NCBI GenBank assembly: GCA_013335095.1
Contig: JAAXWF010000002.1
Location: 146,516-203,565, forward strand
DNA: 57,050 nucleotides
Source: a candidate division WWE3 bacterium
Lineage (GTDB): Bacteria > Patescibacteriota > 4484-211 > GCA-002791395
Reading direction: 5' to 3'
The notes beneath the pieces were generated by a model. It worked only from the letters and a program-made list of their open reading frames with translations. It did not search any database and was not told the DNA's origin. The position numbers were made by a program, and so were the translations under genes. Positions 1 to 57,050 of the stretch are shown piece by piece; the stretch's first letter is position 1, and every line of letters begins with the position of its first letter.

Positions 1-552
1 CTCCGAAGCAGGGGCGCAGTTCGTTAACCGAAAGGCAATAAACTCGACTCCCCATTGATTGGCCTGTTCTTTGATTCGAAGGATCAAAGACTCCGAAACC
101 TGCTCAGTTTGAGCGAGTTGTCCGTAATCATGGTAGCTTGAAAGCTCATCCCGCAGGATAGCCATGCAGAAATCGCTTAGAGAAGCTTCCAGATCATCGA
201 TTTCGAACAGCGCCTTGTAAATATCTACAACGCGAAACAAGACCGTCGCAGATACGATGAAGGTCAGACCATTCGGCAGAAGGATTCGCTGCTCCTCGAA
301 ACGCAAGGTCTGTTGGCGCACATGCCGACGTGGTAGGGAGTCAATCCACGGGATCAGGAATACAAATCCGGGATGTATTACCCGAGGTGTTCCTGAACGA
401 TCCCGAACGACCTTTCCAAATCGGACTTTAAGACCGAGCTCACCTTCCTGAATGAACCGAAAGGACTTGAAAAACGTGACCACGGCTCCGATAACACTCG
501 CAGCAAGGGTTAAGAAGCCCTCCGATAGCAAGTTTCCCAAAAGTCCGGACAT
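1..552 (-). CDS. SPFH/band-7 (stomatin/prohibitin-like) domain protein. The N-terminal 184 codons are present and the 3' end lies beyond the window edge.
   Basis: My own translation of the reverse strand from the ATG at 552-550 gives MSGLLGNLLSEGFLTLAASVIGAVVTFFKSFRFIQEGELGLKVRFGKVV...VIHPGFVFLIPWID...VEFIAFRLTN. The frame stays open to position 1. It has an N-terminal TM helix followed by a typical SPFH core. A GGAGGG SD lies 5 nt upstream. The ORF track misses it because no stop codon falls inside the window. Confidence 0.75.
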   Translation of the reverse strand, partial: MSGLLGNLLSEGFLTLAASVIGAVVTFFKSFRFIQEGELGLKVRFGKVVRDRSGTPRVIHPGFVFLIPWIDSLPRRHVRQQTLRFEEQRILLPNGLTFIVSATVLFRVVDIYKALFEIDDLEASLSDFCMAILRDELSSYHDYGQLAQTEQVSESLILRIKEQANQWGVEFIAFRLTNCAPASE

Positions 553-572
553 GAGTCCCTCCATGGATGAAA

Positions 573-589
573 TGCAGTAATTTACTGCA
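573..589. promoter_or_regulatory. Perfect palindrome TGCAGTAA-T-TTACTGCA about 20 nt upstream of the SPFH start codon. Candidate operator or leader hairpin.
   Basis: The 8+8 nt inverted repeat was read directly from the sequence. Confidence 0.3.
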
Positions 590-673
590 GTGACCGATTG
601 TAGCGATTCATATTATACATAGGGCTTAAAATAACGAAAAATTTTACTTGTCTTGAAAATCAATACACACAAG

Positions 674-1510
674 TTATGGAGAGGTTCCGTACTGGCTGGC
701 AAGTATTCCCAAATCAAATACATTGACGACTGTATCTTGGTTTATATCGGCTCTTCGCTCTATATCGGTAGAAGAACTATCGATGGTTTTATTATAGTTA
801 GCCGCAAGAACTCCAAGGTCAAAAACATTTACCGTACCATCCTGATTAATATCAGCACTATACGGAGCCGGGGTTACGGTAGCATTGGCAAATACAATTG
901 TGGCATTTTGAACGTTTTCTAAACTATCAGTAGCGGTCCCAACTACTGCTAAATTGGTATCATTCAAATTCCCTAGAGTAAAATCAAAGGTAACATTGGT
1001 AGAAGCGGCGCCAGAGACATTAAAGACTAATGTTGCGAGTGGTTGAGTTATGGTCTGACTTCCACTGTACGGAGCCAAAAGTTCTTTTGTTACCGGATCT
1101 ACGTTTACTGCACTGAATCGAAGTGATCCCGTTTGATTAGCGGACTGCATTACTGATGATTTATTCAAATTACCATTTGAGTCGGCTGGCAAAAAAGATT
1201 TAAGTGTATGGGAAGATCCATTAGTCACGATGTCGGTTAATTGCAGCCGGGCAATTGAAAAGTTGATGGAGATATCGACTCCGACAACGTTACTTCCATT
1301 GGTATTGAGAGTAATTGGAACTTCTATTGAGCTACCTGCTGCATTAATTTGAGCCGGCATAGACAGTTGCCCAACATAGGCCTTACTTTCGGGTTTTGGA
1401 AATAAACGACGAAAAAGCTCGCGCCCGACTGGAAGAGATGCGGCTAATACAAAGAAAATTAGTACGCCACTAATCACTGCTATAAATGGAAGTATATCTT
1501 TTCGCTCCAT
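674..1510 (-). CDS. Membrane-anchored cohesin-domain protein with a C-terminal type-I-like dockerin (scaffoldin/adaptor-like).
   Basis: It has an N-terminal TM helix (ILPFIAVISGVLIFFVLAA). A cohesin-like beta-sandwich region follows (SIEVPITLNTNGSNVVGVDISINFS...LATLVFNVSGAASTNVTFDF). The C-terminus carries two dockerin repeats (DINQDGTVNVFDLGVLAANY and DINQDTVVNVFDLGILASQY). Confidence 0.8.
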   Translation of the reverse strand: MERKDILPFIAVISGVLIFFVLAASLPVGRELFRRLFPKPESKAYVGQLSMPAQINAAGSSIEVPITLNTNGSNVVGVDISINFSIARLQLTDIVTNGSSHTLKSFLPADSNGNLNKSSVMQSANQTGSLRFSAVNVDPVTKELLAPYSGSQTITQPLATLVFNVSGAASTNVTFDFTLGNLNDTNLAVVGTATDSLENVQNATIVFANATVTPAPYSADINQDGTVNVFDLGVLAANYNKTIDSSSTDIERRADINQDTVVNVFDLGILASQYGTSP

Positions 1511-1617
1511 CGATTTTTTTATCCTAACTCTTAATATACATTGATTATAAAGTTACGACTAGAGACTCCATCAACATGATCATTGAAAGGTATTGATAAA
1601 TAGGTACAATAATAACA

Positions 1618-4600
1618 ATGTTTGGCATTTCTCATAAAAAAAATTTGGTATATTTGTTTTCTTTTGTTTTACTCATCCTACAAGTTGTATTTGTATTTCC
1701 CATAAAAACCCAAAGCGCAGCACAATTATCATGGCAACAATTATCCAGTCAGAACGGTCAAATCCCCTCCCCTAATACAGGCAATCAGCAAACGGCAAGC
1801 TTAATACTCGATGTCGACCATGATGGTGATAATGATTTTATTATTGCTGAACGTACTCAGACTCCTGCCGTTGTTTGGTACCGACGAGATTCAACCGGAT
1901 GGACAAAACTACCAATCGAAACATCTCGATTATCTGTCGAAGCTGGAGGTGCATTTCATGATATTGATAGCGATGGTGATTTAGATATTGTCTTCGGTGG
2001 CGATTATCAGTCGAATCAAATATGGTGGTGGGAGAATCCATATCCAACATATAGCTCAACTCAAGGGTGGACTAGACGAACTATTAAAAATAGTGGATCA
2101 AATCAACATCATGACCAAATTTTCGGCGATTTTACCGGCGATGGAAAAGCTGAACTGGTGTCCTGGAATCAGTTAGCAAGTAAACTAATCCTATTTGATA
2201 TTCCATCAGATCCCAAAACGGCAACGACATGGCCATCACATGACATATATTCATGGAGCGGTGGAAATGCTTTAGAAGGATTATCAAGTGCTGATATTGA
2301 CCTTGATGGAAAAACGGACATAGTCGGTGGGGGACGTTGGTTCAAACATTCGACAGGATATTCATTTGCTTCGAATACAATTGATGATTCGCTCAGGAAT
2401 GGCCGAATAGTTACCGGACAATTAATTACAGGTGGACGACCAGAGGTCGTTATAGGATGCGGTGATTGTGATGGACCGCTACGTATGTTTAATTGGAATG
2501 GAACTGGTTGGCAATCGACCGTAATACTATCAACAATAGTACATGGACATTCATTGCAGATTATTGATGTCGATTCGGATAATCTTCAAGATATATTCGC
2601 TGCGGAGATGAGATTAGATGGTGGGAACAATAGTTCAAGAGCACTTATATTTTATGGCAATGGACAGGGTTCATTTACTCAATCAAGTATTATTTCAGGG
2701 ATAGATAATCACGAGTCTAAAATGGCAGATCTCGATCGAGACGGGGACGTTGACCTTTTGTCGAAACCATACAATTACACAGCTCCTGGAATAAGTATCT
2801 TTCTAAACAGCGGCACATCGTCTGGGAAAAGATCTCTTGATAGTTGGACTCGTCGGGTTATCGATACAAATGAACAACGAAACATCTTTATCGATGCCCA
2901 AGATCTTACCGGCGATGGTAAAAAAGATATCATTGTCGGAAATAAATGGTACCGGAACCCCGGGACAGCGAGTGGCAATTGGACGGCATCAGGAAATGAA
3001 AATATTATAGGTACACCACTAAATCAATTTACGCTTGCATATGATGTTGATAGTGACGGCGACATAGATCTCGTTGGAACACAAGGTAATGGCAGTGATT
3101 CAAATGCTAATTTTGCATGGGCACAAAATAGTGGATCTGGAACATTTACGATTAGAACAAATATCGCGGCAGCACAAGGTGACTTTCTTCAAGGTCACAC
3201 CATTGGAAGGTTCACCAATAATGGAGCTCTCGAAATAGCACTATCATGGCATCAAGACGGCGTCGGTGTACAAATGCTAACAATACCAACATCACCGACG
3301 ACAACACAATGGGCTTGGAAACGAATTTCGACCACATCTCAAGATGAAGCGCTATCAATGGGAGATATCGACCGTGATGGAGATCAGGATTTATTGATGG
3401 GAACAAGATGGCTGCGCAATGATGGAACATCTTGGTCAACACAAACACTCAGCAATGACACTGGATTACCCGACCGCAATCAGTTAATTGACTTGAACAA
3501 CGACGGCAGGCTGGACGCTATTATCGGTTATGAGGCGATTAGTATTGCAGGTAAATTAGCATGGTATGAGCAACCGACAACCTCAACAAGCCTATGGACC
3601 GAACACATCATATCTCAGAGCGCTATTGGTCCCATGAGTATGGAGTGTGGCGATATGGATAATGATAGTGACGTAGATGTTGTCGTTGGTGAACATAATT
3701 TAACGACGGGTTCAACCCCGAAATTATATGTTTTTGAAAATAATGGAAATGGAGCATCTTGGATTAGCCATACCGTCTATACCGGAGATGAGCATCATGA
3801 CGGTGCGCAAATATCCGATATTGACAATGATGGAGATATGGACATTCTCTCTATCGGGTGGGGACACAATCGTATCCACTTATATGAAAATACATCATCA
3901 AGCGCAGGAATAACTCCAACCGGAACTCCAAGTACATCGATAACCCCGACAGGAGCCTCTCATTGTCAACCGCTCGGCGACCTAGATTGCTCTGGATCAA
4001 TTTCAAAATCAGAGATTGATCAAATAATAGCCGGTATCGGTGGAACAACTGCATTATTAGATTTAGATAACTCTGGACACGTGAATGCAATTGACTACGG
4101 AATTGCATATACCAACTACACGTCGTCTTCACAAGGCACCAACATTATTCAGAATGGAGATTTCAATAACAATAAAACAAATTGGACGTTTTATACCAAT
4201 GGTACCGGTTCATATGATATTGCTTCAAATCAAACCAATGGGAACGCAGCTCAATTAACACTAACAACAATTGGAGATAATACCCAACTTTATCAATCAG
4301 ACCTTCCGTTATCTCCTGCAACTCGCTACCGACTCACGTTTCAAGCATATTCTACATCAGGCAATGATCTGAGTGTTGCGTTGATAAAACATTCAACTCC
4401 ATTCACTAATTATGGTTTATCCAATTTCACCCCCAATGTATCAACTCAATGGCAAACGTTTACGACTGAGTTTACAACGGCTGGCTTTAGCGGTGAGGTA
4501 AATGATGGACGGCTACGCTTTTTCATGAACGGGTTAGCATCTAATGGCGATAGATACTTTATTGATTCAATCCAACTCGTTCGGGCTGATGGATATATAC

Positions 4601-5880
4601 CATCAAACACACCATCACCATCAACAAGTAGTACCGTAACGCCAACAACTACGGTAACTCCGACTCCGTCAAACACGCAAGCACTCGGTCCAAAGCCTGG
4701 AGATATTTATAAAGAATTTACACTAACCATGACTGGAAATGAAAACTGGCGAGTAACTGATCCAAATGCAACAGCAGCAGGTGCAAGTGAATTTATTCCA
4801 AACCCAATCTTAAATATTAATATCGATGATTTGAACGGGGCAATACGCGCCGAAGGTGTGCTGGATCGATGGGGAGGACATACCGGAACAACGAACAAGC
4901 AGGTTCGATTCAATAATAATTCATGGATAACCGTACCAGAAGTAACCACAACCCCAGCTGGAACGGCCTCAACATGCTACATGAGCCAGTTTAATCCGGT
5001 GTTTGCAATACCACTAACAAATTTAAAACAGGGCAATAATACGTATGAAGGAACATCTGGTCCACAAGGAGACGGCTGTCCAAATAATTTTGGTTGGGGA
5101 CAATGGGGCCAGTACGCACTCATTGTTCGCGTTTATTATGATTCAAGTAAATCGCACCCAACCGGAACAGTAACATCACCATCAGCCAATCAAACGATTA
5201 CAGAAAATCCGACGGTACAAGTTTCGGCATCAAGTGCGGCTAATCGCATCGATATTTTAGCCAAATATGAAGGATATGACGAAAATGGCGATGGTATTTA
5301 TAATGACTGGCATGATGCATATTTCCGCGATGTTGCAGGTAATCCGATCCAAATATCACGAATAGTGGGAACAGACACATCAACCCCATACAGTGCAACA
5401 TGGGATACAACCTGGGTTCCGGATCAACCAGTATCCGGTATTAGTTTTGTCGCTCGAATACGTGATACATCTGGCGTCTGGTACGTCAGTCCAATCGTTA
5501 ATAACATTACGTTATCAAGGCCAACACAAACAGTAAAACTATACAAACCAGAAAATGTGCCTACTAATTATTGGGTGAGAGCAGGTAAAACACAATCTTC
5601 GAATATAACAATACCGAGCACTGATGATCTATCAAAATTAGTTCAGGCAGGTATCCATCTTCGTACATGGAATGGAATAAATGAACGATTTAGCTTAAAT
5701 GGAAATAGTATTACGATGTCTAGCGCAGCAAACCATCATTATGCTTATACCACACATCTCGTAACAAACACTCAGTTAAGAAATGGCCAAAATACGATTA
5801 CATTTACCGCATCAACAGAAGAGCATGGGGTCGAAATACATTGGCCTGGGCCCGGGCTGATAGTCCGTTACAATAAATAA
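1618..5880 (+). CDS. Giant secreted protein (1420 aa). Domains in order: FG-GAP/VCBS repeats, a Cys-containing dockerin-like module, a CBM4/9-like galactose-binding-type module, a PT linker, and an unknown C-terminal domain.
   Basis: It starts with a signal-like N-terminus. It contains many DxDxDGDxD calcium-type repeats (DVDHDGDNDFII, DIDSDGDLDIVFGG, DIDLDGKTDIVGGG, DVDSDGDIDLVG and others). The dockerin-like stretch reads CQPLGDLDCSGSISKSEID...LDLDNSGHVNAIDYG. The CBM-like stretch reads IIQNGDFNNNKTNWTFYTNG...RLRFFMNG...YFIDSIQL. Confidence 0.8.
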   Translation: MFGISHKKNLVYLFSFVLLILQVVFVFPIKTQSAAQLSWQQLSSQNGQIPSPNTGNQQTASLILDVDHDGDNDFIIAERTQTPAVVWYRRDSTGWTKLPIETSRLSVEAGGAFHDIDSDGDLDIVFGGDYQSNQIWWWENPYPTYSSTQGWTRRTIKNSGSNQHHDQIFGDFTGDGKAELVSWNQLASKLILFDIPSDPKTATTWPSHDIYSWSGGNALEGLSSADIDLDGKTDIVGGGRWFKHSTGYSFASNTIDDSLRNGRIVTGQLITGGRPEVVIGCGDCDGPLRMFNWNGTGWQSTVILSTIVHGHSLQIIDVDSDNLQDIFAAEMRLDGGNNSSRALIFYGNGQGSFTQSSIISGIDNHESKMADLDRDGDVDLLSKPYNYTAPGISIFLNSGTSSGKRSLDSWTRRVIDTNEQRNIFIDAQDLTGDGKKDIIVGNKWYRNPGTASGNWTASGNENIIGTPLNQFTLAYDVDSDGDIDLVGTQGNGSDSNANFAWAQNSGSGTFTIRTNIAAAQGDFLQGHTIGRFTNNGALEIALSWHQDGVGVQMLTIPTSPTTTQWAWKRISTTSQDEALSMGDIDRDGDQDLLMGTRWLRNDGTSWSTQTLSNDTGLPDRNQLIDLNNDGRLDAIIGYEAISIAGKLAWYEQPTTSTSLWTEHIISQSAIGPMSMECGDMDNDSDVDVVVGEHNLTTGSTPKLYVFENNGNGASWISHTVYTGDEHHDGAQISDIDNDGDMDILSIGWGHNRIHLYENTSSSAGITPTGTPSTSITPTGASHCQPLGDLDCSGSISKSEIDQIIAGIGGTTALLDLDNSGHVNAIDYGIAYTNYTSSSQGTNIIQNGDFNNNKTNWTFYTNGTGSYDIASNQTNGNAAQLTLTTIGDNTQLYQSDLPLSPATRYRLTFQAYSTSGNDLSVALIKHSTPFTNYGLSNFTPNVSTQWQTFTTEFTTAGFSGEVNDGRLRFFMNGLASNGDRYFIDSIQLVRADGYIPSNTPSPSTSSTVTPTTTVTPTPSNTQALGPKPGDIYKEFTLTMTGNENWRVTDPNATAAGASEFIPNPILNINIDDLNGAIRAEGVLDRWGGHTGTTNKQVRFNNNSWITVPEVTTTPAGTASTCYMSQFNPVFAIPLTNLKQGNNTYEGTSGPQGDGCPNNFGWGQWGQYALIVRVYYDSSKSHPTGTVTSPSANQTITENPTVQVSASSAANRIDILAKYEGYDENGDGIYNDWHDAYFRDVAGNPIQISRIVGTDTSTPYSATWDTTWVPDQPVSGISFVARIRDTSGVWYVSPIVNNITLSRPTQTVKLYKPENVPTNYWVRAGKTQSSNITIPSTDDLSKLVQAGIHLRTWNGINERFSLNGNSITMSSAANHHYAYTTHLVTNTQLRNGQNTITFTASTEEHGVEIHWPGPGLIVRYNK

Positions 5881-5882
5881 TA

Positions 5883-8018
5883 ATGTCGAGTTTTAAAAAG
5901 TCTTTATTTTCAGCTAACCTTTTGGGATTAGCGCTGGTATGTTTTGTCACATTCTTTTTATATTCAGCCCCCCCCACGGTGACAGCCGCTGGGGCTACGT
6001 ACTACATGTCCCCAAGTGGAATAGATACTAATCCGGGAACATCTGCGCAACCCGTAAAAACTCTTAAAAAAGCGTTATCACTGGTACAAGCAGGGGATAC
6101 CGTGATAATAAGAAACGGTACCTATAAGGAGATTGTTGACCTGACGTTAACAACGAAAGGTACCGCAAATGCCCCTATCACTGTTAAAGGGGAAACGCCG
6201 GGTCAAGCACTATTTGATGCGAGTGGATTAACAATAGGTTTCGCCGAAGCTTTTGTGTCTCTAACAAATGCTGAATATTATAATTTTGAAAACTTTTCGG
6301 TAATTAACTCAAAAGGTAAGGGGTTACGGTTTCGTTCACCCCATAATGTAAACATCCGCAAACTCGATCTATCGAATAACTATGCTAATGGCCTTCTGAT
6401 ATTCGATCCCGTCAACAGCGTTATTGAAGATTGTATTATCTCTTGGAACGTAAAAGAATACACCTATAACCCTGGACGATTCACCGAGCCAGATGGACAC
6501 GGCGGCACACGGGTCGGAGGATGGCCGTCAGGGTTCATGGCTTATAATTCAACAAATACGATACTTCGGAATAACAAGGTATTTGATAATGATGGTGAGG
6601 GGATTATCTGTGAAAGGTCCTGCACTATTCAAAACAATGAGGTTTATAACAATAGAACGGTCCAGATTTACACCAATACACAAAGTTCTCTAGTTGAGAA
6701 AAATCTAATGTACGCTATAACGCGCGGAGGTGCCGGATTTGGAATGGCCGACGAAAAGGGAAATGGAATCGGAGGAAATAATATTATTCGTAATAATGTG
6801 ATAATTGGGACCGATAAAGGAATCAGCGTATTTCAGTATATGTCGGTGTTTAATACGAATGGTGATATTTACGAGCACAATACAATTATAAATACTGGGA
6901 CTCAAGGTCTTCGGATTAGAACATCAAGTGCAAAAGGAATGACTTTTCGAAACAATATCGTCCAGAGTGAACGAGGCGTACTTCTCGAATATAATTCAAA
7001 TCTAGATTCAAAGTTGAGTAATAATATTTTTTATTCAGCGACACGTCCAGCTGATACAGGAAAAACTGTTGCCTGGAATGGAAATACCATTACGTATAAA
7101 GCATTTATTGCTGCTGCTGGTAATACAGCAGAAAATAACCAATATATCAATCCACAATTTATCGGAACAATAAATTCGCTAAATCCTCAAGATTATCGAA
7201 TAAAAATAAATTCTCCAGCGATAAATGCAGGAGGAACAAACACCGACATGTTTGATTTCAATCAATATCCGCGAACGTCACCCCCAGATATCGGTGCATT
7301 TGAGTACGAAACACTAATCCCGCTGGGATCCCCAACCCCAACAACGAGTCCATCACCAACGCCATCAAATACGAACCATTGCCAACCACTTGGAGATATT
7401 GACTGCTCTGGTTCGATTTCGACATCCGACTTGAATCAAATAGTCTCTGGCATTGGACAAAATTCAATACTGCTAGACCTAGATAATTCAACACAAGTCA
7501 ACACGCTCGATTATGGCATCGCATATACCAATTATCAATCCGGATCACCGACTCCAGTTATAACAAATATCGTACGCAACGGGTCATTCGATGATAATAA
7601 AACAAACTGGACATATTTTACCGATGGAACCGGACAGTTTGATATTGTACCCAATCAACCCGAGGGGAATGCCGCAACAATTGCAGTAAATACAGCCGGT
7701 ACAAATGAACAGCTGTATCAGACGGGCATTTCACTTATTGCCAATACAAGATATCGGTTAACGTTCAATGCGTACTCTTCAACTGGAAATAATCTAAAAG
7801 TTTCGATGATTAAACACACAACGCCGTATACCAATTATGGACTATCTGACTTTACTCTTGACCTAACAACGCAATGGCAAACATTTACAACTGAATTTAC
7901 AACGACTGGATTTAGCGGATCAACGATAGATACACGGTTGCGATTCTTCTTAAATGGGTCAGCTCAAGATAATGATCACTATTTTATTGACTCAATTGTA
8001 TTAAACAGAATTGAATAG
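5883..8018 (+). CDS. Secreted right-handed parallel beta-helix (pectate-lyase-fold) protein with a dockerin-like module and a CBM4/9-like module.
   Basis: It has an N-terminal TM/signal segment. Repeated NN(I/V)xxNN beta-helix turns are present (LRNNKVFDNDGEGI, IQNNEVYNN, IIRNNVIIG, FRNNIVQS). The C-terminal module from 7377 to 8015 is paralogous to 3961-4587. The start codon lies only 2 nt after the upstream stop, which suggests an operon. Confidence 0.8.
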   Translation: MSSFKKSLFSANLLGLALVCFVTFFLYSAPPTVTAAGATYYMSPSGIDTNPGTSAQPVKTLKKALSLVQAGDTVIIRNGTYKEIVDLTLTTKGTANAPITVKGETPGQALFDASGLTIGFAEAFVSLTNAEYYNFENFSVINSKGKGLRFRSPHNVNIRKLDLSNNYANGLLIFDPVNSVIEDCIISWNVKEYTYNPGRFTEPDGHGGTRVGGWPSGFMAYNSTNTILRNNKVFDNDGEGIICERSCTIQNNEVYNNRTVQIYTNTQSSLVEKNLMYAITRGGAGFGMADEKGNGIGGNNIIRNNVIIGTDKGISVFQYMSVFNTNGDIYEHNTIINTGTQGLRIRTSSAKGMTFRNNIVQSERGVLLEYNSNLDSKLSNNIFYSATRPADTGKTVAWNGNTITYKAFIAAAGNTAENNQYINPQFIGTINSLNPQDYRIKINSPAINAGGTNTDMFDFNQYPRTSPPDIGAFEYETLIPLGSPTPTTSPSPTPSNTNHCQPLGDIDCSGSISTSDLNQIVSGIGQNSILLDLDNSTQVNTLDYGIAYTNYQSGSPTPVITNIVRNGSFDDNKTNWTYFTDGTGQFDIVPNQPEGNAATIAVNTAGTNEQLYQTGISLIANTRYRLTFNAYSSTGNNLKVSMIKHTTPYTNYGLSDFTLDLTTQWQTFTTEFTTTGFSGSTIDTRLRFFLNGSAQDNDHYFIDSIVLNRIE

Positions 8019-8183
8019 TTTGATTAAGGTTTTTCGATAGATCAGGGAGGATCATTCAAATACGTAACATCCCAAATATTAAATTGCTCATTAGTTAACA
8101 GAAAACAAATATCTGATGATCGATGATGCCGTCGGATATGAAGTAAATACCTATTCAATAGACGATATAATAATACGTAAGAT

Positions 8184-8813
8184 ATGCAACTTGCCGCATT
8201 ATTGGTAATGTTGCTGACAAGCATCTTGTTAGAAGTTGCTGCCCCCGTACCCCCAATTACGATACCGATAACGCCAGATCAATCAGTAACAGTAACAACA
8301 ACTGAAACACCATCGGGATCTCCTATGGAGCAGCCTCTATCACCAGTACCATTATTAGTGATAGAGACATACACACCCACACCAACCCCGACTGAGAAAC
8401 CAATAATACTCCTGACTCCGACCCTGCAACCAACTAAACGACCGACCGTAGCACCGACACCAACACCTCTGACGGTAAGTTTGTATGAACTTATAAACCA
8501 ATGGAGAACCTCGACTGGGCGCACTTCATTTGTGGAATCACCACTTTCATGCCAAATCGCAACCCAGAGACTACCACAAGTAGTTAAGCAATTTTCACAT
8601 ACCGGATTTGATCAAATGCTACCAAGCCTGTATGCGAATAATCCGAATTTGCATTCAGTTGCAGAAAACTTAGCCAATGCCAGCTCAGCCCAAATTGCAT
8701 TTAACAATTGGCTTAACTCGCCAACTCACCGCACAAATCTGGAGAGCAATCGACCCTTTATGTGTTTTAGGCAAAGCGGGCGAATTTTTGTACAAATCTT
8801 CACCGACCTATGA
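8184..8813 (+). CDS. Secreted CAP/SCP (PR-1/YkwD-like) domain protein with a Pro/Thr-rich linker.
   Basis: A signal-like N-terminus is followed by a PT-rich linker. The C-terminal part reads LINQWRTSTGR...HTGF...AENLA...AFNNWLNSPTHRTNL, which resembles the CAP-domain signature. Confidence 0.6.
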   Translation: MQLAALLVMLLTSILLEVAAPVPPITIPITPDQSVTVTTTETPSGSPMEQPLSPVPLLVIETYTPTPTPTEKPIILLTPTLQPTKRPTVAPTPTPLTVSLYELINQWRTSTGRTSFVESPLSCQIATQRLPQVVKQFSHTGFDQMLPSLYANNPNLHSVAENLANASSAQIAFNNWLNSPTHRTNLESNRPFMCFRQSGRIFVQIFTDL

Positions 8814-8885
8814 AACCCCATAGTCTATATTGTGCATATATATTAAAATAATATCGTTCGTCGCATTTTCGTTAAGGAGGGCTTG

Positions 8886-9929
8886 ATGACTACAAGTAGT
8901 AGTCGAACCATGGATGACCCAGCGGATAATCAGGGTCAAACGACAGGTGGAAAGAAGAGTGGGTTTGGCATCATTAAGCTAATCCTACTCACCATTCTGT
9001 GGATCGTTATCCTATTGGTGGTGCTAGTCATAACACCTTTCTGGCTAGTGACAGTCAAAATACTGAGTTGGATCGGGTCTGATAAACTCCGCGTCCGACG
9101 GGGCTGGCTCCAGCTGCCGATCAAAACATACCAGAACAAAAACGGTCAAACGATCGTGATGGTATGTGTCATGCACGTCGCGTCGCCAACGTACTATGCG
9201 TTTATCCGGAAAACCATCGCCGAATACGAAGCGAAGCAGTACAGGGTACTGTACGAACTGGTAGATAAATCTCCCCGCGAAGAGATGGAAAAGCTACCAG
9301 AAAATACTCGCTTAATCTTGCGATGGTTGGCTAATGCCCAGCGAACGATAAGACATGCAACCAAAGGGCTTAGAACCCAAAGTCAGTTAACTGGCTTACC
9401 AATCAAAAAAAGTTGGATCAACACGGACATGACGATCGCTCAATTATTAACACGGCTAGCTCCGGTGTGGGGCGACCGACTGTCAGAGTCGACCTTTGAT
9501 GTGCTAACCAATCATCCTGATCAGGCCGGACCACTTCTAAAGTGGGTGTACAACCGATTCTTCTCATGGGGTGTAGTTCTTTACGGCCTCTCGGATATCG
9601 GACGCTTCATGCCCTTCGGCAGGGGACTGCATCAAGTCATCCTGGTTGAACGAAACGATATCGCTTATCAGGCGATTCAAGAACACCTCCCTCAAGCGAA
9701 TATTGTTTCGATCTGGGGTGCGGCTCATATTTCGGACATGCACCGCCGTTTAAGACGGGATGGATTCCGAATCGTCTCGGTGATTTGGGTAAATGCGTAT
9801 CGAATAAAAAGGATCGGTTTATTCGGTACTATCCGCACCATCATCCGGCCGAAGGGCCCGCGCTTCTCACAGCATCAAGCCTGGCTGATTAAGCCAAATC
9901 GGTTCCCAAAATCCCGATGGCGTCGCTAA
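8886..9929 (+). CDS. Membrane protein, possibly TraB/GumN-family-like. It lies in a G+C-enriched island.
   Basis: The ATG at 8886 is preceded by AAGGAGGG (the ORF track begins at the TTG at 8883). One or two TM helices follow. The stretches VMVCVMHVASPTYY and IWGAAHISDM resemble the N- and C-terminal TraB/GumN motifs. The family assignment is weak. Confidence 0.5.
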   Translation: MTTSSSRTMDDPADNQGQTTGGKKSGFGIIKLILLTILWIVILLVVLVITPFWLVTVKILSWIGSDKLRVRRGWLQLPIKTYQNKNGQTIVMVCVMHVASPTYYAFIRKTIAEYEAKQYRVLYELVDKSPREEMEKLPENTRLILRWLANAQRTIRHATKGLRTQSQLTGLPIKKSWINTDMTIAQLLTRLAPVWGDRLSESTFDVLTNHPDQAGPLLKWVYNRFFSWGVVLYGLSDIGRFMPFGRGLHQVILVERNDIAYQAIQEHLPQANIVSIWGAAHISDMHRRLRRDGFRIVSVIWVNAYRIKRIGLFGTIRTIIRPKGPRFSQHQAWLIKPNRFPKSRWRR

Positions 9930-9936
9930 CAGACTT

Positions 9937-9973
9937 GAGGAGGATGCTTACGCGTTCTCCTCATTATTTTTTT
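9937..9973 (+). terminator. Intrinsic terminator after the 8886..9929 gene.
   Basis: The hairpin is GAGGAGGATGC-TTA-CGCGTTCTCCTC, followed by ATTATTTTTTT. Confidence 0.6.
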
Positions 9974-10053
9974 CTATTGTCGGAATATATCCTAAAAATA
10001 ATAACTCGTTCAAATTGACAAAAATCGTACGTTCAGCGTATCCTTCTATCAGT

Positions 10054-11103
10054 ATGGACCGGAAAGATATAGGCCTAATTGCCTTAATTCTCTTGATTAT
10101 TGGAGGGAGTGTTGTAGGTATTAATTGGTGGTATCAAGCCAACGTAGATGCAAAATCAGTAACTATCTATGTATCTGAATCAAAAAACGTGGCCCAACCA
10201 ATTTTGGATGACTTTGAAAATGCAACTGGAATAAAGGTACATGCAATATACGATTCGGACAATTCCATTTCACTGACAGATAAACTAATTGATGATAAAG
10301 AGCATCCACGAGCTGATTTATATTGGAATTCAGAGGTATCAAGGACAATAAAACTTAAACAGGAAGGTGTTCTTCAAAAGTACAAACCAGAACAATATAA
10401 TGCCTTAGATCCTTCATATAAAGATCCTGAAGGATACTGGACCGCAGTTACCGGCCACGCACGGGTATTCATTATCAACAATACCGTATTATCAGAAAAA
10501 GAAATTCCTCATAGTCTGCTGGATCTAATCAATACCAAATTTGCTGATCATATTATTGCAACTGACCCGCGCAATCTGTATACGCAATTACACTATGCAA
10601 CACTTTTTTCAGTATTGGGACCTGTTCCTGCACAAGACTTATTGTTTACATTAAAACGATATGGCTTACTGACGGTACAAACAGATGACGAAGTCATTGA
10701 TAGTGTTTTAAATGGAAATGCGTGGATTGGAATAGTAAATTCTGATGTTGCACTATCTGCTCAAAATAAGCATAAAGAACTCATGGTACGATACCCTGAT
10801 CAAGGAACAAAAGAGATGGGTACACTAATCATACCGAGTACGCTTGGCCTTATACAACATGCTCGACATCAAGAAAATGCACAAAGATTATATAACTTCA
10901 TTGTATCCCCTTCGACAGCATCACGATTAGCACAAGGGGAGTTACCGCATATACCGTTGCTGACAGAGGCATCGACATCAAATACTCTGGTTGATCTTAA
11001 TACAATTCGAACGGCTGACGTTCAATGGGAAAGTGTGTATGAAAGCATTCCTTCAATGCTACTTTTTTATAAGGAACTGATGGTAACAACCCCCCCAAAA
11101 TGA
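10054..11103 (+). CDS. ABC transporter substrate-binding protein, Fe(3+)/thiamine (FbpA/ThiB) type.
   Basis: After an N-terminal TM/signal segment, the body looks like a family-1 solute-binding protein (VTIYVSESKNVAQPILDDFENATGIKV...DLYWNSE). It sits in an operon with a two-module permease and an ATPase. I prefer the ATG at 10054 over the TTG at 10015 used in the ORF track. Confidence 0.75.
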   Translation: MDRKDIGLIALILLIIGGSVVGINWWYQANVDAKSVTIYVSESKNVAQPILDDFENATGIKVHAIYDSDNSISLTDKLIDDKEHPRADLYWNSEVSRTIKLKQEGVLQKYKPEQYNALDPSYKDPEGYWTAVTGHARVFIINNTVLSEKEIPHSLLDLINTKFADHIIATDPRNLYTQLHYATLFSVLGPVPAQDLLFTLKRYGLLTVQTDDEVIDSVLNGNAWIGIVNSDVALSAQNKHKELMVRYPDQGTKEMGTLIIPSTLGLIQHARHQENAQRLYNFIVSPSTASRLAQGELPHIPLLTEASTSNTLVDLNTIRTADVQWESVYESIPSMLLFYKELMVTTPPK

Positions 11104-12557
11104 ATATCTCTAGCATATTACTTTCAACAAAGGAACTAAGCGCTCTGACAAACTCGCTTACAATAGCCGGTTGGGTTGCAATAATTACCACATTAATAGC
11201 CCTCCCACTCGCAATAGCGATAACGACATGGAATGTTAAAGCGAGCAATTTCATTCGCAACATTCTAATGATCCCACTTTTTATTCCCCCGTATGTTCAT
11301 GCCCTTACTTGGATAAATGCTATTTATCTACTAATAAAGTTTGACGTAGCACAATACAACCTATTAACAGCCATGCGATCTGTTCCAGGATCAATTATTA
11401 TTTTAAGTATTAGTTATTTTCCACTGGCTTTTATGCTTATATCTCGCACCGCCGAAAAAATTCCGACCCAGCTCATTCATGCAGCGCGAATGACCCATTC
11501 AACATTGAGTATTATTACGCACATCATTTTGCCGCTCATTAAAGGATCGATAATTACGGCTGCACTACTAGTGTTTGTTCTAGCATTTAACACCTTTGAT
11601 GTCCCGGCTTATTTTGAAACAAATGTTTTTCTCACCGAAATATTTACCCAATTTAGTAGTAAATTTAATACACTTAAAGCACTACAGTTAAGTGCCGTAC
11701 CCTTTGTTATTTCGGCCGGATTATGGACGATGGCGTTATTAATCCCCAAAGAAACACCGTTTTATACCACATCTCAATTACGGGAAGGGACAAAACCCGA
11801 AGCGCCACAAGTAATTACCCGATCGATCAAGATAATTATTGTACTTTTTGCCATCATCGGCATTGGTATACCTTTATTTTCGATACTATTCGGGAGTATT
11901 TTGTTTAATCCCGTAATGCCTCAAGATATCCATAAGTTACAACCAGTTATCATTGATACGACGTTTATCACGATATTATCGAGTTTTGTCACGGTGATCA
12001 TGGGTATTGGCACCTACTTAATATTCTATCGGAATAAGATCGGGCGGATCACGCTATTATCGCTTTTAGCTGTACCTGCGATGACCTATGCTATTCTATT
12101 CATTACAGGCTTTAATCGCGCATCGCTTCAATGGATATATGGGAGTCCATTAGTTCTACTCGCGGCATATGGATTACGATTTTTACCAATTATAAGCGAG
12201 ATTATTTACGGTCACGTTCAATTTCTTAATCAACAGTTTCTACAGGCATCGCTGTTAGTTCGACCAATCGATTACATTAGTATCAGAAAGATTATACTTC
12301 CGTTGATGATGCCGGCACTGGTTATTGGATGGGGTATAGCATGGTGGTTAGCCGCATCGGAGCTACCGATCACACTACTCATTCAACCACCGGGATTTCA
12401 GACAATTACCAGCCGATTGTATATATTTTTACATTACGGATCCAAAGAACTCATGAATACCCTCACACTCTTATTGTTAGTTTTATGTTTTATACCAATT
12501 ATTATTGTCCAAAGTTTGGTACTATCAAAACAATCGAATGTCAAAAAACGCAATTAG
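11100..12557 (+). CDS. ABC transporter permease with duplicated 6-TM modules (FbpB/ThiP type).
   Basis: The 485-aa protein is a polytopic membrane protein. Its start forms an ATGA overlap with the upstream stop codon. Its size and position between the binding protein and the ATPase fit this role. Confidence 0.85.
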   Translation: MNISSILLSTKELSALTNSLTIAGWVAIITTLIALPLAIAITTWNVKASNFIRNILMIPLFIPPYVHALTWINAIYLLIKFDVAQYNLLTAMRSVPGSIIILSISYFPLAFMLISRTAEKIPTQLIHAARMTHSTLSIITHIILPLIKGSIITAALLVFVLAFNTFDVPAYFETNVFLTEIFTQFSSKFNTLKALQLSAVPFVISAGLWTMALLIPKETPFYTTSQLREGTKPEAPQVITRSIKIIIVLFAIIGIGIPLFSILFGSILFNPVMPQDIHKLQPVIIDTTFITILSSFVTVIMGIGTYLIFYRNKIGRITLLSLLAVPAMTYAILFITGFNRASLQWIYGSPLVLLAAYGLRFLPIISEIIYGHVQFLNQQFLQASLLVRPIDYISIRKIILPLMMPALVIGWGIAWWLAASELPITLLIQPPGFQTITSRLYIFLHYGSKELMNTLTLLLLVLCFIPIIIVQSLVLSKQSNVKKRN

Positions 12558-13209
12558 CATTAAAAACTTAACCTACGAAATAAACGGGACGACCATATTA
12601 CAAGGAGCTTCAATTGATATTGGCGAAAAAGAACTAGTCAGTATTAAAGGCCCATCAGGATGTGGCAAAACAACGCTACTTTCAATAATTGCTGGATTAA
12701 CTACGCCGCAAAGTGGGGAAATTAGTATCTTTAATCAAAAGGCCAACACGCCCCACATAGTATTACCACCGTATAAACGTTCAATCGGGTTACTATTTCA
12801 AGACCTTGCCTTATGGCCCCATATGAGTGGATATGATCAACTTAAATACGTTTTTGAATCGACCTCTAATAGTAGTAACGACTTTGAGCGACGAATGAGT
12901 GAAACATGCGAACGAATTGGCTTACCAAAAGAGTTGTTAGAAAAACGCCCGTCTCAATTATCTCGCGGACAACAACAACGCCTAGCCATTGCCCGTGCAG
13001 TTATTCACCATCCTAAGATTCTACTCCTTGATGAACCACTAACTGCATTAGATCAAGATCTACGGCAACAGTTTGCAACGTTCCTAGCCACACTTAAAAA
13101 TGAAGCTCAAACCACGATCGTTATAGTATCCCATGATTTACTGCCAGATATCGTAAAACCAGACCACGAGTACCTTTACTCAAACGAGAAACTCATAAAA
13201 AATTTCTAG
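12538..13209 (+). CDS. ABC transporter ATP-binding protein.
   Basis: It carries Walker A (GPSGCGKTT), the ABC signature (LSRGQQQRLAIARA) and Walker B (LLLDEPL). I prefer the ATG at 12538 over the TTG at 12505. Confidence 0.9.
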   Translation: MSKNAISIKNLTYEINGTTILQGASIDIGEKELVSIKGPSGCGKTTLLSIIAGLTTPQSGEISIFNQKANTPHIVLPPYKRSIGLLFQDLALWPHMSGYDQLKYVFESTSNSSNDFERRMSETCERIGLPKELLEKRPSQLSRGQQQRLAIARAVIHHPKILLLDEPLTALDQDLRQQFATFLATLKNEAQTTIVIVSHDLLPDIVKPDHEYLYSNEKLIKNF

Positions 13210-13216
13210 GAGAAAT

Positions 13217-13252
13217 AAAAAAACCCCGCCCAAGATTAACTTGAGCGAGGCG
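13217..13252 (-). terminator. GC-rich imperfect hairpin plus T-run (read on the minus strand) after gene 13275..13676.
   Basis: The minus-strand sequence is CGCCTCGCTCAAG-TTAAT-CTTGGGCGGGG followed by TTTTTTT. Confidence 0.5.
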
Positions 13253-13274
13253 ATAACTTTTAACGCCAGTCGAA

Positions 13275-13676
13275 CTATTCGACAGGCACCAGACAAACGC
13301 CGAGACGATACCGGCGATTATCTTCCCGCACCCCTAGGGAAATCTCCCGGAGAGTACGCACGACGATGCCGCCGGACCGACTCTGATCAGATGGCCACGC
13401 GGCAACGACCAGATCCTCAAGCATGACGACCTCAGCAGTTAGCTGGGCGTTCGCCTCGGCTTGGGCAGTTAGTGGCCCCTGAGCCTCGACGACCTTCTGC
13501 ATAAGAATAGGCCGAGCCTTGGTAATCGCGTCAGTGCGATTGCGGCCTAGGACATAGGTCTGGGACCCAATATCGGACGGCCCATCCACAGTGCTAATTC
13601 GGGATGAAAAGGTTACCCGCCAGACAAATTCCCCATCCGGGGTTGGCGTACTCGCAACCGGTTCTCGTGTAGTCAT
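13275..13676 (-). CDS. Hypothetical protein (133 aa) in a G+C-rich island.
   Basis: The ORF is preceded by CAGGAG 8 nt before the ATG and by a TATAAT box further upstream. Two 60-nt lines inside it gave about 53% and 65% G+C by hand count. I recognise no family. Confidence 0.6.
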   Translation of the reverse strand: MTTREPVASTPTPDGEFVWRVTFSSRISTVDGPSDIGSQTYVLGRNRTDAITKARPILMQKVVEAQGPLTAQAEANAQLTAEVVMLEDLVVAAWPSDQSRSGGIVVRTLREISLGVREDNRRYRLGVCLVPVE

Positions 13677-13739
13677 AAATTTGACTCCTGTAAGGTACCT
13701 CCAGCCAGTAAGACCTGTTAATTATACTATATATGTAAA

Positions 13740-15086
13740 TTATTCGACAAATAATCCCGAAGAGACGGTATCAGTCACGAATTTAGTTTCAGAATCGGTA
13801 TCGGTACCATTTAATTGAGCTTCAAATCCATCACGAGAGGTGATCATAATTTCGGTATCGGCTAGTTCTCCCGAGACACTTGGGCGTTTGATTATATAAA
13901 ATGTCGCCCCCGCAGCTGTTCGAGATCTATTAATCCTAAGGGCATTGTCATTACGAGCATCGGCTAAGGTGGCCATATCTTCATCGCTTATAACGACGAG
14001 AAGATCAATATCTGACGGATCCTCGGCATCAATACTACGCGGACGGAGTTCCTTTCGTGCGGCCGATCCGGTTAACATAATGGATAAGATATGTGATACA
14101 CCAAGAGCCGCGACATCTTTACGTGCCTGAGCGATTTCTTGTGAAATCAAATCATAATGTTCATAGTCAGACATCTCTGATTCAAAGGTACGTTCAACAA
14201 CTGTTTCATTAGTTCCTTCTAAATCCTCATTGGTATGAGGAGAGTCTCCCCATAACTCTTCTCTCACCATCGCCATTCGAAAGGCTTCAGGGTCATGAGG
14301 ATATTCGTTAAGAGTTTCGGTTACTTGGGCTAAATCAGCTTGAGCATCAGCTCCACCATATACTTCTAAAGATGCCGCACGCAATGCAACTTGTCGATAA
14401 TTTGCCGAAGTTTGCGCCGGTGTACATCCGCGCATATGGGATTGCATGCGATCTCTAAACGCCTGGAGCCGACTGTTTGAAGCATCTTCGGATAAATCGA
14501 CACCCTCTAGAGTACTTAAATATTTTGTTAACGAATCTCGTTGGCGTTCAAAGGCCCGTTGAGTTTCGGGGGAATGATTTTTTTGTTTTAGTGTATTAAT
14601 TCGTAACGTCAATGCATCATACGTAGCGATTAAATCCCCTGTTCGAACCTGTTCACCTTTTTGGTCAGGGTTCATTAGGGACGTAAACGATTCATTCGAT
14701 GAGCTTGTATCAGATGTTTGCTCAGCGGTATTTCTTTGATCCATTCGTTCAAGTGTTGTCCAAATTTTCTCTTTCGCGGTAGGGTAATTGGGATCACATC
14801 GATCAATTCCATATAACCAGATGCCAACAGAACCATATGGGTCATCTGCGTTGGATTCCTTTTCTTTAGACTCAACGGTCGTCCCAGAAGATTGCCCTGC
14901 GTCAGTCTCGGTTATGTCGGGTAATTTTTCGACACCAGCCATTTTTTCTGCGGTAGTTAAAAAGTCGACGGTATCATGGACAATTTGCTGTGCTTGTCCT
15001 TCAACCTTATGAATATCATCTGGACCAACGGGGGGCTTTTCGTTTTTTAAGGTCTCAGATCGTTCAATTTGATTTGTTTCGGCCAT
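13740..15086 (-). CDS. Acidic cytoplasmic protein with a C-terminal minimal nucleotidyltransferase (Pol-beta superfamily) fold.
   Basis: The stretch ...IMLTGSAARKELRPRSIDAEDPSDIDLLVVISDE... matches the GS-x(n)-DxD signature of MNT-type nucleotidyltransferases. The first ~330 aa are unrecognised, helical and acidic. Confidence 0.6.
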   Translation of the reverse strand: MAETNQIERSETLKNEKPPVGPDDIHKVEGQAQQIVHDTVDFLTTAEKMAGVEKLPDITETDAGQSSGTTVESKEKESNADDPYGSVGIWLYGIDRCDPNYPTAKEKIWTTLERMDQRNTAEQTSDTSSSNESFTSLMNPDQKGEQVRTGDLIATYDALTLRINTLKQKNHSPETQRAFERQRDSLTKYLSTLEGVDLSEDASNSRLQAFRDRMQSHMRGCTPAQTSANYRQVALRAASLEVYGGADAQADLAQVTETLNEYPHDPEAFRMAMVREELWGDSPHTNEDLEGTNETVVERTFESEMSDYEHYDLISQEIAQARKDVAALGVSHILSIMLTGSAARKELRPRSIDAEDPSDIDLLVVISDEDMATLADARNDNALRINRSRTAAGATFYIIKRPSVSGELADTEIMITSRDGFEAQLNGTDTDSETKFVTDTVSSGLFVE

Positions 15087-15092
15087 ATTATT

Positions 15093-15368
15093 CTATAATG
15101 CTTGCAGTTTTCTGAGCACTTCTGCCAATGCTTCTTCATCGTGATGTTTTTGAATATCTTCCATAATAGTAAGTGCCTTTTCTTTTATATGTTGCAGCTC
15201 GGACCCGAGTTCACTGTATTCGCCTTGAACTAAAGCATATATTTGCTCATTGGTAAGAGTTTGATTATTGGTCGTTTCGGAATATTTATTTCGAAATTCA
15301 TCTAATGCAATTTTTAATTCACGCTCGAGGTCATGAAGAGCTGGTGCGTAAGAGACATCCTGTTCCAT
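15093..15368 (-). CDS. Small helical hypothetical protein (91 aa) immediately upstream of the nucleotidyltransferase-domain gene.
   Basis: The ORF ends 6 nt before the next gene's start on the same strand. I recognise no motif, and there is no Rx4-6H HEPN motif. Confidence 0.45.
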   Translation of the reverse strand: MEQDVSYAPALHDLERELKIALDEFRNKYSETTNNQTLTNEQIYALVQGEYSELGSELQHIKEKALTIMEDIQKHHDEEALAEVLRKLQAL

Positions 15369-15415
15369 AGCTATTATTTATTGTAATACATGTATGCACC
15401 AATCGTTAAGCAGGA

Positions 15416-17617
15416 TTATTGCTGGTACTGACCAACTAAAATACCCAGATCAAAAATATTTACCACACTGTCGTTATTAATATCGCAACGTTTCACTAAA
15501 TCAGAACTATTTGAATCAATTGTTGCCCCGTAATTAGCAGCTAAGATTCCAAGATCAAAAACATTGACGATTCCGTCTAGATTTATATCAGCACTAAAAG
15601 GAATAGGGGTAGCGGTAGGAGTAGGCGTTAGTGAAATTGTCGTCGGTGTAGGGGTGGTGGTTGGTGTTGGCGATATCGAACCAGATTCAATCATAAGAGA
15701 AACATTATCAAACGCAAAATCTCCCGATGACAAAAAGGTAATCCGCAAGCGTGCATCGTTAGTAGAACCTGTAAATCCCGAAGTACTAAACGTTGTTTCA
15801 TAATGCTGCCAACTAGCAGATAAACTCGGTTGGTAATGGGATAATCCATAATTTGAATATGGTGAAGTATGCTTATGAATATTCACATCAATCGAACCAT
15901 TTGATGACGACAGAGCATCAAACGATAATGTATATCTTGTCGCTGCAGAAAGGGTTATTCCAGTCTGATATAGCTGAGTATTTGTACCTGCATTCGCCAC
16001 CGTAATATGACCCGCATCGCCAGACATACCCGGAGTAGCAACGGTAAACTCACCAGTGCCATCGGTATAAAATGTCCAATCATTAGAACCATTGGTAAAG
16101 CCTCCATTCTGTATCACACTAGTTGAAGAGGCAGGAGTAGGGGTCGGAGTGAAACCAAGCGGAATTAGAGATGGAGTTGGTGTTGGAGTCAAACCTGAAG
16201 GATGAGACAGATCCGCACCGACTGAACCTTGAAAACCATAATTTTGGTTTATAAAAGGAGATGAACTCTTTAATCGGAAGTCATCTGGATTGGAACCTGA
16301 TGTATTTACGAATTGGGGATCTCCCCAGACATTAGATCCAGACTGAATCCAAGAGGTGAACGAAGTTGTATTACCATTCCATGAAATTACTTGTGCAGAA
16401 GATCCTCTAGAGTCGAAAAGCACGTTATTATTAAAAACAGTATCATTGACATCAGCAATTGTAATCAGGTTTTTTTGGCGTGTTGTATACAAAATATTAT
16501 TTCGAAATACCGTATTACGATGGGCACCATTCGCGATTTTAATCATATCCTCTCCAGTATTTACAAATGTATTGTTCTCAATCGTCATATCATGAAGTCC
16601 GCTATCTCCTCCAATATAATTGAAAAACTTAAATGCACTTCGATCGACATTAACGATTAAATTATTCCTAAAAATATGACCTCTATTCCAGACAGGTTGT
16701 TTTTCTTCGTTTGTCCCCATACCAGAAGCACCAACTGATTCTATTACAAAATTATTTTCTATCGTGTTCCCATCTCCAAGAATGTAAATAGCTCCCGCGG
16801 TATTATTAGACATTGTGTTATATCCGACATAACAACCTCGAACATAACAACCGAGACCTTCACCAAAATTATCATGACTATAATTGTTAATAAATTTGGT
16901 ATTACTGCCGGATTCATTAGTACCATTGCCTGAGCTCATCGCGGCTGGCCACGCATTTCCGCCCTCATACCTATACTTTGCCGTATCATATATTTCATTA
17001 TCTCGAATTAACACGCCGATTTTATCTCGGGTATTAATCCCAGAATGCTGAAAATTATGTATTTTATTGCCAATAACTTCTCCATAATTACTATTAATTT
17101 GAATGCCGCGTCCTTGACCATTTTGTACAGTCAAATTTTTGAAGGTGACGTAATCAGCCCCATCGTCGGCCCAAACTAAACCACCATTTAGTCCGGTATT
17201 AACTTTATCTCCATCAATAATTGCCGTCTCACCAGGATATCCAGCAACAGTAATGCGAGCATTTGTAGTACCCGACTGAGTCACAACAACACGTTCACTA
17301 TATATTCCCGAACGTATATACAACGTATCACCAGCCGAAAGAGCACTTACTCCTTTAGCAATCGTTCGAAAAGGTGATGCGATTGAACCAGTATTGGAAT
17401 CTGATCCAGCAGTTGAAACATAGAATACTAAACCCGCCGCAGAAGATCTTGGTCGAGGATATAGACGTTCCAAAGCCGTTGGAAATGCTGTTACAATAAC
17501 AAAAAACAGTACGACTAGGATGCTCGATAACGCAAAAAATACTTTTAAATATAACGGTTTTTGGGCAAAATTAAATTGTTTTTCAAACAAATAATTAGAT
17601 TGCATAAAAATTAACAA
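15416..17617 (-). CDS. Membrane-anchored beta-helix (pectate-lyase-fold) protein with a CBM4/9-like module, PT linkers and a C-terminal dockerin.
   Basis: It has a TM helix followed by beta-helix turns (IRDNEIYD, FINNYSHDNFGEG, IENNFVIE, FRNNLIVN, IENNTFVN, FRNNILYT, FNNNVLFD). The CBM module at 15692-16120 is paralogous to 3961-4587 and 7377-8015. The dockerin repeats are DINLDGIVNVFDLGILAANY and DINNDSVVNIFDLGILVGQY. The first in-frame ATG is at 17605; the ORF track starts at the TTG at 17617. Confidence 0.8.
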   Translation of the reverse strand: MLIFMQSNYLFEKQFNFAQKPLYLKVFFALSSILVVLFFVIVTAFPTALERLYPRPRSSAAGLVFYVSTAGSDSNTGSIASPFRTIAKGVSALSAGDTLYIRSGIYSERVVVTQSGTTNARITVAGYPGETAIIDGDKVNTGLNGGLVWADDGADYVTFKNLTVQNGQGRGIQINSNYGEVIGNKIHNFQHSGINTRDKIGVLIRDNEIYDTAKYRYEGGNAWPAAMSSGNGTNESGSNTKFINNYSHDNFGEGLGCYVRGCYVGYNTMSNNTAGAIYILGDGNTIENNFVIESVGASGMGTNEEKQPVWNRGHIFRNNLIVNVDRSAFKFFNYIGGDSGLHDMTIENNTFVNTGEDMIKIANGAHRNTVFRNNILYTTRQKNLITIADVNDTVFNNNVLFDSRGSSAQVISWNGNTTSFTSWIQSGSNVWGDPQFVNTSGSNPDDFRLKSSSPFINQNYGFQGSVGADLSHPSGLTPTPTPSLIPLGFTPTPTPASSTSVIQNGGFTNGSNDWTFYTDGTGEFTVATPGMSGDAGHITVANAGTNTQLYQTGITLSAATRYTLSFDALSSSNGSIDVNIHKHTSPYSNYGLSHYQPSLSASWQHYETTFSTSGFTGSTNDARLRITFLSSGDFAFDNVSLMIESGSISPTPTTTPTPTTISLTPTPTATPIPFSADINLDGIVNVFDLGILAANYGATIDSNSSDLVKRCDINNDSVVNIFDLGILVGQYQQ

Positions 17618-17662
17618 CTCAAATAGAAACTAAATCAATGTTATAGTTAATTTATACACTAT

Positions 17663-18382
17663 ATGACGCCTAAAAAGTACGAATCAGTAGCATCACATGA
17701 GCAGGAACCTCGACTTAAAACAAGCATTAGGCCAGCAGCTATTGAGGATGTCGATTTCATATTCTCTCTGGATGAACAGGCACGAATAGCATCAATTGGT
17801 CAAGGATATTCACCCGAACGAATGCACGAAGTAAAGACTGATATCACCGAAAAACTGGTAAATCCTCGTTATGCTACCGAAATAATTATGTGCGAAAATA
17901 CACCCGCAGGCATGGTTATGTCGGATAATGAACCAGATCCAATTGATCCATCAAATATTGTAATACCTAAAGATGGCACCATTGCGATGACAACAGAAGA
18001 TGTCGCGGATCTATTATCCGATAAGGCAGGAGTAAGTAATCGCAAACATATACTTTCCTTAGCCCTTGATGAAAAATATAGGAACCAAGGAATTGGTAAA
18101 ACGGCCATGCAAGAACTACTTGCTGCAATAGACCCACAAGAATCTATAACAATAACGTTTGATACCGGCAGAAATAATGTACCAATGCAAAAGCTGGCTA
18201 AATATTTTGGATTTACCCTTGTCGGTTTAAATGAGGAGTCCGACGATGCGTATGGTGGAGAAAAGATTATTGGCGTATGGCATAGACCCTCAATCGCAGA
18301 GTTGCAGCGCCAGCAAGAAACTCGCAATCAATCAGAAGAAGCTGAAATAGATACTCTGAGGCAATCACTCGACGAAATTTGA
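17663..18382 (+). CDS. GNAT-family N-acetyltransferase.
   Basis: The acetyl-CoA binding motif region reads YRNQGIGKTAMQELL, and the ORF length fits the family. Confidence 0.7.
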   Translation: MTPKKYESVASHEQEPRLKTSIRPAAIEDVDFIFSLDEQARIASIGQGYSPERMHEVKTDITEKLVNPRYATEIIMCENTPAGMVMSDNEPDPIDPSNIVIPKDGTIAMTTEDVADLLSDKAGVSNRKHILSLALDEKYRNQGIGKTAMQELLAAIDPQESITITFDTGRNNVPMQKLAKYFGFTLVGLNEESDDAYGGEKIIGVWHRPSIAELQRQQETRNQSEEAEIDTLRQSLDEI

Positions 18383-18442
18383 TTCCAAGTAGTTGACTTT
18401 TTGCCCTTTATATCAAGCTCATTATATAATTACTGCTTAGAA

Positions 18443-19423
18443 ATGCTTAACTCATTATTAGAATTTAATCAAACCCCAATAATAGTTGGTATAACAATAC
18501 TACTATTATCTACCTTTATACATAGTATATTGGCAATTCCAATAATTCATACTCTGTATCATTATAAATTTTATAAGACGAAGTCGACCGAAGGTATCGA
18601 CGTGTCAAAACGAAACCCGTTGTGGTACGACCATTTTGGAAAAAGATTAGATACGCCATCAAGTTTTGGAGTAGTGTTATTTATACTGCTCATAATGTTT
18701 CTATCGATCTCCGTAAAATACGAAAGCGCTATAACAGTATGGATATTCGGAGGCGCCATTTTCTTTGGTATCTTAGGCTTATTAGACGACTGTATAAAAT
18801 ATTATTGGTATTTGATATATAAAGACTGGGGACTCTCTATCAAACACAAGTTACTAATGCAAGCAGTCGGGATTAGTTTATTTATCTATCTGATAAATGG
18901 ATCTACCAACGTAATAACCAGCATCTTAATAGTGGTGATGCTCCTCTTTTTCATTAACGCTTATAATATAACCGACGGTCTTGATGGCCTTATCGGATGG
19001 GTTAGTTTGATGGTATTGCCTGTGCTTGCGTATGCAGAATGGCAAACAGCTAAGGATTGGATCTTACTATACTTTTATGTCAGTATGATGGGATTTTTTA
19101 TTGTTTTTTTGTATTTCAACATAAAACCCGCCCGAGTATTACTTGGCGATGTCGGAACCATGACCATCGGATTTGTTATGTCGATAGCACTTATTCGCTA
19201 TCCGATTTGGCCAATAATAATTGCGTATAGCCTGATTTTAACCGAAGGCTTAAGCAGTTTATTACAAATAGTTTCAATTAAATTGTTTAAAAGGAAAATA
19301 TTACTAATTGCACCATTACATCTACATTTACTTAATAAAAACTGGGAGGATACAAAAATTGTTCAGCGTGCGCTATTAGCTCAAATTATATTGTCTTTAA
19401 TAGCAATTGTTTATCTTACATGA
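18443..19423 (+). CDS. mraY: Phospho-N-acetylmuramoyl-pentapeptide transferase.
   Basis: MraY hallmark motifs are present: LGLLDDCIKY, NAYNITDGLDGL, LGDVGTMTIGF and APLHLHLLNKNWEDTKIV. I prefer the ATG at 18443; the ORF track starts at the TTG at 18401. Confidence 0.85.
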   Translation: MLNSLLEFNQTPIIVGITILLLSTFIHSILAIPIIHTLYHYKFYKTKSTEGIDVSKRNPLWYDHFGKRLDTPSSFGVVLFILLIMFLSISVKYESAITVWIFGGAIFFGILGLLDDCIKYYWYLIYKDWGLSIKHKLLMQAVGISLFIYLINGSTNVITSILIVVMLLFFINAYNITDGLDGLIGWVSLMVLPVLAYAEWQTAKDWILLYFYVSMMGFFIVFLYFNIKPARVLLGDVGTMTIGFVMSIALIRYPIWPIIIAYSLILTEGLSSLLQIVSIKLFKRKILLIAPLHLHLLNKNWEDTKIVQRALLAQIILSLIAIVYLT

Positions 19424-20706
19424 ATACACAAGATAGTCACATTTTATCCACTTTTAAAAAGTTACAAGAAATACCAACGGTTCCATTTGCCCCAATGGCA
19501 ATGAAGTCATTCATATTATCCCAACTACCCAAGGAGTATGTGGACATTGAAGTTAATGATTACAGTATTATTGTTAGTCCAAAGGTTACACAAGCATCAC
19601 CTAAATTAATTGTAATGGCCCATATTGATCATCCTGGCATTATCTTAAAAAATAACCAAACAGGAATAATAATGGGAACGATGAAACTTAGACCAATACA
19701 AAATGGAAGCACAATACCAATTAAAGTATTTTCACCAACCGGTAACTTTATAACCAAAGGTGAAATTATACGTCGGTCCGGCAAAAACAGCCAAATGGTG
19801 CATATTCAAATACAAGATGGGCAACAGATTCCGAAAAATTCTCTAGCACAGTATGACATTGATTATTATTCCGAGGACGGAGACAAAGCGTATGTATATA
19901 ACGCTGACAATGGGATATCGGTGGCCATACTAATCGAAATAATCAAGAAATTCAAATCCTCGAAATGGGATGTTACATTTGTATTTACGTTGTTTGAAGA
20001 TGTGCATCAAGTAAGTTCGTGGTGGCTGGCCCATCATAATATTTTGCAACTAACTCAACAAGATTTAGTAGTAAACTTAGAGTGCCTTAAAATAAATAAT
20101 GTTAACGAAAGTAAATACCCTCGAGCAAACTACACCAATGGTGTTGTTCTCCAATTAAGTAACGCAGGTTGTCTATTTGGATATAAATCGACACAAGATA
20201 ATCAAGCCGAACAGTTAATTCGACAGATAGCCAAAATTAATTCAATACCGCTTCAAATTGGCATTATCAAAGATTCATGTGATAGTCGGCCGTTTACCGA
20301 ATTTAATTTGACCCCGAATATTGTAACGACTACGATACCTAACCAATTTAAGCACAATGAAAATGAGCTGGATGAAATTGTTCCCGAAGAAATATATAAA
20401 ATCGATATAACCAATCAGTACAGGCTAATCCAGCTACTTTTACACACGGATACAACAGAATTAAATAAAGCTTCCAAGATATCATCGATTACTCAAGAGA
20501 TAAAAAAGAAAAACGATGTTACGGATATTGCCGCGATGAAAAGAAAAAGTAGATTAAACAGACGTCTCGCTATCGCATATTTACCAGTTATTAAGCGTGG
20601 ATATTATTTTCCTCAATCAGTACATGATTATTTTCAGGATATCTTATGGAAATCTGTTTCGTACATTTCATACACATGGCGTAAGATATTTTTAGACGAT
20701 GAATAA
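19420..20706 (+). CDS. Putative M42/M20-like metallopeptidase-fold protein.
   Basis: The stretches VMAHIDHPGIILK and YNADNGISVAILIE resemble the AHMDEIG and DDRxG motifs of M42 aminopeptidases. The start overlaps the mraY stop codon (ATGA). The assignment is weak. Confidence 0.45.
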   Translation: MNTQDSHILSTFKKLQEIPTVPFAPMAMKSFILSQLPKEYVDIEVNDYSIIVSPKVTQASPKLIVMAHIDHPGIILKNNQTGIIMGTMKLRPIQNGSTIPIKVFSPTGNFITKGEIIRRSGKNSQMVHIQIQDGQQIPKNSLAQYDIDYYSEDGDKAYVYNADNGISVAILIEIIKKFKSSKWDVTFVFTLFEDVHQVSSWWLAHHNILQLTQQDLVVNLECLKINNVNESKYPRANYTNGVVLQLSNAGCLFGYKSTQDNQAEQLIRQIAKINSIPLQIGIIKDSCDSRPFTEFNLTPNIVTTTIPNQFKHNENELDEIVPEEIYKIDITNQYRLIQLLLHTDTTELNKASKISSITQEIKKKNDVTDIAAMKRKSRLNRRLAIAYLPVIKRGYYFPQSVHDYFQDILWKSVSYISYTWRKIFLDDE

Positions 20707-22435
20707 ACCAACAAGTGCTCAAAGATACAAGGGTACACATAGAAACGTTTTACTAGACCCGATAATGAACAATCGTTCATTACTTACAAGTATCGCTCTA
20801 TCTCTCTCTTTAGTTGCGCTTGCTACGATAATCAGTTACACAGCACCGTTTTATCAATCCTTTTTATCCAAGATGTACCCCAAAGATGAAAGCAGTGCCG
20901 CAACAGCAATCGATTTTTATACCTATCAATCGAGTTATTCACTTACCCGATCAAAACCGACTTCTAGTAGTGTATGGATCAATAATCAACAACAAGTAGC
21001 CTTAAATGCACAAACGACCTGGACCAAAAGTGTCTCACTAACCTTGGGGGATAATGCAGTTACGATTAGCTACAAAAATAGCTCTGGAACCCAAGTTTCA
21101 AGCGAAGTTCTTACGATACGCCGCAATGGTGAAGGTGATATTAACGGCGATGCATCAGTTAGTGTGTTTGACTTAGGGATACTCATCGGAAACTATAACC
21201 AATCAATAACGACGACATCTACCACAAATCAATTAATGAGCGATTGCAATAATGATCAATCAGTCAACGTATTTGACTTGGGAATTCTCGCCGCACAATA
21301 TGGACAATCGTATAGTTATCAGATTGTGAGTAATACGCCGACTCCAACTTCTAATCCCAAAACGCCCACCCCGACTTCGGGATCAACGACAAATAGCGCT
21401 GAGTATACGTATTCTTTTCAAGTATCACGAAATGTAACCAAAAACATTTATTACAACGATTTAACGTATATTGTGCATGTTGGTGAAGTCGGATCACCGG
21501 CGGTAACCGTAGGCACCGTCGCAGTTTCAAGTAATTATAATGCTCAGACAGGCGATCTAAAATTCACTACCGATAAAACTGGAACGGTAAATATTACCTT
21601 TAGTTCGTCGGGAACGACTAATGTAACGGTCAAGAAAGCGGCCTTAAAAGATGATCGAGGATGGGCATGGTCACATGGGATGGATGACAATGTAAATCTT
21701 TCTAACCAGATAAATGCAATTGCGGCCAAAGGTTGGAGAGCATCACTAATGCTTATTAGTAAAGATATTGATGAAACCCGACAAGAGGGTTGGATTATAG
21801 ACAAACCCGGATTACGCACCTTGGTTAATCAAGGATGGTCACTTGGGAATCATACCTGGGATCACAATTGCTCTGGTGGAAGTGCCAGTGAAATGAATGC
21901 AACGATTATTGATGGCTATAACAAATTAATGGAAATAGTGAACACCTCAAATCGTCCTTCATATAAAGTAATTACGTTTGCCGCTCCGTGTTTTATCTCG
22001 AATTATAATCCGTATATCGATGCAATGAGAAAAAATGGAACGACATCGGTGTTATTTAATGAGACGCAAGGAAATCCGCTGATGATTGTCGACGGAAGTG
22101 ATTATTCTAGTGGAGGAATGACGGCAGATTCAGTTAATTCAAATACAACTACAATTGGACGAGACACCACAATTGAGTCCGGTCCCGCAGATGCAATCTC
22201 CACGTTTGCCTGGATGTCGGCAAATAAAAATGCCAGTCGCCATTTTTGGTTCAATTCACTTACCCACGGAAACCAGGAGGACAATCTAACCCAGGTACTC
22301 AATAAAGCATATAGTTTGTATGGTCCTGGGGGAACAAATGAGATCTGGATGGCTCCGTCAGATGAGATTTACAGTTATTTAATGATAAAGGAAACGACCG
22401 AAATTAGTGGGGGAACTCTTACCAAAATAAATTAA
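20699..22435 (+). CDS. Membrane-anchored dockerin protein with a C-terminal polysaccharide deacetylase (NodB/CE4-like) domain.
   Basis: After a TM helix come dockerin repeats (DINGDASVSVFDLGILIGNY and DCNNDQSVNVFDLGILAAQY). The stretches SHGMDDN and LGNHTWDHN match CE4 metal-binding motifs. An alternative start exists at the ATG at 20765. Confidence 0.75.
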   Translation: MNKPTSAQRYKGTHRNVLLDPIMNNRSLLTSIALSLSLVALATIISYTAPFYQSFLSKMYPKDESSAATAIDFYTYQSSYSLTRSKPTSSSVWINNQQQVALNAQTTWTKSVSLTLGDNAVTISYKNSSGTQVSSEVLTIRRNGEGDINGDASVSVFDLGILIGNYNQSITTTSTTNQLMSDCNNDQSVNVFDLGILAAQYGQSYSYQIVSNTPTPTSNPKTPTPTSGSTTNSAEYTYSFQVSRNVTKNIYYNDLTYIVHVGEVGSPAVTVGTVAVSSNYNAQTGDLKFTTDKTGTVNITFSSSGTTNVTVKKAALKDDRGWAWSHGMDDNVNLSNQINAIAAKGWRASLMLISKDIDETRQEGWIIDKPGLRTLVNQGWSLGNHTWDHNCSGGSASEMNATIIDGYNKLMEIVNTSNRPSYKVITFAAPCFISNYNPYIDAMRKNGTTSVLFNETQGNPLMIVDGSDYSSGGMTADSVNSNTTTIGRDTTIESGPADAISTFAWMSANKNASRHFWFNSLTHGNQEDNLTQVLNKAYSLYGPGGTNEIWMAPSDEIYSYLMIKETTEISGGTLTKIN

Positions 22436-22487
22436 AAAAGAAGGGCCGGAACCTTGGGTAGAGAAACCTCTCCCAAAGCCCCGACCC
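22434..22487 (-). terminator. Long GC-rich hairpin plus T-run (read on the minus strand) after gene 22503..22826.
   Basis: The minus strand reads GGGTCGGGGCTTTGGGAGAGG-TTTC-TCTACCCAAGGTTCCGGCCC followed by TTCTTTTTT. The stem is imperfect and nested. Confidence 0.45.
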
Positions 22488-22502
22488 ACCGGCGATCATG
22501 TC

Positions 22503-22826
22503 CTACACCTCCTCGAACACTGGACGAACCCCGGTGAACCCGGGGAAGTGGTGGGGACGGAGATCCGAAATGACCTCCAATGCCGACCTTCCGTTCTGCC
22601 CTTTGAACTTGTAGAGGTTTGTGACCTCTGTCAGTGAGGCAAAAGTCGTAAAGCCAGCTTCCGACAGGGCAAATGCCCATTCAGCGGGGGTGAGTCGAAC
22701 TCCCGCCGCATGAGCTTGTTGGGCAACGCGATCAATGGCGTTAACGACACGATCACGGCCCAATTCGTTCACGGTGACTTTAACAGCCTCGAAGAGCACC
22801 TGTTTTTCAGCGGGAACGTCGGACAT
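22503..22826 (-). CDS. Hypothetical protein (107 aa) in a G+C-rich island.
   Basis: The ATG at 22826 has GAGGAGGGG 7 nt upstream. The ORF-track start at 22844 has poor SD spacing. I recognise no family. Confidence 0.55.
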   Translation of the reverse strand: MSDVPAEKQVLFEAVKVTVNELGRDRVVNAIDRVAQQAHAAGVRLTPAEWAFALSEAGFTTFASLTEVTNLYKFKGQNGRSALEVISDLRPHHFPGFTGVRPVFEEV

Positions 22827-22844
22827 CTGAACCCCTCCTCTCAT

Positions 22845-23066
22845 GGGGGAATGAAGGTCCCCCTCCTTGTTGTGTTCCGCAATCTCTCGCGGAACGCCTT
22901 AAGCCGACCGTTTAAGGCCGGCACCTCTTATCCGGGCCGTAAAAAGCACAAAGCATGCTTTTTACGGCCCAGACAAGCCATAAAAGGAGATCAGTGTAGG
23001 TTATTCGCTGGTATTTAAAGTACGCTACAGTTACCTGTAGTTAGTAAAACCTCTTAAGGGCTTTAC
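22845..23066 (-). promoter_or_regulatory. Long, highly structured 5' leader or candidate cis-regulatory RNA upstream of the 107-aa gene.
   Basis: Six consecutive hairpins were read from the sequence: 23043-23067 (AGTAAA/TTTACT), 23025-23040 (CTACAG/CTGTAG), 22934-22970 (a perfect 15-bp stem, GGGCCGTAAAAAGCA/TGCTTTTTACGGCCC), 22896-22918 (GCCTTAA/TTAAGGC), 22874-22895 (GTTCCGC/GCGGAAC) and 22845-22863 (GGGGGA/TCCCCC). The last hairpin lies about 12 nt upstream of the SD. Confidence 0.4.
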
Positions 23067-23073
23067 TGCCTCT

Positions 23074-23102
23074 ATTATACCGGAAAATTGGCCACAGAAC
23101 AA
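23074..23102 (-). promoter_or_regulatory. Sigma-70-like promoter: -35 TTGTTC, 17-nt spacer, -10 TATAAT.
   Basis: The reverse complement of 23097-23102 is TTGTTC and that of 23074-23079 is TATAAT. The promoter faces the structured leader and the 107-aa gene. Confidence 0.35.
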
Positions 23103-23140
23103 TTACTATAAGTCTTAAGTGGGCTCTACATCAATAAATA

Positions 23141-23217
23141 TGGTACCCCCGGCAGGGATCGAACCTGCGACCTAGAGCTTAGAAGTCTCCCGCTCTATCC
23201 AACTGAGCTACGGGGGC
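23141..23217 (-). tRNA. tRNA-Arg (anticodon TCT) with encoded CCA.
   Basis: I folded the cloverleaf by hand. The acceptor stem pairs GCCCCCG with CGGGGGT. The D arm is GCTC-AGTTGGATA-GAGC. The anticodon loop is CTTCTAA. The T arm is GCAGG-TTCGATC-CCTGC. Confidence 0.9.
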
Positions 23218-23312
23218 ACAATAGGTATATTTTAACAAATGCCCTCAAAAAATCGAAATATACCCTATGGCGACAATAGAAATTCAAGTATAGTACAATT
23301 TAAACACTCGAT

Positions 23313-24842
23313 ATGCAGTCATCAATTGACCCGCTGTCACCATCATCAACGTCAACGGCATATGACAATAAAAAGACCCTTTTTGGCCTGGCGGTAGGGT
23401 TAACCGTTATCACAATAGCGGGACTACTTACATTTACCGCTCCACTTAAAACAGCTTTGTTCCAATCACTGTACCCCAAACCTTTGTCGAGCGCAGCACA
23501 AACGGTATCGCTCCAACCAACATATTTAACAAAAGCTATCGTAAATCGGAGTAAACCGACCGAAACAGGCGTATGGGTAAACAATACGAATATGATTCCA
23601 GTAAACGCTTTATCAAATTGGAATGCAGAAGTAGATATACATCTTGGAAGTAATACATTGAATGTAAGCTACCGCAACCAAACAGGAACCGAAGTTGATA
23701 CTGAACTTCTCACCATAACCCGACACGGAGAAGCGGACATAAATGGAGATACAAAGGTTAACGTGTTTGATCTTGGAATTTTAATTGGAAAATACAATAC
23801 ATTAGTCCCGACAAATTCATCCGATACCAATCTACTCATGGCGGATATTAATTCGGACAAAAAGGTTGATGTATTTGACCTTGGAGTACTTTCAGGAAAA
23901 TATGATCAATCTTATTTATATCCAACAGCAATCCCAACTGTTACCGCCTCAATAACTCCGAGTATGGCAGGATTTGGAATAATGGGAGACAGTAGTTCGG
24001 ATGAATATAGTGCTGATGATAATCGTGGAGGAAGTTATGCCACAACGACACTCAACTGGAACGAACTTCTAACGAAATACCGTTCGATTAATTTCGGACC
24101 ACAAGGAAATCGATCCGAACCGCGCCGATCAGGATTTGAATACAATACCGCGCGGAGTGGAGCGACCACGTTTGATATGATCTCGACTGGCCAGCATACG
24201 ATCATGGCTAATCTGATAAAAACACATAAAGTCACTCAGGTATATTTAAGTATCGGAGCAAATGATTTTGCTTGGTATAACGGTAACTACGCCAAGTACT
24301 ACAACGGGGAATATTCAGGAGACTCACTAAAAAATCAAATCAATGCAATCGCACAAAATATTATTACTGCGGTAGATACAGTCCGTGCAGCGGGCGACGT
24401 ACGCATTATCGTGACAGATCTGATGGATACTGGCATCGTACCCGAAGTAGCAATACAATTCCCTGATCCAGCAAAACGTAAAAATATCACCGATGCAGTC
24501 GCGGCAATAAATGAAATACTTACAACGGCGATGAATGAACGAGAAATACCACTCATTAGCGTTAATTCATCATTTTACGGAAAACTTCTTTCGCGTATGA
24601 ATAGCCAAGGTCAAATAACAGTATCAGGGGAAATAATAAAAACACTAGAAAAAGGTAACGAACCACATTATGGCAGACTCGATGATGTCGCAGGCCACCT
24701 GGGAACTGTATTGTCGGGCATGTACGCCAACGAGTTATTTATAAACCCATTCTTTACCTATTATGGAATTACAATCGAGCCGTTTACCGACCAAGAATTA
24801 ATTAGCCACGCGGGAATAAATACTATAAGAACCTCGAACTAA
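23313..24842 (+). CDS. Membrane-anchored dockerin protein with a C-terminal SGNH/GDSL hydrolase domain.
   Basis: After a TM helix, the N-terminal domain is paralogous to that of 20699..22435. The dockerin repeats are DINGDTKVNVFDLGILIGKY and DINSDKKVDVFDLGVLSGKY. SGNH block I reads GIMGDSSSDEY and block III reads SIGANDF. Confidence 0.75.
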   Translation: MQSSIDPLSPSSTSTAYDNKKTLFGLAVGLTVITIAGLLTFTAPLKTALFQSLYPKPLSSAAQTVSLQPTYLTKAIVNRSKPTETGVWVNNTNMIPVNALSNWNAEVDIHLGSNTLNVSYRNQTGTEVDTELLTITRHGEADINGDTKVNVFDLGILIGKYNTLVPTNSSDTNLLMADINSDKKVDVFDLGVLSGKYDQSYLYPTAIPTVTASITPSMAGFGIMGDSSSDEYSADDNRGGSYATTTLNWNELLTKYRSINFGPQGNRSEPRRSGFEYNTARSGATTFDMISTGQHTIMANLIKTHKVTQVYLSIGANDFAWYNGNYAKYYNGEYSGDSLKNQINAIAQNIITAVDTVRAAGDVRIIVTDLMDTGIVPEVAIQFPDPAKRKNITDAVAAINEILTTAMNEREIPLISVNSSFYGKLLSRMNSQGQITVSGEIIKTLEKGNEPHYGRLDDVAGHLGTVLSGMYANELFINPFFTYYGITIEPFTDQELISHAGINTIRTSN

Positions 24843-24863
24843 CCATAATCTTTGAGTAAATTA

Positions 24864-25334
24864 CTACAGTGATGGAAAAAATGATTGGCGAAACAAGATA
24901 AAAATAATCATTGCTTGAAAAAAAAGTATCGCATATTCCTTCGACATAAATGACCATTTACGGATCTTATGTCTAAAGACGTGAGCGCCTATAAAAATCC
25001 CCAAAGATCCGCCCAAAAGGGAGATTATATGAAAAAATAATTCCGGTAAACGTCCAGCATTATCATAGGATGCCATTGATTTATCAAAACCAAATAGAGT
25101 AAACGTGGTTACATTCAGTGCCACTAGAAAGCCATATCCAACCGGAATTTGAGTATATTGATTTAAGATAAAGAGCAAGGCGGTTCCCAAAACTAATGCC
25201 ACGATCATATACCGTTGGACTAATCCACTTTTTGTTAAATATTTACGCTCATGATACTGACGCTTTTTATGTTCCTCATACGTATACCGATATTCTTTTT
25301 TCTCTGGTGATGTCTGTTCTACATGTTTTGGCAT
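24864..25334 (-). CDS. DUF1294-family membrane protein.
   Basis: The core reads FGFDKSMA...GRLPE...LLGGSLG...GAHVFRHKIRK, which matches the DUF1294 pattern. Confidence 0.65.
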   Translation of the reverse strand: MPKHVEQTSPEKKEYRYTYEEHKKRQYHERKYLTKSGLVQRYMIVALVLGTALLFILNQYTQIPVGYGFLVALNVTTFTLFGFDKSMASYDNAGRLPELFFHIISLLGGSLGIFIGAHVFRHKIRKWSFMSKEYAILFFQAMIIFILFRQSFFPSL

Positions 25335-25377
25335 TTCGTACTTAATATTACTATTCCACTGAAAGCACGCAAGATTA

Positions 25378-26493
25378 CTATTTACCGATTTCTCGGATAG
25401 AGGGTTTAGACATTTGGTATGGTATCCAAAATGCGATCTGTATTACAAAAACGACTAGAAACGCGTAGAAAAACTTCCAACCGGTAATGTTGTATACTGC
25501 TGGCCAAATTAAGTTTGTCGGAACATGACCAATAACAATCCAGTAAAAATCTGGAGTGCTAAAACCTCGTTCAAAATAACTTAAACCTTTGTCAGGGTTA
25601 TTGCTATAATCATTAAAATCGCTCGAAATTGTGTCTAACTCAGTGATGGGAAACAACTTTTTGTAATAGAACATACCTTCAAGTGAGTTGATTGGGGATC
25701 GACTATCTTGACCAATCTTTTTCCATGAATAAGGGTACTTCTTTTGAACAATCCGCTCAGCTCGATCAGGAAGAATCCCTCCACCAAAATCTTGTTCAGC
25801 AGGACCCACAATCCACGAACCCGTTGAAGTCGCGAGATAATACTGAGCATAGGGTAACTTTTTGTCGTACTGTTCACCCCATTCTAATAAAAAGTTGGCA
25901 TTACAGTCGTATAACACCAATCCTTTAAACGATCCATCCTCAGATAAAATACGGTGAGTAACACGAATAATCGGTTGATACGGTTGGATGAAATCATCAC
26001 CACTCCGTTTAAGTGTTAAAGGAAAGACCATGAACGCCGGAGCATTCACGCGCTTGTTATCTTGAAAATAAAACTCTTGATGGACATCAACTAATTGTTC
26101 AGTCGGAACCATAGTTAATTCATCCCCGACATGATCAAGTTTTAGGATTTGCTTACCAGTAGAATCAATTATAGTAACGTTATCATAAAAATCATGAGGG
26201 TGAACCGTTTGTTGTAAGTATGTAGCTGTATCTTTGATTTTTGCGTCTGAGGTCGTGTCTAAAAGCGTTAACACCGTTTGATCCTTGGCCATGATCAGGG
26301 AGTCGGCCATAAGAGATCGAAACGTATCTTGCAGCGTTGTACTGATGGAGGCGACTGCATCGGTAGTGACACGATTAGTTTTGACAGTTCGCCAAAATAA
26401 TTCACCAGCAAAAAAGATAACGATTGTAAAATAAATCAAGGTCCACGGAATCTTACGATAAAGTTTGGAACGAATCTTGGGCTTATTTGTCAC
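25378..26493 (-). CDS. Two-TM membrane protein with a Cache-like extracytoplasmic sensor domain and no output domain.
   Basis: TM helices sit at both ends, at about aa 17-35 and aa 335-358. The roughly 300-aa loop between them resembles the periplasmic sensor modules of kinases and chemoreceptors. The start codon is GTG. Confidence 0.45.
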   Translation of the reverse strand: MTNKPKIRSKLYRKIPWTLIYFTIVIFFAGELFWRTVKTNRVTTDAVASISTTLQDTFRSLMADSLIMAKDQTVLTLLDTTSDAKIKDTATYLQQTVHPHDFYDNVTIIDSTGKQILKLDHVGDELTMVPTEQLVDVHQEFYFQDNKRVNAPAFMVFPLTLKRSGDDFIQPYQPIIRVTHRILSEDGSFKGLVLYDCNANFLLEWGEQYDKKLPYAQYYLATSTGSWIVGPAEQDFGGGILPDRAERIVQKKYPYSWKKIGQDSRSPINSLEGMFYYKKLFPITELDTISSDFNDYSNNPDKGLSYFERGFSTPDFYWIVIGHVPTNLIWPAVYNITGWKFFYAFLVVFVIQIAFWIPYQMSKPSIREIGK

Positions 26494-26550
26494 AGTTCAT
26501 ATTGGTAAATTCTATATTACGATGAAAATCAAGCACTCGCAAGGACGCAC

Positions 26551-28335
26551 TTAAAATAACGTCTGTTGGTTTTTTTTGAGTTGGCGCCTTTTGGCCTGAG
26601 ATTGTATTTTAATCATTGCCGGATCAATCGTTACTTCGCAAAAAGGAGAGATGGCTTTGATGAAGCTAGACGGTTGAGTTCCTTTTTCATTCCGATATCG
26701 TGGATATAGTAAACCGAGTGTGTCTTTTGCCCTGGTCATGGCAACGTAAAGCAACCGACGTTCTTCATCAAGGTCTACGTCATCATCTTCAATACGAATA
26801 TACGGAATTTGACCATGCTCACACCCCGCAATCATCACATTATTAAACTCTAGACCTTTTGATCCATGCATACTAAGCAGGGTAACGTAATCCGCCGTAG
26901 GATCATAATATTCATGTCCTTCAAGAAAGCTCACATACTCAAAGAAGTGAGTCCAGCCCAACGGATCAGAATCGAATCGATACAGCAATGATTGGAAATA
27001 CGCCAGAGCAAGAGTATCGATCTTGGTACTATCCTTAAGCTGAGTAATGAGATTTTGTGCATATACAGACAGGGGAATGTTATCTCTTGGCGGGAGCAGT
27101 AACTCAACTGCGGTGACGGATGGAAACTGGGGATGAAGCAACAGTCGATTAATGCGATCAAGGTTAGTTGGCTCAAATGCAACCGCCAGGGTATCAATGA
27201 GCAGGTTAACGAATCGATCTTCAAACGGTGATTCACCTCCGACAATTTGGTACGGTATTCCTGAATCAAATAACTTCTGCTGGATGTGACGTTTAATTGA
27301 ATGAGTACGAAAAATTACTGCTATATCCGAGAAACGAGAAGTATGTCGTAAAGAATGGTCCAATTGCCCCGCTTTAATAAGATCGGACCCACCGACAAGT
27401 TCCTCAATCCAATCAAGCACGTATTGGGACTCGGAATATTCATTTAAAGTCTCGATAATTGAAACCGAACCTTCGGATTGTTTGTACGCAACTAAGTCGC
27501 TGCTTTCTATTAATGCTTGACTGATCTTAGTGATTTGTTTGCCAGAACGATAATTATCATTAAAGACGATTTTTTCGACAGGTTGATAGTCTTCCTGAAA
27601 CTGTTCAAAAATATGAGGGTGAGCACCACGAAACGAATAAATCGATTGAAAAGGATCTCCGATAACAAAAACTGAGGCGGACATCCCAATTCGACGAATA
27701 ATATCATATTGAATGGGACTAGTATCCTGGAACTCGTCTACTAAAATATGTAAAAAAGAGGGATGATCGATGGTCACTTCGGGGTTTTGGTTTAGAACTT
27801 GCTTCATGAATAATAAGAGCAACTCATCAAAATCGATTACTCCAAGCTTTTTTAACTGTTCTTGATAAAGCTGAATAAGTTCAGTATCAGCATTAGAAAA
27901 GGAACTTTTATCTATCTGGGACCGTACATACGATATACGATTCGTGATAGCACGCGGTGAAAGATGGGGGATGGCATGTGCCACTTCATTAACTGCAGTA
28001 GTAATCTGGTCGGTAGTCGCAACTGTATATGGTATCTGGAGCTGACTTAAAAAATGAGATGCGAGTCCATGAAATGTTGTAATCAACGGGATTGAAGTTT
28101 TGATTGATACGGCAAGCGGTAACAGTCGTTCGTTCATCTCTTTGGCCGCTTTTCTGGTAAACGTTAATGCGACAATATCCTTTGCAGGAACGCCTTGAGA
28201 AAGCAAATAGGCAATGCGAGCAGTTAGTGTTTTTGTCTTACCCGTGCCAGGACCAGCCATGATCATTATCGCCCGAACATTCGAGATTACCGCTTGGTAT
28301 TGTTTGCGATTAAGAGAAGACAGCAGTTCGTCCAT
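26551..28335 (-). CDS. Short UvrD/Rep/PcrA-family (SF1) DNA helicase.
   Basis: It has Walker A (AGPGTGKTKTL), motif II (DEFQDTSPIQ), and the late motifs LSMHGSKGLEF and LLYVAMTRAK. At 594 aa it is shorter than typical UvrD proteins. Confidence 0.85.
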   Translation of the reverse strand: MDELLSSLNRKQYQAVISNVRAIMIMAGPGTGKTKTLTARIAYLLSQGVPAKDIVALTFTRKAAKEMNERLLPLAVSIKTSIPLITTFHGLASHFLSQLQIPYTVATTDQITTAVNEVAHAIPHLSPRAITNRISYVRSQIDKSSFSNADTELIQLYQEQLKKLGVIDFDELLLLFMKQVLNQNPEVTIDHPSFLHILVDEFQDTSPIQYDIIRRIGMSASVFVIGDPFQSIYSFRGAHPHIFEQFQEDYQPVEKIVFNDNYRSGKQITKISQALIESSDLVAYKQSEGSVSIIETLNEYSESQYVLDWIEELVGGSDLIKAGQLDHSLRHTSRFSDIAVIFRTHSIKRHIQQKLFDSGIPYQIVGGESPFEDRFVNLLIDTLAVAFEPTNLDRINRLLLHPQFPSVTAVELLLPPRDNIPLSVYAQNLITQLKDSTKIDTLALAYFQSLLYRFDSDPLGWTHFFEYVSFLEGHEYYDPTADYVTLLSMHGSKGLEFNNVMIAGCEHGQIPYIRIEDDDVDLDEERRLLYVAMTRAKDTLGLLYPRYRNEKGTQPSSFIKAISPFCEVTIDPAMIKIQSQAKRRQLKKNQQTLF

Positions 28336-28341
28336 ACGGCA

Positions 28342-29634
28342 TCAAAATAAAGATAATTGAGGCGGATTTTTTATATCTTTAGTGCTTTCTCCAAAGACTT
28401 TAATTACTCCATAAACTCCGTCGTATCCAGGTTCTAAGATAACATCTTGACGTCGAAGACGATCCATCGCCTCGGCTAACGTAGTAAATCCGTGCTCGTT
28501 AAAAACGTTCAACGGAACAGTACGCAGGACATCAAATTCATTACCAAATAATTTATTAACCTGATCATAATGCTCTAATACTTTGCGACTGGTTGTGCTT
28601 CTTGTTTTATTTATCTCTGCAAGAATTTCGGGCAGTGGAATAATATATTGGACTTTTTTAGGTTGATCAGGCATATAATCAGCCGGACGATCGGCAAGTT
28701 CATCAATCCGATTTTCGACTCCCACGACTAAGGGTTTATGACATTTTGGGCAGAGACCTTGATGTTTTTTCGTTTCCTCTGGAGAAAACCGGACTAAACA
28801 TGCCCGATGCCCATCGTAATGGTATTTGCCTTCCTCGGGAAAAAATTCAATCGTACCAACAATTCGATGATCATTTGTTTTTATTGCATCGATTATGTCT
28901 TCGTATGAAAGATCTGAGTCAATAATGGTTGCTTCTCGACCTAATTTTTGGGGAGAATGAGCATCAGAATTAGATAATATCGTGAGCCCATCAAGTTGGG
29001 AAAGGCGATAGTTCATTCGAGGATCAGATGAAAGTCCCGTTTCGTATGCTTTGATATCGGGAGTAAGTTCTTCAAAGGCTTCTTCGAGAGAATCAAATCC
29101 GGATTTTGATCCAAATAAGCCAAACCATGGAGTCCAAATATGAGCTGGGAAAAAGAGGTTATCGGGATTCGACTTTATGGTAATTTCTAGTAATCGTTTG
29201 CTGTCGAGTCCGAGAATAGGACGACCATCGGCCTTCAGGTTACCAATTTGTCCAAGTTGTGCGATTATATCTGATGCAGCTTCAAATGACGGTACAACAA
29301 TACATTGATGGATTTTACGAACCTTTCCATTTTTACTGTAAATCGTACTAATCTCAACCGTAAGAATAAATCGAATATCTCGATTTCGACATGATTCATG
29401 AACCTCTAAATCAATCCGAGAAGCAATGTCATCGCGTAGTTTAAATAGTCCAGATTCGGCTGGCTGCAATTTTTCTTTTAATTCGGCAAACCATTGGGGA
29501 TGAGTGAAGTCGCCCGTACCAATAATATCAATACCCTTGATTTTGCTCCATTTATACATTCCTTCTACCGTGGCTTCTTTTCCAGTCGCGCGAGAATAAT
29601 GAGAATGTTGATGTAGATCAATGATTCTTTGCAT
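28342..29634 (-). CDS. Endonuclease Q family protein (PHP domain plus zinc finger).
   Basis: The motifs DLHQHSHYS, GTGDFTHPQW, PAHIWTPW, SNSDAHSPQKLGRE, CPKCHKPL and the C-terminal PGYDGVYGVIKVF align with the EndoQ pattern as I remember it from the Pyrococcus and Bacillus enzymes. Confidence 0.8.
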   Translation of the reverse strand: MQRIIDLHQHSHYSRATGKEATVEGMYKWSKIKGIDIIGTGDFTHPQWFAELKEKLQPAESGLFKLRDDIASRIDLEVHESCRNRDIRFILTVEISTIYSKNGKVRKIHQCIVVPSFEAASDIIAQLGQIGNLKADGRPILGLDSKRLLEITIKSNPDNLFFPAHIWTPWFGLFGSKSGFDSLEEAFEELTPDIKAYETGLSSDPRMNYRLSQLDGLTILSNSDAHSPQKLGREATIIDSDLSYEDIIDAIKTNDHRIVGTIEFFPEEGKYHYDGHRACLVRFSPEETKKHQGLCPKCHKPLVVGVENRIDELADRPADYMPDQPKKVQYIIPLPEILAEINKTRSTTSRKVLEHYDQVNKLFGNEFDVLRTVPLNVFNEHGFTTLAEAMDRLRRQDVILEPGYDGVYGVIKVFGESTKDIKNPPQLSLF

Positions 29635-29695
29635 TCGTTCATAATACGAAGTATCTGGGTTGAGTCAAGAGAGATTCTAATCAGCTCGTGATAGT

Positions 29696-31573
29696 ATGAA
29701 TGTACACATGTTTAGAGAATCTGGAGCACCTAAAGAAACTCCCGTTGCTGAGATCGCCACTACTGAAGAAGATTTGTTTGCCGATGTTCCACCAAATGCA
29801 GAATTGATTGAACGAACACGCCAAGAAGCCATGCCTGCACATCAAAAAGAATATGTGACGATTCCCGAAAAACTCGGATATACACCGTTTGATGCAGTCG
29901 CAGAACTTGAATTGATTCGACAGCTACGTACCGATGATACCCAAGACCGGCTAAGTTCAAGAGAAGAAGCCAAGCAACGGATCGAAGCCATGCGCCCGGA
30001 AATAGAAAAGCAGCGTGGCGTGATTGCGGTAGCGCTCGAAGCAATACATGCCGCAATCGATGCAAATCCAGATGTAACCCAAGAAGAACTAATGAAACTG
30101 GCCGAAATGTACGGAATTCTAGGGAAATTAACCCACGAGCAGATGATTTCCCTAAGGTTAGGAATTGATGACTACGTGCACCATCACCAATTAGTAAAAA
30201 AAACGCGGCAACGTTATCCTAAAAGAGAGGATTTATTTACAGCTTGTTTTGGATTTTCTCCAAAGCACCCCCAACGGCTAGATCTTGTAGAGGGGCCAAT
30301 GACCGTATCATTCCGATGTGATGATGAAGATTATATGGCGATTCAAGAAGCCAATGATCCCCAGCTCGCTCAAGAAAGAACACAGCAGAGGCTATCGGGC
30401 GAAAAACTTGCGGTGAAAAGCATTGGCGAATCTCTACCGACTTCTCAACTACCTGACCTGGAAGGGCTAGTCATAATCGAACGAACGGATTATCCGACCG
30501 AGCAAAATCCTGTCATAGTGCCTGAATACCAAGAGACGTTACGCAGTCAGGAGGAGTCTTACTTTGATATTGGTGAAATGGCGTCAGTCGAAGTTGATTT
30601 TCAAGGTCAACATTGGAATATTGAATTTACCGATGTATCGGCTTCAGGGCTCCCTGAGACAATTATTATTAGTGCAGATGGAGCTACTAAACCAATTACG
30701 CTTAAACGTGTTGAGAACGGCGAAGCAAGACCAGCTCAATGGATACCCGTTGGTACAAACGAACCGTTAAGAGCGACAACGAGTGCAAGTGGGGAAACGG
30801 TCAGTGGATTCCCGCTTCATATTAGTGAAGATGGTCAAGAATGGATAGGACTTGAGGTGATGGGTTGTGTGGCGAGTCTAATAAATAGTACCGGAGAAAG
30901 TGTTGCAGCCGTCGAAAAAAGACGGAACCCGATAATAGGCTATCAAAAAGGGTGGAGTTCAGTTGAAAGACATGAACAAATGCATGTATGGAATAAAGTA
31001 TATGATCGAACAATCGGGCTATCCTATGAAAACAGATTGACATTATTAGTTGATGAGAAAATTGAGGAGATATCGGCCGAATGTGTACGCCAAAGTAAAT
31101 CTGCCAAAGAAGTCGAACGGCAGTTTATATTAAAAACAGTAAGAGAAGCCCGCCAAGCATTACTTGATCATCGAGTTAGAGATGAAATCTTAGCCTTTTA
31201 TGAAGATGGTACAGAAACAAATGATATCGTAGATACGCTAACCAAAAATCCTTTATATGACTATACATCGAATGAATATACTGTCTTTTGGCGACAAAAT
31301 ATAGAACAAGCCATTAACGATCAGGTTCAAAGAATTAATACGGATTTCCAAGAGTTTGAAAGCGGACAAGACCATGCCACACCCGAAGAGATTGCAGATC
31401 TAATTGACATAACCTTTTCAAATTACAAAGCAGATATTCCTGTTTGGACAAGTGCAATCGAAGAGCTTCAGAAGAAGGGGTATGATCGAACCGAAATTAT
31501 CAATCGATTACGGGTTCATCCATTAATGAGGTGGGGAAGTGTTGCGAAGCATGCCCCGAAAAAGAAAGGTTAA
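29696..31573 (+). CDS. Large acidic hypothetical protein (625 aa) with one HExxH motif.
   Basis: The ORF is long and uninterrupted, and it is transcribed divergently from EndoQ. HEQMH occurs within SVERHEQMHVWN. I recognise no family. Confidence 0.55.
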   Translation: MNVHMFRESGAPKETPVAEIATTEEDLFADVPPNAELIERTRQEAMPAHQKEYVTIPEKLGYTPFDAVAELELIRQLRTDDTQDRLSSREEAKQRIEAMRPEIEKQRGVIAVALEAIHAAIDANPDVTQEELMKLAEMYGILGKLTHEQMISLRLGIDDYVHHHQLVKKTRQRYPKREDLFTACFGFSPKHPQRLDLVEGPMTVSFRCDDEDYMAIQEANDPQLAQERTQQRLSGEKLAVKSIGESLPTSQLPDLEGLVIIERTDYPTEQNPVIVPEYQETLRSQEESYFDIGEMASVEVDFQGQHWNIEFTDVSASGLPETIIISADGATKPITLKRVENGEARPAQWIPVGTNEPLRATTSASGETVSGFPLHISEDGQEWIGLEVMGCVASLINSTGESVAAVEKRRNPIIGYQKGWSSVERHEQMHVWNKVYDRTIGLSYENRLTLLVDEKIEEISAECVRQSKSAKEVERQFILKTVREARQALLDHRVRDEILAFYEDGTETNDIVDTLTKNPLYDYTSNEYTVFWRQNIEQAINDQVQRINTDFQEFESGQDHATPEEIADLIDITFSNYKADIPVWTSAIEELQKKGYDRTEIINRLRVHPLMRWGSVAKHAPKKKG

Positions 31574-31591
31574 TCATTCACTCTTAAAAAT

Positions 31592-31624
31592 AAAAAAAGG
31601 GGTGCCGGACGTATCCGACACCCC
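31592..31624 (-). terminator. Intrinsic terminator of the UPF0182 gene, read on the minus strand.
   Basis: The minus strand reads GGGGTGTCGGA-TACG-TCCGGCACCCC followed by TTTTTTT. A second perfect hairpin, TAGCATCTT-AA-AGATGCTA, lies at 31627-31646. Confidence 0.65.
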
Positions 31625-31657
31625 TAGGCTTAGCATCTTAAAGATGCTATGGCCAGT

Positions 31658-34600
31658 TTACTCACCACACTTCAAACCGACTTCCAGGCCGATTCGTGCG
31701 ATTTCTGCCGCCGCCGTTTTATCACCCGCTTGCTGACGAGAGATCGCGACGTTCAGCTGATCGATCAAAGCAGCGCAATCACCCGTGGGGGCAGTTGCCG
31801 GCTGTGTTGTACCACTATCAACCGGATTGACTGCGGGTGCTGTTGTAGTAGCACTCGCCCCCGTATCGGCTGACGCGACACCTTCTCCCCGCAAGAATCG
31901 GGTTAAGGCAATATTCAGGTTCGATCCATCGGTAGTCAAACCATCCGGACGGACCGTATACGCCTTAACCAAGAACGGCACTTTCGTGTTGCCGGTCCTG
32001 AACTCAAACTGCGGTTTGATATACACAAACGACGCAGCAGAGCCGTCTGCGCTCATGACCGGAACCATAATCTGGTTCCCCCAGCGCAGCATACCATTCT
32101 GGGATGGTTTGAAGGTAGGCTGCCCAGTTCGAGTCAAATAGGTATCGATGTAGCCTTGCACCTGCTCGGTGCTGACTACACTTACCCCTTGCGGCATTGT
32201 CCACGCCGCAAACTGACCGTACCGAGTCCCCATTCGCACGACCAGATAGGCCCGTAGAATCGACTTCGATACCACCTGGCCATTCTCTTTACCTGACTGG
32301 TTCAGAGGAATTGCCAGAACCGGCTCATTCGCCTCACCACCTGGCAAACGCACCGTCATGTACCGCGCAGGTACCGGAGCAGTTGCGTCATTGTACGCCT
32401 CTGACGGCACAAGCCACACGTTATCGGTGTTATACAGTGAGTCAGGACTATCAACATGGTAGTTCTGGAACACCCTGACCTGTACATTAAACACATCCTC
32501 AGGATATCGGACTTGCGCCCTCAGTTCCTGAGGCATTTCGGCGGCTGGCCTAAACAGGCTCGGATAAACCCGTCGCCATGTTGCCAACACTGGCTCGTTC
32601 TCATCCTGTGCATACAACGAGAGATCCCCGTTGTACGCTCCAAGAGTCGCTTTAACCGAAGCGCGCAGATAGCTAAAGCTGCGGCCATCGTTTTCGTTAA
32701 AGCCTCCTTGGGCTAGCGCATAGGGGAAGTTACTCCCGATGCTCGCACCATCCGTCATCCAGACAAGCTGCTGACCGCCGTTCACCGCAAAGGGATCATT
32801 ATCCCAGGCGATAAACGGAGCCAGCAGGCGAAGCTGGTCGAGCGGACGCCGATGTATGAACAGCCGACTCTCGGGTGTAATCTGGCTACTAATCAGCACC
32901 CGATAATCGTCAAGCGCTACGGCAATGATAAATCGCCGCAAACCGCTGCCGATTTGCAAGCCACCAGTACCATCATAGTGAGGCTTTCCGGCAACGCCTG
33001 AAGGGTTGCCCTCCTCATCCATCAGTGTATTGGCGATCACCCAGTTATTCGGGATCTCACCAAAACACACGCCTGGTTTAGCCGGAATCAGAGACTGATC
33101 ACCAGTCATCGGGACATTATCCACGATAAACTGAGGCGATCCATCCCTATTGGTTTCAGTTGCCGAAGCAACGACCCATCCGAGCCCGCAGGGAAACTGC
33201 AGATGGACATTACTCCACGATCGATTCTGCAGTGATCCAGGGTTAATCTCACGTACCGCCGACATCACCGTTCCACCCGGCGTAAAGATCAGATCGGTAT
33301 CGCTAAAGTCATAGAAGGTCTGGCCTTCTTTCTGATCATTAGCGTATGCCGCAACCGCGCTCCAGTCTTGGACACGCGCTTGGGCCAAAGAGGCCTCGTT
33401 GCTTCGATAATCCTCATCAGACAGAACCGGCGTGTATGGGTAATCCTGTGTTTGAACAGAATCAATCCCATATGCCCGCTTGGTCGCTGCTAGATGTTCA
33501 GCGATGTACGGCTTCTCTTTAACCAGCTGCTCGGGACCGACCATAAAGGTCTGTGTCACCGATGGCCAGCCGAAGACGTGACAGAACACCAGCGCACCAA
33601 AGGCGATACCCGCCATACGACCGAGTGATGGCTTCTTTTTCCCCATGATCAGGTCAACGACGCCAATGATGAACGCCGAAATGACCAACCAGAAGATCAG
33701 CACCATCACATACGCGTCAGACGAAATCAGCACGGATGCAATGATCGGTGTCAGAGCAGCAAATGAGAGCAAGCCGAATCGCCCCTTGAAGAGGGCAAAC
33801 ACAGCCACTCCCGTTGCCACGAAAGACAGGATCGGCATTACCCGCATCAGCGGTATGCGCACCAGGACATCGGTAAAACCAGCCCCGGTATAGTGATCGT
33901 GCGCCTTGAAGACGAGCTCGAAGGGAGCAAAGTACATTCCGGCGATACCAACCACGATATACAGCAGTGCCAACAGGCCGAAACCGTTGAACACACGTTC
34001 CTTGATCGACTCCATCGACCCATTGAGGTGATGGAATGTCGCTCGTACTGCGAGCAGTACCGCGGCCGTCGCGATCAGGAAAATCAGCCACACGCGAATT
34101 GCCGAGAACAGTGGCAATTCCCACATGTAGAAGCTCGTATCCATACCGAAAACCTTGTCGTTGATCGCATCCCCAAAGGGGACACGGTTGACAAACGGTA
34201 GGATCCGATCAGTCATGCCCGAAAGGGTTAGGCCTCCAAACAGCGTCCCAAGAACCATCACCACCCAGTTTGCTAACCGCATGGTGTCGGAATTCTCGAG
34301 AGAGTCGAGAATGTCTACCGTATCAGGCACTTTTGGTCGAATTGGGAGGGGACAGGCTTCATTGACCCCGAGTAACGCGGTCAAGGTGAGCACGGTACCC
34401 ACGATCCATAGGCCGATCCGCCACCAAAGCGGCGTCAGGAACACATCGGCCTGCCCCATATTGGCAAACCACCAGTATTCCACTACGGTCTTTGAAATCG
34501 CTTCAACGCACCAGGTGATTGCTGAGAGTCCGGTGAACACCGCGACAGCAACAATAACCCCGGCGGTTATAGCGTTCTTACGCATTCGCAGATATGCGAT

Positions 34601-34792
34601 ACCACCCAGCACCACTGCCGCCACGATATTGATGATCATGACGTACGTCGATAGGCCACTGGATACGTTTCCGTCACCAGCTACCGACGGTGCTGAAAAT
34701 GCCATGACGATAATGCTAAGCACCACGTACACAGCTACTCCAAGCGCTGTCGGCCATACGGGCCTCCGTTGGATCTGCTTTCCTGGGCTCAT
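31658..34792 (-). CDS. UPF0182-family large membrane protein.
   Basis: It has about 7 N-terminal TM helices and a large C-terminal extracytoplasmic domain. The overall size (about 1044 aa) fits the family. Segments such as EYWWFANMGQADVFLTPLWWRIGLW and YMTVRLPGG...LRAYLVVRMGTRYGQ...VSTEQVQGYIDT resemble UPF0182 proteins (e.g. the mycobacterial Rv3193c type). I prefer the ATG at 34792, which has AAGGAGGA 8 nt upstream. Confidence 0.7.
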   Translation of the reverse strand: MSPGKQIQRRPVWPTALGVAVYVVLSIIVMAFSAPSVAGDGNVSSGLSTYVMIINIVAAVVLGGIAYLRMRKNAITAGVIVAVAVFTGLSAITWCVEAISKTVVEYWWFANMGQADVFLTPLWWRIGLWIVGTVLTLTALLGVNEACPLPIRPKVPDTVDILDSLENSDTMRLANWVVMVLGTLFGGLTLSGMTDRILPFVNRVPFGDAINDKVFGMDTSFYMWELPLFSAIRVWLIFLIATAAVLLAVRATFHHLNGSMESIKERVFNGFGLLALLYIVVGIAGMYFAPFELVFKAHDHYTGAGFTDVLVRIPLMRVMPILSFVATGVAVFALFKGRFGLLSFAALTPIIASVLISSDAYVMVLIFWLVISAFIIGVVDLIMGKKKPSLGRMAGIAFGALVFCHVFGWPSVTQTFMVGPEQLVKEKPYIAEHLAATKRAYGIDSVQTQDYPYTPVLSDEDYRSNEASLAQARVQDWSAVAAYANDQKEGQTFYDFSDTDLIFTPGGTVMSAVREINPGSLQNRSWSNVHLQFPCGLGWVVASATETNRDGSPQFIVDNVPMTGDQSLIPAKPGVCFGEIPNNWVIANTLMDEEGNPSGVAGKPHYDGTGGLQIGSGLRRFIIAVALDDYRVLISSQITPESRLFIHRRPLDQLRLLAPFIAWDNDPFAVNGGQQLVWMTDGASIGSNFPYALAQGGFNENDGRSFSYLRASVKATLGAYNGDLSLYAQDENEPVLATWRRVYPSLFRPAAEMPQELRAQVRYPEDVFNVQVRVFQNYHVDSPDSLYNTDNVWLVPSEAYNDATAPVPARYMTVRLPGGEANEPVLAIPLNQSGKENGQVVSKSILRAYLVVRMGTRYGQFAAWTMPQGVSVVSTEQVQGYIDTYLTRTGQPTFKPSQNGMLRWGNQIMVPVMSADGSAASFVYIKPQFEFRTGNTKVPFLVKAYTVRPDGLTTDGSNLNIALTRFLRGEGVASADTGASATTTAPAVNPVDSGTTQPATAPTGDCAALIDQLNVAISRQQAGDKTAAAEIARIGLEVGLKCGE

Positions 34793-34912
34793 ACGAACCA
34801 TCCTCCTTGGCTTAAACGAAACCCATACGCCTCCCACATAGGAAGCGGACTTTAGGTCGTCGACATTATACTATCGGACACACGGTAAAACAATATTGGA
34901 TATGTAACAAAC

Positions 34913-34941
34913 AAAAAAAGGCCGGAACGATTGTTCCGGCC
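34913..34941 (-). terminator. Intrinsic terminator after gene 34992..35456.
   Basis: A perfect 9-bp stem (GGCCGGAAC-GATT-GTTCCGGCC) is followed on the minus strand by 7 T. Confidence 0.7.
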
Positions 34942-34991
34942 AAGTAATTAAAGATATAAAACAAACGGCGCTACGTGTTTACATTAGCGAG

Positions 34992-35456
34992 CTAGATCTT
35001 GAGCGATCGGACACGGGCAAGCGCGATACTGACCCGCGCTTCATGAAGCAAGAACTCACGCCGGAACCACAGCATGCCGATGAGCAGGATCGGCACACTG
35101 ATGATCGTATTCGTGAGCAGAAATACAGCAGGATTGGCGATGAACCCCGCTGGTCCCATCCGACGAATAAAGATGAACTGGATGATCACGGCTATCAGCT
35201 GAAGCATGCTCACCCCGATAGCCCGCCAGGTCATCTTTTGCGCAGAAGTTGCCCAGACACCATACACCAGAAACAGCGTTGCGGCGAAACCGATAAGGTA
35301 GCCGATCGCCATCTGGGTCAAGTCACACCGCACCTGCGGGAACGCCAGGTAGTAGATCAGCGAGAGTACGAACCATCCCAGACAGGCGAGTAGCCAGCCG
35401 ATGGAAAGTTCGTAGAACCGTTGGGTCGACAGCATAACCTGCGTCCTGTTTCTCAC
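34992..35456 (-). CDS. Small 4-TM membrane protein, hypothetical.
   Basis: The GTG start has GAGGAGG 7 nt upstream. Four hydrophobic segments are visible. The gene lies in the G+C-rich island. Confidence 0.55.
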   Translation of the reverse strand: MRNRTQVMLSTQRFYELSIGWLLACLGWFVLSLIYYLAFPQVRCDLTQMAIGYLIGFAATLFLVYGVWATSAQKMTWRAIGVSMLQLIAVIIQFIFIRRMGPAGFIANPAVFLLTNTIISVPILLIGMLWFRREFLLHEARVSIALARVRSLKI

Positions 35457-35541
35457 CTCAACACCTCCTCATGAAAACGGCGCCGAATGATCAGCTTGAT
35501 GATAGTAACAAAAAGTAAAGAAAATATCAAACTATAGGACT

Positions 35542-35575
35542 AAACAACAAAGGCCGAAGTATTGCTACTCCGGCC
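35542..35575 (-). terminator. Probable terminator hairpin after gene 35599..36093.
   Basis: The hairpin is GGCCG-A-AGTA-TTGC-TACT-C-CGGCC. On the minus strand it is followed by TTTGTTGTTT, a weak T-run. Confidence 0.4.
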
Positions 35576-35598
35576 ATATTCACCGACCCGATTAGAAA

Positions 35599-36093
35599 CT
35601 AGAAGCCATGGGCGTAAAAGCCCATCTCACCGCCGGCCTGAAAGCTATCGTCACCTTGGGCGACGTGGCGCAGATGCGATACGACGAGAGACTCCTCAAA
35701 GCTCTCAAGGTCGTCATCATCACCTTCAGGCTGGGCATCGAGCCGGGCCTCGATAAGACACCGCGCGTACTTGCCCGCGACGGCTCGGACCAAGCCCGTC
35801 TCGCTTCGAATGGCCCCTCGGTACACCAGTCTAAAGACAACGCTATACGCATTGCCGTCAGGCAGAGGAACCACACTCGAAGTGATGTGTGCATCGCTCC
35901 CAAAGGCATCAGTTAACGCCTGATGCCAATACTTAAACGGATCCACGATCGGATCAGGAGCAATGTAAGCTAAAAAGCGAACGATCGTTACACCGACGTC
36001 GATTGATTCTTGACCGATCACGTACAACTGCCCAAACGGGGCACCATTCTTACCGCGACGAATCGTCGCATTCGGAAAAATTCCGTCCATCAC
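35599..36093 (-). CDS. Hypothetical protein (164 aa) in the G+C-rich island.
   Basis: CAGGAGG lies 5 nt upstream of the ATG. An upstream promoter is visible (TTGAAT, 17-nt spacer, TATAGT with an extended TG). I recognise no family. Confidence 0.55.
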   Translation of the reverse strand: MMDGIFPNATIRRGKNGAPFGQLYVIGQESIDVGVTIVRFLAYIAPDPIVDPFKYWHQALTDAFGSDAHITSSVVPLPDGNAYSVVFRLVYRGAIRSETGLVRAVAGKYARCLIEARLDAQPEGDDDDLESFEESLVVSHLRHVAQGDDSFQAGGEMGFYAHGF

Positions 36094-36250
36094 TACCTCC
36101 TGTGGCTATTGCCAGCAACGTGTGGGAATGAGTACCACTTCCCACGAGTGGCCCTTACGGTGCCATCACTATACCAAATGCAATCACATAATTCAAACTA
36201 TAGGGCTAACTTATCAGCAAATTCTCAGGTAATTCTTTATAATGAAATGT

Positions 36251-36931
36251 ATGAGAATACTCATTGTTGAAGACGATCACAAAATAGCCGGTGCAATAAA
36301 AAAAGGTCTGGCGCAAGAATCATTTGCAGTAGATGTAGCATTTGATGGTCAAGATGGGTTTGATTTGGCATCAAGCGAAGAATATGACCTCATCGTCCTG
36401 GATCGAATGCTTCCAGGAATGGATGGAATACAGGTATGCACCAAACTCCGAGACCAATCGATACACACACCCATATTAATGCTCACCGCAAAAGGACAAG
36501 TCGAAAACAGAGTCGAGGGACTGAATGCAGGAGCTGATGATTATCTGGTAAAACCGTTTGCCTTTTCTGAGCTTATCGCGCGCATACGGGCACTTCTAAG
36601 ACGCCCACATATAGCGAATGATCCGGTCTTACAGATCGAAGACTTAATGCTTAATCCCCAAACATTTGACGTAAAACGAGGTGAAAAACCGATTCAATTA
36701 TCTAAAAAAGAATTTGCACTTCTCGAGTATTTAATACGAAACCCAAATAAGATTCTAACCAAAGATCAAATCATTAACCACGTTTGGGAATATGACTCGG
36801 ACATATTGCCCAATACTGTCGAAGTGTACATCGGCTATTTACGCAACAAAGTTGATAAACAATTTCCGGCACTTCCATCGCTCATTCAAACAGTGCGCGG
36901 TTTTGGATATCGAATTGGGGTGAGTCCGTAA
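36251..36931 (+). CDS. OmpR/PhoB-family response regulator.
   Basis: The receiver domain shows MRILIVEDD, DLIVLDRMLPGMDG and LTAK. A winged-helix C-terminal domain follows (LSKKEFALLEYL...VRGFGYRI). TATAAT at 36238-36243 lies 7 nt upstream of the ATG at 36251. Confidence 0.9.
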   Translation: MRILIVEDDHKIAGAIKKGLAQESFAVDVAFDGQDGFDLASSEEYDLIVLDRMLPGMDGIQVCTKLRDQSIHTPILMLTAKGQVENRVEGLNAGADDYLVKPFAFSELIARIRALLRRPHIANDPVLQIEDLMLNPQTFDVKRGEKPIQLSKKEFALLEYLIRNPNKILTKDQIINHVWEYDSDILPNTVEVYIGYLRNKVDKQFPALPSLIQTVRGFGYRIGVSP

Positions 36932-36932
36932 C

Positions 36933-37931
36933 ATGTTTGAATCTGCCCGACTTAAACTCACTGCATGGTATTTAGCGATCATCGCGATACTAAGTCTGTC
37001 GTTTAGTCTTCTTGTATATCAAGGAATACGCGGCGAAATAAATCGCACGGTAAGCGAACAGCGTGAAAATATAGAGCTAATATCGCATGGTACAGTAACG
37101 ATCGACTCGGCATTAGAAGATAAGCTCCAACGTCGTGTTTTACTCAACATGTTTTTGATCGATATAGTGATACTGATTTTGACCGGTGGCGCTGGCTATC
37201 TTTTGGCTGGTAAAACGATGCGTCCGATCGAGGCGATGCTTGAAGAACAAAAACGATTTGTCAGTGATGCCTCGCACGAACTCCGCACACCACTAACTGC
37301 GCTTGCGACTTCTACTGAGGTTGCTTTACGAGATAAAAATTTAAGTATGAATGAGGCAAGGGAAGTCCTGCAAAGTAATTTAGATGATGTGTCGGAATTG
37401 CAAGATTTAATTAATCATCTTTTAGAATTAGCACGTTTCCAGCAAAATAAAGAACCAGAGCAACTCGACGACGTCGCGCTTGATGACGCAATAGAATCGG
37501 GCATACAAAAAGTTAAGCATCTAGCCGAACAAAAAAACATTCACATCACCGCTCATTTACTGCCCGTTCGGATTAAAGCCCATTCCTCGAGAATTACCGA
37601 ATTAATCATAATACTTCTAGACAATGCCATAAAGTACAGTAGCCCTGATAAAAAGATTACCATTGATGTTCATGACACAAAAAATAATGTAATTATTGAA
37701 GTTCGGGATCAAGGTATCGGAATATCACCCGATGAATTGCCCCACATATTTGATCGATTTTACCGAGTTGATCAATCGCGCAATCGGACATGCCAGGATG
37801 GATATGGACTTGGTTTATCGATCGCTCAAAAAATAGTTCACGCATATAAGGGATCAATAAACGTAACAAGCAAGGCAAATGAAGGTAGTCTATTTACGAT
37901 TATGTTTCCACAAAGCAGTCTTAAGAAGTAG
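36933..37931 (+). CDS. Sensor histidine kinase, partner of the OmpR-type regulator.
   Basis: It has two TM helices, a HisKA H-box (SHELRTPLT) and HATPase N, G1 and G2 boxes (LDNAIKYS, DQGIGI, GYGLGLSIA). Confidence 0.9.
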   Translation: MFESARLKLTAWYLAIIAILSLSFSLLVYQGIRGEINRTVSEQRENIELISHGTVTIDSALEDKLQRRVLLNMFLIDIVILILTGGAGYLLAGKTMRPIEAMLEEQKRFVSDASHELRTPLTALATSTEVALRDKNLSMNEAREVLQSNLDDVSELQDLINHLLELARFQQNKEPEQLDDVALDDAIESGIQKVKHLAEQKNIHITAHLLPVRIKAHSSRITELIIILLDNAIKYSSPDKKITIDVHDTKNNVIIEVRDQGIGISPDELPHIFDRFYRVDQSRNRTCQDGYGLGLSIAQKIVHAYKGSINVTSKANEGSLFTIMFPQSSLKK

Positions 37932-37935
37932 ATAA

Positions 37936-38541
37936 TTAATTGAAACGGATGCTGCTCGTAATATCATCAAGGATGCTCATATTGGCATCGATCGAATCGC
38001 CCAAGTAAACCAAATTATATCGAGGAAAATCTTCTAAGAGCGGGCCGAATCCATGATTTTGCGGCGAGGCGAATAGCACGTAATAAGTTTTATTATCAGC
38101 AAGTCGGTAGTAAACTCTTTTTTCCACTGAGTACTCCAGTACATTTTTATTTGAAGTAATGACATCACAAACAGTATTGTTATCATTTTGCTCTCCACAA
38201 TAATCCGGATTATTAACATACGGATCAAAACCAGTAAAAAGAGAATCGACACTCAAAAGCCATTCGACACCATTACTCTTTATCGAGATTTGATGAGTTT
38301 CATTGGTATCTGTTGCTGCTGATGTTTCGGGAACTACACTAACCGTCCAATCCGAAGGATATTTAAAGGATATTTTGGTATTGGCATCGGTATAATCACT
38401 CCAATTTATTGCGGTATTTTGTGGGGTAAAAGTCTGTTGGGTTGTAGGATTTGCCTGAGTACGTGCCCAATAATAATAACCACCACCGGCACAAATGATC
38501 AGGAAAATAACAAGACTATTTAAAACTAATCTTTTATTCAT
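37936..38541 (-). CDS. Secreted or anchored hypothetical protein (201 aa).
   Basis: An N-terminal TM/signal segment is present (LVLNSLVIFLIICAGGGYYYW). I recognise no motif. Confidence 0.5.
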   Translation of the reverse strand: MNKRLVLNSLVIFLIICAGGGYYYWARTQANPTTQQTFTPQNTAINWSDYTDANTKISFKYPSDWTVSVVPETSAATDTNETHQISIKSNGVEWLLSVDSLFTGFDPYVNNPDYCGEQNDNNTVCDVITSNKNVLEYSVEKRVYYRLADNKTYYVLFASPQNHGFGPLLEDFPRYNLVYLGDSIDANMSILDDITSSIRFN

Positions 38542-38585
38542 TCACTTTATAGTATACTCCTGATCGATTTTTTTAAAGAGGTCTT

Positions 38586-38617
38586 AAAAAAGGCCACGGC
38601 GATTGTACACCGTGGCC
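38586..38617 (-). terminator. Intrinsic terminator after gene 38644..38991.
   Basis: A perfect 8-bp stem (GGCCACGG-CGATTGTACA-CCGTGGCC) is followed on the minus strand by 6 T. Confidence 0.7.
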
Positions 38618-38643
38618 GGCGCAACTAAAGATCAGGCGGCAAA

Positions 38644-38991
38644 TTAGTCATCCTGATCAAGTAAGATATGCAAGACACGGCAATACATAGCTTTGAGTTC
38701 TCGTTGATCAGCATGAGGAAACATCCGGTGAAACGGATTGTCGGCATCCTTCATATGCAGATGATAGCCGATTTCTCCCCGCGACACGGTTATCGCGACG
38801 TTCACATTTCCCAGAGCAAATGTAAAACCATCGACGGTTAAGCGTAGATCCGAAATATCCTGAGATCGCCAATCATTGCCGACGACTCGGCTTAGATCAG
38901 CGATATATAAAATGAGCTGTCGGATACTTGATTCCCAAGCCGGGACAAGCCTCATTTGAGGCCGCATAGGGGGCATCGGCACTGCGGTCAT
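38644..38991 (-). CDS. Hypothetical protein (115 aa) in a G+C-rich island.
   Basis: The ATG at 38991 has AAGGAGGA 5 nt upstream. The ORF-track start at 39072 has no SD. One 60-nt line inside it gave about 62% G+C by hand count. Confidence 0.55.
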   Translation of the reverse strand: MTAVPMPPMRPQMRLVPAWESSIRQLILYIADLSRVVGNDWRSQDISDLRLTVDGFTFALGNVNVAITVSRGEIGYHLHMKDADNPFHRMFPHADQRELKAMYCRVLHILLDQDD

Positions 38992-39198
38992 CTGATCCTC
39001 CTTAAGCGATATGGCACACGCCACATCATTGCTATTAATTCCGATTTCAAAATCCCGTAATGATCTAAACATATTGATAGGCCACTACCGAACTTCGTGA
39101 ATGCGGTGAAAATCACTAATAAAACAGCATGAAATGAGAAATTGCATTATACGAGATTAAAAGCACCAAATCAATCACTATAAGTCGAAGCATGGGGG

Positions 39199-40800
39199 CT
39201 ATTCTGGATCAACTTTGACAAAGTTAAACTGCAAAAAATCTGCTTCTGACTGGAATATGTATGTCTCATCAGGATACAATGGTAAATTCATTCCAAAATA
39301 TTGTGAAAATATTAACCGAAACGTGTTTACCGGAGTCAATGTGGAATATAACTGAGCGTAATCTTGATCAGGAAAGTAGATTGCATTTAAAATCCGAGTC
39401 CGTTCATGGATAGAATCGGTATTTGATTGATCAAACGTATACATATTCTTCATTTTACTAACCAAAGGATTCGGACCTTCATCGGATTGAATAATAATGA
39501 TAGGTTCACGATCCGTCTGGCTTAAGATTCTATCGACCTCCGACATGATTTGTTGATTACCGCATTTTAATTGCTCTATATATGCACTAACAGTATTTTC
39601 ATACCGCTCAATAAGTGGTTTCACATTACAGTTCGCATCGGAAACATATGGTTCGTGAGGTACAAGAATGTGAGCGAATACAAACTTTGGGCCTTTCTTA
39701 GTAACCAGTTCAGGCAGTTCAGAGAATGCGTATTGCTGACTACGGATATGTAAATCGACCCGATCAAGCAGTGCAATATTATTAATAAATGAAGACAAAA
39801 TTGTCGTGTAAATAAATCCACCGGTAAATCCATCGAGCTGTTGCACCGGATCGAACATAAGATTGTCCGACGCATTCGAGCTGGCCTTTGTTGGTTCATA
39901 CCACGATCCTAAATGATAATATTCATACCCAAACGATCTTAGCGTATGGACCACTCGATTATCTGTGAGCATGGGAATCACGACGGTATTTTCAAAATTA
40001 TTACCCAGTTCATTCCCACTTTCTTCAAGTTGTTTTTTTAAAGTTGGGAGATATTCCATATTTAATGAAGTAGCGAGTGAATATGATGTCCGGGGATAAT
40101 TCGTGTGACTATCCGATAAAAAGTAGAATCCACGATCTTTGAAAAAATCCGTCAATTTCTGATTATCATACGAGTACATCTCTTTGAGGGTTTTATCTCC
40201 TGCATATCGATCAAAGATAAAATAATAGATATCAGGTAATTCATCCTTTGATTTTTGGATATTCGACTGCACCGGTGTAGGAGTGGGTATTACTAACAGA
40301 GGAGTACGCACTTTTATCGAACCACGGCTCAGATTTGGCACAACCGTAACCACAAGCGAGAAAATCAGGGTAATACCGATCACATTGAAGGTACGGGTAA
40401 TGACTGGAAAAATCTGTTTATATTTTACTAACAAGATTAGCGAGCCAACCAATACGACTCCCCAAAATACAAATAAAATAGTTTGAATCGGTATCGGTTG
40501 GAACGCCTCGATTATATGGCCATGTGAAAAAAATATGATTGCAAAAATAGTTGTTAAAAAACCTGCTCGTTGAATATCCCTTATAAACAGCCAACCCATG
40601 ATAAATACGATCACAAAAATAACTAGGCTAAAAAGGCTAATCAGCATTAACTGGGTTATATCTGATTCATCGATATTTATTGCAAAATAAAAGAAGGCGG
40701 GATAAAGGGTAAAGACTAATGCATGCCAGGGTAATTTCCCCAAAACTGGGAGTATTTTCTTCATAACGATGTGCTCATTATAACAGTCCTTTAGTGTCAA
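39199..40800 (-). CDS. Polytopic membrane protein with a C-terminal alkaline-phosphatase-superfamily (sulfatase/LTA-synthase-like) domain.
   Basis: About 5 N-terminal TM helices are followed by a soluble domain containing IYYFIFDRYAG and IIIIQSDEGP, which resemble the family's metal-site and catalytic regions. An alternative start exists at 40764. Confidence 0.55.
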   Translation of the reverse strand: MTLKDCYNEHIVMKKILPVLGKLPWHALVFTLYPAFFYFAINIDESDITQLMLISLFSLVIFVIVFIMGWLFIRDIQRAGFLTTIFAIIFFSHGHIIEAFQPIPIQTILFVFWGVVLVGSLILLVKYKQIFPVITRTFNVIGITLIFSLVVTVVPNLSRGSIKVRTPLLVIPTPTPVQSNIQKSKDELPDIYYFIFDRYAGDKTLKEMYSYDNQKLTDFFKDRGFYFLSDSHTNYPRTSYSLATSLNMEYLPTLKKQLEESGNELGNNFENTVVIPMLTDNRVVHTLRSFGYEYYHLGSWYEPTKASSNASDNLMFDPVQQLDGFTGGFIYTTILSSFINNIALLDRVDLHIRSQQYAFSELPELVTKKGPKFVFAHILVPHEPYVSDANCNVKPLIERYENTVSAYIEQLKCGNQQIMSEVDRILSQTDREPIIIIQSDEGPNPLVSKMKNMYTFDQSNTDSIHERTRILNAIYFPDQDYAQLYSTLTPVNTFRLIFSQYFGMNLPLYPDETYIFQSEADFLQFNFVKVDPE

Positions 40801-40812
40801 AGCGGGTGTTAT

Positions 40813-41721
40813 TTAACGATTAGATACGAGTGTTTTGGTTATTTGGCCGGCTAGTTCTTGCCCAGCATCTTTTTGATCCGACTGAGACAATACGCTTACG
40901 GCATAGGGACGATTGTGTAGATACACGACTCCGGCATCATGGAATAATCCGTTAAGATATCCGGTTTTATGGGCTATAAGTACCGATGGTTCAACGTATC
41001 GGGGCAATCCTTCGTTGAGTTGCTGATCTAATAACATTGATACCATTGTTGTGGTATTGGATGTGTTGGCAAGTTTGCGTTGGTAGAGAAGTTCCCAAAA
41101 TAGATTGATGTCATGGGCACTGGTATACGCAGGAGTGCCTAAAATTGAATCGGTCATTTGATGTTCGGTAAGAAAATTTTTTATGGTGATAAATCCGACT
41201 TTTTCGACGAGCGTAGTTGCCAGAGGGTTATCCGAGACAGTGATCATTTGCCGGACCGCGTCTTTTATTGTTACGGCAGGGGATTCAGAGGTTGCTTCAA
41301 TGAGGACCTCGTCTTCGGTCAGTGTTCCTCGTTCAATTTCTTGATATACGGTTGCCATGACCCACAGTTTGTATAAGCTTGCGGTTTCAAAGATTTCATG
41401 GTCGTTTACTGAATATTGTTTAGAGAAGTCGTTTAAGTTTGTGATGACGATCGCGGCTTTACCTGGAAAATTGTGCACCAGTTCATTTATCGTCGAGGTT
41501 GATGAATCGAGTATGGTACTGGTTGGAGTTGGCGCAACAATAGATGGGGTCGGCGTGGGTTTTGACTGGGCAATCGTCACTCCGGATGCAGTTTGGACGA
41601 TTTGGTACCGAGTACTAGCCAAAATAGCTACGATTAATGCACTTGTCGCGATGGAGCTAAATACTGGGGTGCGTATAAATGACGTAGCTAGGTTTAGGGC
41701 TTCGTTGATTTTTTTATTCAT
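40813..41721 (-). CDS. Class-A beta-lactamase-like serine hydrolase, secreted.
   Basis: The SxxK motif (ASLYKL), SDN motif (VSDNP) and KTG motif (HKTGY) occur in the correct order and spacing. The N-terminus has a TM/signal segment and a PT linker. Confidence 0.7.
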   Translation of the reverse strand: MNKKINEALNLATSFIRTPVFSSIATSALIVAILASTRYQIVQTASGVTIAQSKPTPTPSIVAPTPTSTILDSSTSTINELVHNFPGKAAIVITNLNDFSKQYSVNDHEIFETASLYKLWVMATVYQEIERGTLTEDEVLIEATSESPAVTIKDAVRQMITVSDNPLATTLVEKVGFITIKNFLTEHQMTDSILGTPAYTSAHDINLFWELLYQRKLANTSNTTTMVSMLLDQQLNEGLPRYVEPSVLIAHKTGYLNGLFHDAGVVYLHNRPYAVSVLSQSDQKDAGQELAGQITKTLVSNR

Positions 41722-41831
41722 AGTAATTGGGTGGTACTAGTCTATTTTACAGGCAAATAGTACCTCACGTATCTTAATAATTGTTTAAAAAATGGTCAAC
41801 TCTTGGAGTTAGAACAAATAAGGTAAATATC

Positions 41832-41846
41832 AATGGTGAGCGAGAA
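41832..41846. repeat. Degenerate direct copy of the 3' end of tRNA-Leu (candidate att remnant).
   Basis: AATGGTGAGCGAGAA at 41832-41846 matches AATGGTGGGCGAGAG at 43184-43198 at 13 of 15 positions, in the same orientation. The two copies bracket the Shedu gene. Confidence 0.4.
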
Positions 41847-41915
41847 GTTTTTGTCCGGTAAGAAACCAAACTAATTTAAGGTTGATATATGAAGTGCAAT
41901 TCGACGTGTAGCAAA

Positions 41916-43103
41916 TCAAAATGGTTGAGTTAACACTGGGTCGGGTTCTGGGCTTACAACTGTATTGGTAATAATGTTTTGTGCACGATGAAGCAATTCA
42001 TCGAAAGTTATAATTTCTGGGTTTGTCGTATGTCTTCTGAGTAGTTCGAATGAACGAATTTTATTTTGATTGTGTCTACGACCATCATGGAATTGGTTAA
42101 GTGAACCAACAACTAAAATGCCTTTCGGTTGGTACGAATAGATGGGTTTTTCTTGATCAAAGCCATCTTCATCTGTTGGACGGAAAACTTCACGGTGTTG
42201 TACACCAACCCAATCTTGGATCGTCGCCTGCATTTGAGCAACTCCCCCGGCAAGTTCATCCGACGGTCGATAGATACCTGAACGGTACTCCGTGGTATTC
42301 AGTAATGTGGTATCCGGTTTCTTTATCTCTACAAAAACGGTTGTCGCAATTTCTGCTGCTACTTGGGTAAATCCATCAGGCCGCCTACCGGCTCCAACTA
42401 CTGTGTGGCCAGTTGTTGGTTGTTCAAACGTATGACCAATCCGATGTAACCACTTGTAACTTAGTCCATAGCCAAAAATCCATTCATTAGCTTCAAAAAA
42501 ATCCTGCCACATAGGTTCACTCCAATCCGATGCATTAATATGCTGTCCAAATTGATCAAATGCTAATTGTCGCAATTCCTGAATACGTCCGTAGGATAAT
42601 CTATTTGCACTCTCAGGGCTAATTTCCGCAAGTTCTGACCAAAAATCGTCCGAGTAATTACCATGAAGAAGTCCTTGAATTATTGCTTGTCTTCCTTGTG
42701 GAACGCGAACAACTTCATCCGCTCTTTCCAGTGTAAAAGTCGGTACGGCACCATTCATTCCCAAGTTGTTCCTGCAGTATTCGAATAATCGATCTAAGAT
42801 TGCTTGTAGAGCAAGGGTTTGCTCACTATTTAGCTTCATGCGAACCTCTTGTCCAGCTGGCAACTGCCTGAGGTTAAAATGGTCACAATCCTCGAAGGTT
42901 CCGTCTGCTTTTCGCCGTTGGTGGACGATCGATAGCCTTAACGGGGCATTTGGATTTTGTGGGTTGGGGTCAATAAATTCAGCCTTTACTACTTTTCGTG
43001 TCGACGACTGCCCGTCACTATTTGGCAAAGGTATTGGTTCAAACTGACGGATGTCCGGAATATAGTTGACCGGCATCCAATTGTGCTCGTCAGAAATCGG
43101 CAT
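41916..43103 (-). CDS. sduA: Shedu anti-phage defence protein (SduA, DUF4263 PD-(D/E)xK nuclease domain).
   Basis: The C-terminal half matches the DUF4263 pattern: MWQDFFEANEWIFGYGL...GRRPDGFTQ...VFVEIKKPDTTLL...AGGVAQMQATIQDW...KGILVVGSL...EIITFDELLHRAQ. Confidence 0.8.
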   Translation of the reverse strand: MPISDEHNWMPVNYIPDIRQFEPIPLPNSDGQSSTRKVVKAEFIDPNPQNPNAPLRLSIVHQRRKADGTFEDCDHFNLRQLPAGQEVRMKLNSEQTLALQAILDRLFEYCRNNLGMNGAVPTFTLERADEVVRVPQGRQAIIQGLLHGNYSDDFWSELAEISPESANRLSYGRIQELRQLAFDQFGQHINASDWSEPMWQDFFEANEWIFGYGLSYKWLHRIGHTFEQPTTGHTVVGAGRRPDGFTQVAAEIATTVFVEIKKPDTTLLNTTEYRSGIYRPSDELAGGVAQMQATIQDWVGVQHREVFRPTDEDGFDQEKPIYSYQPKGILVVGSLNQFHDGRRHNQNKIRSFELLRRHTTNPEIITFDELLHRAQNIITNTVVSPEPDPVLTQPF

Positions 43104-43185
43104 GCCGACATTTTACACCCAAAAACAACATAAGTAGTACTCTGGGAGACTTTAGAAAAGAAAATATGCTTGCAAGCAAGAAGAA

Positions 43186-43275
43186 TGGTGGGCGAGAGAG
43201 GACTCGAACCTCCAAGGGATTTGAATGCCCACAACGACCTCAACGTTGCGCGTCTGCCAGTTTCGCCACTCGCCC
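43186..43275 (-). tRNA. tRNA-Leu (anticodon GAG), long variable arm, encoded CCA.
   Basis: I folded it by hand. The acceptor stem pairs GGGCGAG with CTCGCCC. The anticodon stem-loop is CAACG-TTGAGGT-CGTTG. The variable arm is long, and the T arm is GGAGG-TTCGAGT-CCTCT. Confidence 0.9.
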
Positions 43276-43360
43276 GAAGCAAAACAACAGTTGTATTGTA
43301 GCACATACCTACAGTAAATCTGGACAACACCAACCGAATTCGCTACTCTATATATAGGTA

Positions 43361-43957
43361 ATGTTAAAAAAGATCACTTCCACTTGGCACGGCTTTAGTA
43401 CTCTCCAAAAAATACTCTTCATAGTTGGAATTCTACTTGGATTCATTGCTGCAACATTAGTGGTATTTGAACTTCTCTCACGTGTATGCCCGGCTTATTA
43501 TCCTGCAGTTGACGTAAGCTGTGCCGAACTTGATGAAAAGTACGCCCCAAACGGAGGTGAAATACCTTACTTCATGCAACCCCAAAAACAATCGCTTGAT
43601 GAAGTTCTAGAAGATCAAATCATCTATGTCCCGCAAGAAGAGATTGGTACATTAAACGGGATAACCTGCGGCTACTATGCGTACGTATCAAAAGATCTTC
43701 CTGGACCAGCCAAAACGTACGTATCGATACATGAAGCAATGCACGTTCTTGGAGAAGGTAGCGAAACACAAGCCAACCTAAAAGCCGCTAAACTAGCACC
43801 GTTTGGCATGATCGTAACAGTCATTCATACCGCACTCGCAAGCTTTACCCGTACCCCAATCCAAAACTGGCCATGCACCTTAGGTCGATTATGGGGAACG
43901 TTCAAAGTATATTTCCTCGGAAATGATTGGAGTGGTGGGGATATGACTATCTTTTAA
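43361..43957 (+). CDS. Membrane-anchored hypothetical protein with an HExxH motif (putative small zinc metalloprotease).
   Basis: It has an N-terminal TM helix and the motif HEAMHVLGE. Its 3' end overlaps the convergent gene by 11 nt. Confidence 0.45.
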   Translation: MLKKITSTWHGFSTLQKILFIVGILLGFIAATLVVFELLSRVCPAYYPAVDVSCAELDEKYAPNGGEIPYFMQPQKQSLDEVLEDQIIYVPQEEIGTLNGITCGYYAYVSKDLPGPAKTYVSIHEAMHVLGEGSETQANLKAAKLAPFGMIVTVIHTALASFTRTPIQNWPCTLGRLWGTFKVYFLGNDWSGGDMTIF

Positions 43958-45050
43958 TATCGGATCGCCATGGAGCAGCGTTGTGTGATTTCTTTTCTAA
44001 ATAACGAGCCGTATACTGTAATCCAGCAGCCGAAGAAACAATTCCAAATATCGCCGTAATAAGCATCCATCCTTCGAGTCCCGCAGTCTCTGGTAAATTC
44101 GTATTTTCATTTTGTTGAGCAGCCAAAACCTGAGGTTTATACACCAAACACACCGTCACACTATCAGACGCATAACGATCATTATTAATCACCACATTGA
44201 CCACATTATCAACACACTTTTGAGTATCGTTGGGAACATTCTTTGTATTAGTCTTGGTGACAATAACTAATCGCTCTTGTTGACCTTTTACTAAGGTCGG
44301 AATAGTATGATCGACGCTTCCGTTTAGCCACTCAAGATTATCGGGCAACGTATCGATCAATCGAACATTCGAAAGATCAGATTCACCAACGTTACGTACA
44401 ACAATTTCAAACTCTAATTCTTTACCGGCACTAATTTGCTCAATACGATCGACCCAATCCCCAGAATCTTTAACCCGAACTCGTTTTTGAACTTGAAGAA
44501 CCTGCAAAGATGACGGAGTTGTAGGAGTCGGCGTCAAAGTAACGGTAGCCGATGGTGTAGGGGTCAACGTAACCGTAGTTGTTGGAGTTGGAGTAATCGT
44601 TCCGGTTGGGGTCGGTGTAGGGGTTATCGATGTAGCTGGTGTCGGAGTCGGGGTATCAGTCGCACAAACTTTATCTGACAGTCCTTCCCAAGTGCCATCT
44701 TTCCAATCCAAATTTAACTGCCACTTGGCACAAATTTGACCAAATCCGACCTGGAAGGTTTCGTTGGGTTGAATCGTCTTGGTTCCACGCATATCTCCGC
44801 ATTCTTTTCCATCCCACTGTGCCCAGCAATCGAGTTCCCATTTCACATCGATCGGTGATGTCGTAATGTTTTTAAGCTGATATTTCCCTGGCTTTGACCA
44901 TTCTCCTGACACCGGGGTAATCTCGATACTGTTGACTGAACTTGTAGCAAACACGGCCTTACTACCGACAGCGAGGACTAAAGTCCCTGCCAACATAAAC
45001 GCGAGAGTTCGCCAAAAAACTAGTTGTGGTTGAATTCGTTGGTTTTGCAT
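43947..45050 (-). CDS. Cell-surface protein with a DUF11 repeat domain, a PT linker and a C-terminal sortase-type anchor.
   Basis: A signal peptide is present. The DUF11-like stretch reads ISAGKELEFEIVVRNVGESDLSNVRLIDTLPDNL. The C-terminus has LPETAG, then a hydrophobic helix and a basic tail. Confidence 0.7.
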   Translation of the reverse strand: MQNQRIQPQLVFWRTLAFMLAGTLVLAVGSKAVFATSSVNSIEITPVSGEWSKPGKYQLKNITTSPIDVKWELDCWAQWDGKECGDMRGTKTIQPNETFQVGFGQICAKWQLNLDWKDGTWEGLSDKVCATDTPTPTPATSITPTPTPTGTITPTPTTTVTLTPTPSATVTLTPTPTTPSSLQVLQVQKRVRVKDSGDWVDRIEQISAGKELEFEIVVRNVGESDLSNVRLIDTLPDNLEWLNGSVDHTIPTLVKGQQERLVIVTKTNTKNVPNDTQKCVDNVVNVVINNDRYASDSVTVCLVYKPQVLAAQQNENTNLPETAGLEGWMLITAIFGIVSSAAGLQYTARYLEKKSHNAAPWRSDIKR

Positions 45051-45224
45051 AACTAAAAACGTGTCATTATATCGAAGAGACAGGATATGTCAAATGAAGA
45101 TGCGTTTAGGCTGTCAGTACTTGTTGCAGAAACCTTGTCTTGATACAATTACGCCAGTTTCAAACGGAGTCAATCACGTAGAAATCAAATAATCGTTTAC
45201 GTACACGCATAACAATGCGAATAT

Positions 45225-45299
45225 GGGTCGGTAGCTCAGCGGTAGAGCAGGCGCCTCTTAAGCGTCTGGCCGTGAGTTCGAATCTCACCCGACCCACCA
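45225..45299 (+). tRNA. tRNA-Lys (anticodon CTT) with encoded CCA.
   Basis: The acceptor stem pairs GGGTCGG with CCGACCC. The anticodon stem-loop is GGCGC-CTCTTAA-GCGTC. The T loop is TTCGAAT. Confidence 0.9.
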
Positions 45300-45398
45300 A
45301 AAATACTATAAATAATCCCCGGTAAGTTTTTCCTCGTAGACAGATATAAACATCAGCAGTAAAATCACGAATGGCACTTTGAGTATTTTAACAAGGAG

Positions 45399-47060
45399 AT
45401 GAATACGATCATCAAACGAATCACTGAAAACTGGAAATCGGGAATAACTGTAGCGCTCGTATCGATCCCATTATCGATATCTCTTGCAGTCGCATCACAA
45501 GCAGGTCCTGTCGCAGGCATAATAACGGCCATATGGGCTGGGCTTATTACCTCATTTTTCGGGGGAAGCAATTTTAATATCGTTGGACCAACCGGAGCTC
45601 TGTCTGGGATTTTAGCCGCGTATGCAATAGCGCATGGAGCCAATGCGCTCCCGATGCTCGCAATTGTAAGCGGAATATTAATCCTGATTGCGTATGTCCT
45701 AAAACTCGAAAAGTACCTCATTTATATTCCCTCAAGCGCAATACAAGGATTTACTTTAGGGGTAGCATTTATCATTGCATTTAACCAAACCAACTTTGCC
45801 CTTGGACTATCCGGTCTTAAAACGCACGAAAAATTTATTGATAATTTAACAGAATCTTTCCTGCATATTTCAAACTCTTCATTATTAACATTTGCGGTAT
45901 TTTTAATCTTTTTAATCGGCTTGTTTATACTTCTCAAGGTTTTGCCACGTATACCAGGAGCAATTATTTTGTCTCCAATCGGAATACTACTTGGATTTAT
46001 GACCAGTACTGGACGACTTCCATTTACCCTCCAAACACTCGAAACTAAATTCGGTAACCTCAGTCTTCATTTATTTAATACACCGACAATGACCTTTAGT
46101 ACCACGATTATAATGCCGGCGATTACCGTTGCGGTTGTCGCAATTCTCGAAACAATGATCTCGGCCAAGATCGCCGATGGAATGACCAAAACTAAACACA
46201 ATAAACGCAAAGAGATGTTTGGACTCGGACTTGCGAACATTGCCAGTGGTATTTGTGGAGGAATTCCTGCAACAGCAGCACTTGCACGAACTTCATTGAA
46301 TATAAAAAGTGGTGCCAGCGACAAGATGTCGGCCACAATCAGTAGTATCAGCATCGCCTTAATCTCGACCATATTGCTTGGCTACTTTAAGTACATTCCA
46401 ATGGCAGTGATTGCGGCGATCTTAGTTTTTGTTGCGTTAAGAATGATCGAATTCCATCACATCGTAAGAATGTGGCGTCTTGATAAGATTAGCTTTTTCC
46501 TAACCGTCGCAGTGGCATTTGTGACGATTTATGAAGACCCAATTATCGGAATATTATTTGGAACAGCAGCTGCCCTTATTACCTTAGTTCATTCACTGTC
46601 TCATGGACAATTTAGTGTCGTTACCAAGGATCATCAACTGAATCACACGCATATCATGTCCGATGAACATCTCTCATCGGCAAAACATACGCATCACACC
46701 CTGGTGTATTCAATTAAAGGTCAACTTACCTACGTAAATAGCCAATCGCATATCCATCGATTTGAAGAAAAGCTTAAATCATATCAGAATGTAGTCTTAC
46801 GACTCAGCGAACTAGCGGTAATTGACATCGATGGAGTATCGGCACTTGATGAAATTATCGAAGAGATAACACGTCAAGGTAAAGTAGTACTAATTACCGG
46901 TGTAAATCCTTTCGTCTCAAGACTCCTCGAGCACAGCGATGAATTTAAACGACTCGAAAAAGAACACCTCGTGTTCAAGCGTGTATCTGAGGCGGTTACC
47001 TACTTAAAGAATAAAAAATCGAATCACAAAAAGCATCCGAAAAAAGCTTCAAAGAAATAA
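45399..47060 (+). CDS. SulP-family anion (sulfate/bicarbonate) permease with a C-terminal STAS domain.
   Basis: The polytopic membrane core shows typical SulP segments (GLITSFFGGSNFNIVGPTGALS and GLANIASGICGGIPATAALARTS). A STAS-like tail follows. Confidence 0.9.
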   Translation: MNTIIKRITENWKSGITVALVSIPLSISLAVASQAGPVAGIITAIWAGLITSFFGGSNFNIVGPTGALSGILAAYAIAHGANALPMLAIVSGILILIAYVLKLEKYLIYIPSSAIQGFTLGVAFIIAFNQTNFALGLSGLKTHEKFIDNLTESFLHISNSSLLTFAVFLIFLIGLFILLKVLPRIPGAIILSPIGILLGFMTSTGRLPFTLQTLETKFGNLSLHLFNTPTMTFSTTIIMPAITVAVVAILETMISAKIADGMTKTKHNKRKEMFGLGLANIASGICGGIPATAALARTSLNIKSGASDKMSATISSISIALISTILLGYFKYIPMAVIAAILVFVALRMIEFHHIVRMWRLDKISFFLTVAVAFVTIYEDPIIGILFGTAAALITLVHSLSHGQFSVVTKDHQLNHTHIMSDEHLSSAKHTHHTLVYSIKGQLTYVNSQSHIHRFEEKLKSYQNVVLRLSELAVIDIDGVSALDEIIEEITRQGKVVLITGVNPFVSRLLEHSDEFKRLEKEHLVFKRVSEAVTYLKNKKSNHKKHPKKASKK

Positions 47061-47064
47061 ACTA

Positions 47065-48249
47065 TTAGGTCGTTAACGGTAACAATATTTCGACAGTCGT
47101 CCCCACATTCTGACTATTAGTATTATGTATGAGTGACGGACAAATAAAACGCATGGTACCGTTATGCCTCTGAATAATCTTTTTTGTTAAGTACATACCC
47201 AAATGTGGATTATTGTGAGTATCGGTAATACCAGCGTTATAGCGTCGTATCAAAGCCGGTGAAATACCAGGTCCCTGGTCATGTACTAATATCCAGGCAT
47301 GTGTAGCATTAACACCCGCATCGATAATAATCTCACTCCCATCATCAGAGTAGGTAATTGCATTCGTTAAGAGCGCAGTTAATACGTGCTCTATCCGGCT
47401 ACGATCAGCACTGATGAATAACTCTTCGGTTGGGCAGACACAGTGTATTTTTCTGGATTCAGAGATGATCGAGACATGTGATATGACCCGATTTATCAAC
47501 GGGATCAAATCAAAGCGGGCGATATTGGTGACAAATATTCCAAGGCTTAATCGGGTGAAAACAGTAATATCATTAATTTTGTTCGTCAGGTAAAAAATCT
47601 CACTATTTACCGTATCCATCGCATCAATAAACTTTGATTCAGCACTTTTTTTCTTCATATATGATTGGACATAGTGAGCATACAGCTTAATAGTTGTCAG
47701 TGGGTTTTTTAACTCATGAGCCGCAAAAACAAATAAGGTCCTTAATTCACTAATATTCCGATGAAAAGTCGATTTAGACGCGTTCTTACGCAAAGAATCT
47801 TCGATATATCGTTTTAATAACGTACCTATAACGGTATCGTTGTACGTATCGGGACGAGGGGTAGGAAAAAAATACACGAACGCTCGATGCTTAGTCAGGC
47901 TCAAAGCTACGGGAATGATAACAAGACTTTGAAACGAACTATTGCAATCTGTTTTATCGATACTAATATCCGACGGACTTTCGATGTAATGAATCTTACT
48001 ACTATCAAGTGCGTTAAAAAAAGAAAAATCCGGTTGAAATGTAATTTTTTTATGGGAAAACTCTACCGTACACCGCTTAGTGCGAGAATTAATCAATACG
48101 ACGCATCCATTATTTGCATCAAGTACTTTAATTCCAAGCTTAACGAAGTCCTTGTACGGTTCTCCTGGTGATACGAGATCATTAGACTGCGAAGCGACAT
48201 CATTTATATACGTAATCTTATCAACTAATTGGTCAATCTCTTCCCGCAT
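47065..48249 (-). CDS. Cytoplasmic orphan histidine kinase with a GAF-like N-terminal region.
   Basis: It has an H-box (AHELKNPLT) and HATPase motifs (LTNAITYS, DQGPGISP). No TM segments are present and no response regulator gene is adjacent. Confidence 0.8.
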   Translation of the reverse strand: MREEIDQLVDKITYINDVASQSNDLVSPGEPYKDFVKLGIKVLDANNGCVVLINSRTKRCTVEFSHKKITFQPDFSFFNALDSSKIHYIESPSDISIDKTDCNSSFQSLVIIPVALSLTKHRAFVYFFPTPRPDTYNDTVIGTLLKRYIEDSLRKNASKSTFHRNISELRTLFVFAAHELKNPLTTIKLYAHYVQSYMKKKSAESKFIDAMDTVNSEIFYLTNKINDITVFTRLSLGIFVTNIARFDLIPLINRVISHVSIISESRKIHCVCPTEELFISADRSRIEHVLTALLTNAITYSDDGSEIIIDAGVNATHAWILVHDQGPGISPALIRRYNAGITDTHNNPHLGMYLTKKIIQRHNGTMRFICPSLIHNTNSQNVGTTVEILLPLTT

Positions 48250-48303
48250 TTGGTATTTATTGTAGTGTATTTTTGTAATAATCCCAACAAATTTTGTACT
48301 TTT

Positions 48304-49002
48304 TTACGCAAGAGGCGATACAACCATCGAAACTTCGCCGCGGGGTGGGTGGGAAGTAAAATATTCAATTGATTCTGATAATAGGCCACGGTATGTATGT
48401 TGAAACATCTTGGTTAATTCAATGCTTACCGAAATTCGTTGTTCGCCAAGTATTTCATAAAGTTCCTGTAACGATTCGACCAACCGATGTGGGGATTCGT
48501 ACATTATCCACGTCATCGGAGAAAGAGAGTGCAGGAGTTCTTCTTTTCGTCCGCGTTTTTTGGGCAAAAATCCTAAAAATGTAAATTTATCTGGTGGAAG
48601 TCCCGAGAGTTGGAGTGCCGGAAGTAAGGCATTGGCCCCGGGAATCGCATCAATAGTAATCTCTGGTTGTAGCTGACTTAGTTTAATGACTTCCCGAACC
48701 AGATTGTACCCAGGATCAGAAACAAGTGGCGTACCACGGTCCGAAACAAGACCAACATTTAAACCTTGCTGCAACGCGGCTAAGACCTCGGGAATACGCC
48801 GATCACGATTAAAGTCGTTATATGAAAGAAGTCGCGGCATGTGATTGTTTTGCTGATAGGTAGAGTACGTATCAAGAAGTTTTTTGGTCTCACGAGTATC
48901 TTCACACAAAAGGATATCGACAGACCAGATAGTACGAATAGCACGAATCGTTATATCTTCGAGATTGCCGATGGGGGTTGATATTAGGTACAAAGTTGGC
49001 AT
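48304..49002 (-). CDS. rsmI: 16S rRNA (cytidine1402-2'-O)-methyltransferase.
   Basis: The N-terminus reads LYLISTPIGNLEDITIRAIRT...LLCEDTR. The tetrapyrrole-methylase fold and the length are typical of RsmI. Confidence 0.85.
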   Translation of the reverse strand: MPTLYLISTPIGNLEDITIRAIRTIWSVDILLCEDTRETKKLLDTYSTYQQNNHMPRLLSYNDFNRDRRIPEVLAALQQGLNVGLVSDRGTPLVSDPGYNLVREVIKLSQLQPEITIDAIPGANALLPALQLSGLPPDKFTFLGFLPKKRGRKEELLHSLSPMTWIMYESPHRLVESLQELYEILGEQRISVSIELTKMFQHTYRGLLSESIEYFTSHPPRGEVSMVVSPLA

Positions 49003-49083
49003 ATGCCCATTATCTCATGAATATTGTAGTCTCGCTTTGCGCAAGTGTTTTTTTTCGTTATACTAAAAATATATTGAGACCAC

Positions 49084-51174
49084 ATGGATCTTTCTAGTGT
49101 ACATACTTCGCCCAAACGATTATTAACTCCTCTGGATTTAGCTCTCGTGCATTGGAAGATTCAGGCAATTTTTCACTTTACCTTTGGGATCCCTCTTGCA
49201 TCTTTGGCTGGAATCTCGTGGGGTGTGTCATTAAGCTCGATGATCCTGGTGATTATTGCCTACTTGGGGTTGTACTTTTTTATCTACTTTCCGTTCTATT
49301 ACTTTTTTGCCTCAATCCAGATCAAACGATTAGGTGATGATTTTGATGAAATTAATCGGGGAGGCGGGATCCAAACAACTGCGGCTGCCGATGTCGTTAG
49401 CCGTCTTCTAAATTTCCCCCTTAATATAGCCGGTTTAATAGCAATAATAGAACTATCAGCGTTCTGCATTGGCGGTTACATATACTACTCGGGAAATTTT
49501 ATTCCTGAATTGATTCCAATCCGATCTTTGGTAGCAGTTCAAGTTATCTTTTTAGGTATTGTGGCATCGACGAACATTAGTTTGTTGAACTGGATCCTTT
49601 TGAGCAACAAAATGAGCGATGTCGCCAGTAAAATCATTCAGCAATACCCGATGCTTTTAGATAGCAAAAACCTCTCGATCCGGCGGATACCCGTGTTTAC
49701 CAAGATCTTTTTGATACTATTACTCACCACGTTAGCGGGTGAAACATCAATTGTGATCTTCTTTGCCACATATATGCTTTCCACCACACCACGAAATTTA
49801 GTGTTGAACCTAACTTTCATCGCTACGGTTGTTCTGATTAACATGGTGTATACCTTAATTATTACTCCGATTGTGTCAAACAGTTTCATTTTGCCGCTAA
49901 AAAAGATTGCTGAATGGATTCAATTAATCACTAAGGGTCAGTACAACGAACAGATTAACTACATTACCAATGATGAACATGGCGACATTATTCTTGGATC
50001 TAATCGCATGATGAAGAAGCTCAATAAAGCAACAGCTCAATTAACCCGTTCCATGCAGCGATTACAGGAGGATCGATCCGTCATTGAGCTGGAAAAAAAT
50101 AAGCTTTCTACGGTATTATTTGGAGTAGGCGATGGTGTGATCGCTCTTAATAAGGAGAAAGAGATCGTACTGATGAATAAGGCCAGCGAAGATTTGACCG
50201 GTACAACCGAGGGCATGATGCTCCATAAGCCGATCGATAAACTGTGCACCATGACCGATGAACAGGGCGGTCCATTAACTACATCGGTGTATTGTCCACC
50301 TTTTTCAAGTAAAGTCGGCGCACAAAAAGAAAGCCGCTCATACCAAAATGTAAAATTGATTACCCAGACGGGTCAGGAGTTGTATGTTAATTTATTATGT
50401 TCGACCATACCGTATACCGATGAGACCGATGCAACCTATATCGTTTCATTCCACGACGTGACCGATGAGCATGAACTCGAAGAAATGAAGCTTGATTTCG
50501 TTTCGATGGCGGCCCATGAGCTGCGAACCCCACTTACGTCGATTTTGGGTTACATGTCGGTGTATCTTAAAGAGAATAATTCCCACTTGAATGACCCACA
50601 AAAGATGATGCTTAACCGAGTATTTTATTCTGCTCAAGATTTGACGAGTTTAGTCGAGAATCTGCTGAATGTGTCAAAGATTGAGCGTAATGCACTAAAT
50701 CTAAACTTTATTGATCTCAATTGGGGAGAAAAAGTTCGCCAAATATTCGATACGGTGAAATTTATTGCATTAGAAAAGAAGATTACGTTAACTTGTGATT
50801 TACCGGAGAGTTTCAGTACAGTCGTTTCTGCTGATGCGACTCGTATTGGTGAGGTTCTGACCAATTTGCTTACTAATGCAGTAAACTATACTCAGGTTGG
50901 CGGTAAAGTTAAATTATGGATCGAAGAGACGCCAACCGAGGTGATTACCCATATTTCGGATACCGGGATAGGCATCCCCGAAACTGCTATACCTCACTTA
51001 TTTACCAAATTTTTCCGTGTTTCGGGCAATTTGGAACAAGGATCAAAAGGTACCGGTTTGGGACTATATATCTCCCGCGCGATCGTCGAGATGCATAAGG
51101 GAAAAATCTGGGTCGAGTCAAAACTTGATTCTGGTTCAACATTTAGTTTCAGCTTGCCGAAAAAAAATGTATAA
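49084..51174 (+). CDS. Membrane sensor histidine kinase (multi-TM, HAMP, PAS, HisKA, HATPase).
   Basis: It has about 6 TM helices, a PAS-like segment (LSTVLFGVGDGVIALNKEKEIVLMNKA), an H-box (AHELRTPLT) and HATPase boxes (LTNAVNYT, DTGIGIP, GTGLGLYISR). Confidence 0.9.
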   Translation: MDLSSVHTSPKRLLTPLDLALVHWKIQAIFHFTFGIPLASLAGISWGVSLSSMILVIIAYLGLYFFIYFPFYYFFASIQIKRLGDDFDEINRGGGIQTTAAADVVSRLLNFPLNIAGLIAIIELSAFCIGGYIYYSGNFIPELIPIRSLVAVQVIFLGIVASTNISLLNWILLSNKMSDVASKIIQQYPMLLDSKNLSIRRIPVFTKIFLILLLTTLAGETSIVIFFATYMLSTTPRNLVLNLTFIATVVLINMVYTLIITPIVSNSFILPLKKIAEWIQLITKGQYNEQINYITNDEHGDIILGSNRMMKKLNKATAQLTRSMQRLQEDRSVIELEKNKLSTVLFGVGDGVIALNKEKEIVLMNKASEDLTGTTEGMMLHKPIDKLCTMTDEQGGPLTTSVYCPPFSSKVGAQKESRSYQNVKLITQTGQELYVNLLCSTIPYTDETDATYIVSFHDVTDEHELEEMKLDFVSMAAHELRTPLTSILGYMSVYLKENNSHLNDPQKMMLNRVFYSAQDLTSLVENLLNVSKIERNALNLNFIDLNWGEKVRQIFDTVKFIALEKKITLTCDLPESFSTVVSADATRIGEVLTNLLTNAVNYTQVGGKVKLWIEETPTEVITHISDTGIGIPETAIPHLFTKFFRVSGNLEQGSKGTGLGLYISRAIVEMHKGKIWVESKLDSGSTFSFSLPKKNV

Positions 51175-51186
51175 TGGGTAAAGGCT

Positions 51187-51591
51187 ATGGAAAATAAGGT
51201 TCTGTTAGTCGAAGATGAACAGTATATCCGAGAACTGTACGAGCTGATCCTCAATCAGGAAGGCTACCATGTTATTACCGCTGCAGATGGTGAGACTGGT
51301 GCGAATTTAGCTATCCAAGAAAAACCCAATTTAATTCTTCTAGATATTATGTTACCCAAAAAGAACGGGGTCGATATTTTGCGCGATGTAGTAAGTAATT
51401 CCGAGACGTCTCATATCCCGGTAATTATGTTGACCAATCTGGGGCAAGAGAGTGTGATGATGGAGTGTTTACGTTTGGGAGCCAAAGAGTACATTATTAA
51501 GTTGCAGATAGACCCCTATTCACTGTTAAACGTGGTTAAGAAGTATATTCCGAGTCCAAAAGAGGCAGAGCAGAATTCCCCGGCCATGTAA
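51187..51591 (+). CDS. Single-domain (CheY-like) response regulator.
   Basis: Receiver-domain motifs are present: VLLVEDE, LILLDIMLPKKNG, MLTN and the conserved K in EYIIK. Confidence 0.85.
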   Translation: MENKVLLVEDEQYIRELYELILNQEGYHVITAADGETGANLAIQEKPNLILLDIMLPKKNGVDILRDVVSNSETSHIPVIMLTNLGQESVMMECLRLGAKEYIIKLQIDPYSLLNVVKKYIPSPKEAEQNSPAM

Positions 51592-51631
51592 CCTAAAAGT
51601 ACGCGAAATGTGGTACAATCAGAACGCGGAT

Positions 51632-51706
51632 GCGGGAGTTGCACAGTGGTAGTGCGCTTCCTTGCCAAGGAAGAGGTCGCGGGTTCGAATCCCGTCTCCC
51701 GCTCCA
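51632..51706 (+). tRNA. tRNA-Gly (anticodon GCC) with encoded CCA.
   Basis: The acceptor stem pairs GCGGGAG with CTCCCGC. The anticodon stem-loop is CTTCC-TTGCCAA-GGAAG. The T arm is GCGGG-TTCGAAT-CCCGT. An extended -10 (TGGTACAAT) lies at 51611-51619. Confidence 0.9.
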
Positions 51707-51738
51707 TATCTTGTTTACGAGATCTCGCAAACAAGATA
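51707..51738 (+). terminator. Long hairpin immediately 3' of tRNA-Gly. Candidate terminator or processing structure.
   Basis: The hairpin is TATCTTGTTT-A-CGAGATCTCG-C-AAACAAGATA, with a 10-bp outer stem and an inner palindrome. No clear T-run follows. Confidence 0.35.
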
Positions 51739-51829
51739 CTTGAATTCTAGTAAATGCTTGTAATTGCGATAGAATCAACACTTTCTCGATCGCAAAAACT
51801 CTCAACTTCTCTAATAATTTGACACAAGT

Positions 51830-52051
51830 TTACGCTTGTAATTTTCTCTTTTTACCTCTCCTTTGAGCAGAAAATTGCCTTCTTGCCAATGTTTTCATGG
51901 TTCGAATCTTGTCGCTAGGAAAAGTTAGTACAAGAATTCTCATAAATCGATTTGCCTTTTCTTCGGCTTGTTCATATGGAATTATTATGCCCATGACTTC
52001 GTAGTAGACTTTCATGAAGTCAAAGATTGCCTGAGGTGATAGTTTGTTCAA
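51830..52051 (-). CDS. Small hypothetical protein (73 aa) with a basic C-terminus.
   Basis: Only the ORF supports this call. I recognise no motif. Confidence 0.35.
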   Translation of the reverse strand: MNKLSPQAIFDFMKVYYEVMGIIIPYEQAEEKANRFMRILVLTFPSDKIRTMKTLARRQFSAQRRGKKRKLQA

Positions 52052-52096
52052 ATATATATTTCATAATAATTAAAATATGGATATGATCATTATGAT

Positions 52097-53215
52097 ATGA
52101 AACTAGATTGGCAAAGAATAAATAGTTGGCGACTATATAAACACGGTCTATTGGCAACTTCCAATAATTCCTTTGATGTTGTGTCAAAAGTAATCGGTCT
52201 TCAATCTCAAGTATTATCTGCTGCAGAATTATCTCTGTTTGTAAGAATGACCAGTTTAAAACGAAATTCGTTTCATACTGCTCTAAAAAAAGATCACACG
52301 TTAATTAAAACATGGATGATGAGAGGAACTCTCCATCTAACCACCCCTGATATATATCAATTATTTGTATCAGCTAGGAAGGTGAACCTTTTAAGGTGGT
52401 ATCGATACTTTGAATATTACGGAATATCAGAAAAGGATTTCGAACTGTATATAGAATCAGCAAACGAAGTTCTTTCTGATACCCCTACCACTCGTGAAGA
52501 ATTAGCTCGTAGGCTGGCAGAGGTTAATAGAAATAAGAATATCAAAGAGTTAATCACTTCAAAAAGCTGGGGATCACCTCTAAAACCACTTGCTTGGGCA
52601 GGATATCTTTCATTTGGAGCTAATCAAAGTCAAAATGTTACTTTTATTAATCCTCGTTTCTACATTAAGAATTGGAAAGAAAGTGACCCCATTATGGCTT
52701 TACAAGAAATAATTAGAAAGTACTTGCAAGTATATGGTCCATCAAATGTCAAACAATTTACAAATTGGTGGGATGGGGGAAGTGGTTTGACCTACAATAA
52801 AAAAGTATTTGATACTCTCTCTGATGAATTAGCTGAAGTGACTATAGGAGACTGGAGGGGTGTAATTTTAGAATCGATGAAAAGTGAACTTGTAGATTAC
52901 CAGATGAATGATCATTGTTTATTACTTCCTTTATTTGACGCTTTTACCATTGGGCTAGAAAGAGGAAGCGATTTGTTTCAAACACTTGCTAAGAAATTTC
53001 ATAAATTTGTCTTCAGACCTCAAGGATGGATATCTGCTGTTATAGTAATTAATGGTTCAATTCAAGGAGTGTGGGAGTATAAGATTCAAAGTGGCAAATT
53101 AATAGTCAAAATACAGGGGTTCAGCACTTTTTCATTAAGCACGAAAAACGACATTTCAAATCGAGTTAATGATTTTGCAGAATATCTGAGTTGCAAGCCA
53201 GAGATTACATTTTAA
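52097..53215 (+). CDS. AlkZ/YcaQ-like winged-helix DNA glycosylase family protein (DUF1006/HTH_42).
   Basis: The N-terminus reads INSWRLYKHGL...VIGLQSQVLSAAELSLFVR. The length (372 aa) and overall pattern are typical of 'winged helix DNA-binding domain-containing' AlkZ-like proteins. Confidence 0.7.
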   Translation: MKLDWQRINSWRLYKHGLLATSNNSFDVVSKVIGLQSQVLSAAELSLFVRMTSLKRNSFHTALKKDHTLIKTWMMRGTLHLTTPDIYQLFVSARKVNLLRWYRYFEYYGISEKDFELYIESANEVLSDTPTTREELARRLAEVNRNKNIKELITSKSWGSPLKPLAWAGYLSFGANQSQNVTFINPRFYIKNWKESDPIMALQEIIRKYLQVYGPSNVKQFTNWWDGGSGLTYNKKVFDTLSDELAEVTIGDWRGVILESMKSELVDYQMNDHCLLLPLFDAFTIGLERGSDLFQTLAKKFHKFVFRPQGWISAVIVINGSIQGVWEYKIQSGKLIVKIQGFSTFSLSTKNDISNRVNDFAEYLSCKPEITF

Positions 53216-53526
53216 ATAGGGCTGTGAATTTTATATAAAATATGAGATTTTGCCTAAATAGTTTGGTAAAAAAGTGTCTTTGCTAACAAACTTCAGCTCC
53301 CCTTTCTCAATTGCAGCTCGGACTTCATCCAGTGCCCAGCTCCATTTTTACTGATAATAAGGCCTAATCCATAATCCAATATTCAGAGAGAAGTTCCACA
53401 TCGAAGGTCATAAGATGATAACGCAGATACATGAAACCGGAATATCTATAATCTTGAATTTGGGTAAATCACAATAATAAATCATACCTATTGAAATCGC
53501 TTGCTTATAAGTACAATAATGTAACT

Positions 53527-54042
53527 ATGAGTAGAGCACAAAATAAATCTGAACTTCTTGAGTTTGGTAAATATGAATTTGATCGGTTATGTGCATTAAT
53601 AGAGCAGCTAACTCCGCATCAGCGCGATAAAGAATATATCTTTGATAATCGTACCGCAAAAGACATCGTAGCCCATGTGTATGCATGGCAGTTACTCGAA
53701 ATAAATTGGTATGAACAAGGTATGGCGGGTAAAAAACCTGCAATACCTGCACCAGGCTATACGTTTAAGGATGCACCACAACTAAACGAAAAATTGTATC
53801 AAGAATATAAATCGATCTCTTGGATTGAACTTAAAAAGCAATTAACTGATACGCATAGCCGATTGATGAAAACGATTTCACATCACAGCGACAATGACCT
53901 CGTAACAAAAAAGAAATACGACTGGACCGGATCAACGAATATGGCAACTTATTTTGCGGCGGCACTTTCAAGCCATTATGTATGGGCTATCGACTTAATA
54001 CGAAAGCATTTCAAAATATCACTTAAAAAAGAACGGCCATGA
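53527..54042 (+). CDS. ClbS/DfsB-family (DUF1706) four-helix-bundle protein.
   Basis: The stretches SKSELLEFGKYEFDRLCALIEQL...DIVAHVYAWQLLEINWYEQG...Y and the C-terminal HYVWAI match the ClbS/DfsB pattern. I prefer the ATG at 53527; the ORF track starts at the TTG at 53491. Confidence 0.7.
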   Translation: MSRAQNKSELLEFGKYEFDRLCALIEQLTPHQRDKEYIFDNRTAKDIVAHVYAWQLLEINWYEQGMAGKKPAIPAPGYTFKDAPQLNEKLYQEYKSISWIELKKQLTDTHSRLMKTISHHSDNDLVTKKKYDWTGSTNMATYFAAALSSHYVWAIDLIRKHFKISLKKERP

Positions 54043-54299
54043 CAAGTATGACCAACCCACCAACAAAGTGCTTTAACTGTTCGCAAAAAACCGATAATAC
54101 GTTGTATGGATTTTATGTCTGTAAACCATGCGAAGAGAAGATTGGGCTTATGAGTAAAGAAACAATCCAGCAGCACGTAGATAAAAACAAAGATTTTAAG
54201 AAAGAGGCACAAGCAAAGTTAGCCGTTCTTGAAAAAGACTATGCCCGTAAGAAAATAAAACTCCTTCACATCATTCACCAGACATCTTCACCTCAATAG
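54039..54299 (+). CDS. Small zinc-ribbon protein (86 aa).
   Basis: A CxxC-x(14)-CxxC motif is present (CFNCSQKTDNTLYGFYVCKPCEEK). The start forms an ATGA overlap with the upstream stop codon. Confidence 0.45.
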   Translation: MTSMTNPPTKCFNCSQKTDNTLYGFYVCKPCEEKIGLMSKETIQQHVDKNKDFKKEAQAKLAVLEKDYARKKIKLLHIIHQTSSPQ

Positions 54300-54313
54300 C
54301 GTACAATCGAGCC

Positions 54314-54907
54314 GTGGTTAATATACCAATAACTCAGCAAGTAGATGAACTAATCCGAATCGTGCGCAAGAATAACTTTAATGACGTCATATTAAATAGT
54401 GATCCGTTTCCTGACTCAGTATCTTGGTATTTAGGAGCAGGATGCATCAGCCAAAGCATCTGGAATGAGCTTCATAATCGATCACACGAACAGGGGATTA
54501 AGGACTACGACCTCATCTACTTTGACCCAAGCGACATAAGCAAAGAAGCCGAAGAACTAACCCAACAAAAAATTAACAAACAATTTTCACACCTCCCAAT
54601 ATATATCGAAGTAGTAAACCAAGCCCGCGTTCACACCTGGTACGAACAAGACTTTGGTAAAAAAATCCCCCCACTCACTTCATGCGAAGATGCGATCAAT
54701 CAATGGCCGACAACCGCAACCACCATTGGAATAACGTCCCACAATGGCAAAGACGCAGTCTATGCACCTTACGGCCTCAATGATTTGTTTGGACTCATCG
54801 TTCGGCCAAATAAACCCCACGTCATACGATCAGTGTACGAACAAAAAATCGCCAAATGGGCAACAACCTGGCCCAATCTAGTAGTAATACCGTGGGAACA
54901 TATATAA
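54314..54907 (+). CDS. Nucleotidyltransferase-family protein (PF06042/DUF925-like).
   Basis: The stretches YLGAGCISQSIWN...DYDLIYFD...IEVVNQARVH resemble this family. The start codon is GTG. Confidence 0.55.
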   Translation: MVNIPITQQVDELIRIVRKNNFNDVILNSDPFPDSVSWYLGAGCISQSIWNELHNRSHEQGIKDYDLIYFDPSDISKEAEELTQQKINKQFSHLPIYIEVVNQARVHTWYEQDFGKKIPPLTSCEDAINQWPTTATTIGITSHNGKDAVYAPYGLNDLFGLIVRPNKPHVIRSVYEQKIAKWATTWPNLVVIPWEHI

Positions 54908-54914
54908 TAGAATT

Positions 54915-55280
54915 ATGCTTAAGGTGCCTTTAAAACCAACCACCATCGATGCGTACATCGCCGGATGCACTCCCGAAGCGCAAAAAATCTTAAAACACAT
55001 TCGCCAGATCGTACACCAAGAACAACCAGATGCGGTTGAATCAATTAGTTATCAAATGCCGGCGTTTAAATTACATAACAAACCGTTAATCTATTTCGCC
55101 GCGTTTACTCATCATATCGGCGTATATCCAACACCAGGACCGATTGAAGAACTATCCGATGAATTGAAACAGTATCAAACCGGAAAGGGAACCTTACAAT
55201 TTCCTCTCGATCAACCGATTCCATACGACGTAATTAAAAAACTGATTACGTATCGCGCTACAAAAATTAATACTAAATAA
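54915..55280 (+). CDS. DUF1801 (YdhG-like) domain protein.
   Basis: The stretch IDAYIAGCTPEAQKILKHIRQIV...ESISYQMPAFKLHNKPLIYFAAFTHHIGVYP matches the DUF1801 pattern. Confidence 0.7.
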   Translation: MLKVPLKPTTIDAYIAGCTPEAQKILKHIRQIVHQEQPDAVESISYQMPAFKLHNKPLIYFAAFTHHIGVYPTPGPIEELSDELKQYQTGKGTLQFPLDQPIPYDVIKKLITYRATKINTK

Positions 55281-55288
55281 AACGCATC

Positions 55289-55789
55289 ATGCCCTCACAA
55301 CTTACATTCAAAGGAATACAATCAATTCAACCGGGTACGCTATTCACCTTACTTATTGATAGCTACCAACGACTACTTATGGAGGATCGACAAAATGCAG
55401 AAAAATATGTTCAGCAATGGCACGAGACTGACTCAATTTCATTTACGAATCCAGATACGATCGGCAAGTATGTAGTAGTCAGTTTTATTGAGAATGAGCC
55501 AATTGGATTTATTACCTATGATCCACGTAATTTTCCTGAATATGGAATAATTGGTCAAAATTGTATTATTCCCGAATACAAGGGAAACGGGTATGGCACA
55601 CAACAGCTTGAATACGTTCTCTCTTTGTTTTCTCAAGCGGGATGTACCAGTGCTCGTGTATCAACGGGGAGCATCGATTTTTTTAAACCAGCACAAAAAA
55701 TGTACCAGAACGCAGGATTTAAGTTAGTCGATCAAAAGGTTAACGAAATTTGGGGACACCCCGAACTATTTTATGAAAAGATACTTTAA
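55289..55789 (+). CDS. GNAT-family N-acetyltransferase.
   Basis: The CoA-binding region reads YKGNGYGTQQLEYVL, and the GNAT C-terminal motif reads YQNAGFKLV. Confidence 0.7.
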   Translation: MPSQLTFKGIQSIQPGTLFTLLIDSYQRLLMEDRQNAEKYVQQWHETDSISFTNPDTIGKYVVVSFIENEPIGFITYDPRNFPEYGIIGQNCIIPEYKGNGYGTQQLEYVLSLFSQAGCTSARVSTGSIDFFKPAQKMYQNAGFKLVDQKVNEIWGHPELFYEKIL

Positions 55790-55813
55790 CCTAAATACCA
55801 TACAATTACGCTC

Positions 55814-56398
55814 ATGATAATAACACCACCGCCATCGCAACAACCACTTCCGCCACAGGCAAAAAAAGTATTTAGCGGAATCATGTTTGACGTATATCAA
55901 TGGGAACAACCCCAGTTCGATGGATCAATCAAAGTCTTTGAAAAGATAAAACGGCCCGATACTGTCGTAGTGTTTCCGGTTATGGCGGATGGGAAGATCA
56001 TGCTAACTCGTCAGCGTCAGCCGGGTAAGCAAGAATACATTGCGGGAGTCGGTGGGCGAGTAGATGCGGGAGAAGATATTTTACAAGCAGTAAAACGAGA
56101 GCTCTTAGAAGAAACAGGATATAGTGCCGATACGTTTACGTTATGGAATGCACAACAACCGTTTTCAAAAATTGAATGGTCGGTATACACATTTATCGCT
56201 AAAAATCTAACGAAGATTGCCGAGCCGACGCTCGATCCGGGGGAAGACATAACCATCATGCCGGTATCATTCGATGAATTTATAACCATAGCCACCCAAC
56301 CAGACTTTTCCGAAAAAGAGATCGTACCATTACTATACGAAGCGAGATTGAACGAATCAGCATATGCATCATTAAAACAGTTATTTGCACCGGCCTGA
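55814..56398 (+). CDS. NUDIX hydrolase.
   Basis: The NUDIX box reads GGRVDAGEDILQAVKRELLEETGY. Confidence 0.85.
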   Translation: MIITPPPSQQPLPPQAKKVFSGIMFDVYQWEQPQFDGSIKVFEKIKRPDTVVVFPVMADGKIMLTRQRQPGKQEYIAGVGGRVDAGEDILQAVKRELLEETGYSADTFTLWNAQQPFSKIEWSVYTFIAKNLTKIAEPTLDPGEDITIMPVSFDEFITIATQPDFSEKEIVPLLYEARLNESAYASLKQLFAPA

Positions 56399-56446
56399 TG
56401 CGGATTGTGCATTGCTATTACCGATACGCAGCATTACAATAGCGCT

Positions 56447-57050
56447 ATGAACAGCCATCGCAAAATAACTAAAGCCGTGATTGCCGCAGCTGGCTACGGT
56501 ACCCGATTTCTTCCTGCAACCAAAAACCAACCCAAAGAAATGCTTCCGATTATCGATAAGCCGATTATTCATTATCTGGTAGAAGAAGCCGTCGCATCAG
56601 GGATTACCGATATTATTTTAGTAACACGAGCAGGTCAAAATATTATGGAGGATTATTTTGATAATCACTTGGAACTAGAATATTCGTTGGCGGGCAGCGG
56701 AAAAGAAGATAAGCTCGAAATGATTCGTAATATTCCACAGATGGCCAATTTCATTTATGTTCGACAACGCAAGCATTTACCATACGGTAACGGCACGCCA
56801 CTGTTAGTTGCACAAAATTTAATTGATGATGATGAAGCATTTGTATATATGTTTGGCGATGATATGACTCTTTCAAATACACCTGTCACGAAACAATTAA
56901 TTGACGTGTACGAAAAAGAACATCCGACCGCAGTGATTGGGGTACAAGATGTATCACCCGAAGTCGTAAGTCGTTATGGTGTGGTGAAATATAAAGAGGG
57001 GAGCACTAACTTTGAGATTGAGAAGCTGGTAGAAAAACCTAAAATCGACG
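56447..57050 (+). CDS. galU: UTP--glucose-1-phosphate uridylyltransferase. Only the N-terminal ~201 codons are present; the gene continues past the window end.
   Basis: My own translation gives MNSHRKITKAVIAAAGYGTRFLPATKNQPKEMLPIIDKPIIHYLVEEAVASGITDIILVT...LPYGNGTPL...FGDD...YGVV...EKPK. These are canonical GalU motifs. The ORF track misses it because no stop codon falls inside the window. Confidence 0.85.
   Translation, partial: MNSHRKITKAVIAAAGYGTRFLPATKNQPKEMLPIIDKPIIHYLVEEAVASGITDIILVTRAGQNIMEDYFDNHLELEYSLAGSGKEDKLEMIRNIPQMANFIYVRQRKHLPYGNGTPLLVAQNLIDDDEAFVYMFGDDMTLSNTPVTKQLIDVYEKEHPTAVIGVQDVSPEVVSRYGVVKYKEGSTNFEIEKLVEKPKID

Follow-up and report, generated by a model that had tools for sequence, protein, structure and literature searches.

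The stretch of DNA analyzed in this study (57,050 nucleotides of a candidate division WWE3 bacterium; hereafter the window) carries 47 genes, eight of which lie in six GC-rich segments termed islands here. Both the GC profile and the per-gene statistics recovered all of the six segments reported in the first-pass annotation. The island genes are mainly on the minus strand (7 of 8), in line with that annotation. The islands are surrounded by genes for ABC transporters, two-component systems, helicases, and surface proteins. The UvrD-like gene has homologues that are only about 30% identical and come from mixed phyla. Each island gene constitutes a cassette with its own sigma-70-type promoter and a leader of 30-280 nt. 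The cassettes and the adjoining features are as follows (SD, Shine-Dalgarno sequence; dG in kcal/mol).

1..626, minus strand: SPFH/Band-7 cassette; start 552, coding sequence (CDS) continuing past the left window edge; promoter region 597-626 (AGCCCTATGTATAAT...TACAAT); SD GGAGGG 558-563; GC 0.50, GC3 0.53.
8816..9973, plus strand: TraB/GumN-like cassette; CDS 8886-9929, 347 aa, with an N-terminal transmembrane segment; promoter 8816-8857 (CCCCATAGT...TTGTGC); SD AAGGAGGG 8874-8881; terminator 9936-9973, dG -21.8; GC 0.49, GC3 0.54.
13213..13750, minus strand: o133 cassette; CDS 13275-13676, 133-aa orphan; promoter TTGTCG-N18-TATAAT 13721-13750; SD CAGGAG 13685-13690; terminator 13213-13251, dG -20; GC 0.58.
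22434..23114, minus strand: o107 cassette; CDS 22503-22826, 107-aa orphan; promoter GACTTATAGTAA-TTGTTC-N17-TATAAT 23074-23114; SD GAGGAGGGG 22831-22839; terminator 22434-22487, dG -35.4; GC 0.56, GC3 0.60.
23141..23217, minus strand: tRNA-Arg(TCT), found by ARAGORN and Rfam, directly upstream of the o107 cassette.
31588..34893, minus strand: UPF0182 cassette; CDS 31658-34792, 1044 aa; promoter TTGTTT-N17-TATAAT 34865-34893; leader of about 65 nt; SD AAGGAGGA 34800-34807; terminator 31588-31625, dG -22.9; GC 0.54, GC3 0.60.
34912..35541, minus strand: tm154 cassette; CDS 34992-35456, 154 aa; promoter AGTCCTATAGT-TTGATA-N17-TACTAT 35502-35541; SD GAGGAGG 35462-35468; terminator 34912-34941, dG -18.3; GC 0.55, GC3 0.72.
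35542..36207, minus strand: o163 cassette; CDS 35599-36090, 163 aa; promoter AGCCCTATAGT-TTGAAT-N17-TATAGT 36168-36207; structured leader of about 75 nt; SD CAGGAGG; terminator 35542-35575.
36242-36931, plus strand: OmpR-type response regulator (Pfam), of host composition, divergent from the o163 cassette.
36933-37931, plus strand: histidine kinase (Pfam), of host composition.
38586..39186, minus strand: o115 cassette; CDS 38644-38991, 115-aa orphan; promoter GACTTATAGTGA-TTGATT-N17-TATAAT 39146-39186; leader of about 150 nt; SD AAGGAGGA 38995-39002; terminator 38586-38617, dG -21.5; GC 0.48, GC3 0.47.

The SPFH gene (1-552, truncated by the window edge) matched PF01145 with an E-value of 3.5e-20 (73.2 bits against a gathering cut-off of 23.6), and its matches to the HflC and HflK equivalog models were below the cut-offs. 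The UPF0182 gene, of which the call with the start at 34792 is confirmed by P0001, matched PF03699 with an E-value of 1.6e-158 (529.6 bits; cut-off, 27) and scored below the curated NCBIfam cut-offs (NF000825, 423 vs 995 bits; NF002707, 336 vs 949 bits; NF009097, 249 vs 1254 bits). The TraB/GumN-like gene showed a weak match to PF01963 (16.6 bits, with the cut-off at 26.8); its sole homologue, P0015, shares 32% identity with it and bears a precomputed PF01963 match, and no relative was found in PDB. Four hydrophobic segments were recognized in tm154 by reading of the sequence, in accordance with the first-pass annotation, and we regard it as a putative small membrane protein. No match to o133 was found in Pfam, PHROGs, NCBIfam, or PADLOC, nor any relative in IMG/VR. 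The GC-rich and hairpin-rich leader of o107 (about 250 nt) hit no Rfam family at threshold.

The GC-rich islands with their own signals are a real and strong observation. The GC content ranges from 0.48 to 0.58 in the eight island genes and from 0.337 to 0.451 in the 39 other genes (host genes); the mean of the latter is 0.402, so that the background is about 40% GC instead of the 33-35% given in the first-pass annotation. The corresponding GC3 ranges, 0.47-0.72 and 0.265-0.481, barely overlap (Mann-Whitney p=1.3e-8). The elevation of GC in the island genes extends to each of the three codon positions, and the sum of Gly, Ala, Arg, and Pro accounts for 0.277 of the residues in their products versus 0.203 in those of the remaining genes (p=4e-8). 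Both the amino acid makeup and GC1/GC2 resemble those of a genome of ~60% GC, which would be expected of foreign origin and is a counterpoint to residence in the host. At 4-fold sites, the frequency of A drops from 0.34 in host genes to 0.17 in island genes, and this shift is not symmetric on the coding strand (A down 0.17, T down just 0.03). The GC steps are abrupt at gene borders and sharply track transcription units, with the intergenic stretches remaining AT-rich.

The GC-normalized dinucleotide distance (delta*) between the islands and the host is 61, while host samples of 6.75 kb gave 45 +/- 18. Only 1 of 119 unrelated loci was nearer to the islands than the host, and the median distance of 44 GC-matched loci was 99. 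Thus, the dinucleotide signature of the islands is inside the sampling variation of the host and is not foreign.

The expression signals separate the same two sets of genes. As claimed in the first-pass annotation, all of the eight island genes have a canonical SD, which lies 5-8 nt upstream of the start codon. The coordinates assigned there to SDs are in fact start-codon positions, the true starts being 552 (SPFH), 8886 (ATG, not TTG at 8883), 22826, 34792, 36090, and 38991. The energy of the duplex with the anti-SD is -6.9 to -16.1 kcal/mol in the seven correctly anchored island genes against a host mean of -1.1. A hairpin followed by a T-run, likewise claimed earlier, terminates each of the seven island genes with the 3' end in the window (dG of -18 to -35 kcal/mol). 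None of the 39 host genes has a strong terminator, their best hairpin being at a dG of -9 (Fisher p=1.9e-8), and the terminator strengths of the two sets do not overlap. Conversely, TANNNT ending 4-13 nt before the start was found in 23 of the 39 host genes, eight of them with the exact TACAAT, and in none of the eight island genes. Most host genes are probably leaderless, judging from this TACAAT-type -10 box, which lies 6-13 nt before the start, and from the SD being mostly absent. A motif found post hoc, C[CT]{1,2}ATAGT, is located upstream of 5 of the 8 island genes and none of the 39 host genes, and the corresponding C(C/T)(C/T)ATAGT element overlaps or adjoins the -35 box.

Abrupt GC steps at gene borders could arise if foreign GC-rich fragments had been stitched into an AT-rich contig by misassembly or contamination. 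However, two independent Logan contigs (53 kb and 23.8 kb), which match the window at 100% identity over stretches of 19.9 and 20.4 kb, cover five of the six islands with junctions identical to those in the window. An equal junction between AT-rich and GC-rich DNA was found in another organism from a separate run, and the junctions are located in functional intergenic DNA where promoters and terminators are correctly placed. The worry about chimerism is therefore largely removed, and we consider an artificial origin hardly credible.

We then consider whether single genes were recently transferred, and are yet to be ameliorated, from a high-GC host, possibly an actinobacterium, on which this organism would live as an epibiont. 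The composition atypical at every codon position fits this idea, as do the canonical SDs and terminators, which look foreign, and Actinobacteria universally possess UPF0182 proteins. The nearest UPF0182 homologues are encoded on uniformly GC-rich contigs (61% and 69% GC), which is another counterpoint to residence. Nevertheless, these homologues are only 26-27% identical to the island protein, which itself is far under every curated subfamily cut-off, the actinobacterial one included. No close homologue was found for any island protein, the best being those of UPF0182 (26-27%), the TraB-like protein (32%), and o163 (43%). No member of a donor pool was detected in 5.8 billion clustered and 1.84 billion representative proteins, IMG/VR, PLSDB, or INPHARED, and the searches for viral, plasmid, and PADLOC matches to the island proteins were negative; in PHROGs, seven of the eight had no match and the single exception was a generic SPFH match. 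Pfam scans of all genes in the window detected neither integrase nor transposase, and neither flanking direct repeats nor attC-like sites were found at the islands, in agreement with the first-pass annotation on the absence of integrases, transposases, and flanking repeats. The donor that it favored, high-GC or actinobacterial, is unsupported, with no donor found and the best homologues at 26-43% identity. Recent transfer also conflicts with the host-like genome signature and, for the one island compared (see below), with an age beyond a split that saturated synonymous sites. We regard it as very improbable.

Three categories of known elements were rejected. A classical, horizontally acquired genomic island is atypical in composition as the segments here are, but these lack mobility genes and repeats and bear a host-like signature, and the expected absence from relatives does not hold for the o163 island, the one compared, which is syntenic in a relative. 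A phage moron would fit the own promoter and terminator, yet the neighboring genes are ordinary chromosomal ones and not those of a prophage. An integron cassette array does not fit either, since a promoter precedes the gene in every cassette, the hairpins represent terminators before T-runs, and no integrase was found.

For one island, that of o163, comparison with a relative was possible. In a set of 1.84 billion representative proteins, o163 has one real homologue, P0016 (about 42-43% identity). P0016 is encoded in L083, a locus of another sample of which about 2 kb are known, and adjoins the orthologous response regulator and kinase in the same divergent arrangement. The identity between L083 and the window is 82.5% in the response regulator, 63% in the kinase, and only 42-43% in o163. 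The GC content of o163 against that of its neighbors is 0.59 vs 0.45 in L083 and 0.55 vs 0.42 in the window, such that the offsets are alike in the two lineages (+0.136 and +0.143). The homologue in L083 is also equipped with an SD, a GGCCGGAG...CCGGCC terminator, the promoter motif, and a leader, and the C[CT]{1,2}ATAGT motif reappears in both cassettes of L083. The homology runs seamlessly from the response regulator into the o163 cassette, the leader hairpins of o163 are conserved with compensatory changes, and the noncoding scaffold (a 12/12 block CCTATAGTTTGA, the terminator, and the next promoter) is kept between the lineages. The identity at 4-fold sites was 0.23 and 0.28, where 0.27 and 0.26 are expected by chance. 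Nevertheless, the 4-fold composition of o163 is kept in both lineages (A, 0.05/0.07; C, 0.40/0.40). As the synonymous sites are saturated, the contrast should have been lost if a foreign signature were decaying neutrally. The synteny of o163 with the same contrast in a distant relative makes the pattern look old and maintained rather than freshly imported. In the first-pass annotation, closest homologues in the same lineage, syntenic and with the contrast conserved, were named as evidence against foreign origin; these were found for the o163 island, on which alone the comparison was made.

Downstream of o163, the lineages diverge in gene content. The promoter and early leader of tm154 are homologous to those of the second cassette in L083, and the shared terminator-promoter-leader scaffold carries different ORFs, tm154 in the window and a paralogue of o163 in L083, in which the o163 paralogues are thus in tandem. 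In two of three runs, the contigs of the relative end at the island edge. The differing gene content and the contig ends hint at cassette turnover, a counterpoint to residence. So is the absence of such islands from the 20-kb samples of more distant relatives, of which the response regulators are 58-70% identical.

Such turnover could reflect recurrent exchange with an unsampled GC-rich gene pool, either a partner organism or its mobile elements, in which promoter-SD-ORF-terminator cassettes are repeatedly gained, duplicated, and swapped at a small number of permissive loci; since the DNA is continually replaced, its composition would stay donor-like. Besides the swapped ORF, the tandem paralogues, and the contig breaks, this idea agrees with each island gene being a self-contained expression unit, with GC1, GC2, and amino acid usage like those of a GC-richer genome, and with o163 evolving much faster than its neighbors (42% vs 82% identity). 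The o107 island abuts a tRNA gene, which is consistent with exchange and a further counterpoint to residence. On the other hand, no member of the pool was found in the collections searched, and integrases, transposases, attC-like sites, and flanking repeats were all absent. The host signature is nearer to the islands than those of 118 of 119 other loci, and the homology of the response regulator continues into the cassette without a seam. Furthermore, the island GC tracks the host GC, which an external pool would not bring about. We judge recurrent exchange to be unlikely, albeit worth keeping in mind.

Alternatively, GC-biased gene conversion, a concept that Lassalle et al. in 2015 reportedly established for bacteria, may act at recombination hot spots; the island genes would then be fast-evolving loci in which frequent recombination within the population and biased repair raise the GC, non-synonymous sites included. 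The rapid evolution of o163, the elevated GC at all three codon positions, the stability of the contrast across lineages, and the hints that the population varies at the edge of the island are compatible with this process. However, a strand-symmetric process does not predict the asymmetric shift at 4-fold sites, and the GC-rich borders sharply follow transcription units while the intergenic parts are AT-rich. Gene conversion is thus an improbable explanation.

Altogether, we propose, with a probability of about 0.55, that the GC-rich segments are long-resident, independently transcribed cassettes with maintained composition, the other five islands being extrapolated from that of o163. On this reading, the contrast in composition and signals would be an evolutionary steady state kept by selection on the gene class or by a class-specific bias. 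The alternative raised in the first-pass annotation, an unusual class of native genes, is favored by the evidence, with the direct demonstration covering one of the six islands. We put forward more tentatively, at a little under even odds, that two stable gene classes coexist in one chromosome with the contrast held at about 14 GC points in two lineages. The bulk class would be AT-rich, leaderless, and devoid of terminators, and the minority class would be GC-rich, poor in A-ending codons, led by SDs, and terminated. If so, selection would act on nucleotide composition tied to the mode of expression, for instance in a conditionally translated or insulated membrane-stress regulon, and the islands would not be a remnant of horizontal transfer.

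As for the function, SPFH proteins include the FtsH modulators HflK/C. UPF0182 proteins have been connected with the quality control of membrane proteins mediated by FtsH, and the dome predicted for them is similar to HflK/C (bioRxiv 10.1101/2025.11.14.688347). The set of SPFH, UPF0182, and small membrane proteins suggests a regulon for membrane-protein quality control, and the OmpR-type response regulator and kinase are candidate regulators of the islands. The island class may then be a separately regulated, transcriptionally insulated regulon for membrane/envelope quality control, comprising the SPFH/HflKC-like protein, UPF0182, and small membrane proteins; the OmpR-type two-component system next to it, of which the synteny is conserved, possibly drives it. 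SD-dependent translation and G/C-ending codons would permit expression rules unlike those of the leaderless bulk.

Deviant GC routinely serves as an indicator of recent horizontal transfer and as a means of dating it. At the syntenic locus, a 14-point GC excess with distinct initiation and termination outlived a complete turnover of synonymous sites. If this is true for the whole class, base composition can settle at a second equilibrium within a single bacterial genome, tools that detect transfer from composition would misclassify such genes, and leaderless versus SD-led expression may mark separately tuned gene sets. The candidate promoter element, the conserved leaders, and the neighboring two-component system would also open a way into the regulation of an uncultivated lineage with almost no sequenced relatives, the genes concerned being linked to FtsH-type membrane-protein quality control.

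The islands share features with several known systems. In codon-biased stress regulons, functionally related genes with modification-tunable transcripts, such as those of the mycobacterial hypoxia response, use a codon set unlike the bulk. The island genes similarly avoid A-ending codons and prefer G- and C-ending ones, but the shift alters amino acids as well and is coupled to separate signals for transcription and translation. Phage morons, as described by Hendrix and Juhala, are said to be single genes with their own promoter and strong terminator and a composition unlike that of their neighbors; the islands share this single-gene anatomy but are outside a prophage and have no viral relatives. 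Lawrence and Ochman reportedly modeled the amelioration of horizontally acquired genes. The islands resemble genomic islets and atypical genes in being short segments of deviant GC, here by about 14 points, with shifted codon and amino acid usage; many of the island genes are orphans, and one island lies beside a tRNA gene. The islands differ from genomic islets in lacking mobility genes and repeats, in their host-like signature, and in that at least one of them is syntenic in a relative with the contrast kept across saturated synonymous divergence. The atypical genes recognized by GeneMarkS-2 are more often AT-richer (PMC6028130), whereas the islands deviate upward in GC within an AT-rich genome.

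In Actinobacteria, UPF0182 forms an FtsH-associated module with YccA and a small transmembrane protein (bioRxiv 10.1101/2025.11.14.688347). The islands likewise encode SPFH, UPF0182, and the adjoining putative four-transmembrane protein tm154, although the proteins are very divergent (UPF0182 at 26-27% identity and SPFH below the HflK/C cut-offs) and neither ftsH nor yccA is in the window. Finally, in the group C genomes of GeneMarkS-2 (Actinobacteria and Deinococcus-Thermus), a Pribnow box precedes many starts by 6-10 nt (PMC6028130). The WWE3 window resembles these genomes in that the host genes have a Pribnow-type box near the start and a minority of the genes are SD-led and leadered. In contrast to group C, for which no difference in composition or terminators between the initiation classes is reported (PMC6028130), initiation mode, GC content, and intrinsic termination are coupled across the 47 genes of the window.

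The overall GC content of the window was 41.7%, and a 300-nt GC profile recovered exactly the six GC-rich segments proposed in the first-pass annotation (termed islands here), with no comparable elevation between 39 and 57 kb. The islands carry eight genes, which encode an SPFH protein, a TraB-like protein, a UPF0182 protein, the four-TM protein tm154, and the orphans o107, o115, o133, and o163. When the per-gene composition was computed after start-codon correction, these genes (GC 0.48-0.58, GC3 0.47-0.72) were separated from the 39 other genes in the window, termed host genes (GC 0.337-0.451 with a mean of 0.402, GC3 0.265-0.481; p = 1.3e-8). The background was ~40% GC, and the 33-35% counted earlier was too low. 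The shift was seen at every codon position and in the proteins as well, the Gly+Ala+Arg+Pro fraction being 0.277 in the islands versus 0.203 in the host (p = 4e-8). Compared with the host, the 4-fold sites of the islands differed chiefly in A, which was 0.17 instead of 0.34; G and C were increased and T was nearly constant. The o133 gene (13275-13676) was found in the Logan gene calls and absent from the NCBI calls, and the orphan at 38.6 kb (38644-39072) has 115 aa in the NCBI calls but 142 aa in the Logan calls; this gene class is evidently treated inconsistently by annotation pipelines.

The same two sets of genes were distinguished by their predicted expression signals. As the first-pass annotation held, all eight island genes have a canonical Shine-Dalgarno (SD) site, located 5-8 nt 5' of the start; the coordinates listed there for the SD sites are actually those of start codons. 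The anti-SD duplex energy was <= -11.7 kcal/mol in six of the seven island genes scored, against a host mean of -1.1. The claimed terminators, a hairpin plus a T-run, were likewise found after all seven island genes with the 3' end inside the window (-18 to -35 kcal/mol), while the strongest terminator among the 39 host genes was -9 kcal/mol (Fisher p = 1.9e-8). On the other hand, a TANNNT box ending 4-13 nt 5' of the start codon was present in 23 of the 39 host genes, eight times as the exact TACAAT, and in none of the eight island genes. Such upstream boxes are the signature of leaderless transcription in 'group C' genomes (PMC6028130). Among the window genes, composition and the predicted modes of initiation and termination were perfectly coupled, dividing the genes into two classes. 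TACAAT or TATAAT was located 6-13 nt 5' of the host starts at 1618, 5883, 15368(-), 23313, 47065-48249(-), 54314, 54915, 55814, and others, and a near-start -10 box was also seen at the apparent internal operon members 5883, 54915, and 55814.

That the GC contrast was made by a chimeric assembly is very unlikely. The proteins of this organism were found both in the NCBI contig (358,632 bp) and, independently, in the Logan assemblies of run SRR11449211, in which two contigs (53.0 and 23.8 kb) matched the window with 100% identity over 19,934 and 20,429 bp and jointly spanned five of the six islands. The second assembly reproduces the junctions, and a junction of like kind between AT-rich and GC-rich sequence was also present in a different organism, represented by the contig L083.

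When o163 was compared with 1.84 billion representatives in a full HMMER search, one real homologue was detected, P0016, with 43% identity; the second match was a repetitive artefact. P0016 is encoded on L083 (2 kb, run SRR21121619), which is syntenic with 35.4-37.4 kb of the window.

Features of the o163 locus in the window and in L083
36242-36931, OmpR-type response regulator, divergent from o163: GC 0.416 in the window, 0.448 in L083
36933-37931, histidine kinase, divergent from o163: GC 0.405 in the window, 0.456 in L083
o163: GC 0.552 and GC3 0.59 in the window, GC 0.591 and GC3 0.675 in L083
o163 minus regulator, GC: +0.136 in the window, +0.143 in L083

The regulator and kinase of L083, both on the same strand, are 82.5% and 63% identical to those of the window. 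The o163 homologue is transcribed divergently, and 3' of it lie a second promoter and SD and the beginning of an o163 paralogue in tandem. The P0016 gene bears the SD CCAGGAGG and the terminator GGCCGGAG...CCGGCC, and a TATAAT box lies 6 nt 5' of the regulator ATG. Among conserved residues with 4-fold sites, the third base was identical in a fraction of 0.23 for the regulator (chance 0.27) and 0.28 for the kinase (chance 0.26). Judged by these sequences, the split between the two lineages is old and synonymous sites have fully turned over. The 4-fold composition of o163 in the two lineages was A 0.05/0.07, C 0.40/0.40, G 0.28/0.25, and T 0.28/0.28, unlike that of the regulator, in which A was 0.41/0.33. 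After such turnover, a foreign signature in decay would be expected to have vanished, and therefore the contrast behaves as an equilibrium. At o163, the single island compared, the outcome (a syntenic relative with the same contrast) is the one that the first-pass annotation took as refuting a foreign origin. A recent transfer from an actinobacterial host, as one form of such an origin, is contradicted at this island by the L083 comparison and unsupported for the other five. For this one island, seen in ~2 kb of the relative, position, contrast, and signals have long been conserved. Two more contigs, L165 (SRR21121620) and L166 (SRR21121627), are identical to L083 and end within the promoter of the o163 homologue, 85 and 56 nt 5' of the regulator gene. 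These ends could come from low coverage or from a bias by which GC-rich sequence is under-covered; alternatively, the population could vary at this edge of the island.

The o163 intergenic regions of the window and L083 can be aligned. A block at the -35 region, CCTATAGTTTGA, is conserved at 12 of 12 positions, and the leader hairpins carry changes that, with two sequences to compare, are suggestive of compensation (CCACU/AGUGG versus CCGCC/GGCGG; UGGC/GCCA versus GGAGC/GCUCC). The conserved leader (window 36095-36167 (-); L083 1240-1315) contains two hairpins that keep pairing through two-sided changes, and its SD-like GUGGGA(G/A)G can pair with the conserved CAUUCCCAC; it could be a cis-regulatory RNA, folding z-scores for the two sequences being not significant. 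Conservation also covers GTCGGTGAAT 3' of the o163 stop codon, the terminator stem, and the next promoter with its early leader (L083 1805-2013; window 35457-35598). The ORF behind this second promoter is tm154 in the window and the tandem o163 paralogue in L083, which suggests turnover of ORFs within a conserved regulatory scaffold. The motif C[CT]{1,2}ATAGT, picked post hoc, was found 5' of five of the eight island genes and none of the 39 host genes, and recurs in both L083 cassettes (a cassette being one island gene with its own promoter, SD, and terminator). Both UPF0182 and o133 have ATAGTATAAT at the -10 box. The 15-mer AGTCCTATAGTTTGA followed by N17-TATAAT was also detected at position 19212 of L008, an unrelated Patescibacteria MAG locus, which hints at a possibly wider occurrence of the promoter element. 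The GC-rich leader of o107 (22827-23073 (-); ~250 nt), which separates the start codon from tRNA-Arg(TCT), forms four stable hairpins and has a second SD-like AAGGAGGGGGA within a hairpin. Rfam yielded only sub-threshold matches for the island leaders, the single one for the o107 leader being speF-leader (22.3 bits versus 37).

Islands and host were separated by a GC-normalised dinucleotide distance of 61 (x1000), inside the spread among 6.75-kb host samples (45 +/- 18, 95th percentile 77). Of 119 unrelated loci, only one lay nearer to the islands than the host did, and the median for 44 GC-matched loci was 99. The best homologues of UPF0182 reach 26-27% identity and reside on uniformly GC-rich contigs (L079, L080) with unrelated neighbours; the window protein scores far under all curated UPF0182 subfamily cut-offs. 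The TraB-like protein has one homologue (32% identity), on a contig of 42% GC with unrelated context (L082). A flanking 625-aa host protein, searched for synteny, had zero homologues, and the UvrD-like host gene reached ~30% identity at best among GTDB representatives (Peribacteria, Saccharibacteria, Chloroflexota, Bacilli, and others). For all island and host proteins looked up, the 90% clusters contained no member from other organisms, and in these searches host genes are as isolated as island genes. An alignment scan of JGI metagenomes gave no match for o163; that with the regulator gave pairs of regulator and kinase with 58-70% identity, located on AT-rich contigs 0.2-1.3 Mb in length. These contigs contained no island homologues, and no such protein-coding islands were seen in 20-kb samples; in the two checked with RNA models (L087, L089), the GC-rich segments were tRNA and rRNA genes. 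We rejected a viral or plasmid origin, as the four orphans had no relatives in IMG/VR, blastn of the 4.6-kb island gave no plasmid or phage match in PLSDB and INPHARED, and the island proteins matched nothing in PHROGs and PADLOC save a generic SPFH hit. No donor was detectable in the sequence searches made.

Recurrent exchange of cassettes with an unsampled GC-rich pool is the serious rival to long residence. It would account for island proteins that resemble those of GC-rich genomes, for the differing ORF behind the conserved scaffold and the tandem paralogues, and for the contigs that break off at the edge of the island. Neither the pool nor the machinery was detected, however, and exchange leaves the host-like dinucleotide signature and the constant GC offset unexplained.

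By Pfam, the island products include an SPFH/Band-7 protein (gene cut off by the window edge), a TraB/GumN-like membrane protein (weak match), and a UPF0182 protein of 1044 aa. The 154-aa tm154, with four hydrophobic segments recognised by eye, and the four soluble proteins of 107-163 aa had no match in Pfam, NCBIfam, PHROGs, or PADLOC; the AlphaFold2 model of o163 (pLDDT 67) matched no PDB fold at E<=0.001. A recent study connected UPF0182 of Actinobacteria with FtsH-dependent quality control of membrane proteins and linked it with a small TM partner and YccA, its predicted dome recalling HflK/C (bioRxiv 10.1101/2025.11.14.688347). The SPFH family includes the FtsH modulators HflK/C. At least three of the eight island genes therefore point to one physiological theme. 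The neighbours of the islands are ordinary chromosomal genes: surface proteins (dockerin, CBM, and beta-helix domains), an ABC transporter, several two-component systems, a UvrD-like helicase, Shedu, and GNATs. As claimed before, Pfam found no integrase or transposase among the window genes, and the search for flanking direct repeats gave only an A-rich match of 12 nt (31589/36295), judged to be chance.

Other features of the window
1618-5880 and 5883-8018, surface-protein genes with a paralogous CBM-containing region (4058-4493, 7474-7918; DNA 70-72% identical)
23141-23217, tRNA gene
41916-43103 (-), Shedu (SduA) anti-phage defence gene of host-like composition, adjoining tRNA-Leu(GAG)
43186-43275 (-), tRNA-Leu(GAG) gene
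45225-45299, tRNA gene
51632-51706, tRNA gene

Three of these four tRNAs in 57 kb decode G/C-ending codons (Lys-CTT, Leu-GAG, and Gly-GCC), which is notable beside an AT-rich genome; the GC-rich class prefers G/C-ending codons, as read by these tRNAs.

Extending from the one island compared, we infer that all six islands represent one long-resident class of which the composition is maintained. They may constitute a separately regulated, transcriptionally insulated regulon, probably serving membrane-protein quality control or envelope stress and possibly controlled by the neighbouring, syntenically conserved two-component system. SD-dependent initiation and G/C-ending codons would subject island expression to rules unlike those of the leaderless bulk. 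GC could be held high by selection acting on how stable or structured the mRNA is, by a need to avoid cryptic -10 boxes, by codon-specific translation, or by biased gene conversion. The last fits a stable contrast but neither the strand-asymmetric loss of A nor the sharp limits at gene boundaries, and we regard it as improbable.

Two comparisons concern GC-rich or cassette-like genes elsewhere. In L082 (ENA ERZ4903072, 1640 bp), the home of the only TraB-like homologue, every gene combines TTGACT-N17-TATAAT with a hairpin leader, a strong SD, and a terminator, in a style similar to that of the island cassettes but lacking the GC contrast. Two large secreted-protein genes in distant relatives of ~47% GC (L098 17780-19939, L099 15720-20452; 61% GC, GC3 0.75-0.78) have no SD and differ in kind from the islands described here. 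The near-start boxes suggest a largely monocistronic, leaderless architecture for the host genome. Such an architecture has been described mostly in Actinobacteria and Deinococcus of high GC; the genome in question is of 40% GC.

What the first reader, a model, noticed from the sequence alone, without database searches (positions are those of the whole stretch)
41832..43275. Single-gene Shedu defence mini-island bracketed by tRNA-Leu and a 13/15 direct repeat of its 3' end
The 395-aa protein (41916..43103) carries a clear DUF4263/SduA nuclease domain and lies directly downstream of tRNA-Leu(GAG).

The last nucleotides of the tRNA plus two flanking bases (43184-43198, AATGGTGGGCGAGAG on the plus strand) recur at 41832-41846 (AATGGTGAGCGAGAA). 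The copy has the same orientation and lies just beyond the other end of the gene. This is the geometry expected for attL/attR after site-specific integration into a tRNA 3' end.

The bracketed segment is only about 1.35 kb and contains no integrase. It is either the eroded remnant of a larger island or a very small mobilisable defence cassette. Its G+C content looks intermediate by eye, also different from the neighbours.

Shedu itself is known. A minimal tRNA-linked Shedu cassette in a reduced genome is notable.
Basis: partly seen in the sequence, partly recalled or inferred. Interest (0 to 1): 0.7.

Follow-up and report, generated by a model that had tools for sequence, protein, structure and literature searches.

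The report
Lone Shedu defence gene beside tRNA-Leu
An intact, ordinary Shedu anti-phage nuclease gene sits directly after a leucine tRNA gene in a Patescibacteria-like genome, and a 14-base echo of the tRNA end just beyond it may be the worn scar of an old insertion, which cannot be proven here.

Summary
The sequence facts hold. tRNA-Leu(GAG) is at 43186-43275 (-). A 395-aa ORF at 41916-43103 (-) starts 82 nt after the tRNA. The tRNA 3' end plus 2 nt (43184-43198) recurs at 41832-41846 (13/15; 13/14 core).

The ORF is a full-length Type-1 Shedu: Pfam SduA_C 7e-27, SduA_N 2e-10, PADLOC SduA 3e-73. It aligns end to end with B. cereus SduA (8TI8), and nuclease motifs I-IV are intact.

The att reading is plausible but unproven.
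- For: the repeat has P about 0.005-0.03 for that position. The only retrievable relative (L216) keeps the tRNA and both 5'-side genes but has an unrelated gene, not Shedu, on the 3' side. Shedu homologues recur in tRNA/tmRNA-linked islands, including an integrase-less islet with clear tRNA-end repeats (L033).
- Against: the repeat is short. No integrase or recombinase is in the window. The tRNA-proximal spacer weakly resembles L216's flank. No other genome has this gene at tRNA-Leu.

Verdict: a new member of a known kind, of low interest. Side lead: about a third of Shedu homologues end in an SSB-tip-like DDxPF tail.

The parts
43186..43275 (-). tRNA-Leu(GAG), 90 nt, with an encoded CCA. Its 3' end points towards the Shedu gene.
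   Evidence: ARAGORN. Sequence and fold. Rfam RF00005, 47.3 bits. 82/90 identical to the orthologous tRNA-Leu(GAG) in relative L216.
43184..43198 (.). Proximal repeat copy: the last 13 nt of the tRNA plus 2 flanking nt. This would be attL under the island model.
   Evidence: The DNA homology with L216 also stops at 43184 (blastn 43184-43305 against L216 335-456, 86%).
43104..43185 (-). 82-nt spacer between the tRNA 3' end and the sduA start codon. It holds a perfect 12-nt palindrome, TGCTTGCAAGCA (43167-43178), followed on the minus strand by a T-rich run. No consensus promoter or terminator was called here.
   Evidence: Weak collinear similarity to the first 100 nt downstream of tRNA-Leu in L216 (score 22, shuffle P = 0.019; 15 of 1390 real segments reach it).
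41916..43103 (-). sduA: a 395-aa single-gene Type-1 Shedu nuclease, intact.
   Evidence: PF14082 7.4e-27 and PF21407 1.6e-10. PADLOC SduA PDLC00394 2.9e-73. Residues 33-378 align to 28-377 of B. cereus SduA 8TI8. Closest homologues are 50-58% identical.
42765..43010 (-). SduA_N domain (aa 32-113), the sensor or regulatory N-terminal domain of B. cereus-type Shedu.
   Evidence: Pfam PF21407, 41.5 bits, above the gathering score of 27.
41991..42521 (-). SduA_C / DUF4263 PD-(D/E)xK nuclease domain (aa 195-371). It carries motif I E204, motif II D243, motif III E259 and K261, and motif IV Q290.
   Evidence: These residues are invariant or at least 90% conserved in alignment A1. They are matched to the B. 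cereus motifs E204, D249, E264/K266 and Q295 listed in bioRxiv 10.1101/2023.08.10.552793.
41919..41969 (-). C-terminal extension of 17 aa ending ...SPEPDPVLTQPF. It is a degenerate form of the acidic [DE][DE]x[ILV]PF tail found on many homologues.
41832..41846 (.). Distal repeat copy (13/15; 13/14 over 41832-41845). It lies 70 nt beyond the sduA stop codon. It would be the decayed attR under the island model.
41722..41915 (-). 194-nt spacer between sduA and the next gene. It holds the distal copy and a sigma-70-like promoter match (41799-41771, minus strand) for the downstream serine-hydrolase gene.
   Evidence: No remnants of integrase, recombinase or partner genes by tblastn.
43361..45050 (.). 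Conserved host flank on the tRNA 5' side: a 198-aa HExxH membrane protein (43361-43957, +) and a 367-aa DUF11 protein (43947-45050, -).
   Evidence: Same order and orientation in L216, at 47% and 55% amino-acid identity. Pfam.
40813..41721 (-). Neighbour beyond the distal copy: a Beta-lactamase2-family serine hydrolase. It is not syntenic in any relative found.
   Evidence: PF13354 9e-37. The best homologue is only 39% identical. Contexts L212-L215 lack tRNA-Leu and Shedu.

Best explanation
The ORF is a functional single-gene Type-1 (B. cereus-type) Shedu nuclease.

By homology it should form a homotetramer. Its N-terminal domains keep the C-terminal PD-(D/E)xK nuclease autoinhibited until foreign DNA is sensed, for example free ends or replication intermediates. 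It then cuts that DNA without killing the host.

It sits in the variable DNA that begins at the 3' end of tRNA-Leu(GAG) in a Patescibacteria-like genome. It is most likely the surviving cargo of an old site-specific integration at that tRNA. On this reading it is an integrase-less 'islet', and the 14-nt echo of the tRNA end at 41832-41845 is the decaying distal att copy.

Shown here: gene identity, intact motifs, the geometry, and absence of Shedu directly downstream of the orthologous tRNA in one relative.
Inferred: the biochemical mechanism, from published homologues; the integration history; and transcription, possibly read-through from the tRNA promoter because no promoter match lies in the 82-nt spacer.
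For: Identity and integrity: with mechanism taken from bioRxiv 10.1101/2023.08.10.552793 and 10.1101/2023.08.10.552762.

Geometry and repeat. P = 0.0045 to 0.03. It is the only 13/14 echo within 20 kb downstream of any of the four tRNAs.

Relative L216: the tRNA-Leu(GAG) is 82/90 identical and the two 5'-side genes are syntenic. DNA homology ends 2 nt past the tRNA 3' end. An unrelated membrane-protein gene, not Shedu, starts 140 nt downstream, and there is no second copy of the 14-mer.

The gene moves alone: only Shedu is shared among seven contexts of its closest clade.

Family habit:
- 11 of 38 Shedu loci have a tRNA or tmRNA within the fetched flank, and 10 of the 11 nearest point their 3' end at Shedu.
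- Recombinases abut or overlap the tRNA/tmRNA in L001, L004, L016 and L026.
- L033 is an integrase-less HaeIII-RM plus Shedu islet flanked by ~185-nt direct repeats that end in the tRNA-Arg 3' end.
Against: - The repeat is only 14-15 nt and does not extend. The bona fide repeats in L033 are 20/22 and 30/31, inside ~185-nt units.
- No integrase, recombinase or transposase occurs among the window ORFs of at least 120 aa. tblastn with the related islands' recombinases is negative.
- Composition and codon usage are host-typical. This test has little power, because the clade's other hosts have similar GC.
- The closest relatives' islands use large serine recombinases and show no tRNA-end direct repeats.
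- The tRNA-proximal spacer has a weak collinear similarity to L216's tRNA-downstream flank (P about 0.02). If real, DNA next to the tRNA is ancestral rather than island-derived.
- L216 ends 336 nt past the tRNA and its downstream gene is not the window's next gene, so it is not a clean empty site.
Confidence: 0.5

Rival explanations
1. The 13/14 repeat is a chance match. Shedu still lies in a variable, horizontally exchanged region that starts at the tRNA-Leu 3' flank. The acquired segment has other, probably larger, boundaries or arrived by another route, such as homologous recombination of flanks or a serine-recombinase island that left no direct repeats.
For: - blastn-short E = 4.3 over the window, and P is only 0.03 in the broader test.
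- L216's downstream gene differs from both Shedu and the serine hydrolase, so the difference between the genomes is a replacement rather than a simple 1.35-kb insertion.
- The serine-recombinase islands of the closest clade lack direct repeats.
- The spacer shows similarity to L216.
- Clearly foreign high-GC genes lie 6-10 kb further on, at 31658-36093.
Against: The match sits exactly in the first intergenic spacer beyond the gene, in the right orientation, and includes the tRNA terminus (P = 0.0045). No other echo occurs in 20 kb.
Confidence: 0.33
2. The gene is an old, vertically inherited resident of this lineage. It happens to lie next to tRNA-Leu, and neither the position nor the repeat reflects mobility.
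For: Host-typical GC, GC3 and codon usage. No mobility genes in the window.
Against: - Absent directly downstream of the orthologous tRNA in L216.
- The closest homologues (50-58%) sit in seven unrelated contexts, four of them with recombinases and/or tRNA or tmRNA anchors.
- The flanking host genes' best homologues are only 39-47% identical, less than Shedu's own.
Confidence: 0.12
3. The 1.35-kb segment is a still-active, integrase-less, att-flanked single-gene cassette. It would be comparable to cis-mobilisable elements, excised and moved in trans by an integrase encoded elsewhere.
For: The geometry of two same-orientation copies. The acceptor-stem/CCA end of this tRNA-Leu is shared by many lineages (at least 120 metagenome hits to the acceptor pattern), so the target would be widely available. 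The integrase-less islet L033 shows that such structures exist for Shedu.
Against: - The distal copy is mismatched and only 14 nt.
- No identical or near-identical cassette exists anywhere; the best homologue is 58% identical.
- No family member is next to tRNA-Leu.
- The tRNA 3' 18-mer is absent from 2.9 million viral contigs.
- No integrase is in the window.
Confidence: 0.05

Closest known systems
Bacillus cereus B4264 Shedu SduA (PDB 8TI8/8TI9; Type 1A Shedu of Gu et al., bioRxiv 10.1101/2023.08.10.552793)
   Same: The architecture is the same from end to end: an SduA_N domain, a linker, and a DUF4263 PD-(D/E)xK nuclease. Motif I-IV residues are conserved. It is a single-gene system.
   Different: The sequence relationship is distant (phmmer E 7e-17). 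The host is a Patescibacteria-like bacterium. The window protein has a 17-aa C-terminal extension ending in PF that B. cereus SduA lacks. Activity is untested.
E. coli SduA (PDB 8PS4/8PS5; Loeff et al., DNA-end sensing and nicking)
   Same: The DUF4263 nuclease core (E 2.6e-07 over aa 257-378). The tetramer and end-sensing model is the best available mechanism.
   Different: The N-terminal domain is different. Only the nuclease core aligns.
tRNA-gene-anchored genomic islands or islets with att direct repeats of the tRNA 3' end (general knowledge, not tested from the literature here; in-session example L033)
   Same: The position immediately 3' of a tRNA, a same-orientation partial copy of the tRNA 3' end at the far side, and defence cargo.
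   Different: There is no integrase. The repeat is only 13/14, against 20/22 to 30/31 within 185-nt units in L033. The segment is only 1.34 kb with one gene, and its composition is not atypical.
Cis-mobilisable elements (CIMEs): att-flanked, integrase-less derivatives of integrative elements (from memory, Streptococcus thermophilus ICESt1/3 literature; not checked here)
   Same: Cargo flanked by two att-like copies, with no recombination genes.
   Different: The att copies here are not identical, and no cognate integrase or mobilisation is known. This is a resemblance only.

Membership tests
Shedu (SduA) | DUF4263 / SduA_C domain above the curated threshold | tested here: met
   PF14082, 94.9 bits against a cut-off of 27, covering profile positions 3-159 of 159. 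PADLOC SduA 2.9e-73.
Shedu (SduA) | PD-(D/E)xK active-site motifs I-IV present | tested here: met
   E204, D243, E259/K261 and Q290 are conserved in A1. They correspond to B. cereus E204, D249, E264/K266 and Q295. HMMER places the motif II Asp one residue off in a loop.
Shedu (SduA) | Type 1 architecture: an N-terminal sensor domain ahead of the nuclease | tested here: met
   PF21407 SduA_N, 41.5 bits against a cut-off of 27. Full-length alignment to 8TI8.
Shedu (SduA) | Single-gene system with no conserved partner gene | tested here: met
   Across seven contexts of the closest clade, only sduA is shared.
Shedu (SduA) | Homotetramer, nuclease activity and anti-phage protection | not testable with these tools
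   Requires expression, SEC-MALS or cryo-EM, and plaque assays.
tRNA-integrated genomic island | Lies immediately 3' of a tRNA gene | tested here: met
   82 nt from the tRNA-Leu 3' end, on the same strand.
tRNA-integrated genomic island | Flanked by direct repeats that include the tRNA 3' end | tested here: inconclusive
   13/14 (13/15), P = 0.0045-0.03, with no extension. The positive control L033 has much longer repeats.
tRNA-integrated genomic island | Integrase or recombinase gene within or next to the island | tested here: not met
   None among the window ORFs of at least 120 aa. tblastn is negative. The rest of the 358-kb contig was not available.
tRNA-integrated genomic island | Absent from the same site in related genomes (empty site) | tested here: inconclusive
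   L216 has the orthologous tRNA and 5' flank but an unrelated gene, not Shedu, 140 nt downstream. The contig ends after 336 nt, the far flank is not syntenic, and the divergence is large (47-55% amino-acid identity).
tRNA-integrated genomic island | Atypical base composition or codon usage | tested here: not met
   GC z = +0.3, GC3 z = -0.35, low RSCU distance. The test has low power because related hosts have similar GC.
Integrase-less mobilisable cassette (CIME-like) | The same cassette recurs at the same att site in other genomes | tested here: not met
   The best homologue is 58% identical. No clade member lies next to tRNA-Leu. The tRNA 3' 18-mer is absent from viral contigs.
Integrase-less mobilisable cassette (CIME-like) | A cognate integrase elsewhere in the genome, and detectable excision | not testable with these tools
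   Only 57 kb of the genome is available, and no read data.

The most novel reading that the evidence does not exclude
The segment 41832-43198 could be a minimal, att-flanked, single-gene defence cassette. A tRNA-Leu-targeting integrase encoded elsewhere could still capture and move it in trans among Patescibacteria, which would make Shedu a free-standing mobile 'gene cassette' at a widely conserved tRNA-Leu 3' end.

A second unexcluded novelty concerns the protein itself. Its terminal ...QPF may be a relic of an SSB-C-terminal-tip mimic ([DE][DE]x[ILV]PF) carried by about a third of its homologues. That would imply docking of Shedu tetramers onto SSB-interacting proteins.
Probability: 0.07. 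Interest if true: 0.55.

Novelty: new member of a known kind. Interest (0 to 1): 0.2.

Why it matters
This adds a well-supported, intact Type-1 Shedu to a Patescibacteria-like genome. It also shows one more case of defence cargo sitting in the variable DNA at a tRNA 3' end. Neither point is surprising to specialists.

The modest value lies in two things. First, in this Patescibacteria-associated clade sduA travels as a one-gene unit between small tRNA/tmRNA-anchored islands. Second, there is the side observation that many Shedu proteins end in an SSB-tip-like tail. If that tail is functional, it could bear on how Shedu is recruited or regulated.

Tried and rejected
1. Exact look-up of the window's Shedu protein on public contigs: not on record.
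2. Empty-site search through the distal neighbour (serine hydrolase). The genome-contig scan found no relative. The best protein homologues are at most 39% identical. Their contexts L212-L215 have no tRNA-Leu, no Shedu and no synteny.
3. Metagenome scan with the tRNA-Leu acceptor pattern. It gave at least 120 loci, but the best tRNA is only 79/90 identical and no locus shares host genes with the window.
4. Search for eroded partner, integrase or recombinase genes in the two spacers and the whole window, by tblastn with all genes of the related islands: nothing.
5. Extension of the repeat by gapped local alignment: none.
6. Reading the distal copy as a decayed second tRNA: no tRNA or other RNA family is there.
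7. Compositional evidence for foreign origin: none. I judged the test low-powered.
8. Direct repeats of the tRNA or tmRNA ends in the closest clade's islands (L001, L003, L004): none convincing. This fits serine-recombinase integration, so those islands are poor models for a direct-repeat att.
9. Viral-contig scans. The tRNA 3' 18-mer is absent, and only 7 distant Shedu relatives were found.
10. Literature check for an SSB-like tail on Shedu: not mentioned in the two primary Shedu preprints or a 2026 review. The library is incomplete, so this is not proof of novelty.
Full report
**1. Observation**

- The window has tRNA-Leu(GAG) at 43186..43275 on the minus strand. The gene is 90 nt, has an encoded CCA and folds as a class-II tRNA (Rfam tRNA 47 bits).
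- A 395-aa ORF runs from 43103 down to 41916 on the same strand. It starts 82 nt after the tRNA 3' end.
- The plus-strand string AATGGTGGGCGAGAG (43184-43198) is the last 13 nt of the tRNA plus two flanking bases. It recurs as AATGGTGAGCGAGAA at 41832-41846, in the same orientation and 70 nt beyond the ORF's stop codon.
- The core is 13/14 (41832-41845). Neither ungapped nor gapped alignment extends it.

**2. Is the repeat more than chance?**

- In the whole window the 15-mer with up to 2 mismatches is expected 0.08 times.
- I tested the last 45 nt of the tRNA plus 10 nt of flank against the 194-nt spacer 41722-41915, in the same orientation. A match of at least 13/15 arose in 0.45% of 2000 dinucleotide shuffles and in none of 586 other real 194-nt segments of the window.
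- A looser test, local alignment of the spacer against 257 nt around the tRNA, gives P = 0.03.
- As a window-wide blastn-short hit the E-value is only 4.3. The evidence is therefore the position, not the match itself.
- None of the other three tRNAs has a 13/14 echo within 20 kb downstream, and tRNA-Leu has only this one.
- I take the repeat as nominally significant (about 0.005-0.03), but short and chosen after the fact.

**3. The gene**

- Pfam gives SduA_C (PF14082, 7.4e-27, full profile) and SduA_N (PF21407, 1.6e-10), both above gathering.
- PADLOC gives 16 SduA models, the best at 2.9e-73.
- Residues 33-378 align with 28-377 of B. cereus SduA (8TI8). The nuclease core also matches E. coli SduA 8PS4.
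- Gu et al. list the B. cereus catalytic motifs as E204, D249, E264/K266 and Q295, and show that D249 and E264 are needed for defence. The corresponding window residues E204, D243, E259/K261 and Q290 are invariant or at least 90% conserved in an alignment of 21 homologues.
- The gene is therefore an intact Type-1, B. cereus-type Shedu.
- The mechanism is inferred from the literature. The homotetramer is autoinhibited by its N-terminal domains and is non-abortive. [quoted passage not shown]
- No consensus promoter or terminator lies in the 82-nt spacer. Read-through from the tRNA promoter is possible, but that is inference.

**4. Composition**

The gene has GC 0.436 (z = +0.3), GC3 0.348 (z = -0.35), and one of the lowest codon-usage distances for its size.
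- The test has little power. Shedu genes and loci of the closest clade have GC 0.35-0.38 and 0.32-0.42, close to this host.

**5. Mobility genes**

- All 44 ORFs of at least 120 aa that were scanned were run against Pfam. None is an integrase, recombinase or transposase.
- tblastn with every gene of the related islands finds only Shedu in the window, and nothing in the two spacers.

**6. Relatives of the gene**

- The closest homologues are 50-58% identical. This is more than the best hits of the flanking host genes, which are 39% and 47%.
- Seven distinct contexts were read: L001-L004, L205, L206-209 and L210/211. Only sduA is shared among them.
- Four of the seven have a large serine recombinase and/or a tRNA or tmRNA upstream.
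  - In L001 the recombinase ORF overlaps the last 63 nt of tRNA-Trp.
  - In L004 it overlaps the last 63 nt of the tmRNA.
- These islands show no convincing tRNA-end direct repeats, as expected for serine recombinases.
- In GTDB representative genomes the best match is 40% identical, spread over many phyla.
- Of 38 loci examined, 11 have a tRNA or tmRNA in the fetched flank. In 10 of those 11 the nearest one points its 3' end at Shedu.
- L016 has a tyrosine integrase abutting tRNA-Ala. L026 has a serine recombinase overlapping tRNA-Asn.
- L033 (an Oscillospiraceae MAG) is the best parallel. It is a four-gene islet with no integrase: M.HaeIII-like methylase, HaeIII endonuclease, a second methylase, and Shedu. 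It is bounded by ~185-nt direct repeats, each ending in the 3' 21 nt of tRNA-Arg, and FtsH lies beyond.
Where it is clear, however, the repeats are far stronger than in the window.
- No family member was found next to tRNA-Leu.

**7. Relatives of the host**

- The host lineage is poorly sampled.
- The only informative relative is L216, a 2.1-kb Logan contig found through the 198-aa neighbour.
- L216 has the same order and orientation as the window: DUF11 protein (55% identity), HExxH membrane protein (47%), tRNA-Leu(GAG) (82/90).
- Nucleotide homology (86% over 124 nt) covers the tRNA and 30 nt upstream. It stops at window position 43184, 2 nt past the tRNA 3' end.
- Downstream, L216 has an unrelated membrane-protein gene starting 140 nt from the tRNA. 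There is no Shedu and no second copy of the 14-mer (best 9/15).
- This fits a variable region beginning at the tRNA 3' end.
- It is not a clean empty site, for three reasons:
  - the contig ends 336 nt past the tRNA;
  - its downstream gene is not the window's next gene;
  - at this divergence intergenic DNA is mostly unalignable.
- One point runs against the att model. The window's tRNA-proximal spacer shows a weak, collinear similarity to L216's first 100 nt after the tRNA (score 22; shuffle P = 0.019; 15 of 1390 real segments reach it). This could be a shared T-rich tRNA trailer. If it is true orthology, the DNA next to the tRNA is ancestral and the crossover was not inside the tRNA.

**8. 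Verdict**

- The Shedu call is secure.
- That the gene was acquired horizontally into the tRNA-Leu 3' flank is likely.
- That the 14-nt echo is a decayed att site bounding a 1.34-kb remnant is the single best reading, at about even odds.
- The main rival is that the echo is a coincidence and the acquired region has other boundaries.
- An active trans-mobilisable cassette is unlikely.
- This is a new member of known kinds: Type-1 Shedu, and a tRNA-linked defence islet.

**9. Seen in passing**

- 40 of the 120 best Shedu homologues end in PF, nearly all preceded by an acidic run that matches the SSB C-terminal tip DDDIPF (the SSB-Ct motif is as stated in PMC5872125).
- The window protein ends ...PVLTQPF, and its closest clade has lost the tail.
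- The two primary Shedu preprints and a 2026 review that I checked do not mention this tail.

Noticed in passing
window 41919-41969 (C-terminal 17 aa of SduA); homologues P0019-P0119: 40 of the 120 best Shedu homologues end in PF, nearly all as an acidic tail such as ...DDDIPF...EDDLPF or ...DDEIPF. This matches the SSB C-terminal tip motif DDDIPF (PMC5872125). The window protein ends ...PEPDPVLTQPF, a degenerate form. Its closest clade (P0002-P0016), B. cereus SduA and E. coli SduA lack the tail. It is not mentioned in the Shedu papers I checked. It could tether Shedu tetramers to SSB-interacting proteins, or act as an SSB-like autoinhibitory tip.
   Followed up: partly
L033 6348-11413: This is an integrase-less defence islet: C5 methylase, HaeIII endonuclease, a second C5 methylase, and Shedu. 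It is bracketed by ~185-nt direct repeats (about 6428-6612 and 11228-11413), each ending in the last 21 nt of tRNA-Arg, with FtsH beyond. It is a clear att-flanked Shedu islet.
   Followed up: partly
L001 2903-2965; L004 4064-4126; L026 1258-1299: Large serine recombinase ORFs end inside the 3' part of a tRNA-Trp, a tmRNA and a tRNA-Asn on the opposite strand, overlapping by 63, 63 and 42 nt. The elements appear to supply the RNA gene's 3' end together with the recombinase C-terminus. No tRNA-end direct repeats were found at the far side.
   Followed up: partly
38 Shedu loci (L001-L038): 11 of the 38 loci have a tRNA or tmRNA within the fetched flank. In 10 of those 11 the nearest one points its 3' end towards the Shedu gene, at 2.2-9.2 kb. 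None is as close as the window's 82 nt.
   Followed up: partly
window 31658-36093 and 13275-13676: These genes are strong compositional outliers. The UPF0182 protein (1059 aa; GC 0.54, GC3 0.60) and two small ORFs (GC 0.55, GC3 0.59-0.72), plus a 133-aa ORF (GC 0.58), stand against a window mean of GC 0.42 and GC3 0.38. They look like recently acquired foreign DNA, 6-10 kb from the Shedu gene.
   Followed up: no
window 43167-43178: A perfect 12-nt palindrome, TGCTTGCAAGCA, lies 8 nt after the tRNA-Leu 3' end and is followed on the tRNA strand by a T-rich run. It may be a tRNA terminator or processing signal. The terminator scan did not call it.
   Followed up: no
window 43104-43185 against L216 236-336: There is a weak collinear similarity between the spacer downstream of tRNA-Leu in the window and in relative L216 (CATATT-TTCTTTTC-TA...AGTAC..CTTA; shuffle P = 0.019). 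It may be a conserved tRNA trailer. If so, it argues against island DNA starting at the tRNA end.
   Followed up: partly
window 674-24842: The window holds a cluster of large secreted-type proteins with Dockerin_1, CBM_4_9, right-handed beta-helix and FG-GAP domains. Four proteins carry dockerin. These are unexpected-looking surface or carbohydrate-binding modules for a Patescibacteria-like genome.
   Followed up: no
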